64,000 nt of DNA from Macrostomum lignano. Lineage: Eukaryota. Below the pieces are notes generated by a model, which was not told the DNA's origin, searched no databases, and saw only the letters and a list, made by a program, of their open reading frames with translations. Each line of letters begins with the position of its first letter. The stretch's first letter is position 1. Shown piece after piece: positions 1 to 64,000 of the stretch. The translations under genes were made by a program, and so were the position numbers. The stretch covers positions 1 to 64,000 of the forward strand of contig NIVC01002395.1 of assembly GCA_002269645.1 (NCBI GenBank), given 5' to 3'.

Positions 1-800
1 GGAAGATTCTACTGAGGGAGATTCTACTGGGGAGATTCTACTAAGGGAAGATTCTACTAAGAGGAGATTCTACTGAGGGGATTCTACTGAGGGGAGATTC
101 TACTGAGGGGAGATTCTACTGAGGGAAGATTCTATGAGGGGAGATTCTACTGAGGGGAGATTCTACTGAGGGAAGATTCTACTGAGGGAAGATTCTACTC
201 TTAGAATCTTAGAGGGGAGATTAGAGGGAGATCTCTCTTAGAGGGGAGATTCTACTGAGGGAAGATTCTACTGAGGGAAGATTCTACTGAGGGAAGATTC
301 TACTGAGGGAAATTCTACTAGAGGAGATTCTACTGAGGGGATTCTACTGAGGGGAGATTCTACTGAGGGGAGATTCTACTGGGGGGAGATTCTACTGAGG
401 GGAAGTTCTACTGAAGGGAGATTCTACTGAGGGGGGATTCTACTGAGGGAAGATTCTACTAAGAGGAGATTCTACTGAGGGGATTCTACTGAGGGGAGAT
501 TCTACTGAGGGGAGATTCTACTGAGGGGATTCTACTGAGGAAGATTCTACTAAGAGGAGATTCTACTGAGGGGATTCTACTGAGGGGAGATTCTACTGAG
601 GGGAGATTCTACTGAGGGAAGATTCTACTGAGGGGAGATTCTACTGAGGGGATATTCTACTGAGGGAAGATTCTACTGAGGGGAGATTCTACTGGGGGAG
701 ATTCTACTGAGGGAAGATTCTACTGAGGGGAGATTCTACTGGGGGAGATTCTACTGAGGGAAGATTCTACTGAGGGGAGATTCTACGGGGAGATTCTACT
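1..800. repeat. ~16-bp minisatellite (GATTCTACTGAGGGGA)n, runs off the left edge
   Basis: Directly visible tandem units with G-run length variants. Confidence 0.97.
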
Positions 801-1281
801 GCTGTACGAGCCGATTGTTTGAAAATTAAACTAATTACAATCACAAAGTATTATGAATTTAATATCGTACGAGTGTATTACAATGTATTGTATCCATGGG
901 GAAAATAGAGGAATTTTCAGAATCTATGCTATTCATATCCGCTTGCTTTTTTTCTATTTTTGTCTGTTGAGTCTGCTTAAAGTATTTGGTTCTCTATCTC
1001 TCTATTTGCCCGCCTCTCTTTTGCGTCTCTTTGTCGCAGAGCTGGTTCGTTACGCATATATGAGTACAGATAATTATTGTCTAGTTTATTTTTGTCAGTT
1101 CTGCTACACAGCACAAGTCAGAGACCACTTCGAATAAACAGAGCTCCCGAGCACAGCCCATCAATTGTCTGCTTATATCATTTATAAATACAGCCTACAG
1201 TACCACTGCATTCTGCTATTAAATATCGAAGACGTTACTTGAACTACTTTTATCATATTTCATTTTTAAAGCTGTTAAAGA

Positions 1282-1282
1282 C

Positions 1283-1321
<39 letters not shown>

Positions 1322-1322
1322 A

Positions 1323-1357
<35 letters not shown>

Positions 1358-1398
1358 AAGACAGACAGAAAGACAGACAGACAGACAGACAGACAGAA

Positions 1399-1459
<61 letters not shown>

Positions 1460-1486
1460 GGCAGACACACAGACAGACAGACACTA

Positions 1487-1539
<53 letters not shown>

Positions 1540-1564
1540 CTAAGACAGACAGACAGACAGACAC

Positions 1565-1599
<35 letters not shown>

Positions 1600-1618
1600 C
1601 ACAGACAGACAGACACTA

Positions 1619-1703
<85 letters not shown>

Positions 1704-1704
1704 C

Positions 1705-1735
<31 letters not shown>

Positions 1736-1773
1736 GCAGGCAGACAGGCAGACAGACAGACAGACAGACACTA

Positions 1774-1854
<81 letters not shown>

Positions 1855-1945
1855 GGCAGACAGACAGACAGACAGACAGACGGACAGACGGATAGACAGA
1901 CAGGCAGACAGACAGACAGACAGACAGACACTAAGACAGACACTA

Positions 1946-2029
<84 letters not shown>

Positions 2030-2037
2030 GGACAGAC
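1282..2037. repeat. (GACA)n tetranucleotide microsatellite, ~750 bp
   Basis: Direct; explains the CLSV/TDRQ pseudo-ORFs. Confidence 0.99.
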
Positions 2038-2538
2038 CGGCAGTGCTCCATAAAACAGAATTCTCAATTTTTTTTACCGGCGCAGCTGAAAATGGCAAAA
2101 ACTGACCAATTAATCGATCGAAGAAAATCTGGGCTATCTACAGACGACACACACAGGAGAATTTTTCAAGCGCACAGCGATTTCAAACCGGTTCCGACTA
2201 GAAAAATGCTTGCAGAAAATTTTTCGAAATGATTTTTGAGGGCGGCTCAAGCAATTAGCCATACAGGGGTTTGGCTGTGGATTTGCCACGCCTAAACACG
2301 ATTTCTAAAGGGGCAGCTGCATGGCCTTCACATGACGTCTTGCAGCCTCACTTCGCAAGTTATATTTTATAATAACTCCACCATCTCTAGAAACTCGATT
2401 GACATTTAAAAAAACGGTATAAATGAAAAAATATTCTCCTGACTGGCTACTGTCAGTGGCAGTTGATGGTTATTTTTAACTATTTTAAAGCAGAAAATTC
2501 TACTTTCGCCAAATATTTCACATCCTATGCGAATATAG

Positions 2539-3410
2539 CTAACTAACTAACTAACGAACTACTTCTTGACTTAGCTGCAGGGCGGTCCGAAGACGCAGCG
2601 GGGAGGCGAGCGTCGCCCATTCCGCAAATCCCTGAGAAGCCCGCATAGGCAAGAGCGCGGGGCCGGTCAGGGAGGTCTTTGACTTAGCTGCAGGGGGCTC
2701 CGTGCATCCGGATGCAGCGAGGAGGCGCTGCTGCCCATTTGGCTAATCCCTGGCGACCAGGAGGGAGTTCAGGAGAGTCCAGGAGGTGGATGGTCGCTCG
2801 CCCGGTAGCCCTTAGGTAGCGGACGAGCTGGCATAGTTTCTTGGGTCTGAAAACGTCGGAGAGGTCCGGGTTTGGTCCGAGATAGGTGAGCCTGTCCTGA
2901 GTAAAGGCGGGGCATTCACAGATGAAGGGGCATAAAGGGGACAGATAGAGGGCCATGGTCACTGCCCTGATGTCCCTGCGGTTGAGTCCAAGCAGGGCGG
3001 TGAGGGGGGGTCTGCCGGGCCTGTCTGCAGCGTGGTCTTCGGTAGGGAAGACGGAGGATCGTTTGGTAGCCCGGAGAAACCGGCTCAGCCGTGGGATTTT
3101 TTTGGGCCTGCAAACGTCGTCCCAAGGGACGGGTTGGGCCCGAGGTAGTGTAGCCGGTCACGGTTCAAGGCCGGGCAGTAGCAGACGAAGTGCTTGGCGT
3201 CTTCGTTCTCGAGGTTGCAGAGGAGGCAGAGTTCGCTCCGGCGGACGCCTCGGAGGAAGCAGTGCCTGGCAAAGCAACCGTGACCTGTGAATGTCATAGT
3301 GAGAGCGCGGATATCTTTTCGATTTTGGTTCAGAAGGGTTCTCCGCAACTTGAGGGACGGATTGGGCACTGCCGCTCGGGATTGGCGGCAGTCGGGAATG
3401 CCGTATCGTA
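2539..3410 (-). mobile_element. Non-LTR retrotransposon 3' remnant(s): two diverged copies of the C-terminal CCHC domain, plus a duplicated ~110-bp 3' segment and a short (TTAG)n tail
   Basis: TGHG..RH..C-x2-[13 protein letters not shown] then [10 protein letters not shown] (3085-3441). A second, partial copy has [34 protein letters not shown] (2684-3000). TTGACTTAGCTGCAGGG is repeated at ~2567 and ~2679. Confidence 0.8.
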
Positions 3411-3790
3411 CATGGGTTTCCTGATCAATTGGTGGATACATTCAAGCCACACGATTTAGTGATTTTCAGGGCGAGGTTGCGAAACAACGTACTTCCACGG
3501 CCATTGACTTTATCTGTGCCAAAATTTGTTCGACTCTGTGGATCCTGAGGCAAGAAAAAGGAGTTTATCGACGAGTTATCTGTTTAAGCCGAAACGTTAG
3601 GGATCGTAGCGCCGTTGAACATTTGGGTCGGCAGATGTACTCGCGGGCTAGTAGATTTCTGGTAAAGGCTTATGACGATGCCACAAGGGATAAGGCCTCC
3701 AGCCATCTCTTGATAGACTTACACCAGGAAACGCCGGATATGATGAGACTATCAAGAGGGAGGATATTACGAGCTAGAAGCAAATTTTGA
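3411..3790 (+). mobile_element. Degenerate Maverick/Polinton-type packaging ATPase C-terminal relic
   Basis: Manual translation: [19 protein letters not shown], then (frameshift) RRVICLSRNVRDRSAVEHLGRQMY..FLVKAYDDATRDKASSHLLIDLHQETPDMMRL*. This matches the recalled family pattern FKNPRD..HLARQMY..DAT...YLLIDL.QETP..RL. Confidence 0.65.
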
Positions 3791-5100
3791 GAAACTGACT
3801 AAAGCGTATTAGTTTTTTGTGTTTTTTCATCGAATTATCGTACTTATCCAACCAATTCAGGACTATTAGGGACTAGGGACTATTATGTAAACTTAAGCTC
3901 ATAAGGTTGAATTCCTATTTGTCCCCTTGCTTGTTCTCTCCTATTTTCAGGTCCAATTTTTGTAACTTTTCTTGCCAAATCCAGCTTCCTCGCGTCACTG
4001 TGAGCAGAATGACCCATCATTTGTGTACACAGGTTACTCGGGCTCCACTTTATGAGCTCACACGCCTTCAGTTGACAGGCCCTTTGTCTCCACTCTGTTA
4101 TCATTTGTCAAATTATTAAACAAAGGTTACGATATTAGGCCCGTCCTAGAAAAAATCGAAATAAAACTAGTATATGCGTTTTATTAAATAACAATTAAAT
4201 ATTAATCAAAACAAAGACTACAGACTAATAAATTGGACAGTGACTGATTGCTATTGGAATAAAGCGTACTGCAGAAAAAACATAATTCGAGCGGTACAGG
4301 TTAATTTCAGAATTTGAATCAGGTAAAATATTGCATTGAAGTATTGCAAAAAAATACTCTATTTTCCTTCAACAAGCAAAAAAATTTCATGAGGAAGAAC
4401 TGACTGATTACAAGATAAATATATAAATTATATAAATATTATACATTGCAATTCGATTTTATTATAATTGCTATTGCCAGTATAGTATCAGACACGACAC
4501 GAGTGTTTTATCATTCTACCGCTGTAAAAATCTGAAGTTTCCTCCCACAATCACTAGATGGGACAATCGGCACATTTGCGTGTAAGCTACTAACAATTCA
4601 GTAGATGGTTCAGTATGAAGCATTTTACTGTGTTTTAGGACAAGACTAATTTTTCTTCACAAAATCTCGACCCACGCCCGCCTCTCAATTTTTATTGCCT
4701 TCCTCGGTGTTCCGCCTAAAGCTAGCATGATTATATAGACTCGTTTATTGCCCTCTAATTGGCCCCCTGGCCGCTACTTTCCACAAAATCTCTACCCCGC
4801 GCCCGCCTCTTATTGGCCCTCCGGCCGCGACTTGAGTTCCTGTCTAAAGCTGCCTGTCATGTACATTTTCAATAATGCTGGCTAATGTACATTACGGTTG
4901 ATCTCATAGCGAGTTGTTTACGTCTGCAAAACTCCAAACTGATTTTCTGTTCATAAAATAGCTTATGCATTCTTCCTTGCTACTGAACTGAAAGTAGAGA
5001 AACACACTTTTTCGAGCCAATGTTACACAGACGGCCCATCTAGTTTGTGAATAGCTTCTGAAATATTCGTCTCTCATTTCTGTAAATTGTGCTGTGCAGT

Positions 5101-6606
5101 TCACGTTAGTGGTGGCAGTTGCTTCACAGCCGCCGTCCTCTTGATGGGGCCTCGCTTCGGGTCGATGACACGCTGATCTGGTGGAATATTTCTGTAAAGT
5201 GAAAAGTCAAGAGAAAAAATACACTAAAAGGATAGGAACAATTGAAATTTCGCCGGAACTTTGCCTTGTCTCTGTATGTTGGCAGAGATCATGATTACAT
5301 CAGAAAAAGCTTGATAAAACTTGTGAATGCACCTCAAAATAAAACACATCCTAGTTGTTGCCTCATTGGAAATACTGAAGTCCTGAAAGTAGAGTCGTGG
5401 TAAGGTACATCGAGATCGAGATCTTTTGAATGAATCCCAGGATGCTTTGATCAAGATCAAGGGTAATCGTCGCTGCACTTACTTGAGCGAAATACCGTGC
5501 CTCTTTCCCTGGTGAGCCGATTCGCGATTGACCAAGTCAGCCGAAAAGTTCGCAGCGTCTGCTGGCTGCACGGACAGTCGCAGGGCGTTGAGCTGCGCGC
5601 TTACAGAGCTGGCGTTCTGTTGAACCGCCTTTCGCTCCTCGTTGGCCTTGTGATATGCCTGATAGTAGCATGTAGCGGGTTTTGGTAGAATTAATGTACT
5701 TTATGGACGTTTCAAGATTTTTGGACAAATTCAAATCGAAGGGCTGGAATTGAGAGCCAATTGACATTTAAGAATGCAATTAGATTTCGAGAGACGGGAC
5801 TTACAAGTATATACAGTAGTTGTATGTAAATATAGCTTTGTAGCTTTTTTCTAGAGTGTTATAAATTTTTACCTTGGCTTCTTGTTCGATCCGCAGCTCA
5901 ATGTCAAACAACTGATTCATCAAAGCTCGCTTCTCAGCCTCCAAAGCGGAAAGAAGGCCGCTTGAAGCGTCATCGCCGAACTCCCCTGGTGGCGCGTTTG
6001 CTTTCGAGCTTTTCTTATCTAGAAAGTCGGGGAAAGCTTGCTTAATTTTATTGGCTTCAGTTTATTTGCTTAAGTTTATTCGATTTAAACTATCCTCACA
6101 TGACTGCGACTTGCTTGCTGCAGTGGCCACCTTGACTTGTAGCGTAGCCGCCTGCTTTCTTAGTTGTTCATTCATTTCCTGCTGAATTTCGTAGCGCGTC
6201 TTCCATTCGCTGTCTGCAAATCGAGTTGAATAAGTACGAACATAAAGCAATCATTAAAAAGTAAAAGTAAACCATATTTACTCCACTTTGAACTTCGAGG
6301 CTTACTTTGCTCATCACTATTTTGCCTTTGCTCTTCTAGCTCGGATATCGCAATATCAAGCTCGTCGCAGTAATTTTCAAGAGTGTCTCTGCAATTTTTG
6401 TGCACAAAAATTATCGTTGGGCTGTTTTTATGAAAAATGCCTGGATTGTCGAGGAGGTTTCTGTTCCGTAGACTGTAGCCATTGATTTTGCATTTGATAC
6501 AGGACACAAATGGATTACACAGGCGAAAAATGCAAACTTACTTGTACTTTCTTTCTTGGGAAACAATAGACCGCAATTGATCTATTTCAAAATGTTCCGA
6601 AAACAT
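5101..6606 (-). CDS. CCDC169: Coiled-coil protein CCDC169-like; exons complement(5101-5191,5483-5658,5873-6018,6100-6213,6306-6388,6542-6606), 224 aa
   Basis: All introns GT-AG; phases are consistent and total 675 nt. Motifs SEWKTRYEIQQEMNEQL, LEAEKRAL..IEQEAKAYHKANEER and DPKRGPIKRTAAVKQLP match recalled CCDC169. Confidence 0.85.
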
Positions 6607-8256
6607 AGCGCATTCCCAGTACGTCAAGTTAAAACTAATACCAAACCAAAGTAGCTAGCTTTAAAAAGAATATTTACCATCAAGTTGATTTTATGCACCA
6701 CTCTATAAAATCAACTTTAAATTCCACTTTTTAAATATAAAATCTTTCTTATATGTTTTACGCAGCAGTTTTTTGACAAAACTCAGCTACAAACTAGTCT
6801 ACTTAAATAATAAAATTTAAACTTTTGATTTAGTACGTAAAATTTTTTAAACTCGTTGAATCTTCCGCGAAATATACAAGAAACCAAACTGAAACTCCTT
6901 TAAATCCTCCTGTTTCGTATGCTGAAGTTTAATATGATATATATATTCTACAATTACACAAATTTTTACAAATACATTACCGTGTCTAATATTCTTCAAT
7001 GTGGTTAATCATTCTTTTTTCAAATTACTTAGTTTATTCATAGGATTTTCATTATACACTCTATTTCATTTTGTTAAATAAATAATTATTATTCAAACAA
7101 CCATTTACTAGATGAAAACTATACGTGCGTATGGATTCCGGTTTTTTTTTTTACTGTCCTAATACTTCTCTAAATTTTGAAAGAAATTAAACCCGGATTT
7201 CTGATGTAGGGATAAAATTTAATTTAATAATAGCATCTAGCGATATATTTATGGGTGTGGACCTGGGTGGGGGGGGGGTCAAGGAGGCTATGGCTCCCCC
7301 CAGCCCCAGCTAGTGGCCAAAAATGGGCCATACTTTTTTATAACTATGCATCTTACATATAGATTTTCTAATATTTTCTTGTAGTTGCTTGATATAGCTT
7401 GCTTTTTAAAAATTATGACTATTTAGATTTCTATTAATATTACTATTGTATTAGAATAATAGGGCATAATATATGCTAATATTAAAAATTATCAGATGGG
7501 ATACTTTATTTTCTAAGTAAATATTTTATATATGCTATAAAATATAAAATATTTTTAATACCACTTATAAACTTATTATTATAAAGTAAAAATATACAGT
7601 TTTAGTACTAAAATTTATTGAAAACTTACCTTTTAAATTTAGTTATCCTTAGTATTTAAGTCTAGGTTAATATAAAAATTAGAAATCTTTTTAAGTTTTT
7701 TAATATCAATGACTCTAGCTAATAGTAATAGGTTATATCATCTAAGCAAAATTGTTTTCCTTGCAGCTAATACAAGAAGTACTACTGTTAATGTTATATA
7801 AGTACCTTATTAATAGGGATATGTATGTACTTGGCATTTTGTTGATTGCTTTTTGCTGATACCAGCACTTTGGACATTGCTAGCAGTGGTTTACATTTGT
7901 GTCTAGACCTTGTGTACCTCTTTTGACATGCTTGACTAGCTAATAATATAATTTGTTGTTATTGATTGTTATTAAAATAAAGAATTTTTGTTTAGATTTA
8001 ACTTGATACATAATTTATGTTAAAAGTAAATTAATGTTTACTCATATGCATCATATTATTATTCTAGATTTGAGCAACTTTCCTAAATATCATATTGTTA
8101 CATTACTGCTTTAGTCTTGGCATACCTAGCTAAGAAAGTTTTATATAATATTTAATAACAAAAGACAAAGAATCTTATGCCAATGTAGCTTTAAACATTC
8201 AAAGCATTTTTGTTTTAATTTTTTTAAAAGCATCTAAACATTTTACCCAACTATCT

Positions 8257-8859
8257 ATGATGCTGAGTAGCAGCATCACCAGTGTGTGCGTGGCATCCTC
8301 TGATTTGCCCGCCTGCCAAGCAATCGGCCAATGGGACGCCAAAGTCATCATGGCTGTCTGCAGGCCACACCACCAACTACAGCAGCCTCGCCATCTCCTT
8401 CTGGTCGCCTTTGATCAGCACGCGGTGCACGAGCGCGTGCTCCTGGAGCACCTCGCCAAGCGTTGGTCTCGACATCCGCGCCGGCGCCAGTGCAGTCGCG
8501 CCAGGCTGCAGAGCGCCAGCTGCCGCGCCGCCATCCGATTCGGCGACATTCTTCGCCGTCGAGAATGCGCCGAACTGCTCAGCTTGCTGCGCCACTGCTC
8601 GGCGCCATTTCAGTGCGCGCACGGTAGGCAGGCTGTCTGGCCGATTGCCCGGCTCAACCCGTTGATCGATGAGGGAAAGGGCGACGCGGCTGACTACATT
8701 TTGGAGGCGTTGCGCTCTGCCGTCCCGACGCCCGCGCCCATTTCCGATTCAGTTTCGGGTCCGTCATCTGAGCAGCGCGCATTTTCGTCAACATTTCTAT
8801 CTGACAGAGAGTTGCCATCGTTGGCTGTTGATTTCAAAGTTTGCTCGGACATTTTTTAA
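8257..8859 (+). CDS. MLH3: MLH3-type MutL C-terminal endonuclease domain (single exon visible; N-terminal ATPase not found in window)
   Basis: QWDAKVI, DQHAVHERVLLE (DQHAx2Ex4E), SCRAAIRFGD and PFQCAHGR. GC-rich island in AT-rich flanks. Possible acceptor AG at 8229-8230 leaves an open in-frame lead-in. Confidence 0.8.
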   Translation: MMLSSSITSVCVASSDLPACQAIGQWDAKVIMAVCRPHHQLQQPRHLLLVAFDQHAVHERVLLEHLAKRWSRHPRRRQCSRARLQSASCRAAIRFGDILRRRECAELLSLLRHCSAPFQCAHGRQAVWPIARLNPLIDEGKGDAADYILEALRSAVPTPAPISDSVSGPSSEQRAFSSTFLSDRELPSLAVDFKVCSDIF

Positions 8860-9349
8860 ATTGATTTAAGACATTTTTATTAGTTGGATTTTTTAGATTA
8901 AAATTGGAATTAGAGCATTGTCTTGTTCTTTGTTGTCCTGCTAATTTTGACTATCTAGTGTATCTTAGATATGGAACTTTTTGTTGCCTTTCAAACTAAT
9001 TTTAGAAGTTTTGAGTTAGTTTTTGATTAGACTGTTTGCCTTTGTGTCTCAATTTACTGACTACTGTTTACTGGAAAAACAAATCAGAACAACAAGCAGC
9101 TGAGCCATTTTTTAACCTCTTCAACTGGAGAGGCTGAGAATTATTTATTTTTTTACTTTCCTTTTTTGAAGCAATAGAAAATTAATTAAGTGAATGATCT
9201 ATTGAATGAGCTTTCGTTTTAGAGCTAGTGGCATTTGTTTGTTACTTCTATTGTGGATAGTCTCTGACTCTTACTATAGGTTCCCAAACGAATGAAATTT
9301 ATAAAGACAGTTCAAGAAGCTTATACAGTCTTTCGTCAAGTAGATCTCC

Positions 9350-10924
9350 TTAATCAACAATGCTAGGGTTCGAGCAGGCGACATCTTCCGAGTTGGGATA
9401 GCCGTGATAGAAGATGTTCCACAGTATGCCGAACAGAATGAGCACAGAGGCGGCCACGATGGCTACGATGGACACCACGCCCTCCCAGGGCTTCTTGTCG
9501 ATGTTGCGTAGCACAGGTGTGCCAACCAGCAGTCCAGCCAGCATGCCGCCAACATGAGCTGAGACGCTCATCGGCACCTTGAGCGTCAGAGCGTAGCGTC
9601 TGTAGGCTGCTACGCCAAAGTCTACGCCAACAAATAGTGTCAGGTAGACTAGCGTCATAACTCCGCTGAGCAGGAATTTCAACGGGTTGCTGCGGCACTT
9701 CAGCCAGTCGCTTTGCAGTTCCTCCCAGTTCATCAGCACCGTGGCGTAGTGAGCACCAATCAGAGAGTAGACTCCGCCAGATGCGCCAACCATAGCCGTC
9801 TTGGGATCGATGATGCTGCTGGCCAGGGCGCCGGCGAATACGCCGATTAAGAATACCGGGCCAACGCGCCAGATTTTGTGCACAGTCTCCAGTGGTACAC
9901 CGAGAATGAGGCCGAGAACAGTGTTGAATACGATGTGATGGTAGCCGTCGTGCAGCAACATGTAGCTGATAAAGCGCCAAGCCTGCTGACGGACGCTTGG
10001 GCAGAACACTAACGGACTGTAGTAGGGCAGGCCACTCTCCCAGCTGACGTGGTTCCAGTCTGGTCCGCGGTTCAGCTCTACAGCGTAGATGATGAAGAAG
10101 ATCCAGATGATCACGAACAGCAGAGGCATGAATATAGGCGGCGGTCTGCAGTTGTAGGCCTCCAGGTAGGACTCCTCCGGGATTGGCTCGCCTTCGTTTG
10201 CCGCTTCCTTCTTTGTTTCGCGAACCTTTCGCTTAGCGGCGGGCGTCAGCTTCTTAATGACCTTGTTAACTACTTTTTCGCTTTTTTTCACCTCGGTCTT
10301 TTTTGTATACTTCATGCCGTTGTAGAATTCGTTCCAGGACACCCGGCGATTGCCGTCCTTGTCCAGCTGTTTAAATAGGCATTTCAGCTTGTACTTGCGA
10401 CCGAGCTCGTTCTCGTACTGTTTGATCAGGGCATCAAAATCTTCGATTAGCATGCCGCCCTGCGGTTCAAATGGTTCGAAGTGATGCTTGAAGGTTACTG
10501 TTAGCCATGCCCGGTAGCTCTCTTCGTCTACTCCACTTTGCTGCTGCTGTTCCTGCAGCTGCACGTAGGGGGGACCGCCGCCGCGGGAGCTGCCACCGCC
10601 CGGCTTGCGACTGCCGCCGCTGCCGCTTCCAGTGGTGCTGATTGTGACGCTGGCTGCTGGCGCGCGGCGTTGCGGCTGCTGCTGCTGTTGCTCCATCGGG
10701 ATGTCCATGCCCGGATCAAAGGTGCCGTACTGTTGCTGCTGCTGCATCATGTCGGATTCTTCTTCTTTCTGCTGCTGCTGCTGCCGCTGGGGCTGCTGTC
10801 GTTGGGGCTGCTGTGGCTGCTGTTGCACCTGCTGCGTCATGTCGGGTTCCTCCTGCTGCTGTTCCTGGCCATAGTCGAAAGTGGCTCGGGCTCGACTAGG
10901 CTGTTGCTGTCGCTGCTGTTCCAT
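9350..10924 (-). CDS. Intronless rhomboid intramembrane serine protease with N-terminal EF-hand (RHBDL3/rho-4-like secretase type), 524 aa
   Basis: EF-hand loop DKDGNRRVSWNE, WR motif (QAWRFISYMLLH), catalytic GASGG and AHVGG, about 7 hydrophobic helices, Gln-rich N-terminus. Confidence 0.93.
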   Translation of the reverse strand: MEQQRQQQPSRARATFDYGQEQQQEEPDMTQQVQQQPQQPQRQQPQRQQQQQKEEESDMMQQQQQYGTFDPGMDIPMEQQQQQPQRRAPAASVTISTTGSGSGGSRKPGGGSSRGGGPPYVQLQEQQQQSGVDEESYRAWLTVTFKHHFEPFEPQGGMLIEDFDALIKQYENELGRKYKLKCLFKQLDKDGNRRVSWNEFYNGMKYTKKTEVKKSEKVVNKVIKKLTPAAKRKVRETKKEAANEGEPIPEESYLEAYNCRPPPIFMPLLFVIIWIFFIIYAVELNRGPDWNHVSWESGLPYYSPLVFCPSVRQQAWRFISYMLLHDGYHHIVFNTVLGLILGVPLETVHKIWRVGPVFLIGVFAGALASSIIDPKTAMVGASGGVYSLIGAHYATVLMNWEELQSDWLKCRSNPLKFLLSGVMTLVYLTLFVGVDFGVAAYRRYALTLKVPMSVSAHVGGMLAGLLVGTPVLRNIDKKPWEGVVSIVAIVAASVLILFGILWNIFYHGYPNSEDVACSNPSIVD

Positions 10925-12074
10925 TTAGTTGCAACTTGTCTTCACGACAATGCTACCGCGTTGCTTGGCCTTGTAGTTTGAATGTTTGGCTCAATCTGGT
11001 TGGGTATTATTATTGTATTTGGGCTCCGCTGTGAAAGCGACCGAAACGGGAATGAAGAGGAGTGGAGAGAGACTCGCAAAATTTTGGCTGCTACTTTCTT
11101 TATACCTCTCTTTTATTCATTCTTTAAGGGCGCGCACTCTGCATTCTGAGCTGCCTCTGCGGCGTGTTCCGCGTGTTCGATGGCCGATGCTTGGGTTGGC
11201 TTGGAGCCTGAGAAGGATTGGGGCGGGTCGAGCTAATGTACGTTTGTATTGTGGTAGCAATGAATTCATTCTCTCTCTCTCTCCACATTGTTGCGACTTG
11301 GCTATTGTTGTTATTGTCCATTTGAAGCTGCACCGCTGCCACCTCCATTTTCGAGTTAGCTGGCTAATTTTCGTGATTGAGCACAGCTTTGTGCCTGGGG
11401 CACAAAACATTGATGCGGGTAAAGTAGGGCATTACCTCAGGGTAGAGTAGAGACTAAATTTTACAACACTATCCAAAAGCAAAATGGATTGATGCGCGTG
11501 TCTTGCGCCACTGCAGCACGTGTTTTGTTGACTGTCCTACTTTTCAATTTTGCACCGACTGCTTATGGCTTATAGTCACAAACAGAAGTGTTCTATTCTG
11601 ATGCTTTGAGTGAGCCTGCTCTATAGGCTCTATGAGAATGTTCATATAAATTTTTAGTGTAATGGATTTAGTGTGCTTTATATAATGTAATGACAAGCAA
11701 TACGTTAAGCCAGCATATAAATTTTTTAATTTTATTGAAAAATTCGAGCATTCAGTTTATAACTTTATGACGCAGCCAATCAGATTCAACCAATTCTGCT
11801 TTCGTCTATGGTGAAAACACCGCCTAAGATCTGTGGCACAGGCAGAGCATTGAATTCAAGACACGGAGCAGTTCAATTCAGACAAGTCATGCCCGCCAGA
11901 GCTGGAGAGGCCACCAGACAAAATCAATCTACAGGATTGGCGTTCCATGACAATGCAGAGAATCGCTGAGTCAGGCGCGGCTGTCATCACGGTTGACAAA
12001 AGTGCAGCAGCTGATTTACTCACACACTGCGCTTCCTGCTCCACTGTTTGGCCCGTGAAAACATCTGGTTGAGC

Positions 12075-12643
12075 CAGGGGCGTAGCCAGGAATTTTGATT
12101 GGGGGGGGCCGTGAGTTAGGGGGCGCCAGCTTCTTATAGGGGGGGCGCCAGCTTCTTATAGGGGGGCGCCAGTTTCTTTTAGGGGGCGCAATTTTTAGGA
12201 GGGGATGGCGCCAGTTTTTTTTAGGGGGCGCCAGTTTTTTTAGGGGCGCCAGTTTTAGGAGGGGGGGCGCCAGTTTTAGGAGAGGAGGGCGCCAGTTTTA
12301 GGAGGGGGCGCCAGTTTCTTTTAGGGGGGGGGCGCCAGTTTTTTTTAGGGGGCGGCAGTTTTTTTAGGGGGCGCCAGTTTTAGGAGGGGGGCGCCAGTTT
12401 TAGGAGGGGGGGCGCCAGTTTCTTATAGGAGGAGGGCGCCAGTTTCTTTTAGTGGGGGGGGCGCCAGTTTCTTTTAGTGGGGGGCGCCAGTTTCTTTTAG
12501 GAGATGGGCGCCTGTTTCTTTTAGTGGGAGGCGCCAGTTTCTTATAGGGGCGCCAGTTTCTTTTAGGGGGGGGGGCGCCAAGGCCAGAGTTGGTGATTGG
12601 GGGGGGCCACGGCCCCCTTGCCCCCCCTCTGGCTACGCCCCTG
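12075..12643. mobile_element. hAT-type MITE with 15-bp TIRs and 8-bp TSD, filled with a G-rich ~20-bp tandem repeat
   Basis: CAGGGGCGTAGCCAG...CTGGCTACGCCCCTG flanked by GGTTGAGC at 12067-12074 and 12644-12651. Confidence 0.9.
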
Positions 12644-12779
12644 GGTTGAGCACACATGTCGTCTGACAGTTTAGTCACATTTGCAGTTGCAGACTTGTTT
12701 GCTTTCTGCCAACAGAATCCATAATTTTTGTCTAATAACTTTAATTTCAAAATCTGAGCTCAACTACTTCGACGTCTAA

Positions 12780-13259
12780 AATTCAATGCTCTCCCGATAC
12801 AGGATTTTGGCCATAGAAAATCGTCGAAGCACGGGTTGAATATGGTTGGCCGTGTCTTGAATTCAATGCTCTCCCCTTGTACGGTTTTGGCCATAGACAA
12901 TCGTCGAAGCACGGGTTGAATATGGTTGGCCGTGTCTTGAATTCAATGCTCTCCCCTTGTACGGTTTTGGCCATAGACAATCGTCGAAGTACGGGTTGAA
13001 TATGGTTGGCCGTGTCTTGAATTCAATGCTCTCCCCTTGTACGGTTTTGGCCATAGACAATCGTCGAAGTACGGGTTGAATATGGTTGGCCGTGTCTTGA
13101 ATTCAATGCTCTCCCCTTGTACGGTTTTGGCCATAGACAATCGTCGAAGTACGGGTTGAATATGGTTGGCCGTGTCTTGAATTCAATGCTCTCCCCTTGT
13201 ACGGTTTTGGCCATAGACAATCGTCGAAGTACGGGTTGAATATGGTTGGCCGTGTCTTA
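12780..13259. repeat. 80-bp tandem repeat, ~6 copies
   Basis: Identical ORF starts are spaced by 80 bp (12783/12863/12943/13023). Confidence 0.97.
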
Positions 13260-13444
13260 TATTAGGTGCTCAACTTCCTAAATAAAATTGATAATTCTGT
13301 TTTCCTAGTTTTGACAGCTATAAAGAACAGTGTACTCAGAAGTGCTTTGAGATCTTTAATCTGTTTGTTATGTCACAATGCTTCGAGTCTCAGATGGACC
13401 CCTTCTTAATAAGTTCCTATTTCGTAAGAAATCAGGATCGCTAA

Positions 13445-13690
13445 TGGTTGGGAGGGGGGGGGGCAAAGCCAAGAGTTCTGCATGTACATGTACGTATTTT
13501 TAGAATCGGTGTTGTCAGCGCTCATTTTGGCGCCATAGGCGCTATATTTTGTCGCCCTGAAGCAAAATTATTGATTTCCATAACGGGTCACCAGGTTGGG
13601 TGTGGGGGACAAAGCATTGGCATGTCCCCCCATAGCTTCACTGCGGGGGGGGTATGCCCCCCTGCCCCCCCCCGGTGGCGACGCGCCTGT
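13445..13690. mobile_element. Probable truncated MITE remnant
   Basis: Ends in GCCCCCCTGCCCCCCCCGGTGGCGACGCGCCTG, typical of CAG-terminated MITE ends; left TIR not seen. Confidence 0.35.
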
Positions 13691-14464
13691 AAGAAATAGT
13701 TTTGTTGTTAGTCTTGAATACATAGTCACTAGTGTTGTATTGCCAGTCACTCCATTCATATTCTTTACATTAAAGCTTAAGTTTTTGTCCAATAACACAT
13801 TTTCATGTTAGTATTGCTTCAGCTTTTTAATAATTCCTGAATCTCCTATAGTGTCTACTAGTAGCATATAGTAGCATTTATCGCGTTGTGCGCAATAAAT
13901 TTATCTATTTTAGTTTATTAGGTATTTCTATTTTTCTTGTGTCTGCAAGCACGCCCACAGAATCTCAAGCTTTTCTGTTCTGCCTGTCCTTCTTGAATTC
14001 GAAAACTCGAAGAATGCGAATGCATGCGAGATAGAGGGGGGGGGGAGGAGGTGGTGGTGGAAGAGGCTGCATGGTCGAACTCAATTGATGATGCTGTGCA
14101 GTTGAATGAGTTTGAGTTATTCGTCTTTTATCTGCATTGTTTAGTTTAGCTCACGCACTGCTTCTCTGTCCCAATCTCTCTATTCTATTCTCGTCTCATC
14201 TCATCACCCTGGCCAGGCTCGCCGCACACTCGCGCGGGGCACACCCTGTCCTCCATTGTGCGCGAAAATATTTACTTGCCGCCGACGTAAGGGGCCAACG
14301 CCCCAAAAGGTACCAGCAGTCTTTTTATTAGCCTTCCATCTTTATCTAAATCCGTATTTTACAGGCTTTGGGCTTAACTTCAACCAGTATTTAAAGTTTT
14401 TTTTAACTAAAATAATTATTAATTGTTGAATTACTTCAGCGCGCCAGGAAGCAAATTTGTTTCA

Positions 14465-17400
14465 ATGCTAAACGGCAAAGCCAGAATGCAGGCCGGCGGA
14501 ATGGCCGATCCCTACCATCGCCAGCTTCAGTATCCTCGCCAGCCTCAGCAGCATCAGCAGCCTCAGCAGTATCAGCAGCCTCAGCAGCATCATCAGCATC
14601 AGCAGCCTCAGCAGCCTCAGCAGTATCAGCAGCCTCAGCAGCATCAGCAGTATCAGCAGCCTCAGCAGCATCACCAGCATCAGATGCAGCGTCAGTCCCA
14701 GCCTCACCAGCAGAGGCCGTTGCGCGAGTACGACGTGCTTCATCTGGCCAGCTTCACGGCCGGTCGGGCCAGACGCCTCAGCCCCGAGGAGGGCCTCCAC
14801 AAGCTGCAGCAGATGGAGTCCAGCACAGGCCTATGGGAGATGCAGTGCTGGCTGCAGCTCACCCAATCCGCTCTGCACATTGTTGATCGGCGCAACGGCG
14901 AACTGATGGAGCAGTTCGCTTTGGCTCGGATCCGACAGCCCGTGGCATTCGAAGGCGGCGGACCTCGCGGCTACGACAGTATCCTGCTGTTCAGCATCGA
15001 GGAGCCGACCGGCTCGTGGGAGATGCATATCTTCAACTGTCCGCTGGCCGCTAATTCGGCATCGCGCATTGCCAAGGAGATTCACCAGCTGCTGCAGGGC
15101 GAGCGCCTGCCAACGGCTGGTGAGCAGCCAGTCAGCGCCCCCGGAGGAGGTGGCCGCCAGCAGCGTCAGCATCCGCCGCATCAGCACAACCTGCAGCCTG
15201 GGAGAAATTTCGCTCCGATTGCAGAATCCCGTCTGGCACCGTTGGGAGAGGGCGGCGGGCAGCAGCAGCAGCAGCAGCAGGACTCGGAGCGGCTAGTGCA
15301 CATTCTGAACCGCTGCTTCGACGAGATTGAAGCCTTCGTTGGACGAGTTGGGGAAGCAGGTCGAGCTCGCCAGATGCTTCAGGTGCGTCCTAAGTTGATG
15401 CAGCTTATTTGAACTCTTTGAACTCAGAGGTCCCGAATCTGAAATCATGGATACCGAATCTAAAATCAGAGATCCCGAATCTGAAATCAGAGATCTCGAA
15501 TCTGAAATCAGAGATCCCGAATCTGAAATCAGAGATCCCGAATCTGAACACAGAGATCCCGAATCTGAAGTCAGAGATCCCGAATCTGAAATCAGAGATA
15601 CCGAATCTGAAATCAGAGATCCCGAATCTGAACTCAGAGATCCCGAATCTGAACTCAGAGATCCCGAATCTGAAATCAGAGATACCGAATCTGAAATCAG
15701 AGATCCCGAATCTGAACTCAGAGATCCCGAATCTGAACTCAGAGATCCCGAATCTGAACTCAGAGATCCCGAATCTGAACACAGAGATCCCGAATCTGAA
15801 CACAGAGATCCCGAATCTGAACACAGAGATCCCGAATCTGAAATCAGCGATCCCGAATCTGAAATCAGCGATCCCGAATCTGAACTCAGAGATCCCGAAT
15901 CTGAACTCAGCGATCCCGAATCTGAACACAGAGATCCCGAATCTGAGCTCAGAGATCCCGAATCTGAACTCAGAGATCCCGAATCTGAACACGGAGATCC
16001 CGAATCAGAACTCAGAGATCCCGAATCTGAACTCAGAGATCCCGAATCTGAACACAGAGATCCCAAATCTGAACTCAGAGATCCCGAATCTGAACTCAGA
16101 GATCCCGAATCTGAACTCAGAGATCCCGAATCTGAACACAGAGATCCCGAATCTGAAGTCAGAGATCCCGAATCTGAAATCAGAGATACCGAATCTGAAA
16201 TCAGAGATCCCGAATCTGAACTCAGAGATCCCGAATCTGAACTCAGAGATCCCGAATCTGAACTCAGCGATCCCGAATCTGAACACAGAGATCCCGAATC
16301 TGAGCTCAGAGATCCCGAATCTGAACTCAGAGATCCCGAATCTGAACACGGAGATCCCGAATCAGAACTCAGAGATCCCGAATCTGAACTCAGAGATCCC
16401 GAATCTGAACACAGAGATCCCAAATCTGAACTCAGAGATTCCGAATTTGAACTCAGAGATCCCGAATCTGAACACAGAGATCCCGAATCTGAACTCAGAG
16501 ATCCCGAATCTAAACACAGAGATCCTATTATATTATTATACTATACTATTATTAAATGATTATATAAATGCTCATGTAATCGCAATCCTTCAAGCTTGCC
16601 AAGTTACCTATCCAAACTCTAACCTTTTTCAGTCGGGTCAACCGCAGGTAAATAAGATAGAGCAACAGCTCGCCAGATATAGCTTTGTATGTTTAGTTTT
16701 GCTTTTCCTGTAGTTAGAAATTTCACATTTTTTGAAGATAGATTGACTCAATGAATTTTAATTACGATTATGGATGATGACCTGAATAAGCTTTTTGTTC
16801 TGATATGTGTCGACAGGTTCTTTTACGCTTGTAGTATCTATAAGTAGCATTCACAATCTACAATCCTTAAATATTAATATACTACTAATTCCCCTACTAA
16901 ATATCCAAGTGATAAATTGTATTATTGTATATCCTGTCTATTTTTTAGTTTTCGTAGAAAAGACGATTTTTAATCATTATTTCAATTAATGTTGTTTTAC
17001 ATCAATAAAAACAGAGGCGGTGAGCTGAGGACAGGCGGGTAGCAGAGGTCAGCTGAGTGCAGGCGGGTAGGGTAGCAGAGGTCAGCTGAGGACAGGCGGG
17101 TAGCAGAGGTCAGCTGAGGACAGGCGGGTAGGGTAGCAGAGGTCAGCTGAGGACATACGGATAGCAGAGGTCAGCTGAGGACAGGCTGGTAGCAGAGGTC
17201 AGCTGAGGACATACGGATAGCAGAGGTCAGGTGAGGACAGGCGGGTAGCAGGGGTCAGCTGAGTGCAGGCGGGTAGCAGAGGTCAGCTGAGTGCAGGTGG
17301 GTAGCAGAGGTCAGCTGAGTGCAGGCGGGTAGCAGAGGTCAGGTGAGGACAGGCGGGTAGCAGAGGTCAGCTGAGGACAGGCGGGTAGGGTAGCAGAGGT

Positions 17401-20400
17401 CAGCTGAGGACATACGGATAGCAGAGGTCAGCTGAGTGCAGGCGGGTAGCAGAGGTCAGCTGAGGACAGGCGGGTAGCAGAGGTCAGCTGAGTGCAGGCG
17501 GGTAGCAGAGGTCAGGTGAGGACAGGCGAGTAGCAGAGGTCAGCTGAGGACAGGCGGGTAGCAGAGGTCAGCTGAGTGCAGGCGGGTAGCAGAGGTCAGG
17601 TGAGTGCAGGCGGGTAGCAGAGGTCAGCTGAGTGCAGGTGGGTAGCAGAGGTCAGCTGAGTGCAGGCGGGTAGCAGAGGTCAGCTGAGTGCAGGCGGGTA
17701 GCAGAGGTCAGCTGAGTGCAGGTGGGTAGCAGAGGTCAGCTGAGTGCAGGCGGGTAGCAGAGGTCAGCTGAGTGCAGGCGGGTAGCAGAGGTCAGCTGAG
17801 TGCAGGTGGGTAGCAGAGGTCAGCTGAGTGCAGGCGGGTAGCAGAGGTCAGCTGAGTGCAGGCGGGTAGCAGAGGTCAGCTGAGTGCAGGCGGGTAGCAG
17901 AGGTCAGCTGAGGACAGGCGGGTAGCAGAGGTCAGCTGAGGACAGGCGGGCAGTAGCACCGAATCACTAAGGCAGCAATCAGTGATGAGACACCAATGAA
18001 GCAGCAGCATCCCCAAACTTTGCCCACCTCAGTCGGGCTCGGCGCAGAGCCGCGGCCTGCTTCAAATGCGCGCCCGGATGCCGGCAACCGAGCAGTTCGT
18101 TGAGACGCTGAAGAAGGTCAAACTGGCGCTGAATCTGCTCGGCCGTCTGGAAGGTCGAATTCACCAGCCCAATGCCCCCGAGCTGGTGCACTTTCTGTTC
18201 ACCCCGCTGGCTGTGCTGGTTGACTCGCTAGGCGGAGTTGACCTGCCATCCAGGGTGCTGTCGCCGCTGCTCACCCGCCAGGCCATCGCTCTGCTCAAGC
18301 ACTGTTTGAGTTCGCGCGAATCCGAACTGTGGTATTCGCTTGGCCCGGCCTGGACGTGTAACAGGCAGCAGTGGCTGCAGGAGCACGGCAGGCCGGACCA
18401 GGTGCCCGACTACCGACTGTGCTTTCAGGTAGGCATTGCCAAATTAATAATTTAATTAATAGTTGCTAAATCCCGATAGATCAGTCCCTATAGATCAGTC
18501 CCGATAGATCAGTCCCGATAGATCAGTTTCGATAGATCAATCTCGATAGATCAGTCCCGATAGATCAGTCCCAATAGATCAGTCCCGATACATCAGTCCC
18601 GATAGATCAGTCCCAATAGATCAGTCCCGATACATCAGTCCCAATAGATCAGTCTCGATAGATCATTCCCGATAGATCATTCCCGATAGATCAGTCCCGA
18701 TAGATCAGTCCCAATAGATCAGTCCCGATACATCAGTCCCGATAGATCAGTCTCGATAGATCATTCCCGATAGATCAGTCCCGATAGATCAGTCCCGATA
18801 GATCAGTCCCGATAGATCAGTCCCGATAGATCAGTCCCGATAGATCAGTCCCGATAGATCAGTCCCGATAGATCAGTCCCGATTTCCGTCAGCTCGTCTC
18901 GTACCAAATAGTCCCAGCGGTAGGAACTAGCCATTCTCATTTTTTGCATCTGTTGCCCCTGATTGCAGGACGGCTGGGAGCCGCAGCTGGACCCGGAGCT
19001 GCTGGGCCAGGAGGACGTCGCCGCGCTGCCCTCCCCAATTTTTCAGGCGCCGTCGCCGAGGGTAAGAAGGCATTTGTGACTTCAGTGTCACTTGACCTCA
19101 CTTGACCTCAGTGTCACTTGACCTCAGTGTCACTTGACCTCAGTGTCACTTGACCTCAGTGTCACTTGACCTCAGTGTCACTTGACCTCAGTGTCACTTG
19201 ACCTCAGTGTCACTTGACCTCAGTGTCACTTGACCTCAGTGTCACTTGACCTCAGTGTCACTTGACCTCAGTGTCACTTGACCTCAGTGTCACTTGACCT
19301 CAGTGTCACTTGACCTCAGTGTCACTTGACCTCAGTGTCACTTGACCTCACTGGCACTTGACCTCACTGGCACTTGACCTCAGTGTCACTTGACCTCACT
19401 TGACCTCAGTGTCACTTGACCTCAGTGTCACTTGACCTCAGTGTCACTTGACCTCACTTGACCTCAGTGTCACTTGACCTCACTTGACCTCAGTGTCACT
19501 TGACCTCACTGTCACTTGACCTCAGTGTCACTTGACCTCACTTGACCTCAGTGTCACTTGACCTCAGTGTCACTTGACCTCAGTGTCACTTGACCTCAGT
19601 GTCACCTGACCTCAGTGTCACTTGACCTCAGTGTCACTTGACCTCAGTGTCACTTGACCTCAGTGTCACTTGACCTCAGTGTCACTTGACCTCAGTGTCA
19701 CTTGACCTCAGTGTCACTTGACCTCAGTGTCACTTGACCTCAGTGTCACTTGACCTCACTGTCACTTGACATCAAAGCCTCCCAAGTCGCTAGGAATATA
19801 TTATTTTTTTTAATGTTGACAATAGTAAAATCATTTTTTTATTTCGAGTATTTTTTGTCTGTTAGAAATAAACTTACTATTTTATCTATTCCAGATCAAA
19901 TAGCGGTTTCTGAACAGAATATTCAAATTTGACTTTCTGTTTAGCAAAGCTCTCTATGCTCGGATATTTTACCTTTTTTGCGATTATACTTTATTAGCTT
20001 GATTTTGAATAAAAACTTGTTTGTCTTAGAATTTTTTATGCAATTGTTTCATTAGCGCAAACTCTGCGATGTACCTATTTAGTTCCTAATTAGTTCCTTG
20101 GCTTTCGGTCCGTGGGCTTTTAACTTATCACTGTCGTTGTTAGTCATTACTATTTCTTCTACTTAGCTATGGCCTAAACACGGTGGATTGTGACCCAAAG
20201 CACTGTAGGTTGTGACCCACTACACTGTAGGTTGTGACCCACTACACTGTAGGTTGTGACCCACTACACTGTAGGTTGTGACCCACTACACTGTAGGTTG
20301 TGACCCACTACACTGTAGGTTGTGACCCACTACACTGTAGGTTGTGACCCACTACACTGTAGGTTGTGACCCACTACACTGTAGGTTGTGACCCACTACA

Positions 20401-21945
20401 CTGTAGGTTGTGACCCACTACACTGTAGGTTGTGACCCACTACACTGTAGGTTGTGACCCACTACACTGTAGGTTGTGACCCACTACACTGTAGGTTGTG
20501 ACCCACTACACTGTAGGTTGTGACCCACTACACTAGATTGTGCTCGAGGTTTCAAAGTGTAAAACAGATTCACCAATGGCTATTTTTGCATAAGGCAGTC
20601 AGGTGTGGGGTTTACCAGCCTTTTAAATTACACTTGCTATTTAGCACAATGAATAGGTGTGGCTATTTATTATTTAAAAGTACATCTTGATCGATATTTA
20701 CCGCCGCGCCGTTCTCTTGTCTGAAAAGGCGCCTCGTGGAATCGGCGCCGGCGCCGCCTACAGCGGGCCAAACAATGGCGGCGGCGCGTTCGAGGCGCAC
20801 CAGTACCGGAAGCCGCGCCCCATCAACTCGGTGGTTGTGCCCGACCAGATACCCGGCTTTGACGCTGTCGATCAGGACGACCCGCCGCCTTCAATGCTGC
20901 GCCGCTCATTCCAGCAGCCGCCATCGCCCTCGCCTACCCCGCCGCCGCCTCCGCCGCCACCGCCGCCTCCGCCGCCGCCACCGCCGCCTCCGCAAGCTTC
21001 TCAGCCGCAGCCTCGCTATCATCATCAGCAGCAGCAGCGGCCAGGCAATCAGCAGCAGTTTGGCCAGCTGGAAGCTGCGCTTGTCAACCAGCAGCAGGAT
21101 GTAAGTTTCAAATTCAGTAAACTCGAAACTTCCATAAACTCGAAACTTCCATAAACTTGAAGCTTTCATAAACTCGAAGCTTCCATAAGCTCGAAGCTTC
21201 AATAAACTCGAAGCTTCCATAAGCTCGAAGCTTCAATAAGCTCAAAGCTTCCATAAGCTCGAAGCATCTATAAGCTCGAAGCTTCCATAAGCTCGAAGCT
21301 TCCATAAGCTCGAAGCTTCCATAAGCTCGAAGCTTCCATAAGCTCGAAGCTTCCATAAGCTCGAAGCTTCCATAAACTCGAAGCTTCCATAAGCTCGAAG
21401 CTTCAATAAACTCGAAGCTTCCACAAGCTCGAAGCTTCCATAAGCTCGAACCTTTTGAGCTCGTAAAATCCACCTCTAAATGACACCTACTGTCAACTAC
21501 TTCTCGAACACCCACCCCAACCTCAAAACCGAAAAATTCTCAGGACCTCCGTCGCCGCCAGATGGGAGCGGTGGCGAACGCTGCGGCAGCCGCCGCGGCC
21601 GCTCGTCAGTCGATGCTGGCGCCGGACAGCCCACCGACTCCGCCGCACCAGCCGCAGCAGCACCGGCGGCAGCCAATCAATGCCGGTTACTATCCGAACC
21701 AGCACCAGCAGCCGCTCCCGAGCAGTTGGGAGGAGCAGCAGGAGCAGCTTCGGCGCGAGGCCGAACAGCGCGGCAGCCGGTTGGTGCAGTCGATCCACGA
21801 CAAAACCGGCCGCAACGCTAAGGAGCTCTCGGTGCGTCGAGGCGAAATTCTTGAAGTTCTGGACGACTCGCGCAATTGGTGGCAGCTGCGCAATTGCGTT
21901 GGGGAAGTCGGACACGCGCCCTACACCATACTGCGGGTGCTGTAG
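14465..21945 (+). CDS. EPS8: EPS8-family adaptor (PTB - central EPS8 region - Pro-rich - SH3); exons 14465-15382, [16633-16647?], 18033-18428, 18969-19061, 20729-21100, 21544-21945
   Basis: PTB (YDVLHLASF..GLWEMQC..EMHIFNC); LNRCFDEIEAF; LALNLLGRL..PNAPELVHFLFTPL..SPLLT..LW.SLG.AW; DGWEP; SH3 (RNAKELSVRRGEILEVLDDSRNWWQLRN..GHAPYTIL). All junctions GT-AG, phase 0. Confidence 0.92.
15420..16525. repeat. 21-bp minisatellite (GAGATCCCGAATCTGAACTCA)n in EPS8 intron
   Basis: Direct; gives stop-free pseudo-ORFs on both strands. Confidence 0.97.
17014..17952. repeat. 28-bp minisatellite (GAGTGCAGGCGGGTAGCAGAGGTCAGCT)n in EPS8 intron
   Basis: Direct. Confidence 0.97.
18472..18882. repeat. 14-bp minisatellite (GATAGATCAGTCCC)n in EPS8 intron
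   Basis: Direct. Confidence 0.97.
19075..19770. repeat. 16-bp minisatellite (CAGTGTCACTTGACCT)n in EPS8 intron
   Basis: Direct. Confidence 0.97.
20188..20533. repeat. 22-bp minisatellite (CACTACACTGTAGGTTGTGACC)n in EPS8 intron
   Basis: Direct; near-perfect copies. Confidence 0.97.
21118..21450. repeat. 17-bp minisatellite (AAGCTCGAAGCTTCCAT)n in EPS8 intron
   Basis: Direct. Confidence 0.95.
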
Positions 21946-22004
21946 GCGTGGCCGGCTCCTTGATAAAGTAATCACATTGAGTAAAAACCCAGCATTCATT
22001 TAAA

Positions 22005-22322
22005 GACGCAGTCAATCGTATTCAACCAATGCTTCTACTTTCGTCTATGGTCGAAACACCGCCTGAGGTCTGTGGCACAGGCAGAGCATTGAATTCAAGA
22101 ACACAGACAAGTGGAGCTGGACAGGCCACCAGAACACATGAGGTCTGACAGTTTAGTAGTCACACTTGCAGACTTGTTCACAAAATATACAATTTTTTGT
22201 TAAATTGTTCCGAGGTTAAAGTCTGAAATTCAATGGGTTTTGGCCATAGACAATCGGCGAATCACGGGTTGAAGATATCTGGCCGCGTCTGAAACTGAAT
22301 GCTCAACTTCTTGAATAAAATG
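22005..22322. mobile_element. Compact copy of the inverted-repeat element seen at 11769-13290
   Basis: Colinear similarity; lacks the hAT MITE and has a single copy of the 80-bp unit. Confidence 0.75.
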
Positions 22323-23219
22323 AATTATGAAATATAGCTGGCACCAGAAAAGCAGGAAGTTGTTCCAATCAACCCATGTATACTTTGCTTTCTTTCCTGT
22401 GATGTCTTTAACAAGTATTTTCTCACATTTTTTTCTGCAACTAACGCGCTCTTCATGCTACTCACTCCAATCACTTCCAACAGTAGTCTATAAAAGGCTA
22501 TGGTAGTTGGATTTTTATTTACCTATTCCCGATTTTTTGGTTAACCAGAAATCCACTGGACTTCCTGAAGTGTTTCGCTGCTCAGACCTTAATTATCTGC
22601 TTGCCAGAGCCTTTAAATCTTTGCCTGTGTTTTACCGATTTGTCAAAGAAAGCCGAACAGCTGATTGCAGAACTCCACGGCTCCTTTTCTCTGGAATCTC
22701 AAATCTCTTAGCTTGTTGTTTTTTTTTTAAATTCTAACCAAATAAAACATTCCAATTGTTCCTCTGTTTTGCCGTTGAACTCGGCGTCCACTGATGTTTT
22801 TTGCGACTGGTTTACTAATACATACCAAGCTGTATTACTGAGTGGAATTCACTATTTACCTGCTGATGTTGTTTCTGTATATCTACCTGTTTTATTTGTG
22901 CGTTAACATTTTCGGTCTTTAACTTTAACAATTAAATGTACCGACAAGAAGTGAACTGGTGCCTTCAGTTCTTGCTTTGTTTTTTCTTAAACATTTTTAT
23001 AAAGTAAAATACAGATGAACAAAAAATTAACAAATCTGCTATTGTCTTGAGCTGAAGCTAAAATTTATTTTTTTTAAAATGAAACTTATTCATTCTTCTG
23101 TTTTCAATCTGAAATCTCATCACAGTTGAATCAATGAGACAGTGATAAAATTATTTTCCAAATAGAACATCCTGTAGTTTAGTCGGCTTGTTATAAGTGT
23201 TAACTCATAACAAGTCGGG

Positions 23220-23950
23220 TCATAAATGAGTTAGAGTCGGGTCATAAATGAGGTGGACTCCTGTCATAAATGAGTATGAGTTGCATCATGAGCTTGAGTC
23301 ATGTCATAAATGAGTATGAGTTGCATCATGAGCTTGAGTCATGTCATAAATGAGTTGGAGTCTGATCATGAGCTTGAGTCATGTCATAAATGAGTTGGAG
23401 TCGGATCATGAGCTTGAGTCATGTCATAAATGAGTTGGAGTCGGATCATGATCTTGAGTCATGTCATAAATGAGTTGGAGTCGGATCATGAGCTTGAGTC
23501 ATGTCATAAATGAGTTGGAGTCTGATCATGAGCTTGAGTCATGTCATAAATGAGTTGGAGTCGGATCATGAGCTTGAGTCATGTCATAAATGAGTTGGAG
23601 TCGGATCATGAGCTTGAGTCATGTCATAAATGAGTTGGAGTCGGATCATGATCTTGAGTCATGTCATAAATGAGTTGGAGTCGGATCATGATCTTGAGTC
23701 ATGTCATAAATGAGTTGGAGTCGGATCATGAGCTTGAGTCATGTCATAAATGAGTTGGAGTCTGATCATGAGCTTGAGTCATGTCATAAATGAGTTGGAG
23801 TCGGATCATGAGCTTGAGTCATGTCATAAATGAGTTGGAGTCGGATCATGAGCTTGAGTCATGTCATAAATGAGTTGGAGTCGGATCATTATCTTGAGTC
23901 ATGTCATAAATGAGTTGGAGTCGGATCATTATCTTGAGTCATGTCATAAA
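23220..23950. repeat. 40-bp minisatellite (TCATAAATGAGTTGGAGTCGGATCATGAGCTTGAGTCATG)n upstream of AK1
   Basis: Direct; register recurs every 120 bp (3 units). Confidence 0.97.
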
Positions 23951-24448
23951 TTTGGTACTAATAGCGACTGCTTACTACTTAGTAAGTCTACATTCAGTTT
24001 CTAAATCTAAAAAAAATTCCTACCCCTACTATGCACTGTTGACGTTAGCGACACAAACCCCTTCCTTTTGCACTGCAGTTATGAAATTTGCATTTCCACT
24101 CTCTCTCTCTGCGCCTTGGGTTCTGCAGTGTACAGTATTTTTTCATTATATTCCTGTACAGCCAAGGCCTGTGGGTGTACATATGGCGGTAGTGTCTCGT
24201 GCTCGTCACTCACGCCCAACCCTCCCCCCCTATAATTACGACCTTGCAGTGTAGTGTGGCTGTTTGAATGGGCATAATCTAGACAGAAAAAGGGTTCGTT
24301 TGTAAGCAATTCTTTTTGCATTATATAGCCATTTAACTTGTGAAGTTTCAAGTTAACACGCCAGAAAGCAATTCATTCAACACACTTGGGCATCTTTTTC
24401 TTTCTTTTTCAATTGAAAACGGCTTTTTAGGCATTAATAATCAGTATC

Positions 24449-26182
24449 ATGTACAAGAACTTCAAGAATTCCCAAGCAGCATCCGGTAAGGCTTTTTTGG
24501 TTTCAAATTTTAATTATCAGTAAAAACTGATTCTCGTGCGCTTAAAATTGTATTATGAATTGATTTTTTCAGGAAATTCTCTTCAGAAAGCAAAAGTGAT
24601 TTTTGTTTTGGGTGAGTCGCAGTTTACACAACTGGTATTTGAACTCGGGCGGATTTGTGGGCTGAGCAGCCCGTTCTAATGCTGACTGAGTTTCCGTGTA
24701 TTTATTTTGGGTACATTAATTAATTAATGTGCTGGACTTAAGTTATGAATAAGCTGGAATCTGGTCATGAATGAGTTGGAATCTGGTCATGAATGGGTTG
24801 GAATCTGGTCATGAATGAGTTGGAATCTGGTCATGAATGGGTTGGAATCTGGTCATGAATGGGTTGGAATCTGGTCATGAATGAGTTGGAATCTGGTCAT
24901 GAATGGGTTGGAATCTAGTCATGAATGAGTTAGAATCTGGTCATGAATGGGTTGGAATCTGGCGTCATAAATGAGTTCGAGTCGGGTCATAAATGAGTTG
25001 GAGTCAGGTCATAAATGAGTTGGGATCGGGTCATGAGTTGGAGTCAGGTCATTAATGAGTTGGAATCAGGTCGTGAGTTGGAGTCAGGTCATTAATGAGT
25101 TGGAATCGGGTCATGAGTTGGAGTCAGGTCATTAATGAGTTGGAATCAGGTCGTGAGTTGGAGTCAGGTCATAGATGAGTTGGGATCGGGTCATGAGTTG
25201 GAGTGGGTCATAAATGAGTTGGAGTCTCAAACCGGCCGAACTCAAGGCGGTCCCGGCAGCGGCAAGGGCACCCAGTGCGAGCGCATTGTCAAGGACTACG
25301 GCCTGACCCACTTGTCCTCGGGTGACCTGCTCCGCAGCGAGGTGGAGTCCGGGTCAGCTCGGGGCAAGCGGCTCAAGGACATCATGGAGCGTGGCGAGCT
25401 GGTGTCCCTGGACATTGTTCTCGAGCTGATCCGGGACGCCATGACCAATAACGCGTCAAGTCGTGGGTTCCTAATTGATGGCTTCCCGCGCGAGCTGGAG
25501 CAGGGCGTCCGCTTCGAGAAGGAGGTGGCGCCCTGCCAGTTTGTGCTGTTCTTCGACGTATCCGAGGCGGTGATGCAGCAGCGGCTGCTGAAACGAGGCG
25601 AGACCAGCGGCCGAGTTGACGACAACGAGGCCACTATTAAGAAACGGTTCCACACCTTCCAGGAGCTGACCAAACCCGTGATTGAGCACTACCGACAGCA
25701 GAGCAAGGTTGTGCAGGTGAGTGACGTGTTCGAGGTAATCAGGTACTATAGATCTGCTAGCTATAGATCTGCTAGCTATAGATCTGCTAGCTATAGATAT
25801 GCTAGCTATAGATCTGCTAGCTATAGATCTGCTAGTAGCTATAGATCTGCTAGTAGCTATAGATATGCTAGCTATAGATCTGCTAGTAGCTTTAGATCTG
25901 CTAGTAGCTATAGATCTGCTAGTAGCTATAGATCTGCTAGCTATAGATCCGCTAGTAGCTATAGATCTGCTAGCTATAGATCTGCTAGTAGCTATAGATC
26001 TGCTAGCTATAGATCTGCTAGCTATAGATCTGCTAGCTTCCAACTATTCTCAGTTGCGTCAAAAGGAACCACTTGTAAATAAGATAATAATGAGTTGATT
26101 TTCAATCCAGATTGACGCGTCAGGCTCTGTGGATGCCGTGTTCGGCCAGGTGAAGTCGGCTCTGGAATCCCGAGGTCTTTGA
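24449..26182 (+). CDS. AK1: Adenylate kinase 1-like (myokinase); exons 24449-24485, 24573-24611, 25247-25716, 26111-26182; 205 aa
   Basis: VIFVLG|[11 protein letters not shown]-loop split by intron 2; HLSSGDLLR; FLIDGFPR; short [14 protein letters not shown]; GT-AG introns; total 618 nt. Exon 1 is the least certain. Confidence 0.93.
24744..25225. repeat. ~22-bp minisatellite (GAATGAGTTGGAATCTGGTCAT)n and variants in AK1 intron 2
   Basis: Direct. Confidence 0.93.
25748..26040. repeat. 15/18-bp minisatellite (GCTAGCTATAGATCT / GCTAGTAGCTATAGATCT) in AK1 intron 3
   Basis: Direct. Confidence 0.95.
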
Positions 26183-27718
26183 AATCGGCATGACTGACGT
26201 TAGAAAACGCCCCTATCAGACAGATTAATTCGTTTTAACCAAAAAGTTTTTAATATATTTTAAATGCTTAATTCTCAGCTAGTTCCTTCGCTACCAAGCT
26301 TTGTTAGTTGTTCGCTTTTTAAAGCCCAAAAATATTACAACTGTGGTACTGTTTTATAACACTTTTTACAACAGTTTATACATAGAATTGATCTTGTAGC
26401 TACCACCCCCTGAAGCTAACAAACATCCTATGTTCAAATGCTCAAAATTTTATTAAAAATGCTATTGATTCGTTAAGAGTTCTATTTTTTGAAACCAAAG
26501 TACGAATAAATTAATAATTTAAAAACATATTTAAGAAACTTATTGGTTTCTATTGCATCCTAGCAAACGATGACGTAACCACCTGTTGAAGGTCCAGAAG
26601 CTCCGCTTGGGTGAAGGCCAGTGACCAACGAAGTCAGAGCTGATGCAAACACGTGTGGTCAACGTGCGCAGCTGATGAAATTTGGGAGGCTTGGCAAGGC
26701 CTCACTGAGGCGCAGTGCTGATTAGTCTGACCTTCTGGCAGAATCGTTGGATATCTGAGCGGTACATAAGGCTGGCGACGACTTGATTCTTGCTTGAGAA
26801 GATGCGAAAAAAATCGTTACCCAGCTGTGTTCTTGAATTTCGTGTGCCTGCGTTGCTGCGTTCCAGCACAGCAAAAATTGTCACGGGGGCCGGGGGCTCA
26901 TTAGTAAGCAACAGGGGAATCTGGTTCTGGGCTTGGTATTCTTAATGCAACTGCAGTCGTCCGTGCTATAGCGACTATAACTTATTTAAGCGGTTGGCCC
27001 ATAGCCAGCTACTGACAAAATATCGAAGTCATTTAAGTCCAGAGTCAGTTAGGTCATTTAAGCAAATTTTGTTTGTAAGTGGACACTAGAACCTCCATTC
27101 ATTATTATACTTGGACTGTAGTTTAGAACTTTGTTTGACTGACTTGAGAGATTCTAAGAAAAAGCGTGCCCATTTAAACGCGAAACGCAGACCAATTTAA
27201 CAGCAGCGATTGCCTCACAATAGCCAAACCACTTCACTGTTCAGTGTTCACTATATATGCTATAATCTGAAAAAACATACTATAAATTTGATAAATACAT
27301 CATGCCATATATGTAATGTACTTTCAATAAAAATTGATTTTCTGCTGCTGTAAGTAAGGCCTAGTGTAAGAGAATTCTTTTTTGAATCCGAAGCAACTTA
27401 TTTTTATACTTTTTCTTAATTCCTAAATCATATCAATAGTGGTCTTGACTTTGTGCGAATCCATCTTTAGGTGCCTAAACTGATCTGTCCAATTAATCAA
27501 TGGCAATGTACCTAAACTTTAAATCTTAGAATGTTTGCCAGGCCTTGGCTAGGGCCTAAGTTGGCTTATTATTAAGTCTGAGATGAGCGGGTTATTAAAT
27601 GGTAATTTATAAGACTATTATAGAAATTTTAATAAAAATATTGGAGTACTTATACTATACTCATAGGTTTGGCTGCCATGTCTTATGTCTATGGGTTCTC
27701 AATCTCAGTGTTGGGCAC

Positions 27719-27981
27719 ATACATGCGCAACTGCTGGCTGACCTGGCCAATCTGGCCACCGTAAATTGTGCTGCACCAGGGGCAAGTCGCAAAAATGCCC
27801 ATCCTAAAGAATAGATGTAGTACTAATTAGATGACGAGGCATTTAGCCCTTATAAGACAGTCATAGTTACTCCTGCCGTTTAACCCAAAATTGCGTAAGG
27901 GTTTCTTTCACAGGTAAGTCGCATTTTTGGTCAAAAAGTAAGTCGCATGGCCAGTGTAAATCAGGGGGGTTGCGCATGTAT
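27719..27981. mobile_element. MULE-type MITE, 13-bp TIR ATACATGCGCAAC, 10-bp TSD TGTTGGGCAC
   Basis: TSD at 27709-27718 and 27982-27991 directly abuts perfect TIRs. Confidence 0.8.
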
Positions 27982-28162
27982 TGTTGGGCACCATTAATAA
28001 AAATCTTAACATCAATTAGGCCCCTAATGGCAAAAGTGTTAGTGTTAAATAAGTTAAAACAAAAAAATCTTAACTTATTAACTCTTAATTTTGTTAAGTT
28101 AACTGAAAGTTAACTGATAATTGTTAATAAGCATTAATCCATTAAAGTTAACATAGAAAATA

Positions 28163-28455
28163 GCAATGGTTAGAGTTCTGGCACCAGAACCCATTTTCTA
28201 ATGGCTATGGATCTGGCAATGGTATGTATTCCAGTAGTGCAATTCATGGGTATAATATAGCAGAAACATTTTACTTTTTAACAAGTGGTTGATATTGAGA
28301 TTTTGTTCAAGATAAGATCAAAACGAAATGATAAGATTCAAATCAAGATACTTTAATGTTCAAGACTTCATTAGTAGATAACTGCCTGCAGAAGACTGCC
28401 AGATCCATAGACATTAGAAAACGGGTTCCAGTGCCGCCGGAACCCTAGCCATAAC
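28163..28455. mobile_element. MULE-type MITE with ~50-bp imperfect TIRs and 11-bp flanking direct repeat CATAGAAAATA
   Basis: GAGTTCTGGCACCAGAACCCATTTTCTAATGGCTATGGATCTGGCA is mirrored at ~28395-28447; direct repeats at 28152-28162 and 28456-28466. Confidence 0.75.
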
Positions 28456-31386
28456 CATAGAAAATACAGAAATCTTTCATAACTTTTAGTGTATACTTGG
28501 CATACAATTTTTTTTAAATCTGGCATACCATTTCCTAATACTAAAACTGACGCGATGTTTGTGTGTATGTATGTTGTAAGTGAACTCCTACAATTCTGGC
28601 AAGTCAGCATCAAAACTTATATAGAAAAACAGCAAATTTTTTGGATCAGGCTTTAGGCTATTTTAATTTTTAATTTTCACATTTTCACATAATTTTCAAA
28701 TTGTGAAATAAAAGTAAATTTAAATGGAAAGTAGTTATTTTGAAAGAATAAAAGAAATCTTTGAGCCTCATTTTTTCTAGGATTACAATTTTTTCTAGGT
28801 TGGAAAAATTTGGCATAAATTTGTGTACCAAATAAATTGTGGGAGATTTTAGTCCAATGTACATTCAGGGTGTTCCAAACTATGGCAATAATGCACTGTC
28901 TGCTTTTCCACCCTTTTAATGATACATCAAGGTATCACTAACTGGGATTTCTAAGCTAGAAAGTAAAAAAGAATAATTTAAAAAAATTGCATGCATAATA
29001 CTATTAAAAGTAAGCATATGGTAAAAGAAGTAACTTGTTTATTTGAAACTTGAAAGCTAATTAGTTAATAATAAAATATGAATAAAAGCATTATTTTAGT
29101 AGCATTAGCAGGTGCAGCAGAAAGTTACAAAAGATTTAGAAAGAAATGAATCAAAGCAATCAATGCCCACATGCAAGCATTATTAAATTTCATTAGTAGG
29201 AACTTAAGAAGTTGTTAAATTGCATGATCATCGTTATAAACAAAAATTAGGCATTTAAGCTTATAGATAGATTTGAGTATATTCCCAATGTTGTAACTTC
29301 TCCTCAGACTTATATTTTTGTTCTTTCTTTGGGTCTTTGGTCATTGACATATCATTAACACAAATTTGTTAATTCATTAGTGCAAAAAATCTTAATGGCA
29401 GTCTATTAACATTAATGAAAAATCTTAATGCTTATTAATGCTTATTAATAGATTAATGCCTACTAATGGACTAGTGCCCAACACTGAGTTCTATGACATT
29501 TTGTCAAAAGCCTTTTTGTCAAACAGTCATTTTGTTTTATTAGGGAAGCCTATTTCATCAAATGATTGAAAGTAATAGGTAAATAAGTTGTATAATGTTC
29601 ATTATTAAGAAAATTAAATTGTAATGAATATTTTATGCAATCAGATAATCAAAGCTATGTAACCTGGTTTCCCCTAGGAGTCACTAGCCTATTCAAGTAA
29701 AAAGAAAGAAAATGTTATTTCTTGGAAACTTTTAGGAGGTAGTGAGATAGCAGGGGTTTGGTGGAAAGCCACACTCTCAAATCTGTTACATTTGTATGCT
29801 ATGCTGGAAAAGTGATCCCCTCAACTATAAATTCAAGTTTATGCCAGAAAAACATACTTGTAGGCTTAATATATATATGTCTATATACCAGAGTCTAAAC
29901 ATTATCAAAAAAATGTTGCAACAATAAAGAAACCTTTCTTGGATTATGACATTTTGGTCTTTTGTATACAAGTAGATACGCCATTTGCCAGCTCTGTGGC
30001 ACAATTTTCCAGCAAATTGTTCTGTATACTAGCTATACACAATAGATGTCTCTAGTATATATTTGCTGTGCTATATTTAGCCTGGCATATATTCCAACAT
30101 ACAAAAAATTATGGCTTACAAACTTGGCATACACATTGGTAACACTGGCATACATTTTTACTTTTGTCACTTTTGTTACTTCTATACAATTCTAACCAAA
30201 TGTAATTTTAATATAAAAGTAAAAATAGTATAAAAATGAAAAATGTTATTTTTTTATATTAAAACAAATAGTTTAATATTACAAAACTTTCAAACTAAAA
30301 ATCAATTAGTATAGAATGCAATAAATGAAGCATTTTTTCTTATTCTTTTAAAAAGTGGCTATATAAAATTAAAAAATAAAAAAAATATTTATTTTCATTT
30401 TGTAGGAAACATCAATCAAGTTACATGACCTCTTTTTAGAAAACACTTGTCCAAGAGTCAAATTACCTTTGTAGAGAAAATTTTGGCCTACAATTAGCCA
30501 TCACCAAAAATCACTCTGGCATACACCTGCCACCTTCCTGATTATGGTATACTGGATATTTTTGCCAACCATTTTTTGCGTCTATTGTATGCCAGAATTT
30601 TCTAGAATATATGTAAGATTTGGGAGAAGGGGTATAAAGAAAAATTGAGGACTGGGGCAATCTAGAAATTTTAGAATGTCTACTTGCATTTAAGTTTGCA
30701 TGATTAAATCTAGAAAATATTGTGCAACAGAATCTCATTTCTATCTACAATCCTCCATGCCCTGTTTGAGTGCCACATAAGGCATGGAAGATCGTGGAGT
30801 TGGAGCAGACTTTATTGATGTTGACCAAGTTCAATCTTCTTTAGCCTCTGTTGGACTTCTTTGGTGACCACTTGGAGCATGGCCAGCTGTGGCTAGTCTT
30901 CATCTTCAGTCGCTGTATCCTTCTTATGGGATTCTGTGGCCACTCAAAAGAGTTTTTGACATTTTGTATGCTGGCAGTAGTGAGGACAGGGGAGAATCTT
31001 AAATGCTCCTCTTGCCTTCTTAGATAGGATGACATATTTGCACTATGTGGATCAACAGTTTACATCTAGTGGGGATGGTTTGAACTAAGTGGTAGACCTC
31101 ACCTATCCCAATATTATGTTTGACCTTAGTCAAAATGATTTTTTAGGCTATTTTGCTATTGGTATTACTGCTAGTATTAAATTTAGTATATCAAAGAAGC
31201 AGGTATGGAATACTCGTAGAATATAATTCATTCTATTGCTATTGTCAGCCAAGTTGATACTTTAGCCAAACAAGTTGAGATTTGGTTTTGTCCATAGACA
31301 GACAGGCGTAAAATAGGGCAGGCAAGTTGATAATTCTGATCTTTACTACATGAAAGTTGATGTTAAAGAATGACTTTAAGAATGAC

Positions 31387-31520
31387 TTTTGGGTAAACGG
31401 CAGGAGTAACTTTGACTGTCTTATCAAGGCTTAATGCCTCGTCATCTAGTTAGTGCTATGTCTATTAGTACTTACCTTGGCTGGGCCCCTCGCTAGCCGG
31501 CCGGGTGTTGCGCATGTATT
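31387..31520 (-). mobile_element. Partial inverted copy of the 27719-27981 MITE, ~100 bp upstream of the ZNF830 ATG
   Basis: 31387-31466 is the reverse complement of 27810-27890 with a few mismatches; GTTGCGCATGTAT end present. Confidence 0.7.
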
Positions 31521-31619
31521 CTATCTATCAACACTAGGGTTCTTATGCTTATTCTATTCTCAATTTACAGTAAACAGAGCAACCACATTAACAATTTGTT
31601 GCAGCAACTACTGGTAGCC

Positions 31620-34600
31620 ATGGATAATAAAGCTAGCAAAAGCAAAGAAGAAATTAGGCGAATGATGCGGCTCACAGCCGCTAAGATGCAACTGAAAAAG
31701 CCTTCTAATGTGGTAAATAACTCTGAGGCAGCTGCTGCTGCAACTGCGACAACTTCGTCTAGCAGTTCAGCTGCACTCGATGACACAGATTCAGTCAAGG
31801 GCCACCCATTTGCCAGGTTGGTGTGCAAAGCTTTGGATCTGCGTATATCATGCGATATGTTTGCAAACACATTCATTTTGTTTAAGTCTGGAGTTGCGCT
31901 CTCGAGACACGTTGATTTGATCTAGAGACATTTCTAATAGTTTTTAGCTGGTAGATCTTTAGGCATCTATCACCAGATTAATCTCTTATATTGGATCTAT
32001 AGACACTATTTTCATCAGATAGATTAGAGATCTGTAGACACTCATAGTTACATCTGTCAGATCTATAGACACCCATAGTTACATCTGTCAGATCTATAGA
32101 CACCCATAGTTACATCTGTCAGATCTATAGACACCCATAGTTACATCTGTCAGATCTATAGACACCCATAGTTGCGTCTATTAGATCTGTAGACAGTCAT
32201 AGTTACATCTGTCAGATCTATAGACACCCATAGTTACATCTGTCAGATCTATAGACACCCATAGTTACATCTGTCAGATCTATAGACACCCATAGTTACA
32301 TCTGTCAGATCTATAGACACCCATAGTTACATCTGTCAGATCTATAGACACCCATAGTTACATCTGTCAGATCTATAGACACCCATAGTTGCGTCTATTA
32401 GATCTGTAGACAGTCATAGTTACATCTGTCAGATCTATAGACACCCATAGTTACATCTGTCAGATCTATAGACACCCATAGTTACATCTGTCAGATCTAT
32501 AGACACCCATAGTTACATCTGTCAGATCTATAGACACCCATAGTTACATCTGTCAGATCTATAGACACCCATAGTTGCGTCTATTAGATCTGTAGACAGT
32601 CATAGTTACATCTGTCAGATCTATAGACACCCATAGTTACATCTGTCAGATCTATAGACACCCATAGTTACATCTGTCAGATCTATAGACACCCATAGTT
32701 ACATCTGTCAGATCTATAGACACCCATAGTTACATCTGTCAGATCTATAGACACCCATAGTTACATCTGTCAGATCTATAGACACCCATAGTTGCGTCTA
32801 TTAGATCTGTAGACAGTCATAGTTACATCTGTCAGATCTATAGACACCCATAGTTACATCTGTCAGATCTATAGACACCCATAGTTACATCTGTCAGATC
32901 TATAGACACCCATAGTTACATCTGTCAGATCTATAGACACCCATAGTTACATCTGTCAGATCTATAGACACCCATAGTTGCGTCTATTAGATCTGTAGAC
33001 AGTCATAGTTACATCTGTCAGATCTATAGACACCCATAGTTACATCTGTCAGATCTATAGACACCCATAGTTACATCTGTCAGATCTATAGACACCCATA
33101 GTTACATCTGTCAGATCTATAGACACCCATAGTTACATCTGTCAGATCTATAGACACCCATAGTTACATCTGTCAGATCTATAGACACCCATAGTTACAT
33201 CTGTCAGATCTATAGACACCCATAGTTGCGTCTATTAGATCTGTAGACAGTCATAGTTACATCTGTCAGATCTATAGACACCCATAGTTACATCTGTCAG
33301 ATCTATAGACACCCATAGTTACATCTGTCAGATCTATAGACACCCATAGTTACATCTGTCAGATCTATAGACACCCATAGTTACATCTGTCAGATCTATA
33401 GACACCCATAGTTGCGTCTATTAGATCTGTAGACAGTCATAGTTACATCTGTCAGATCTATAGACACCCATAGTTACATCTGTCAGATCTATAGACACCC
33501 ATAGTTACATCTGTCAGATCTATAGACACCCATAGTTACATCTGTCAGATCTATAGACACCCATAGTTACATCTGTCAGATCTATAGACACCCATAGTTA
33601 CATCTGTCAGATCTATAGACACCCATAGTTGCGTCTATTAGATCTGTAGACAGTCATAGTTACATCTGTCAGATCTATAGACACCCATAGTTACATCTGT
33701 CAGATCTATAGACACCCATAGTTACATCTGTCAGATCTATAGACACCCATAGTTACATCTGTCAGATCTATAGACACCCATAGTTACATCTGTCAGATCT
33801 ATAGACACCCATAGTTGCGTCTATTAGATCTGTAGACAGTCATAGTTACATCTGTCAGATCTATAGACACCCATAGTTACATCTGTCAGATCTATAGACA
33901 CCCATAGTTACATCTGTCAGATCTATAGACACCCATAGTTACATCTGTCAGATCTATAGACACCCATAGTTACATCTGTCAGATCTATAGACACCCATAG
34001 TTACATCTGTCAGATCTATAGACACCCATAGTTACATCTGTCAGATCTATAGACACCCATAGTTACATCTGTCAGATCTATAGACACCCATAGTTGCGTC
34101 TATTAGATCTGTAGACAGTCATAGTTACATCTGTCAGATCTATAGACACCCATAGTTACGTCTGTCAGATCTACAGACACCCATAGTTACATCTGTCAGA
34201 TCTATAGACACCCATAGTTGCGTCTATTAGATCTATAGACACCCATAGCTGCATCTATCAGATCTATAGACACCCATAGTCACATCTGTCAGATCTATAG
34301 ACACACATAGCTGCATCTATCAGATCTATAGACAGACATCTCAACCCACCTACCCAGGTACAACTCTCTCAACCAGCTCACCTGTATTCTGTGCGGCTGC
34401 CCAGTGAAGTCCAGCTTACTCTGGCGCGCCCATCTGGCCTCGCGCGGTCACCGGGCCAACGCGGAGGCGCTGCGGTCCCGCGGCGGCGACCGAGCCGTGG
34501 AGATCCTGTCCGGTGCCGGGCTGAAGCGCCGGCTGCAGGAGACGTCTGAGAAGCAGCAGAAGAAGCAGCCGTCGTCTGCTCTGGGCCTGGCCTACTCCGA

Positions 34601-35623
34601 CGACGAAGAAGAAGCTGAGGACCCCGCGCCCAGCAAGAAATCTCAGCAACTGCATCAGAAACAATCGTCTGCTTCTTCTAGCCTGCTTAATAGGCAGCCT
34701 CAGCAGCAGAAGAAGCAACAGCAACAACAGCAGCAGCAATTGCCCGAAGGCTTTTTCGACGATCCGGTAGCCGACGCGCGAGCCCGGAACGTGCCCTACA
34801 AAGACCGGATGGAGGAGGAGCTCGAGCTGTTCGCTAAGGAGATGCGCGACGCCCAGGTTGAATCGGACAAAATTGCCGAGCAGGCTGAAGAGGAAGCCGA
34901 CAATGTGCGGTACCTGGAAGAGATTATCACGCAGGAGTGAGTGTCTTGGGGAATGTGTATTTTAATGATTGTTATGTTTAAATTGTGGATTCTGGGATCA
35001 GAATTATGTCAAATTCAGGGATCAGGAATATCCTCATCGTTCACGGATCAGGAATCCCCTTTAATCAGAGATGAGAAAAATCCCCATAATTCAGGAATCA
35101 GAATTATCCCTATTATTCATGGATCAGAAAAATCCTATTATTCAGGGATCAGAAAAATCCCCACTATTCAGAGTTCAGAAAAATCCCCATTATTCAGGAA
35201 TCAGAATTATCCATTATTCAGGGATCAGAAAAATCCCCACTATTCAGAGTTCAGAAAAATCCCCATTATTCAGGGATCAGAAATATCCTCATTATTCAGG
35301 GATCAGAAATATCCTCATTATTCAGGGATCAGAAAAATCCCCGCTATTCAAAGTTTTCACTTATCCCCATTTTTCAAAGTTATCTATCTTAAATTATCCC
35401 ACATGCATCGCACTCCCAACTTATTCATCCCCACCCCAGGGAGACCTGGCATCGACTTAACGAACTTGAACTGTTGAAGGAGGCGGCGACCATCAAGCAG
35501 GAGGCAAAATCGGCGATGAAGCTGGAACCGGCAGCTGGCGACGGCTCGCCAACTGATGAAGCCGACATTGATGAGGCAGAGCTTGAGCTCGGATTGGACT
35601 GTTGGCGGAAAAAGAAATTATAA
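31620..35623 (+). CDS. ZNF830: Zinc finger protein 830 (CCDC16), intact copy; exons 31620-31816, 34358-34936, 35440-35623; 319 aa
   Basis: KEEIRRMM..HPFAR|YNSLNQLTCILCGCPVKSSLLWRAHLASRGH (C2H2); LPEGFFDDPVADARARNV; EELELFAKEM; acidic tail ending CWRKKKL; total 960 nt, GT-AG. Confidence 0.92.
32027..34336. repeat. 31-bp minisatellite (ATCTATAGACACCCATAGTTACATCTGTCAG)n in ZNF830 intron 1, copy 1 (~74 units)
   Basis: Direct; variant unit TTGCGTCTATTAGATCTGTAGACAGTCATAG recurs every ~5-8 units. Confidence 0.98.
34990..35350. repeat. Degenerate 27-bp repeat (TATTCAGGGATCAGAAAAATCCCCACT) in ZNF830 intron 2; also ~43599-43959 and ~52671-53031
   Basis: Direct; source of the IIQGSEKSP pseudo-ORF. 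Confidence 0.85.
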
Positions 35624-36105
35624 CTGGAACTATTGTAAGACTACTTATAGTAACGATCGTGCATATTAATTTTACTTTCTATTCAATAGCAAGCGCGTCA
35701 AGGCAGGATCACGTGACTTAGTTTTTTATCAATGTGCAGTGTAGAACAGATGTACATTTGCCAGCTGATTGGACAGTTAAATAAACCCTAAATAAAATTT
35801 ATTTTTTAAATAATAAACTGTAAATAATTGGTCCGTTTGAATGTTAATAAAACAACCTATTAATTACTACGAATTTTTCCTTAAGTCGTTTTTTCACGAT
35901 TATATGTTCTTGGTATTGGATACTTTGGGGAGATGATCTAATGGGATGGCGCATGACTGCTTTGGAGCATGGGAAGCAATTAATTCCACGGGGGGAATTT
36001 GATGCACCGCGTAGGGCGATGGTGAGGCGGCGGAGATGGCTCTGCTGTCCAACGAATGGATAAAAGCTTGGGCTTTATGACTGCGTTGAGACCGATGAGA
36101 CTGCC

Positions 36106-39100
36106 ATGGACAATTTCACTGTATCGAACGGTCATTTTCAACGGCAGGAAGGCGTTGCTCCGTTGTCGACGTCAACAGCTTCCATAGCAACGGTTGCTGG
36201 GGGCTACGATTCGCGCGACATCTCGTCAGACGATGCGACATGGATATTGACGTCAACATTTATTATATTCACCATGCAGTCCGGTGCGTCTGGGGTGAAA
36301 GTCAGTTGAAGCGTAGATGTAATTTGGGCAATAGTGGAAAATTTCTTAGTACATTTTCTTGAAACCTAAAGACTCAACAATCTAACTGACCTAGATAAAG
36401 GCGGGTCGTAATCCAGTGTTCTGGCGCGGCGCTCTAATGTGCCAGCTAGCGGCCCAGGCTCGATTCCAAGTGCTGTCACATTGATTTTTGGGGCTAAATT
36501 CGAATCTCTGCTTGGGCCGCCCCCCCCAGGCACAGGGAAGTGTACATGCCTAACCATAAATAAAGTTAGGGCCGCTGTACACTCCTGTGTGAGTGTGTGC
36601 CTGTGCGTATGACTGCGTATGCGTATTCGCGCGCTTGTGTGCCTGCTCAGGGGAGTCTGCGGAATGGGCAGTGATGCCTCTCGCCGGTTGTGTGACAATG
36701 TCGCACACAGCCCCCCTGCCTCCAATTGAAAAGAAACTGGGATACAACCAAAGTTATCAATTGATATTAAAGCTTTCTGTAAGGTTTTATCAATGTAAAT
36801 TCTTAGAATATAGAATGGTTCGCTGAAACAGTGCCGATAAAGTAAATTTAAGTGCATGTGGCTCGTACTACTGTATAACATATATGTACACAAGGGCGCA
36901 TGGGCGCCATGGCACCAGAAGCGTTAGCAACAGTTCTCACTTTGCTTTGGAAGGGGCATGGGCACTCCTTGCCCTCTACGAACCAGATATGTTATGTACT
37001 CGTATAATAACAATTGATTACTGGGCAAGATGTTCAACCGACATCCTATTGCGATTGTTGCATCTGAAGGCTGCATACGGCTGGTCAGTCCAAGGACTGT
37101 GGGGTCGCCACACACACCCTCAATTACCCTAGCCAATGCTGGCACCCATTTTACAGCTGGGTGAACTGAAGCAATGCAGAGTTAAGCATATCTTACTCAA
37201 GGACACAAATTGTTCCGAGTTGGTCGAGAATCGAACCCCCGACAACCCCAATTATGTCCTATGCATGTTGCGTATATGCGCTTCAAGGTCATTCTCCCCC
37301 CCCCTCACTCCGATCGTCTCCGCAGGCTTCGGTCTGCTCGAGTCCGGCTGTGTAAACCCTCGCAACGAGGTGAACATCATGGTGAAAAACGTTGTCGACG
37401 TTGTATTCGGCGGCGTCACCTACTGGATGTTCGGCTACGCGCTGTCGTTCGGCGAGGATCCCGGCAACAACTGGTTCTTCGGCTGGGGCGAGTTCTTCGT
37501 TGACGCCAGCGTCGAATCAATGGGACAGAAGTTCACGACGTTCATCTTCCAGATGAGCTTTGCCACTACAGCCACTACGATTGTGTCCGGCGCGATGGCC
37601 GAGCGGACCAAGCTTACTTCGTACATAGTGTTCTCTCTGTTCAATACCATCATCTACTGCATCCCGGCGCACTGGGTCTGGGGCAGGAAGGTGCGTCTAA
37701 CACTATTAGTTGTAGTAGTATTAGTGTAGTAGCATCTCACCTAATAGTAGCAATAATAGTAGTATAACAATACATGTAATTAGTTATACTGACTTCCTAA
37801 TTACTCCAATCCGAACAGGGGTTCCTATACGAGATGGGCGTCATTGACATCGCTGGCGTGGGTCCGGTTCACTTGCTGGGCGGCGTCACTGGCCTGATTG
37901 CCACGGTGCTGCTGCGGCCTCGGATCGGCCGATTTGAAGAGGGGAAACCGCCGCCACCCATGGGCTGCCCGACTAACGTTATGCTGGGCATGTTTATGTT
38001 ATGGTGAGCAGTGTATGGGGTAGGGTAGCGGGGTGAGGTGGGTGTATGGGAGTTAGGGGGCAGGCGAGCAGAGTGAGGTGGGTGTGTGGAGTTTGGGGAC
38101 AGGCGAGCGGAGTGAGGTGGGTGTGTGGAGTTTGGGGACAGGCGAGCGGAGTGAGGTGGGTGTGTGGAGTTTGGGGACAGGCGAGCGGAGTGAGGTGGGT
38201 GTGTGTGGATTTGGGGGGCAGGCGAGCGGAGTGAGGTGGGTGTGGATTTGGGGGCAGGCGAGCGCGGACTGAGGTGGGTGTCTGGAGTTGGGCCAGAGGA
38301 ACTGAATGTCGTGAGGATGGCAAGATGATATAACAAGCAAATAATCTTTAAACTAGAAAATTCGAACCATAACAAACAGGTGGGGCTGGCTGGGCTTCAA
38401 CTGCGGCAGCACCTTCGGCATCCGTGGCGGCAAGTGGAAGCTGGCGGCCCGCTCAGCCGTGGCCACTATCCTGTCGTCTATGGGCGGGGGCCTGACCAGC
38501 CTGACTCTCACGTGAGCTGGGGAATTAAAGCCGTATTTTTTAGACAGTCTCATCTATCCATAACACATATTCGAACTTTTCGAATATTCAACTTTCAGTT
38601 TTATTATTTGCAACAAGAAGTTCGACATCGGTGATATTGTGAATGGCGTACTTGGCGCCCTGGAGGCTGTGACAGGTTTGGTTGTTGAAAACTAACGTTA
38701 ATGAATTTTTCTGTTAGTGCATAATAAATCAAAAGTCATACATGTAATAATAAATCATGACGCAGGCATGTGCGCCCTGGCCCACCCCTGGGAGGCCATG
38801 GTGATCGGCATGATTGCTGGCATAATGACCACCTTCACAACCCGCCTGGTTGAACGGCTCCGAATTGACGACCCGGTGGGAGTTGTGCCCGTGCACCTGG
38901 TCTGCGGCCTCTGGGGCCTTCTGGCTCCGGCCTTCTTTGTGGAAAATGTGCGTGCGAAATTGATTCAGCTTTGTTTAATCGTTTTTGTGGCTTTTGCGAT
39001 GCAAAAAGAATGTAAATTCTTGTTGCTTTGCGGCTGGGATTCATAACTAAGGTAAATTATTTTCAGTTGCTATGCAACTGGGTCCGTAACTAAGGTAAAC

Positions 39101-40991
39101 TATTTTCAGTTGCTATGCAACAGGGTCCGTAACTAAGGTAAACTATTTTCAGTTTCTATGCAACTGGGATCCGTAACTAAGGTAAACTATTTTCAGTTGC
39201 TATGCAACAGGGATCCGTAACTAAGGTAAACTATCCAGTTGCTATGCAACTGGGTCTATAACTAAGATAAAATATCCAGTTGCTATGCAACAGGGTCTAT
39301 AACTAAGATAAACTATCCAGTTGCTATGCAACAGGGTCTGTAACTAAGATAAACTATTCAGTTGCTATGCAACAGGGTCCGTAGCTAAGGTAAACTATTT
39401 TCAGTTGCTATGCAACAGGGTCTGTAACTAAGATAAACTATTCAGTTGCTATGCAACAGGGTCCGTAGCTAAGGTAAACTATTTTCAGTTGCTATGCAAC
39501 ATGGATCTGTAACCGAGGTAAACTATTTTCAGTTGCTATGCAACAGGGATCCGTAACTAAGGTAAACTATCCAGTTGCTATGCAACAGGGTCTGTAACTA
39601 AGATAAACTATCCAGTTGCTATGCAACAGGGTCTGTAACTAAGATAAACTATTCAGTTGCTATGCAACAGGGTCCGTAGCTAAGGTAAACTATTTTCAGT
39701 TGCTATGCAACAGGGTCTGTAACTAAGATAAAATATTCAGTTGTTATGCAACAGGGTCCGTCGCTAAGGTAAACTATTTTCAGTTGCTATGCAACAGGGA
39801 TCTGTAACCAAGGTAAACAGTTTTAGCTGCTCTCTCTCTTTAGCTCTGGTAAAGGTCATACCTATGCAAATAAAATCTCGCACCGGATGACCCCGCCCGA
39901 CAGGACATCCTGGAACAGATCACCCGAGGCCGGGCCGGAATGTTCCGCGGCGGCGGCTTCTACCTGCTGGGCGTGCAGCTCCTGGCCGCTCTGTGCATTG
40001 TGACCTGGTCTGTGCTCGTCTCACTGGCTCAGCTGCTGGTGAGTGCGGTTTAGAAAAAGGCGCGTATACTACTTTAAGTAGGAAAATGAATCAGTACTGG
40101 CTTGTTATTATTGTGGAAAAATGAAGGTTTCTGACGTTACTTAAGGAGAATAGCGGTCCTTGGACAGCAAAGGAATAGAATAGCGGTCCTTGGGCTACAC
40201 AAGAATCAGGAATAGAATAGCGGTCCTTGGGCTACACAAGAATCAGGAATAGAATAGCGGTCCTTGGGCTACACAAGAATCAGGAATAGAATAGCGGTCC
40301 TTGGGCTACACAAGAATCAGGAATAGAATAGCGGTCCTTGGGCTACACAAGAATCAGGAATAGAATAGCCGTCAAAATGACGAAAAGTAGCCGGGTGATC
40401 GCAGGTAAATCACTTTAAAAGTACATCGCGCTCCTCATCCAGGCGATCCACAAGCTGATGGGCCTTCGAGTCACCGCCGAAGAGGAGCTCCTTGGCGCCG
40501 ACTACTGCGAGCACAACATCCGGCCGGTCAGCGAGATCCTTGTCCGCGAGCCCGTCCAGGACGACATGAACGACGACGAACGCGACGATGCCAGAGGCAA
40601 GTCGACGTCGTCGTCTCCGCCGATGCCGCGGCCGCCGCCACCCCCTCCGAGGTCCAGCGGAGGCGTCCTCGGCGTCGTCAGCAGCGAGCTGAGCGTCACC
40701 CAACGGCCATCGACGCATCACGCCATCGGCAACCACGCCGTGACGATCGGCGACGCGACCGTCGACGGCGAGGCGTCCGCGTCGAATTTCCGACGACGAC
40801 GCCGAGACGAGCTTGGCGCCGGCGAACGGAGGGACAGAGTGCTGGGCCGGCTGCAGCTGCTGGCGGAGGCTGGGCGGATGATGGGTAACGGCCTGCGCCC
40901 GCCGGGACTCGTGCCGCCACCGCAGCCTCCGATGCTGCATCAGCACCCGCAGCATCCTGCAACTTGCTGCAACTGCGACAACTTCGTCTAG
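36106..40991 (+). CDS. Amt: Ammonium transporter (Amt3-type), copy 1, chimeric C-terminus; exons 36106-36283, 37326-37690, 37819-38003, 38380-38511, 38599-38675, 38766-38947, 39904-40038, 40443-40991
   Basis: DATWILTSTFIIFTMQSGFGLLESG; FQMSFATTATTIVSGAMAER; AHWVW; DIAGVGPVH; WWGWLGFNCGS; IDDPVGVVPVH (twin His); LRVTAEEELLGAD..EH; all GT-AG. Confidence 0.95.
36400..36745 (+). mobile_element. tRNA-derived SINE in Amt intron 1; also ~45008-45352 and ~54080-54424
   Basis: Head GGCGGGTCGTAATCCAGTGTT (A-box-like)..GGCTCGATTCC (B-box-like), followed by a body with a TG-rich tract; not a foldable intact tRNA. 3' end approximate. Confidence 0.6.
37020..37245 (-). mobile_element. CORE-SINE-like element (reverse orientation) in Amt intron 1; also ~45627-45852 and ~54699-54923
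   Basis: CCCATTTTACAG.TG.G..AACTGAAGCA..CAGAGTTAAG...CTTACTCAAGGACACA..GAATCGAACCC resembles the reverse-strand MIR/CORE consensus plus B box. Confidence 0.65.
38040..38285. repeat. 39-bp G-rich repeat in Amt intron 3; also ~46647-46892 and ~55718-55963
   Basis: GGGACAGGCGAGCGGAGTGAGGTGGGTGTGTGGAGTTTG, 4-5 copies. Confidence 0.9.
39045..39815. repeat. ~41-43-bp minisatellite (TAACTAAGGTAAACTATTTTCAGTTGCTATGCAACAGGGTCCG) in Amt intron 6; also ~47652-48422 and ~56723-57493
   Basis: Direct. Confidence 0.95.
40170..40370. repeat. 37-bp repeat x5 (AGGAATAGAATAGCGGTCCTTGGGCTACACAAGAATC) in Amt intron 7; also ~48777-48977 and ~57848-58048
   Basis: Direct. Confidence 0.95.
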
Positions 40992-43900
40992 CAGTTCAGC
41001 TGCACTCGATGACACAGATTCAGTCAAGGGCCACCCATTTGCCAGGTTGGTGTGCAAAGCTTTGGATCTGCGTATATCATGCGATATGTTTGCAAACACA
41101 TTCATTTTGTTTAAGTCTGGAGTTGCGCTCTCGAGACACGTTGATTTGATCTAGAGACATTTCTAATAGTTTTTAGCTGGTAGATCTTTAGGCATCTATC
41201 ACCAGATTAATCTCTTATATTGGATCTATAGACACTATTTTCATCAGATAGATTAGAGATCTGTAGACACTCATAGTTACATCTGTCAGATCTATAGACA
41301 CCCATAGTTACATCTGTCAGATCTATAGACACCCATAGTTACATCTGTCAGATCTATAGACACCCATAGTTACATCTGTCAGATCTATAGACACCCATAG
41401 TTGCGTCTATTAGATCTGTAGACAGTCATAGTTACATCTGTCAGATCTATAGACACCCATAGTTACATCTGTCAGATCTATAGACACCCATAGTTACATC
41501 TGTCAGATCTATAGACACCCATAGTTACATCTGTCAGATCTATAGACACCCATAGTTACATCTGTCAGATCTATAGACACCCATAGTTGCGTCTATTAGA
41601 TCTGTAGACAGTCATAGTTACATCTGTCAGATCTATAGACACCCATAGTTACATCTGTCAGATCTATAGACACCCATAGTTACATCTGTCAGATCTATAG
41701 ACACCCATAGTTACATCTGTCAGATCTATAGACACCCATAGTTACATCTGTCAGATCTATAGACACCCATAGTTACATCTGTCAGATCTATAGACACCCA
41801 TAGTTGCGTCTATTAGATCTGTAGACAGTCATAGTTACATCTGTCAGATCTATAGACACCCATAGTTACATCTGTCAGATCTATAGACACCCATAGTTAC
41901 ATCTGTCAGATCTATAGACACCCATAGTTACATCTGTCAGATCTATAGACACCCATAGTTACATCTGTCAGATCTATAGACACCCATAGTTGCGTCTATT
42001 AGATCTGTAGACAGTCATAGTTACATCTGTCAGATCTATAGACACCCATAGTTACATCTGTCAGATCTATAGACACCCATAGTTACATCTGTCAGATCTA
42101 TAGACACCCATAGTTACATCTGTCAGATCTATAGACACCCATAGTTACATCTGTCAGATCTATAGACACCCATAGTTGCGTCTATTAGATCTGTAGACAG
42201 TCATAGTTACATCTGTCAGATCTATAGACACCCATAGTTACATCTGTCAGATCTATAGACACCCATAGTTACATCTGTCAGATCTATAGACACCCATAGT
42301 TACATCTGTCAGATCTATAGACACCCATAGTTACATCTGTCAGATCTATAGACACCCATAGTTACATCTGTCAGATCTATAGACACCCATAGTTACATCT
42401 GTCAGATCTATAGACACCCATAGTTGCGTCTATTAGATCTGTAGACAGTCATAGTTACATCTGTCAGATCTATAGACACCCATAGTTACATCTGTCAGAT
42501 CTATAGACACCCATAGTTACATCTGTCAGATCTATAGACACCCATAGTTACATCTGTCAGATCTATAGACACCCATAGTTACATCTGTCAGATCTATAGA
42601 CACCCATAGTTACATCTGTCAGATCTATAGACACCCATAGTTACATCTGTCAGATCTATAGACACCCATAGTTACATCTGTCAGATCTATAGACACCCAT
42701 AGTTGCGTCTATTAGATCTGTAGACAGTCATAGTTACATCTGTCAGATCTATAGACACCCATAGTTACGTCTGTCAGATCTACAGACACCCATAGTTACA
42801 TCTGTCAGATCTATAGACACCCATAGTTGCGTCTATTAGATCTATAGACACCCATAGCTGCATCTATCAGATCTATAGACACCCATAGTCACATCTGTCA
42901 GATCTATAGACACACATAGCTGCATCTATCAGATCTATAGACAGACATCTCAACCCACCTACCCAGGTACAACTCTCTCAACCAGCTCACCTGTATTCTG
43001 TGCGGCTGCCCAGTGAAGTCCAGCTTACTCTGGCGCGCCCATCTGGCCTCGCGCGGTCACCGGGCCAACGCGGAGGCGCTGCGGTCCCGCGGCGGCGACC
43101 GAGCCGTGGAGATCCTGTCCGGTGCCGGGCTGAAGCGCCGGCTGCAGGAGACGTCTGAGAAGCAGCAGAAGAAGCAGCCGTCGTCTGCTCTGGGCCTGGC
43201 CTACTCCGACGACGAAGAAGAAGCTGAGGACCCCGCGCCCAGCAAGAAATCTCAGCAACTGCATCAGAAACAATCGTCTGCTTCTTCTAGCCTGCTTAAT
43301 AGGCAGCCTCAGCAGCAGAAGAAGCAACAGCAACAACAGCAGCAGCAATTGCCCGAAGGCTTTTTCGACGATCCGGTAGCCGACGCGCGAGCCCGGAACG
43401 TGCCCTACAAAGACCGGATGGAGGAGGAGCTCGAGCTGTTCGCTAAGGAGATGCGCGACGCCCAGGTTGAATCGGACAAAATTGCCGAGCAGGCTGAAGA
43501 GGAAGCCGACAATGTGCGGTACCTGGAAGAGATTATCACGCAGGAGTGAGTGTCTTGGGGAATGTGTATTTTAATGATTGTTATGTTTAAATTGTGGATT
43601 CTGGGATCAGAATTATGTCAAATTCAGGGATCAGGAATATCCTCATCGTTCACGGATCAGGAATCCCCTTTAATCAGAGATGAGAAAAATCCCCATAATT
43701 CAGGAATCAGAATTATCCCTATTATTCATGGATCAGAAAAATCCTATTATTCAGGGATCAGAAAAATCCCCACTATTCAGAGTTCAGAAAAATCCCCATT
43801 ATTCAGGAATCAGAATTATCCATTATTCAGGGATCAGAAAAATCCCCACTATTCAGAGTTCAGAAAAATCCCCATTATTCAGGGATCAGAAATATCCTCA

Positions 43901-44232
43901 TTATTCAGGGATCAGAAATATCCTCATTATTCAGGGATCAGAAAAATCCCCGCTATTCAAAGTTTTCACTTATCCCCATTTTTCAAAGTTATCTATCTTA
44001 AATTATCCCACATGCATCGCACTCCCAACTTATTCATCCCCACCCCAGGGAGACCTGGCATCGACTTAACGAACTTGAACTGTTGAAGGAGGCGGCGACC
44101 ATCAAGCAGGAGGCAAAATCGGCGATGAAGCTGGAACCGGCAGCTGGCGACGGCTCGCCAACTGATGAAGCCGACATTGATGAGGCAGAGCTTGAGCTCG
44201 GATTGGACTGTTGGCGGAAAAAGAAATTATAA
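40965..44232 (+). pseudogene. ZNF830: 5'-truncated ZNF830, copy 2 (lacks promoter and first ~39 codons)
   Basis: Begins at the duplication junction in mid exon 1; exons 2-3 read identical to copy 1. Confidence 0.85.
41256..42945. repeat. 31-bp minisatellite, copy 2 (20 units fewer than copy 1)
   Basis: Offset drops from 9229 to 8609 = 620 = 20x31. Confidence 0.97.
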
Positions 44233-44713
44233 CTGGAACTATTGTAAGACTACTTATAGTAACGATCGTGCATATTAATTTTACTTTCTATTCAATAGCA
44301 AGCGCGTCAAGGCAGGATCACGTGACTTAGTTTTTTATCAATGTGCAGTGTAGAACAGATGTACATTTGCCAGCTGATTGGACAGTTAAATAAACCCTAA
44401 ATAAAATTTATTTTTTAAATAATAAACTGTAAATAATTGGTCCGTTTGAATGTTAATAAAACAACCTATTAATTACTACGAATTTTTCCTTAAGTCGTTT
44501 TTTCACGATTATATGTTCTTGGTATTGGATACTTTGGGGAGATGATCTAATGGGATGGCGCATGACTGCTTTGGAGCATGGGAAGCAATTAATTCCACGG
44601 GGGAATTTGATGCACCGCGTAGGGCGATGGTGAGGCGGCGGAGATGGCTCTGCTGTCCAACGAATGGATAAAAGCTTGGGCTTTATGACTGCGTTGAGAC
44701 CGATGAGACTGCC

Positions 44714-47700
44714 ATGGACAATTTCACTGTATCGAACGGTCATTTTCAACGGCAGGAAGGCGTTGCTCCGTTGTCGACGTCAACAGCTTCCATAGCAACG
44801 GTTGCTGGGGGCTACGATTCGCGCGACATCTCGTCAGACGATGCGACATGGATATTGACGTCAACATTTATTATATTCACCATGCAGTCCGGTGCGTCTG
44901 GGGTGAAAGTCAGTTGAAGCGTAGATGTAATTTGGGCAATAGTGGAAAATTTCTTAGTACATTTTCTTGAAACCTAAAGACTCAACAATCTAACTGACCT
45001 AGATAAAGGCGGGTCGTAATCCAGTGTTCTGGCGCGGCGCTCTAATGTGCCAGCTAGCGGCCCAGGCTCGATTCCAAGTGCTGTCACATTGATTTTTGGG
45101 GCTAAATTCGAATCTCTGCTTGGGCCGCCCCCCCAGGCACAGGGAAGTGTACATGCCTAACCATAAATAAAGTTAGGGCCGCTGTACACTCCTGTGTGAG
45201 TGTGTGCCTGTGCGTATGACTGCGTATGCGTATTCGCGCGCTTGTGTGCCTGCTCAGGGGAGTCTGCGGAATGGGCAGTGATGCCTCTCGCCGGTTGTGT
45301 GACAATGTCGCACACAGCCCCCCTGCCTCCAATTGAAAAGAAACTGGGATACAACCAAAGTTATCAATTGATATTAAAGCTTTCTGTAAGGTTTTATCAA
45401 TGTAAATTCTTAGAATATAGAATGGTTCGCTGAAACAGTGCCGATAAAGTAAATTTAAGTGCATGTGGCTCGTACTACTGTATAACATATATGTACACAA
45501 GGGCGCATGGGCGCCATGGCACCAGAAGCGTTAGCAACAGTTCTCACTTTGCTTTGGAAGGGGCATGGGCACTCCTTGCCCTCTACGAACCAGATATGTT
45601 ATGTACTCGTATAATAACAATTGATTACTGGGCAAGATGTTCAACCGACATCCTATTGCGATTGTTGCATCTGAAGGCTGCATACGGCTGGTCAGTCCAA
45701 GGACTGTGGGGTCGCCACACACACCCTCAATTACCCTAGCCAATGCTGGCACCCATTTTACAGCTGGGTGAACTGAAGCAATGCAGAGTTAAGCATATCT
45801 TACTCAAGGACACAAATTGTTCCGAGTTGGTCGAGAATCGAACCCCCGACAACCCCAATTATGTCCTATGCATGTTGCGTATATGCGCTTCAAGGTCATT
45901 CTCCCCCCCCCTCACTCCGATCGTCTCCGCAGGCTTCGGTCTGCTCGAGTCCGGCTGTGTAAACCCTCGCAACGAGGTGAACATCATGGTGAAAAACGTT
46001 GTCGACGTTGTATTCGGCGGCGTCACCTACTGGATGTTCGGCTACGCGCTGTCGTTCGGCGAGGATCCCGGCAACAACTGGTTCTTCGGCTGGGGCGAGT
46101 TCTTCGTTGACGCCAGCGTCGAATCAATGGGACAGAAGTTCACGACGTTCATCTTCCAGATGAGCTTTGCCACTACAGCCACTACGATTGTGTCCGGCGC
46201 GATGGCCGAGCGGACCAAGCTTACTTCGTACATAGTGTTCTCTCTGTTCAATACCATCATCTACTGCATCCCGGCGCACTGGGTCTGGGGCAGGAAGGTG
46301 CGTCTAACACTATTAGTTGTAGTAGTATTAGTGTAGTAGCATCTCACCTAATAGTAGCAATAATAGTAGTATAACAATACATGTAATTAGTTATACTGAC
46401 TTCCTAATTACTCCAATCCGAACAGGGGTTCCTATACGAGATGGGCGTCATTGACATCGCTGGCGTGGGTCCGGTTCACTTGCTGGGCGGCGTCACTGGC
46501 CTGATTGCCACGGTGCTGCTGCGGCCTCGGATCGGCCGATTTGAAGAGGGGAAACCGCCGCCACCCATGGGCTGCCCGACTAACGTTATGCTGGGCATGT
46601 TTATGTTATGGTGAGCAGTGTATGGGGTAGGGTAGCGGGGTGAGGTGGGTGTATGGGAGTTAGGGGGCAGGCGAGCAGAGTGAGGTGGGTGTGTGGAGTT
46701 TGGGGACAGGCGAGCGGAGTGAGGTGGGTGTGTGGAGTTTGGGGACAGGCGAGCGGAGTGAGGTGGGTGTGTGGAGTTTGGGGACAGGCGAGCGGAGTGA
46801 GGTGGGTGTGTGTGGATTTGGGGGGCAGGCGAGCGGAGTGAGGTGGGTGTGGATTTGGGGGCAGGCGAGCGCGGACTGAGGTGGGTGTCTGGAGTTGGGC
46901 CAGAGGAACTGAATGTCGTGAGGATGGCAAGATGATATAACAAGCAAATAATCTTTAAACTAGAAAATTCGAACCATAACAAACAGGTGGGGCTGGCTGG
47001 GCTTCAACTGCGGCAGCACCTTCGGCATCCGTGGCGGCAAGTGGAAGCTGGCGGCCCGCTCAGCCGTGGCCACTATCCTGTCGTCTATGGGCGGGGGCCT
47101 GACCAGCCTGACTCTCACGTGAGCTGGGGAATTAAAGCCGTATTTTTTAGACAGTCTCATCTATCCATAACACATATTCGAACTTTTCGAATATTCAACT
47201 TTCAGTTTTATTATTTGCAACAAGAAGTTCGACATCGGTGATATTGTGAATGGCGTACTTGGCGCCCTGGTGGCTGTGACAGGTTTGGTTGTTGAAAACT
47301 AACGTTAATGAATTTTTCTGTTAGTGCATAATAAATCAAAAGTCATACATGTAATAATAAATCATGACGCAGGCATGTGCGCCCTGGCCCACCCCTGGGA
47401 GGCCATGGTGATCGGCATGATTGCTGGCATAATGACCACCTTCACAACCCGCCTGGTTGAACGGCTCCGAATTGACGACCCGGTGGGAGTTGTGCCCGTG
47501 CACCTGGTCTGCGGCCTCTGGGGCCTTCTGGCTCCGGCCTTCTTTGTGGAAAATGTGCGTGCGAAATTGATTCAGCTTTGTTTAATCGTTTTTGTGGCTT
47601 TTGCGATGCAAAAAGAATGTAAATTCTTGTTGCTTTGCGGCTGGGATTCATAACTAAGGTAAATTATTTTCAGTTGCTATGCAACTGGGTCCGTAACTAA

Positions 47701-49598
47701 GGTAAACTATTTTCAGTTGCTATGCAACAGGGTCCGTAACTAAGGTAAACTATTTTCAGTTTCTATGCAACTGGGATCCGTAACTAAGGTAAACTATTTT
47801 CAGTTGCTATGCAACAGGGATCCGTAACTAAGGTAAACTATCCAGTTGCTATGCAACTGGGTCTATAACTAAGATAAAATATCCAGTTGCTATGCAACAG
47901 GGTCTATAACTAAGATAAACTATCCAGTTGCTATGCAACAGGGTCTGTAACTAAGATAAACTATTCAGTTGCTATGCAACAGGGTCCGTAGCTAAGGTAA
48001 ACTATTTTCAGTTGCTATGCAACAGGGTCTGTAACTAAGATAAACTATTCAGTTGCTATGCAACAGGGTCCGTAGCTAAGGTAAACTATTTTCAGTTGCT
48101 ATGCAACATGGATCTGTAACCGAGGTAAACTATTTTCAGTTGCTATGCAACAGGGATCCGTAACTAAGGTAAACTATCCAGTTGCTATGCAACAGGGTCT
48201 GTAACTAAGATAAACTATCCAGTTGCTATGCAACAGGGTCTGTAACTAAGATAAACTATTCAGTTGCTATGCAACAGGGTCCGTAGCTAAGGTAAACTAT
48301 TTTCAGTTGCTATGCAACAGGGTCTGTAACTAAGATAAAATATTCAGTTGTTATGCAACAGGGTCCGTCGCTAAGGTAAACTATTTTCAGTTGCTATGCA
48401 ACAGGGATCTGTAACCAAGGTAAACAGTTTTAGCTGCTCTCTCTCTTTAGCTCTGGTAAAGGTCATACCTATGCAAATAAAATCTCGCACCGGATGACCC
48501 CGCCCGACAGGACATCCTGGAACAGATCACCCGAGGCCGGGCCGGAATGTTCCGCGGCGGCGGCTTCTACCTGCTGGGCGTGCAGCTCCTGGCCGCTCTG
48601 TGCATTGTGACCTGGTCTGTGCTCGTCTCACTGGCTCAGCTGCTGGTGAGTGCGGTTTAGAAAAAGGCGCGTATACTACTTTAAGTAGGAAAATGAATCA
48701 GTACTGGCTTGTTATTATTGTGGAAAAATGAAGGTTTCTGACGTTACTTAAGGAGAATAGCGGTCCTTGGACAGCAAAGGAATAGAATAGCGGTCCTTGG
48801 GCTACACAAGAATCAGGAATAGAATAGCGGTCCTTGGGCTACACAAGAATCAGGAATAGAATAGCGGTCCTTGGGCTACACAAGAATCAGGAATAGAATA
48901 GCGGTCCTTGGGCTACACAAGAATCAGGAATAGAATAGCGGTCCTTGGGCTACACAAGAATCAGGAATAGAATAGCCGTCAAAATGACGAAAAGTAGCCG
49001 GGTGATCGCAGGTAAATCACTTTAAAAGTACATCGCGCTCCTCATCCAGGCGATCCACAAGCTGATGGGCCTTCGAGTCACCGCCGAAGAGGAGCTCCTT
49101 GGCGCCGACTACTGCGAGCACAACATCCGGCCGGTCAGCGAGATCCTTGTCCGCGAGCCCGTCCAGGACGACATGAACGACGACGAACGCGACGATGCCA
49201 GAGGCAAGTCGACGTCGTCGTCTCCGCCGATGCCGCGGCCGCCGCCACCCCCTCCGAGGTCCAGCGGAGGCGTCCTCGGCGTCGTCAGCAGCGAGCTGAG
49301 CGTCACCCAACGGCCATCGACGCATCACGCCATCGGCAACCACGCCGTGACGATCGGCGACGCGACCGTCGACGGCGAGGCGTCCGCGTCGAATTTCCGA
49401 CGACGACGCCGAGACGAGCTTGGCGCCGGCGAACGGAGGGACAGAGTGCTGGGCCGGCTGCAGCTGCTGGCGGAGGCTGGGCGGATGATGGGTAACGGCC
49501 TGCGCCCGCCGGGACTCGTGCCGCCACCGCAGCCTCCGATGCTGCATCAGCACCCGCAGCATCCTGCAACTTGCTGCAACTGCGACAACTTCGTCTAG
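44714..49598 (+). CDS. Amt: Ammonium transporter copy 2, chimeric C-terminus, carries GTG (Val) at 47270-47272
   Basis: Same exon structure at offset +8607/8608. Confidence 0.93.
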
Positions 49599-52500
49599 CA
49601 GTTCAGCTGCACTCGATGACACAGATTCAGTCAAGGGCCACCCATTTGCCAGGTTGGTGTGCAAAGCTTTGGATCTGCGTATATCATGCGATATGTTTGC
49701 AAACACATTCATTTTGTTTAAGTCTGGAGTTGCGCTCTCGAGACACGTTGATTTGATCTAGAGACATTTCTAATAGTTTTTAGCTGGTAGATCTTTAGGC
49801 ATCTATCACCAGATTAATCTCTTATATTGGATCTATAGACACTATTTTCATCAGATAGATTAGAGATCTGTAGACACTCATAGTTACATCTGTCAGATCT
49901 ATAGACACCCATAGTTACATCTGTCAGATCTATAGACACCCATAGTTACATCTGTCAGATCTATAGACACCCATAGTTACATCTGTCAGATCTATAGACA
50001 CCCATAGTTGCGTCTATTAGATCTGTAGACAGTCATAGTTACATCTGTCAGATCTATAGACACCCATAGTTACATCTGTCAGATCTATAGACACCCATAG
50101 TTACATCTGTCAGATCTATAGACACCCATAGTTACATCTGTCAGATCTATAGACACCCATAGTTACATCTGTCAGATCTATAGACACCCATAGTTGCGTC
50201 TATTAGATCTGTAGACAGTCATAGTTACATCTGTCAGATCTATAGACACCCATAGTTACATCTGTCAGATCTATAGACACCCATAGTTACATCTGTCAGA
50301 TCTATAGACACCCATAGTTACATCTGTCAGATCTATAGACACCCATAGTTACATCTGTCAGATCTATAGACACCCATAGTTACATCTGTCAGATCTATAG
50401 ACACCCATAGTTGCGTCTATTAGATCTGTAGACAGTCATAGTTACATCTGTCAGATCTATAGACACCCATAGTTACATCTGTCAGATCTATAGACACCCA
50501 TAGTTACATCTGTCAGATCTATAGACACCCATAGTTACATCTGTCAGATCTATAGACACCCATAGTTACATCTGTCAGATCTATAGACACCCATAGTTAC
50601 ATCTGTCAGATCTATAGACACCCATAGTTACATCTGTCAGATCTATAGACACCCATAGTTGCGTCTATTAGATCTGTAGACAGTCATAGTTACATCTGTC
50701 AGATCTATAGACACCCATAGTTACATCTGTCAGATCTATAGACACCCATAGTTACATCTGTCAGATCTATAGACACCCATAGTTACATCTGTCAGATCTA
50801 TAGACACCCATAGTTACATCTGTCAGATCTATAGACACCCATAGTTACATCTGTCAGATCTATAGACACCCATAGTTACATCTGTCAGATCTATAGACAC
50901 CCATAGTTGCGTCTATTAGATCTGTAGACAGTCATAGTTACATCTGTCAGATCTATAGACACCCATAGTTACATCTGTCAGATCTATAGACACCCATAGT
51001 TACATCTGTCAGATCTATAGACACCCATAGTTACATCTGTCAGATCTATAGACACCCATAGTTACATCTGTCAGATCTATAGACACCCATAGTTGCGTCT
51101 ATTAGATCTGTAGACAGTCATAGTTACATCTGTCAGATCTATAGACACCCATAGTTACATCTGTCAGATCTATAGACACCCATAGTTACATCTGTCAGAT
51201 CTATAGACACCCATAGTTACATCTGTCAGATCTATAGACACCCATAGTTACATCTGTCAGATCTATAGACACCCATAGTTACATCTGTCAGATCTATAGA
51301 CACCCATAGTTGCGTCTATTAGATCTGTAGACAGTCATAGTTACATCTGTCAGATCTATAGACACCCATAGTTACATCTGTCAGATCTATAGACACCCAT
51401 AGTTACATCTGTCAGATCTATAGACACCCATAGTTACATCTGTCAGATCTATAGACACCCATAGTTACATCTGTCAGATCTATAGACACCCATAGTTGCG
51501 TCTATTAGATCTGTAGACAGTCATAGTTACATCTGTCAGATCTATAGACACCCATAGTTACATCTGTCAGATCTATAGACACCCATAGTTACATCTGTCA
51601 GATCTATAGACACCCATAGTTACATCTGTCAGATCTATAGACACCCATAGTTACATCTGTCAGATCTATAGACACCCATAGTTACATCTGTCAGATCTAT
51701 AGACACCCATAGTTACATCTGTCAGATCTATAGACACCCATAGTTACATCTGTCAGATCTATAGACACCCATAGTTGCGTCTATTAGATCTGTAGACAGT
51801 CATAGTTACATCTGTCAGATCTATAGACACCCATAGTTACGTCTGTCAGATCTACAGACACCCATAGTTACATCTGTCAGATCTATAGACACCCATAGTT
51901 GCGTCTATTAGATCTATAGACACCCATAGCTGCATCTATCAGATCTATAGACACCCATAGTCACATCTGTCAGATCTATAGACACACATAGCTGCATCTA
52001 TCAGATCTATAGACAGACATCTCAACCCACCTACCCAGGTACAACTCTCTCAACCAGCTCACCTGTATTCTGTGCGGCTGCCCAGTGAAGTCCAGCTTAC
52101 TCTGGCGCGCCCATCTGGCCTCGCGCGGTCACCGGGCCAACGCGGAGGCGCTGCGGTCCCGCGGCGGCGACCGAGCCGTGGAGATCCTGTCCGGTGCCGG
52201 GCTGAAGCGCCGGCTGCAGGAGACGTCTGAGAAGCAGCAGAAGAAGCAGCCGTCGTCTGCTCTGGGCCTGGCCTACTCCGACGACGAAGAAGAAGCTGAG
52301 GACCCCGCGCCCAGCAAGAAATCTCAGCAACTGCATCAGAAACAATCGTCTGCTTCTTCTAGCCTGCTTAATAGGCAGCCTCAGCAGCAGAAGAAGCAAC
52401 AGCAACAACAGCAGCAGCAATTGCCCGAAGGCTTTTTCGACGATCCGGTAGCCGACGCGCGAGCCCGGAACGTGCCCTACAAAGACCGGATGGAGGAGGA

Positions 52501-53304
52501 GCTCGAGCTGTTCGCTAAGGAGATGCGCGACGCCCAGGTTGAATCGGACAAAATTGCCGAGCAGGCTGAAGAGGAAGCCGACAATGTGCGGTACCTGGAA
52601 GAGATTATCACGCAGGAGTGAGTGTCTTGGGGAATGTGTATTTTAATGATTGTTATGTTTAAATTGTGGATTCTGGGATCAGAATTATGTCAAATTCAGG
52701 GATCAGGAATATCCTCATCGTTCACGGATCAGGAATCCCCTTTAATCAGAGATGAGAAAAATCCCCATAATTCAGGAATCAGAATTATCCCTATTATTCA
52801 TGGATCAGAAAAATCCTATTATTCAGGGATCAGAAAAATCCCCACTATTCAGAGTTCAGAAAAATCCCCATTATTCAGGAATCAGAATTATCCATTATTC
52901 AGGGATCAGAAAAATCCCCACTATTCAGAGTTCAGAAAAATCCCCATTATTCAGGGATCAGAAATATCCTCATTATTCAGGGATCAGAAATATCCTCATT
53001 ATTCAGGGATCAGAAAAATCCCCGCTATTCAAAGTTTTCACTTATCCCCATTTTTCAAAGTTATCTATCTTAAATTATCCCACATGCATCGCACTCCCAA
53101 CTTATTCATCCCCACCCCAGGGAGACCTGGCATCGACTTAACGAACTTGAACTGTTGAAGGAGGCGGCGACCATCAAGCAGGAGGCAAAATCGGCGATGA
53201 AGCTGGAACCGGCAGCTGGCGACGGCTCGCCAACTGATGAAGCCGACATTGATGAGGCAGAGCTTGAGCTCGGATTGGACTGTTGGCGGAAAAAGAAATT
53301 ATAA
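49572..53304 (+). pseudogene. ZNF830: 5'-truncated ZNF830, copy 3
   Basis: Same as copy 2; starts at the second junction. Confidence 0.85.
49863..52017. repeat. 31-bp minisatellite, copy 3 (15 units more than copy 2)
   Basis: Offset rises from 8607 to 9072 = 465 = 15x31. Confidence 0.97.
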
Positions 53305-53785
53305 CTGGAACTATTGTAAGACTACTTATAGTAACGATCGTGCATATTAATTTTACTTTCTATTCAATAGCAAGCGCGTCAAGGCAGGATCACGTGACTT
53401 AGTTTTTTATCAATGTGCAGTGTAGAACAGATGTACATTTGCCAGCTGATTGGACAGTTAAATAAACCCTAAATAAAATTTATTTTTTAAATAATAAACT
53501 GTAAATAATTGGTCCGTTTGAATGTTAATAAAACAACCTATTAATTACTACGAATTTTTCCTTAAGTCGTTTTTTCACGATTATATGTTCTTGGTATTGG
53601 ATACTTTGGGGAGATGATCTAATGGGATGGCGCATGACTGCTTTGGAGCATGGGAAGCAATTAATTCCACGGGGGAATTTGATGCACCGCGTAGGGCGAT
53701 GGTGAGGCGGCGGAGATGGCTCTGCTGTCCAACGAATGGATAAAAGCTTGGGCTTTATGACTGCGTTGAGACCGATGAGACTGCC

Positions 53786-56700
53786 ATGGACAATTTCACT
53801 GTATCGAACGGTCATTTTCAACGGCAGGAAGGCGTTGCTCCGTTGTCGACGTCAACAGCTTCCATAGCAACGGTTGCTGGGGGCTACGATTCGCGCGACA
53901 TCTCGTCAGACGATGCGACATGGATATTGACGTCAACATTTATTATATTCACCATGCAGTCCGGTGCGTCTGGGGTGAAAGTCAGTTGAAGCGTAGATGT
54001 AATTTGGGCAATAGTGGAAAATTTCTTAGTACATTTTCTTGAAACCTAAAGACTCAACAATCTAACTGACCTAGATAAAGGCGGGTCGTAATCCAGTGTT
54101 CTGGCGCGGCGCTCTAATGTGCCAGCTAGCGGCCCAGGCTCGATTCCAAGTGCTGTCACATTGATTTTTGGGGCTAAATTCGAATCTCTGCTTGGGCCGC
54201 CCCCCCAGGCACAGGGAAGTGTACATGCCTAACCATAAATAAAGTTAGGGCCGCTGTACACTCCTGTGTGAGTGTGTGCCTGTGCGTATGACTGCGTATG
54301 CGTATTCGCGCGCTTGTGTGCCTGCTCAGGGGAGTCTGCGGAATGGGCAGTGATGCCTCTCGCCGGTTGTGTGACAATGTCGCACACAGCCCCCCTGCCT
54401 CCAATTGAAAAGAAACTGGGATACAACCAAAGTTATCAATTGATATTAAAGCTTTCTGTAAGGTTTTATCAATGTAAATTCTTAGAATATAGAATGGTTC
54501 GCTGAAACAGTGCCGATAAAGTAAATTTAAGTGCATGTGGCTCGTACTACTGTATAACATATATGTACACAAGGGCGCATGGGCGCCATGGCACCAGAAG
54601 CGTTAGCAACAGTTCTCACTTTGCTTTGGAAGGGGCATGGGCACTCCTTGCCCTCTACGAACCAGATATGTTATGTACTCGTATAATAACAATTGATTAC
54701 TGGGCAAGATGTTCAACCGACATCCTATTGCGATTGTTGCATCTGAAGGCTGCATACGGCTGGTCAGTCCAAGGACTGTGGGGTCGCCACACACACCCTC
54801 AATTACCCTAGCCAATGCTGGCACCCATTTTACAGCTGGGTGAACTGAAGCAATGCAGAGTTAAGCATATCTTACTCAAGGACACAAATTGTTCCGAGTT
54901 GGTCGAGAATCGAACCCCGACAACCCCAATTATGTCCTATGCATGTTGCGTATATGCGCTTCAAGGTCATTCTCCCCCCCCCTCACTCCGATCGTCTCCG
55001 CAGGCTTCGGTCTGCTCGAGTCCGGCTGTGTAAACCCTCGCAACGAGGTGAACATCATGGTGAAAAACGTTGTCGACGTTGTATTCGGCGGCGTCACCTA
55101 CTGGATGTTCGGCTACGCGCTGTCGTTCGGCGAGGATCCCGGCAACAACTGGTTCTTCGGCTGGGGCGAGTTCTTCGTTGACGCCAGCGTCGAATCAATG
55201 GGACAGAAGTTCACGACGTTCATCTTCCAGATGAGCTTTGCCACTACAGCCACTACGATTGTGTCCGGCGCGATGGCCGAGCGGACCAAGCTTACTTCGT
55301 ACATAGTGTTCTCTCTGTTCAATACCATCATCTACTGCATCCCGGCGCACTGGGTCTGGGGCAGGAAGGTGCGTCTAACACTATTAGTTGTAGTAGTATT
55401 AGTGTAGTAGCATCTCACCTAATAGTAGCAATAATAGTAGTATAACAATACATGTAATTAGTTATACTGACTTCCTAATTACTCCAATCCGAACAGGGGT
55501 TCCTATACGAGATGGGCGTCATTGACATCGCTGGCGTGGGTCCGGTTCACTTGCTGGGCGGCGTCACTGGCCTGATTGCCACGGTGCTGCTGCGGCCTCG
55601 GATCGGCCGATTTGAAGAGGGGAAACCGCCGCCACCCATGGGCTGCCCGACTAACGTTATGCTGGGCATGTTTATGTTATGGTGAGCAGTGTATGGGGTA
55701 GGGTAGCGGGGTGAGGTGGGTGTATGGGAGTTAGGGGGCAGGCGAGCAGAGTGAGGTGGGTGTGTGGAGTTTGGGGACAGGCGAGCGGAGTGAGGTGGGT
55801 GTGTGGAGTTTGGGGACAGGCGAGCGGAGTGAGGTGGGTGTGTGGAGTTTGGGGACAGGCGAGCGGAGTGAGGTGGGTGTGTGTGGATTTGGGGGGCAGG
55901 CGAGCGGAGTGAGGTGGGTGTGGATTTGGGGGCAGGCGAGCGCGGACTGAGGTGGGTGTCTGGAGTTGGGCCAGAGGAACTGAATGTCGTGAGGATGGCA
56001 AGATGATATAACAAGCAAATAATCTTTAAACTAGAAAATTCGAACCATAACAAACAGGTGGGGCTGGCTGGGCTTCAACTGCGGCAGCACCTTCGGCATC
56101 CGTGGCGGCAAGTGGAAGCTGGCGGCCCGCTCAGCCGTGGCCACTATCCTGTCGTCTATGGGCGGGGGCCTGACCAGCCTGACTCTCACGTGAGCTGGGG
56201 AATTAAAGCCGTATTTTTTAGACAGTCTCATCTATCCATAACACATATTCGAACTTTTCGAATATTCAACTTTCAGTTTTATTATTTGCAACAAGAAGTT
56301 CGACATCGGTGATATTGTGAATGGCGTACTTGGCGCCCTGGAGGCTGTGACAGGTTTGGTTGTTGAAAACTAACGTTAATGAATTTTTCTGTTAGTGCAT
56401 AATAAATCAAAAGTCATACATGTAATAATAAATCATGACGCAGGCATGTGCGCCCTGGCCCACCCCTGGGAGGCCATGGTGATCGGCATGATTGCTGGCA
56501 TAATGACCACCTTCACAACCCGCCTGGTTGAACGGCTCCGAATTGACGACCCGGTGGGAGTTGTGCCCGTGCACCTGGTCTGCGGCCTCTGGGGCCTTCT
56601 GGCTCCGGCCTTCTTTGTGGAAAATGTGCGTGCGAAATTGATTCAGCTTTGTTTAATCGTTTTTGTGGCTTTTGCGATGCAAAAAGAATGTAAATTCTTG

Positions 56701-58738
56701 TTGCTTTGCGGCTGGGATTCATAACTAAGGTAAATTATTTTCAGTTGCTATGCAACTGGGTCCGTAACTAAGGTAAACTATTTTCAGTTGCTATGCAACA
56801 GGGTCCGTAACTAAGGTAAACTATTTTCAGTTTCTATGCAACTGGGATCCGTAACTAAGGTAAACTATTTTCAGTTGCTATGCAACAGGGATCCGTAACT
56901 AAGGTAAACTATCCAGTTGCTATGCAACTGGGTCTATAACTAAGATAAAATATCCAGTTGCTATGCAACAGGGTCTATAACTAAGATAAACTATCCAGTT
57001 GCTATGCAACAGGGTCTGTAACTAAGATAAACTATTCAGTTGCTATGCAACAGGGTCCGTAGCTAAGGTAAACTATTTTCAGTTGCTATGCAACAGGGTC
57101 TGTAACTAAGATAAACTATTCAGTTGCTATGCAACAGGGTCCGTAGCTAAGGTAAACTATTTTCAGTTGCTATGCAACATGGATCTGTAACCGAGGTAAA
57201 CTATTTTCAGTTGCTATGCAACAGGGATCCGTAACTAAGGTAAACTATCCAGTTGCTATGCAACAGGGTCTGTAACTAAGATAAACTATCCAGTTGCTAT
57301 GCAACAGGGTCTGTAACTAAGATAAACTATTCAGTTGCTATGCAACAGGGTCCGTAGCTAAGGTAAACTATTTTCAGTTGCTATGCAACAGGGTCTGTAA
57401 CTAAGATAAAATATTCAGTTGTTATGCAACAGGGTCCGTCGCTAAGGTAAACTATTTTCAGTTGCTATGCAACAGGGATCTGTAACCAAGGTAAACAGTT
57501 TTAGCTGCTCTCTCTCTTTAGCTCTGGTAAAGGTCATACCTATGCAAATAAAATCTCGCACCGGATGACCCCGCCCGACAGGACATCCTGGAACAGATCA
57601 CCCGAGGCCGGGCCGGAATGTTCCGCGGCGGCGGCTTCTACCTGCTGGGCGTGCAGCTCCTGGCCGCTCTGTGCATTGTGACCTGGTCTGTGCTCGTCTC
57701 ACTGGCTCAGCTGCTGGTGAGTGCGGTTTAGAAAAAGGCGCGTATACTACTTTAAGTAGGAAAATGAATCAGTACTGGCTTGTTATTATTGTGGAAAAAT
57801 GAAGGTTTCTGACGTTACTTAAGGAGAATAGCGGTCCTTGGACAGCAAAGGAATAGAATAGCGGTCCTTGGGCTACACAAGAATCAGGAATAGAATAGCG
57901 GTCCTTGGGCTACACAAGAATCAGGAATAGAATAGCGGTCCTTGGGCTACACAAGAATCAGGAATAGAATAGCGGTCCTTGGGCTACACAAGAATCAGGA
58001 ATAGAATAGCGGTCCTTGGGCTACACAAGAATCAGGAATAGAATAGCCGTCAAAATGACGAAAAGTAGCCGGGTGATCGCAGGTAAATCACTTTAAAAGT
58101 ACATCGCGCTCCTCATCCAGGCGATCCACAAGCTGATGGGCCTTCGAGTCACCGCCGAAGAGGAGCTCCTTGGCGCCGACTACTGCGAGCACAACATCCG
58201 GCCGGTCAGCGAGATCCTTGTCCGCGAGCCCGTCCAGGACGACATGAACGACGACGAACGCGACGATGCCAGAGGCAAGTCGACGTCGTCGTCTCCGCCG
58301 ATGCCGCGGCCGCCGCCACCCCCTCCGAGGTCCAGCGGAGGCGTCCTCGGCGTCGTCAGCAGCGAGCTGAGCGTCACCCAACGGCCATCGACGCATCACG
58401 CCATCGGCAACCACGCCGTGACGATCGGCGACGCGACCGTCGACGGCGAGGCGTCCGCGTCGAATTTCCGACGACGACGCCGAGACGAGCTTGGCGCCGG
58501 CGAACGGAGGGACAGAGTGCTGGGCCGGCTGCAGCTGCTGGCGGAGGCTGGGCGGATGATGGGTAACGGCCTGCGCCCGCCGGGACTCGTGCCGCCACCG
58601 CAGCCTCCGATGCTGCATCAGCACCCGCAGCATCCCCAGCAGCAGCTCAGAAATCACAGTCACTTAACTGAGGGCCGACAGCTGCAGGCATCTCAGAGGG
58701 CTGGCCAGGACAACCCTGCCTTCGGCTCCGTGGTCTGA
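53786..58738 (+). CDS. Amt: Ammonium transporter copy 3 with the native C-terminus (...HQHPQHPQQQLRNHSHLTEGRQLQASQRAGQDNPAFGSVV*)
   Basis: Same exons; last exon continues into unique sequence past 58635. Confidence 0.95.
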
Positions 58739-58829
58739 GTGTGTGTACAGTCTTGGCCCTAAATGTACATGTACACTTGGCACTAAATGTGTACAGTCTG
58801 GCACTGTTTGTACACATGATGGAACTGAA

Positions 58830-59388
58830 CATGTACAGCCTGACACTTGGTATGTACAGGTACATATTGTGGAACTGTACATGTACAGCCTGACACGGTA
58901 TGTACAGGTACATATCGTGGAACTGTACATGTACAGCCTGACACGGTATGTACAGGTACATATTGTGGAACTGTACATGTACAGCCTGACACGGTATGTA
59001 CAGGTACATATTGTGGAACTGTACATGTACAGCCTGACACGGTATGTACAGGTACATATTGTGGAACTGTACATGTACAGCCTGACACGGTATGTACAGG
59101 TACATATTGTGGAACTGTACATGTACAGCCTGACACGGTATGTACAGGTACATATTGTGGAACTGTACATGTACAGCCTGACACGGTATGTACAGGTAAT
59201 ATCGTGGAACTGTACATGTACAGCCTGACACGGTATGTACAGGTACATATTGTGGAACTGTACATGTACAGCCTGACACGGTATGTACAGGTACATATTG
59301 TGGAACTGTACATGTACAGCCTGACACGGTATGTACAGGTACATATTGTGGAACTGTACATGTACAGCCTGACACGGTATGTACAGGT
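58830..59388. repeat. 48-bp minisatellite containing palindrome TGTACATGTACA
   Basis: Direct; 16-aa periodic pseudo-ORFs. Confidence 0.97.
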
Positions 59389-59892
59389 AATTGTGTCATC
59401 AGTCATTGGGAAATTCTCTCTGATTCACTGAATGTGCTGAATGTGATTCACTGAAAATCACCATATTAACAATACATAAATACTATCTGATATTTTATAT
59501 TATTTTATGCTACTATATATATGCACATAGGTACATAGGTAGGCATATGATCTTTATTCGTAAAACATCTAGAATAGGAATAGAGCCTAAGGACCTTGAA
59601 CTGAAATATTTCGGATATTGTTTGCTAATAAATTCATTCGAGTCAGAATTGTCTTATTAATGTCGAGGCTGCGTCCCGCGAAATTTCCTTGTTAAAGAAA
59701 GAACTCATTTTTTAACAAATTAAATTCAAGTTTACAAAGCAAGAAAAACTGCAGCAGAGATAAAACGCCAAACTCCACACGGTTCGCTTATTTTTCAACC
59801 GGGAAAAAGTTACATAAAACAGAGGTTTACCTACAAAAAATGCAACAAACAGGTTCAACAACTGAACTTGCAAGCACTCAAAAAATTTCTCA

Positions 59893-60258
59893 AATGCCAC
59901 CTGTCTCACCCAAATGCCACATGTCTCACCCAAATGCCACATGTCTCACCCAAATGCCACATGTCTCACCCAAATGCCACCCGTCTCACTCAAATGCCAC
60001 CTGTCTCACCCAAATCTCACCTGTCTCACCCAAATCGCACCTGTCTCATCCAAATCTCACCTGTCTCACTCAAATCTCACCTGTCTCACTCAAATCTCAC
60101 CTGTCTCACCCAAATCGCACCTGTCTCACTCAAATCTCACCTGTCTCACTCAAATCTCACCTGTCTCACTCAAATCTCACCTGTCTCACTCAAATCTCAC
60201 CTGTCTCACTCAAATCTCACCTGTCTCACTCAAATCTCACCTGTCTCACTCAAATCTA
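59893..60258. repeat. 20-bp minisatellite (CCTGTCTCACTCAAATCTCA)n
   Basis: Direct. Confidence 0.95.
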
Positions 60259-60385
60259 ATGTCCATAATCCTCACTCAAACACTAAGTCTCATAAAAAAA
60301 TTCATTCAAATTCTCTCTCATGTCTCGTTCGATCTTAAGCCGCTACAATCAGCAATTGAAAGTGTCAAAGTACACAGTGCACTCA

Positions 60386-63300
60386 TCAAGCTTCAACCGG
60401 CGGCGGTTTAAAGTGACAACCAACATAGCAACCGTTGTCAAGTGCGTAGCGAATCAAAGCCAGCCAGCAGGGGTCGGCAGCCAGCAGGTGCGGATTGCCG
60501 ACCACCACCAGCAGCCCGGCGGCTCTCGACACCGACACGTTGAAGCGGCGCGGACTGGCCAGGAAGCCGAGGCGGTGGTGCCGGTCGAAGGCCAGAAGGT
60601 CCGGCTGGCTGCGGACTGTGGACAGCACGATGGCCTGCCGCTCCTGGGGAAATTTCACCGGTATCTGTATGCAAAATTTCCTACCGGTGATTATCACCTG
60701 GGGACACCGGTTCACCGGCATCTGTATGCAATATTTCCTACCGGTGATTATCACCTGGGGATACCGGTTCACCGGTATCTGTATGCAATATTTACTACCG
60801 GTGATTATCACCTGGGGATACCGGTTCACCGGTATCTGTATGCAATATTTACTACCGGTGATTATCACCTGGGGACACCGGTTCACCGGTATCTGTATGC
60901 AATATTTCCTATCGGTGATTATCACCTGGGGATACCGGTTCACCGGTATCTGTATGCAATATTTCTTACCGGTGATTATCACCTGGGGATACCGGTTCAC
61001 CGGTATCTGTATGCAATATTTCCTACCGGTGATTATCACCTGGGGATACCGGTTCACCGGTATCTGTATGCAATATTTCCTACCGGTGATTATCACCTGG
61101 GGAGACCACTGCACTGGTAAATATCCCCAGGGGAGACCACTTCACCGGTAAATATCCCCAGGGGAGACCACTTCACCGGTGAATATCACCTGGGGAGACC
61201 ACTGCACCGGTGAATATCACCTGCGGAGACCACTGCACCGGTGAGTATCACCTGGGGAGACCACTGCACCGGTAAGTATCACCTGGGGAGACCACTGTAC
61301 CGGTGAATATCACCTGGGGAGACCACTGCACCGGTGAGTATCACCTGGGGAGACCACTGCACCGGTGAATATCACTTGGGAAGACCACTGCACCGGTGAG
61401 TATCACCTGGGGAGACCACTGCACCGGTGAATATCACCTGGGGAGACCACTGCACCGGTGAGTATCACCTGGGGAGACCACTGCACCGGTGAATATCACC
61501 TGGGGAGACCACTGCACCGGTGAGTATCACCTGGGGAGACCACTGCACCGGTGAATATCACCTGGGGAGACCACTGCACCGGTGAGTATCACCTGGGGAG
61601 ACCACTGCACCGGTGAATATCACCTGGGGAGACCACTGCACCGGTGAATATCACCTGGGGAGACCACTGCACTGGTGAATATCACCTGGGGAGACCACTG
61701 CACCGGTGAATATCACCTGGGTAGACCACTGCACTGGCGAATATCACCTGGGGAGACCACTGCACCGGTGAATATCACCTGGGGAGACCACTGCACCGGT
61801 ATCACGCCGGCAAACCCGCAGTCAGGCCATCCCTCACCTGTCCCTGAAACTCCTCTACCGAGGCCACTCGCACATCCGGCGAGTCGGTGGCCAGCAGCAT
61901 CGCCCGGATCTTCTCCGTCTGCTTCCGGTAGGGCGTCACCACCCCGATGCCGTCCTCCACGTCGGCCAGCCCAGGCCAGTGGGCGAGCAAATCGATGACG
62001 TAACGCGTCACCAGCACAGTCTCGGCTGGATTAAACCAGGACGGCGAGTCGCCTTCCCGACGATCCTCGCCGATAACGCCGTGGAATAGCAGCGGCAGGT
62101 GAGGATTAGGCAGACTCGGCCAGGTGAGAAACCGGTTGCCAGAGGCCGGATCAACGCACGGGATTAGCTCAGAGTGGTAGAACAGACTCGAGTACACTTG
62201 CAGCAGGCCCGGGTGACTGCGGTAGTTCTGCAGCAGCTTCGTGACCAGCAGGGGGTCGTAGCCGTCGTCCGGGTAGCGGCCGGGACAGCGAGCGTAGGCT
62301 GGCGAGGACTCGAGCAGGCGGTGCAGCAGCGACTCGCCAAGGCCGAACTTCTGCGCCCAGGGGGACTGGACCACCGGGCCCAGCTGCATGGGGTCGCCAG
62401 CCAGCACGACCTTTTAATTGGGGGGGTAGGGGAGAGTGTCGTTTCAGGTAACACTGGTAAAACAGGAAAGAAGTGACTCTAAGACGACTCTAAAACGACA
62501 AGATGTCACGATAGAAGTCGCCAAAAAGTCAACGAGTCGCCTAAGAGACTCACTTTTGTCTGCGTCTGATGTAACGGGATGTCGCGGGATATGGCAAGGG
62601 AAATTTTTCAAAAGTATCTCCGATCCCCGTGCACCTCCTGAGCAGAGCCGCCGAGACTGGGCCAGGTCTTTGACCAGGCCTGCTGACTCTCGCTCTGCTG
62701 CACCCCCTGCTGCCTCGGCTCCGTCTCCCACGCCGCCACGCATGCCTTTCCGGAGCCCCTCTCTGTACCTCACCCGCTACCCTGTTTCCCAGGCGTTCTA
62801 CCCTATCTATCATGTACTTTTCCCGCTTCCCATCTTTTTGTCTCTTTTTGCACTGTTTTCCTGCGCTGTCCCCCTCTTCTGGTACCTACTGACGGTACTT
62901 TGTGCGCTCACCGTCACCCCATCCCTTACTAAAACTCCGAAACGGTGACGCAAGTCTTGTGACCCCTTTTTCCCCTCGATGACTCATGCTTCAAGAGTCA
63001 GTTTGAAGCATTTTATTGCCTGCGATGCGACTCTGAGGCCGTAAGGTCATATCTGAGGCCAGAGTTGCTGTGGAGTCTTCCAGGCACCCACTGGCGCAAC
63101 GCCTCTGGCGAAATAATCCCACATCCAGCAGCGCTGAGGCGATTCTGCTCATTCCGCTGACTCCTGAGCTCTTTGCTATAGGGGCGTAGATGAGAACTGA
63201 TAAGAATTGGGGGGGGGGCGCAGACTGCTACTCCTAACCCGAACCCGACCAGCCTCTATCACCTGCTCGCTAGCCAGACTAATAGGCAGCAACAGCTCTG

Positions 63301-64000
63301 GCTCGGTGGCCTGGCCAGCTTCATCAATCAGCGCGTGCGTGAAGTGGCCTCTGCGCAGTCGGAGCCCGTGTAGCCAGCCGGTGGTGACGCAGGTGGCCAC
63401 CAGGACGCGGTGCATCGCGGCTCGTCCGAGTCGATCCGGCCCGACCGACGCGGCGGCCACTGCCGGTGTCGTCACCGACTCGACGTCTTTCCGACGAGCG
63501 GCGTTGAGCCGCACCAGCTGTCCGGCGGACACCCGGCCGGACGCGAGCAGCCGGTCAGCCAGCTGGTCAGCGGCCGAGTTGGACGGGGCGCAGACGAGCA
63601 GGCGAGAGTCGGGCAGGCGGTTAAGCAGCTGCAGGGCGCACTCGACCAGGGTGACGGTCTTGCCCGTGCCCGGCGGTCCGAACACCACGTAGGGCCGCGG
63701 GCGACGCCGGCCGGCCAGGACTCGGCGGACGGCGCAGCGCTGGCGCTCGTTCAGCCGGCTGTTGAAAAACTCCAAACTGCGGCAACACGCCTGCGGCGGT
63801 TTAACGTCGGCGGCGTCGAGCTCCGGGAAGAGGGTCGGCCAGGGCAGCGAGCTGGACGAGCCGGCCAGCGACACAGCGTGATGGCAGCGACGGTAGCCGG
63901 TGCGGTTGACGCAGAACTGCACGCTGAAGGTGCACGGCGACTGGCTTAGCAGCGTCTGGGCCAGGGCCGAGTGCAGGTGCGGATGGAACTTCAGCAGAGC
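60386..64000 (-). CDS. MOV10: MOV10/Armitage/SDE3-family UPF1-like RNA helicase, 3' part; exons complement(60386-60643, 61838-62410, 63263->64000)
   Basis: FGPPGTGKTVTLVE; VCAPSNSAAD; HFTHALIDEAGQATEPE; VVLAGDPMQLGPV; LLQNYRSHP; SWFNPAE; IGVVTPYRKQ; SVEEFQGQE; GFL..PRRFNVSVSRA..VVGNP; phase-0 GT-AG introns. Confidence 0.93.
60644..61803. repeat. Compound minisatellite in the last MOV10 intron: 57-bp units (~60644-61100) grading into 31-bp units (~61100-61803)
   Basis: Shared core CCGGTGA(T/A/G)TATCACCTGGGGA. Confidence 0.95.

What the first reader, a model, noticed from the sequence alone, without database searches (positions are those of the whole stretch)
31736..58635. Very recent tandem triplication of an ammonium-transporter locus with intragenic breakpoints
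Three units are identical outside the satellite except for a few 1-bp homopolymer indels and one visible coding SNP. Both breakpoints fall in coding CAG/CTG-rich tracts (ZNF830 exon 1; Amt last exon). The two junctions are identical, implying one duplication followed by unequal exchange. Net result: 3 Amt, 1 intact ZNF830 and 2 headless ZNF830. This could be a dosage change in ammonia handling. Copy number could be affected by assembly error.
Basis: partly seen in the sequence, partly recalled or inferred. Interest (0 to 1): 0.7.

Follow-up and report, generated by a model that had tools for sequence, protein, structure and literature searches.

The report
Young tandem triplication, flatworm ammonium-transporter locus
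One of the three subgenome copies of the flatworm Macrostomum lignano carries a very young head-to-tail triplication of a 9-kb block holding most of a ZNF830-like gene and an ammonium-transporter gene; it is a clean but ordinary structural variant, and none of the three transporter copies is fully ancestral.

Summary
Three head-to-tail units (31736-40957, 40965-49564, 49572-58635) differ outside a 31-bp intronic minisatellite by only three 1-bp homopolymer indels and one substitution in about 6.9 kb. Both junctions are identical: CATCC-TGCAACT-TGCTG.

The window is Macrostomum lignano scaffold NIVC01002395.1:1-64000 (assembly Mlig_3_7). The two homeologous scaffolds carry ZNF830-Amt once and read straight across both breakpoints. 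They differ from the window by about 1.4-4.6% at substituted sites, against 0.014% between units. The event is therefore specific to one subgenome and far younger than the whole-genome duplication.

The 7-bp junction filler copies sequence 3 bp away. This fits end joining with a templated insertion (polymerase-theta-like), followed by unequal exchange.

The functional reading needs correction:
- Amt copies 1 and 2 lose 33 native C-terminal codons and the 3' UTR, gaining ATCCNCDNFV*.
- Copies 1 and 3 carry V309E at a residue invariant in 121/121 animal Amts.
- No copy is fully ancestral, so a dosage gain is unproven.
- ZNF830 copies 2 and 3 lack the promoter and start codon.

The exact copy number cannot be verified without reads, because this is a PacBio CLR/Canu/Pilon assembly. 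It is an ordinary kind of variant and a tidy example.

The parts
31736..40957 (+). Unit 1 of the triplication. It holds ZNF830 from codon 39 onward, the intergenic region, and Amt up to 33 codons before its native stop.
40958..40964 (+). Junction 1 filler TGCAACT. It copies bases 4-10 of the unit start (8-nt match CTGCAACT when the preceding C is counted).
40965..49564 (+). Unit 2
49565..49571 (+). Junction 2 filler TGCAACT, identical to junction 1
49572..58635 (+). Unit 3. It runs into the native Amt C-terminus and downstream flank.
31620..35623 (+). Intact ZNF830-like gene (319 aa). Exons are 31620-31816, 34358-34936 and 35440-35623. It equals the annotated BOX15_Mlig009875g2.
40965..44232 (+). 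5'-truncated ZNF830 copy 2. It has exon 1 remnant 40965-41045, exon 2 42967-43545 and exon 3 44049-44232. There is no promoter or ATG, and the frame is closed upstream at 40882.
49572..53304 (+). 5'-truncated ZNF830 copy 3. It has exon 1 remnant 49572-49652, exon 2 52039-52617 and exon 3 53121-53304.
32028..34334 (+). 31-bp minisatellite in ZNF830 intron 1, unit 1 (74.4 copies; A-run block pattern 3,5,4,5,4,6,4,5,4,7)
41257..42943 (+). The same minisatellite in unit 2 (54.4 copies; pattern 3,4,5,4,4,6,7)
49864..52015 (+). The same minisatellite in unit 3 (69.4 copies; pattern 3,4,5,6,6,4,5,4,7)
36106..40991 (+). Amt copy 1: 8 exons, 607 aa, Glu309, chimeric C-terminus ...PQHP-ATCCNCDNFV*
44714..49598 (+). 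Amt copy 2: 8 exons, 607 aa, ancestral Val309, chimeric C-terminus
53786..58738 (+). Amt copy 3: 8 exons, 630 aa, Glu309, native C-terminus ...PQHP-QQQLRNHSHLTEGRQLQASQRAGQDNPAFGSVV*
38664..38664 (+). The only substitution between units (A here and at 56342, T at 47271). It changes GTG Val309 to GAG Glu. T is the ancestral base.

Best explanation
This is a real structural variant in one of the three subgenome copies of Macrostomum lignano line DV1, and it post-dates the whole-genome duplication.

Step 1 (inferred from the scar). A 3' end inside the CAG-rich tail of the last Amt exon was joined to a site about 9 kb upstream, in the GCA/GCT-rich Ala tract of ZNF830 exon 1. This probably happened on the sister chromatid or during replication restart. 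The join involved no appreciable homology and added 7 nt (TGCAACT) copied from sequence 3 nt away. Such a scar is the signature of polymerase-theta-type end joining or of a replicative template switch. The result was a head-to-tail duplication.

Step 2 (inferred). Unequal homologous exchange between the two 9-kb units added a third unit carrying the same junction. The intronic 31-bp minisatellite then changed length independently in each unit.

Consequences (read from the sequence).
- One intact ZNF830-like gene remains.
- Two ZNF830 copies lack the promoter, the ATG and the first 38 codons.
- There are three open Amt reading frames. The two upstream ones end 10 codons into out-of-frame ZNF830 sequence and have lost their own 3' UTR. 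Their transcripts would have to run into the truncated ZNF830 behind them.
- Two of the three Amt copies carry Glu at an invariant pore-helix Val.
- The event is therefore more likely a neutral or mildly deleterious young copy-number variant than an effective threefold Amt dosage increase.
For: - Unit structure and near-identity.
- Both junctions are identical and contain a 7-nt filler matching adjacent sequence. The chance of such a match is 0.4% within +/-10 bp and 2.3% within +/-50 bp.
- The window equals NIVC01002395.1:1-64000 of Mlig_3_7.
- Both homeologous scaffolds (L002 from NIVC01000432.1, L003 from NIVC01001481.1) carry ADK-ZNF830-Amt-MOV10 with one unit each. Both read uninterrupted across both breakpoints.
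- Homeolog mismatch rates are about 1.4-4.6% per HSP and 2.2% genome-wide (PMC10733133). Units differ at 1 of about 6,920 bp.
- The satellite arrays have zero singleton monomer variants but different block orders, so the three units are distinguishable and the consensus is clean.
- Polarised markers: U2 shares two derived homopolymer states with U3 on its 5' side and the ancestral state with U1 further 3'. This is what a crossover hybrid predicts.
- Tandem duplications, mostly about 10-20 kb, depend on polymerase theta in C. elegans, and templated insertions are described as the hallmark of polymerase theta (PMC7368036).
- Gene models and frames. Pfam. Val309 invariance.
Against: - No reads are available, so copy number and the assignment of variants to units rest on one PacBio CLR/Canu assembly. 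It was polished with Pilon using short reads and RNA-seq that cannot be placed in a single unit. The assembly is known to contain expanded or collapsed copies.
- The single substitution has the derived base in U1 and U3 and the ancestral base in U2. One unequal exchange cannot produce this.
- Microhomology at the junction is only 1 nt.
- The homopolymer markers may be consensus errors.
- Junction-spanning ORFs and the Amt tail were not found in any other data set.
Confidence: 0.6

Rival explanations
1. The junction is real but the copy number is wrong. The genome has two units, or more than three, and the assembler mis-counted near-identical 9-kb units.
For: The units are about as long as typical CLR reads. 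Mlig_3_7 is documented to contain incorrectly expanded or collapsed copies. The arrays share the same head and tail blocks, so only their middle parts discriminate between units. The odd A,T,A pattern of the substitution could come from mis-assigned reads.
Against: The three arrays have three different, error-free block orders and lengths. A mis-count would more likely give identical or noisy copies. The homopolymer markers are phased coherently.
Confidence: 0.25
2. The whole structure is an assembly artefact. The three subgenome (homeologous) or haplotype copies were chained in tandem, or a chimeric read created the junction.
For: The genome has three paralogous subgenomes, and there are three units. 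Polyploid assemblies are error-prone.
Against: All three homeologs are assembled separately on their own scaffolds, and each is single-copy. Homeologs differ by about 1.4-4.6% with many indels, whereas the units differ by 0.014%. The same novel junction with a templated filler occurs twice, between different satellite arrays. Chaining would not create it.
Confidence: 0.05
3. The triplication arose in one step by a replication-based mechanism (re-replication, rolling-circle-like synthesis or serial template switching, FoSTeS/MMBIR), not by duplication followed by unequal exchange.
For: Identical junctions are equally expected under this model. A templated filler also fits template switching. 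If the homopolymer differences are errors, nothing specifically supports a two-step history.
Against: U2 shares two derived states with U3 and an ancestral state with U1, in positional order. That is what a crossover hybrid predicts, and it is not expected for three copies made at once.
Confidence: 0.2
4. This is an adaptive gene amplification that raises ammonium-transport dosage.
For: All three Amt reading frames are open and include the complete Pfam domain and the conserved post-TM11 region. The intergenic region upstream of each Amt ATG lies inside the unit.
Against: Two copies carry Glu at a Val invariant in 121/121 animal Amts and conserved in a solved bacterial Amt. Two copies lack the native end and 3' UTR. 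No copy is fully ancestral. Two further intact homeologs already exist. No Amt gene model is annotated at any of the three loci.
Confidence: 0.1

Closest known systems
Polymerase-theta-dependent tandem duplications (C. elegans brc-1/brd-1, helq-1 and tnsl-1 mutants; BRCA1-type tumour tandem-duplicator signature)
   Same: Head-to-tail orientation, a size near 10 kb, and a non-homologous junction with a short insertion copied from the immediate flank (PMC7368036; related titles).
   Different: This is a spontaneous germline event in a flatworm, with no known repair defect. It was followed by a further copy gain. Polymerase theta involvement is inferred from the scar only.
Unequal crossing-over in tandem duplicates (classical Bar to ultra-Bar in Drosophila; amylase and opsin arrays). 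Recalled from general knowledge.
   Same: A duplicate provides kilobases of homology, so misaligned exchange yields a triplicate with the same junction and a hybrid middle unit.
   Different: Only four markers exist here. Three fit a hybrid middle unit and one does not. No two-copy allele has been observed.
Amt/MEP/Rh ammonium transporters (PF00909); animal 'ammonium transporter 2/3'-type proteins
   Same: Full-length domain match (371.9 bits, positions 2-395 of 399), 60-68% identity to mollusc and other invertebrate Amts over the core, and the D-x7-H and second His motifs are present.
   Different: There is a long low-complexity C-terminal extension with no detectable homologs, which is where the breakpoint lies. 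Two copies have Glu at the invariant Val309.
Expanded or collapsed copies in the Mlig_3_7 neopolyploid assembly
   Same: It is the same assembly. Such errors are documented (PMC10733133).
   Different: Those errors concern homeologs and haplovariants that are about 2% diverged. Here all three homeologs are present separately, and the units are about 100-fold more similar and joined by a novel scar.

Membership tests
Amt/MEP/Rh ammonium transporter family | Full-length Ammonium_transp domain above the Pfam gathering score | tested here: met
   PF00909, 371.9 bits against a cut-off of 23.2, profile positions 2-395 of 399. E=1e-51 to solved Amt structures.
Amt/MEP/Rh ammonium transporter family | Conserved pore residues: Asp followed by the first His (D-x7-H) and the second His of the twin-His pair | tested here: met
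   Read from the model. DIAGVGPVH starts at residue 191 and VPVHLVCG at residue 353. The assignment to the AmtB D160/H168/H318 positions is from memory of that family and was not aligned here.
Amt/MEP/Rh ammonium transporter family | Invariant Val in the L-V-x-(I/V)-T transmembrane motif | tested here: not met
   Val occurs in 121/121 aligned sequences and in the bacterial Amt 8qj3. Copy 2 has Val. Copies 1 and 3 have Glu. The feature is not met in two of the three copies.
Amt/MEP/Rh ammonium transporter family | Ammonium or methylammonium transport activity | not testable with these tools
   Needs expression in an uptake-deficient yeast laboratory strain or in oocytes.
ZNF830 / CCDC16 | ZNF830 coiled-coil domain | tested here: met
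   PF23406, 88.2 bits against a cut-off of 28, profile positions 1-80 of 81; hits named zinc finger protein 830.
ZNF830 / CCDC16 | N-terminal C2H2 (JAZ/U1-like) zinc finger | tested here: inconclusive
   zf-C2H2_jaz scores 18.1 bits, below the cut-off of 22.6. The pattern C-x2-C-x12-H-x5-H is readable in CILCGCPVKSSLLWRAHLASRGH.
ZNF830 / CCDC16 | Complete ORF with start codon (for copies 2 and 3) | tested here: not met
   The breakpoint lies in codon 39. The ZNF830 frame is closed upstream at 40882 and 49489 with no ATG. The first in-frame Met lies beyond the zinc finger.
Tandem segmental duplication (real structural variant) | Head-to-tail units sharing one novel junction, with a single-copy state in close relatives | tested here: met
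   (units and junctions). (both homeologous scaffolds are single-copy and continuous across both breakpoints).
Tandem segmental duplication (real structural variant) | Read depth proportional to copy number, and reads spanning junctions and whole units | not testable with these tools
   No read data are reachable. Exact look-ups of junction ORFs found nothing.
Polymerase-theta-mediated end joining scar | Junction insertion of 5 nt or more, identical to sequence in the immediate flank (templated insertion) | tested here: met
   The 7-nt TGCAACT recurs 3 nt downstream, and the match is 8 nt with the preceding C. Chance is 0.4-2.3%. The criterion is as used in PMC7368036.
Polymerase-theta-mediated end joining scar | Genetic dependence on polymerase theta | not testable with these tools
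   Would need genetics in the worm.
Unequal crossing-over (NAHR) product | The middle unit is a hybrid: 5' part from the distal parent unit, 3' part from the proximal parent unit | tested here: inconclusive
   The G-run and C-run 1 make U2 like U3, and C-run 2 makes U2 like U1, which fits. The substitution pattern A,T,A does not fit. The homopolymer markers may be consensus errors.
Assembly artefact by chaining of homeologs | Units differ by the homeolog divergence (about 2%), and homeologs are missing elsewhere in the assembly | tested here: not met
   Units differ by 0.014%, against 1.4-4.6% to the homeologs. Both other homeologs are present on their own scaffolds.

The most novel reading that the evidence does not exclude
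The locus would be a caught-in-the-act gene amplification that is already being remodelled. The upstream Amt copies would be expressed as chimeric Amt::ZNF830 transcripts with the truncated ZNF830 exons as 3' UTR. The ancestral Val309 in the middle copy would be a restoration of function, by short-tract conversion or selected reversion, after a V309E lesion had been amplified. In that case selection would be acting on transporter function within a copy-number variant a few thousand generations old or less, in a neopolyploid.
Probability: 0.07. Interest if true: 0.5.

Novelty: new member of a known kind. Interest (0 to 1): 0.3.

Why it matters
This is a tidy natural example of how a tandem gene array starts. 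It shows a non-homologous join with a templated scar inside two coding repeats, followed by homology-driven copy gain and very fast minisatellite divergence. The ancestral state is preserved on two homeologous scaffolds of the same genome.

For users of the M. lignano reference, the finding flags several practical points:
- There is a copy-number-variable locus.
- One gene model (Mlig009875g3) is mis-joined across two units.
- An ammonium-transporter gene is unannotated at all three homeologous loci.
- A candidate damaging variant (V309E) is present.

It does not by itself show any change in ammonia physiology.

Tried and rejected
- Exact look-ups of the two ORFs that span the junction (231 aa on the minus strand, 177 aa on the plus strand) found no gene on record in the contig collection. 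No independent junction evidence was obtained.
- A search of 5.8 billion proteins with the Amt last-exon tail and its chimeric end found no hit. The tail is lineage-specific, and the UniProt M. lignano Amt entries are fragments without it.
- A literature search for Macrostomum plus 'ammonium transporter' found no papers.
- A scan for AATAAA/ATTAAA found none between the chimeric stop and the poly(A) signal cluster of the next ZNF830 copy. It also found none within 660 bp of the native Amt stop. The argument about 3'-end usage therefore stays weak.
- Gene conversion from a homeolog was tested as the source of the ancestral T in U2. It is not excluded, but the tract would have to be shorter than 89 bp (donor L003) or 78 bp (donor L002), and there is no positive evidence for it.
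- Deriving the three satellite block patterns from one another by single events failed. Each pair needs at least two or three block-level changes.
- The idea that the three units are the three subgenomes chained together was rejected on divergence and on the separate presence of the homeologs.


Full report
**1. What is in the sequence**

A self-comparison of the window shows three direct, contiguous units:
- U1, 31736-40964 (9229 bp)
- U2, 40965-49571 (8607 bp)
- U3, 49572-58635

Each unit has 292 bp of unique sequence, then a 31-bp minisatellite (2307, 1687 and 2152 bp), then about 6628 bp of unique sequence.

Aligning the unique parts gives no difference in the first 292 bp. In the remaining about 6.6 kb there are only four differences:
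- a G-run at 35990 that is one base longer in U1
- a C-run at 36520 that is one base longer in U1
- a C-run at 37236 that is one base shorter in U3
- one substitution, 38664 A / 47271 T / 56342 A

The two junctions are identical over the +/-60-80 bp inspected...CAGCATCC | TGCAACT | TGCTGCAACTGCG....

**2. The minisatellite**

Tiling the arrays in 31-mers shows only three monomer variants in the body of the array (A, B, C), plus identical degenerate head and tail monomers. There is not one singleton variant among 215 monomers. The arrays differ only in the lengths of the A-runs between B-C pairs:

| Unit | A-run pattern |
|---|---|
| U1 | 3,5,4,5,4,6,4,5,4,7 |
| U2 | 3,4,5,4,4,6,7 |
| U3 | 3,4,5,6,6,4,5,4,7 |

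Each pair needs at least two or three block-level events to interconvert. The consensus is clean, and the three units carry distinguishable internal 'barcodes'. This is what one expects of three real units whose arrays have slipped since duplication. It is not what one expects of one unit written out three times.

**3. Where the window comes from, and the genes**

The Amt exons are 100% identical to a UniProt Macrostomum lignano fragment. The ZNF830-like protein is 100% identical over its whole length to BOX15_Mlig009875g2 (PAA58243.1) on NIVC01002395.1 of assembly Mlig_3_7 (GCA_002269645.1). The fetched locus shows that window coordinates equal record coordinates.

All genes of the repeat are on the + strand.

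- The ZNF830-like gene has three exons (31620-31816, 34358-34936, 35440-35623; 319 aa). It has a full ZNF830 coiled-coil domain and a readable C-x2-C-x12-H-x5-H finger. The minisatellite makes up most of its intron 1.
- The Amt gene has eight exons (copy 1: 36106-40991). It covers positions 2-395 of the 399-position Pfam model at 371.9 bits.
- The three homopolymer differences lie upstream of the Amt ATG or in Amt intron 1. None touches coding sequence.

**4. Breakpoints and what they do to the genes**

The 5' breakpoint (31736) is the third base of ZNF830 codon 39, in the tract GCA GCT GCT GCT GCA ACT. The 3' breakpoint (58635) is in the Amt tail, CAG CAT CC|C CAG CAG CAG.

ZNF830:
- In U2 and U3 the ZNF830 remnant retains 281 of 319 codons and all splice sites.
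- It has no promoter and no ATG. Its frame is closed 83 nt (27 sense codons) upstream of the junction.
- The first in-frame Met lies beyond the zinc finger.

Amt:
- In the Amt frame the junction reads ...PQHP-ATCCNCDNFV-stop.
- Copies 1 and 2 (607 aa) therefore exchange the last 33 native residues for 10 foreign ones and lose the native 3' UTR. Copy 3 (630 aa) is native at this end.
- The lost part belongs to a roughly 175-aa low-complexity extension with no detectable homolog in 5.8 billion proteins.
- The conserved region just after the last transmembrane helix (EEELLGADYCEHNI, from residue 438) is retained in all copies.

By inference, transcripts of copies 1 and 2 must continue into the truncated ZNF830 behind them. 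The ZNF830 exon 1 donor lies 54 nt after the new stop. The next canonical poly(A) signals are those of that ZNF830 copy. This argument is weak, however, because the native Amt 3' region also lacks a canonical signal.

**5. The single substitution**

The substitution is GTG to GAG, Val309 to Glu, in exon 5. Val is present in 121 of 121 aligned sequences (120 database Amts plus copy 2) and in a solved bacterial Amt, within the motif L-V-x-(I/V)-T. Both homeologs have T, coding for Val. Glu is therefore derived and probably damaging.

The three copies combine the two features differently:

| Copy | Residue 309 | C-terminal tail |
|---|---|---|
| 1 | Glu | chimeric |
| 2 | Val | chimeric |
| 3 | Glu | native |

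No copy is fully ancestral. This, more than anything else, weakens the reading of '3 Amt = higher dosage'.

**6. The ancestral state is preserved in the same genome**

M. lignano DV1 consists of three paralogous subgenome copies that differ by 2.2% genome-wide (PMC10733133). The other two copies of this locus were fetched:
- L002 = NIVC01000432.1:97079-122385
- L003 = NIVC01001481.1:192214-214310

Both are collinear with the window, in the order ADK, ZNF830, Amt, 48-bp satellite, then MOV10-like helicase in L002 (L003 ends before it). Each contains one unit only and reads straight through both breakpoint sites. Their Amt exons are all present and carry Val309.

Mismatch rates to the window are about 1.4-4.6% per alignment block, with many indels. 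Between units the rate is 1 in about 6,920 bp. Three conclusions follow:
- The triplication is confined to one subgenome.
- It is roughly two orders of magnitude younger than the whole-genome duplication.
- It cannot be the three homeologs mistakenly chained together.

The intron 1 satellite has 12.4 copies in L003. In L002 it has 6.8 plus 20.8 copies, split by a roughly 3-kb insertion. The window units have 54-74 copies, so this array is generally unstable.

**7. Mechanism**

The junction has at most 1 nt of microhomology. It carries a 7-nt filler (TGCAACT) that recurs 3 nt downstream, and the match is 8 nt if the preceding C is counted. The chance that a random 7-mer is found within +/-10 bp of either breakpoint on either strand is 0.4%, and within +/-50 bp it is 2.3%.

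[quoted passage not shown] A replicative template switch would leave the same scar. The first step is therefore inferred to be a non-homologous join of that type.

For the third copy, the identical junction says only that it descends from the first. The polarised markers say more:
- U2 shares two derived homopolymer states with U3 at unit offsets of about 4.25 and 4.78 kb.
- U2 shares the ancestral state with U1 at about 5.5 kb.

This is the order expected if U2 is a crossover hybrid, with its 5' part from the distal parent unit and its 3' part from the proximal one. The exchange would lie in Amt intron 1.

The substitution at about 6.9 kb does not fit, because the derived A is in U1 and U3 and the ancestral T is in U2. 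Possible explanations are:
- a short conversion tract (less than 89 bp if a homeolog was the donor)
- reversion
- a consensus or polishing error

Mlig_3_7 was assembled with Canu from PacBio CLR reads. It was polished with Pilon using Illumina and RNA-seq reads, which cannot be assigned to one unit. I leave this point unexplained.

**8. Real or artefact**

For reality:
- A novel scarred junction is present twice, between different arrays.
- The arrays are error-free but distinct.
- The markers are coherently phased.
- The homeologs are assembled separately.

Against certainty:
- It is a single draft assembly of a neopolyploid with documented copy-number errors.
- The units are about as long as the reads.
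- No read-level or independent-assembly evidence was reachable.

My estimates are about 0.85 that at least a duplication with this junction exists in DV1, and about 0.6 that the count is exactly three.

**9. Comparison with what is known, and verdict**

This is a new instance of a well-known kind of event. It combines a tandem segmental duplication with a polymerase-theta-like scar and expansion by unequal exchange, as in the classical Bar/ultra-Bar case (recalled from general knowledge). The locus is already in a public assembly and is partly reflected in its annotation (genes g2 and g3). I found no paper that describes it.

The functional suggestion of increased ammonia handling is not supported by the sequence. 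It would need expression and transport data.

Interest is modest. The locus is a neat, internally controlled example and a useful annotation warning, not a surprise.

Noticed in passing
window 38664 / 47271 / 56342: The derived Glu309 allele sits in the two outer units and the ancestral Val in the middle unit. A single unequal exchange cannot produce this pattern. It may be a short conversion, a reversion or a polishing error.
   Followed up: partly
window 42968-53304 (annotated BOX15_Mlig009875g3, PAA58244.1): The public gene model for the truncated ZNF830 joins exon 2 of unit 2 to exon 3 of unit 3, skipping a whole unit. This is an annotation artefact of identical copies. Only one model covers the two truncated copies.
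   Followed up: partly
window 36106-58738; L002 15811-20709; L003 12580-20537: No Amt gene is among the called genes at any of the three homeologous loci, although all exons are intact. The published annotation excluded transcripts that overlap repeat annotations, and the Amt introns are full of tandem repeats.
   Followed up: partly
L002 about 20588 (homeolog of window 58635): Homeolog L002 has a 21-bp CAG-rich insertion that the alignment places exactly at the site of the 3' breakpoint. The tract appears to be prone to slippage or breakage in its own right.
   Followed up: no
window 4-801, 1279-2037, 12780-13258, 15419-16525, 17019-17950, 18471-19774, 20188-21454, 23219-25223, 25746-26038, 58820-61800: The window is unusually dense in unrelated minisatellites with periods of 4-80 bp, many inside introns or running into ORFs. 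This agrees with the published 15% simple and tandem repeat content of this genome.
   Followed up: no
window 25135-26082 (+): An adenylate-kinase exon (Pfam ADK, E=7e-53) stays open into a 15-bp satellite and translates it as SYRSAS repeats. The homeolog L003 has an annotated 134-aa ADK gene, but none is among the called genes in the matching window stretch.
   Followed up: no
window 9350-10924 (-), 14423-21945 (+), 61802-63922 (-): The neighbouring genes are an EF-hand plus rhomboid-domain protein (one 524-aa ORF), an EPS8-like gene (PTB, EPS8 spectrin-like and SH3 exons separated by satellite-filled introns) and a MOV10-like helicase.
   Followed up: partly
L002 10631-13605: In homeolog L002 the intron 1 satellite of ZNF830 is split by an insertion of about 3 kb of other sequence, possibly a mobile element. 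It was not examined.
   Followed up: no
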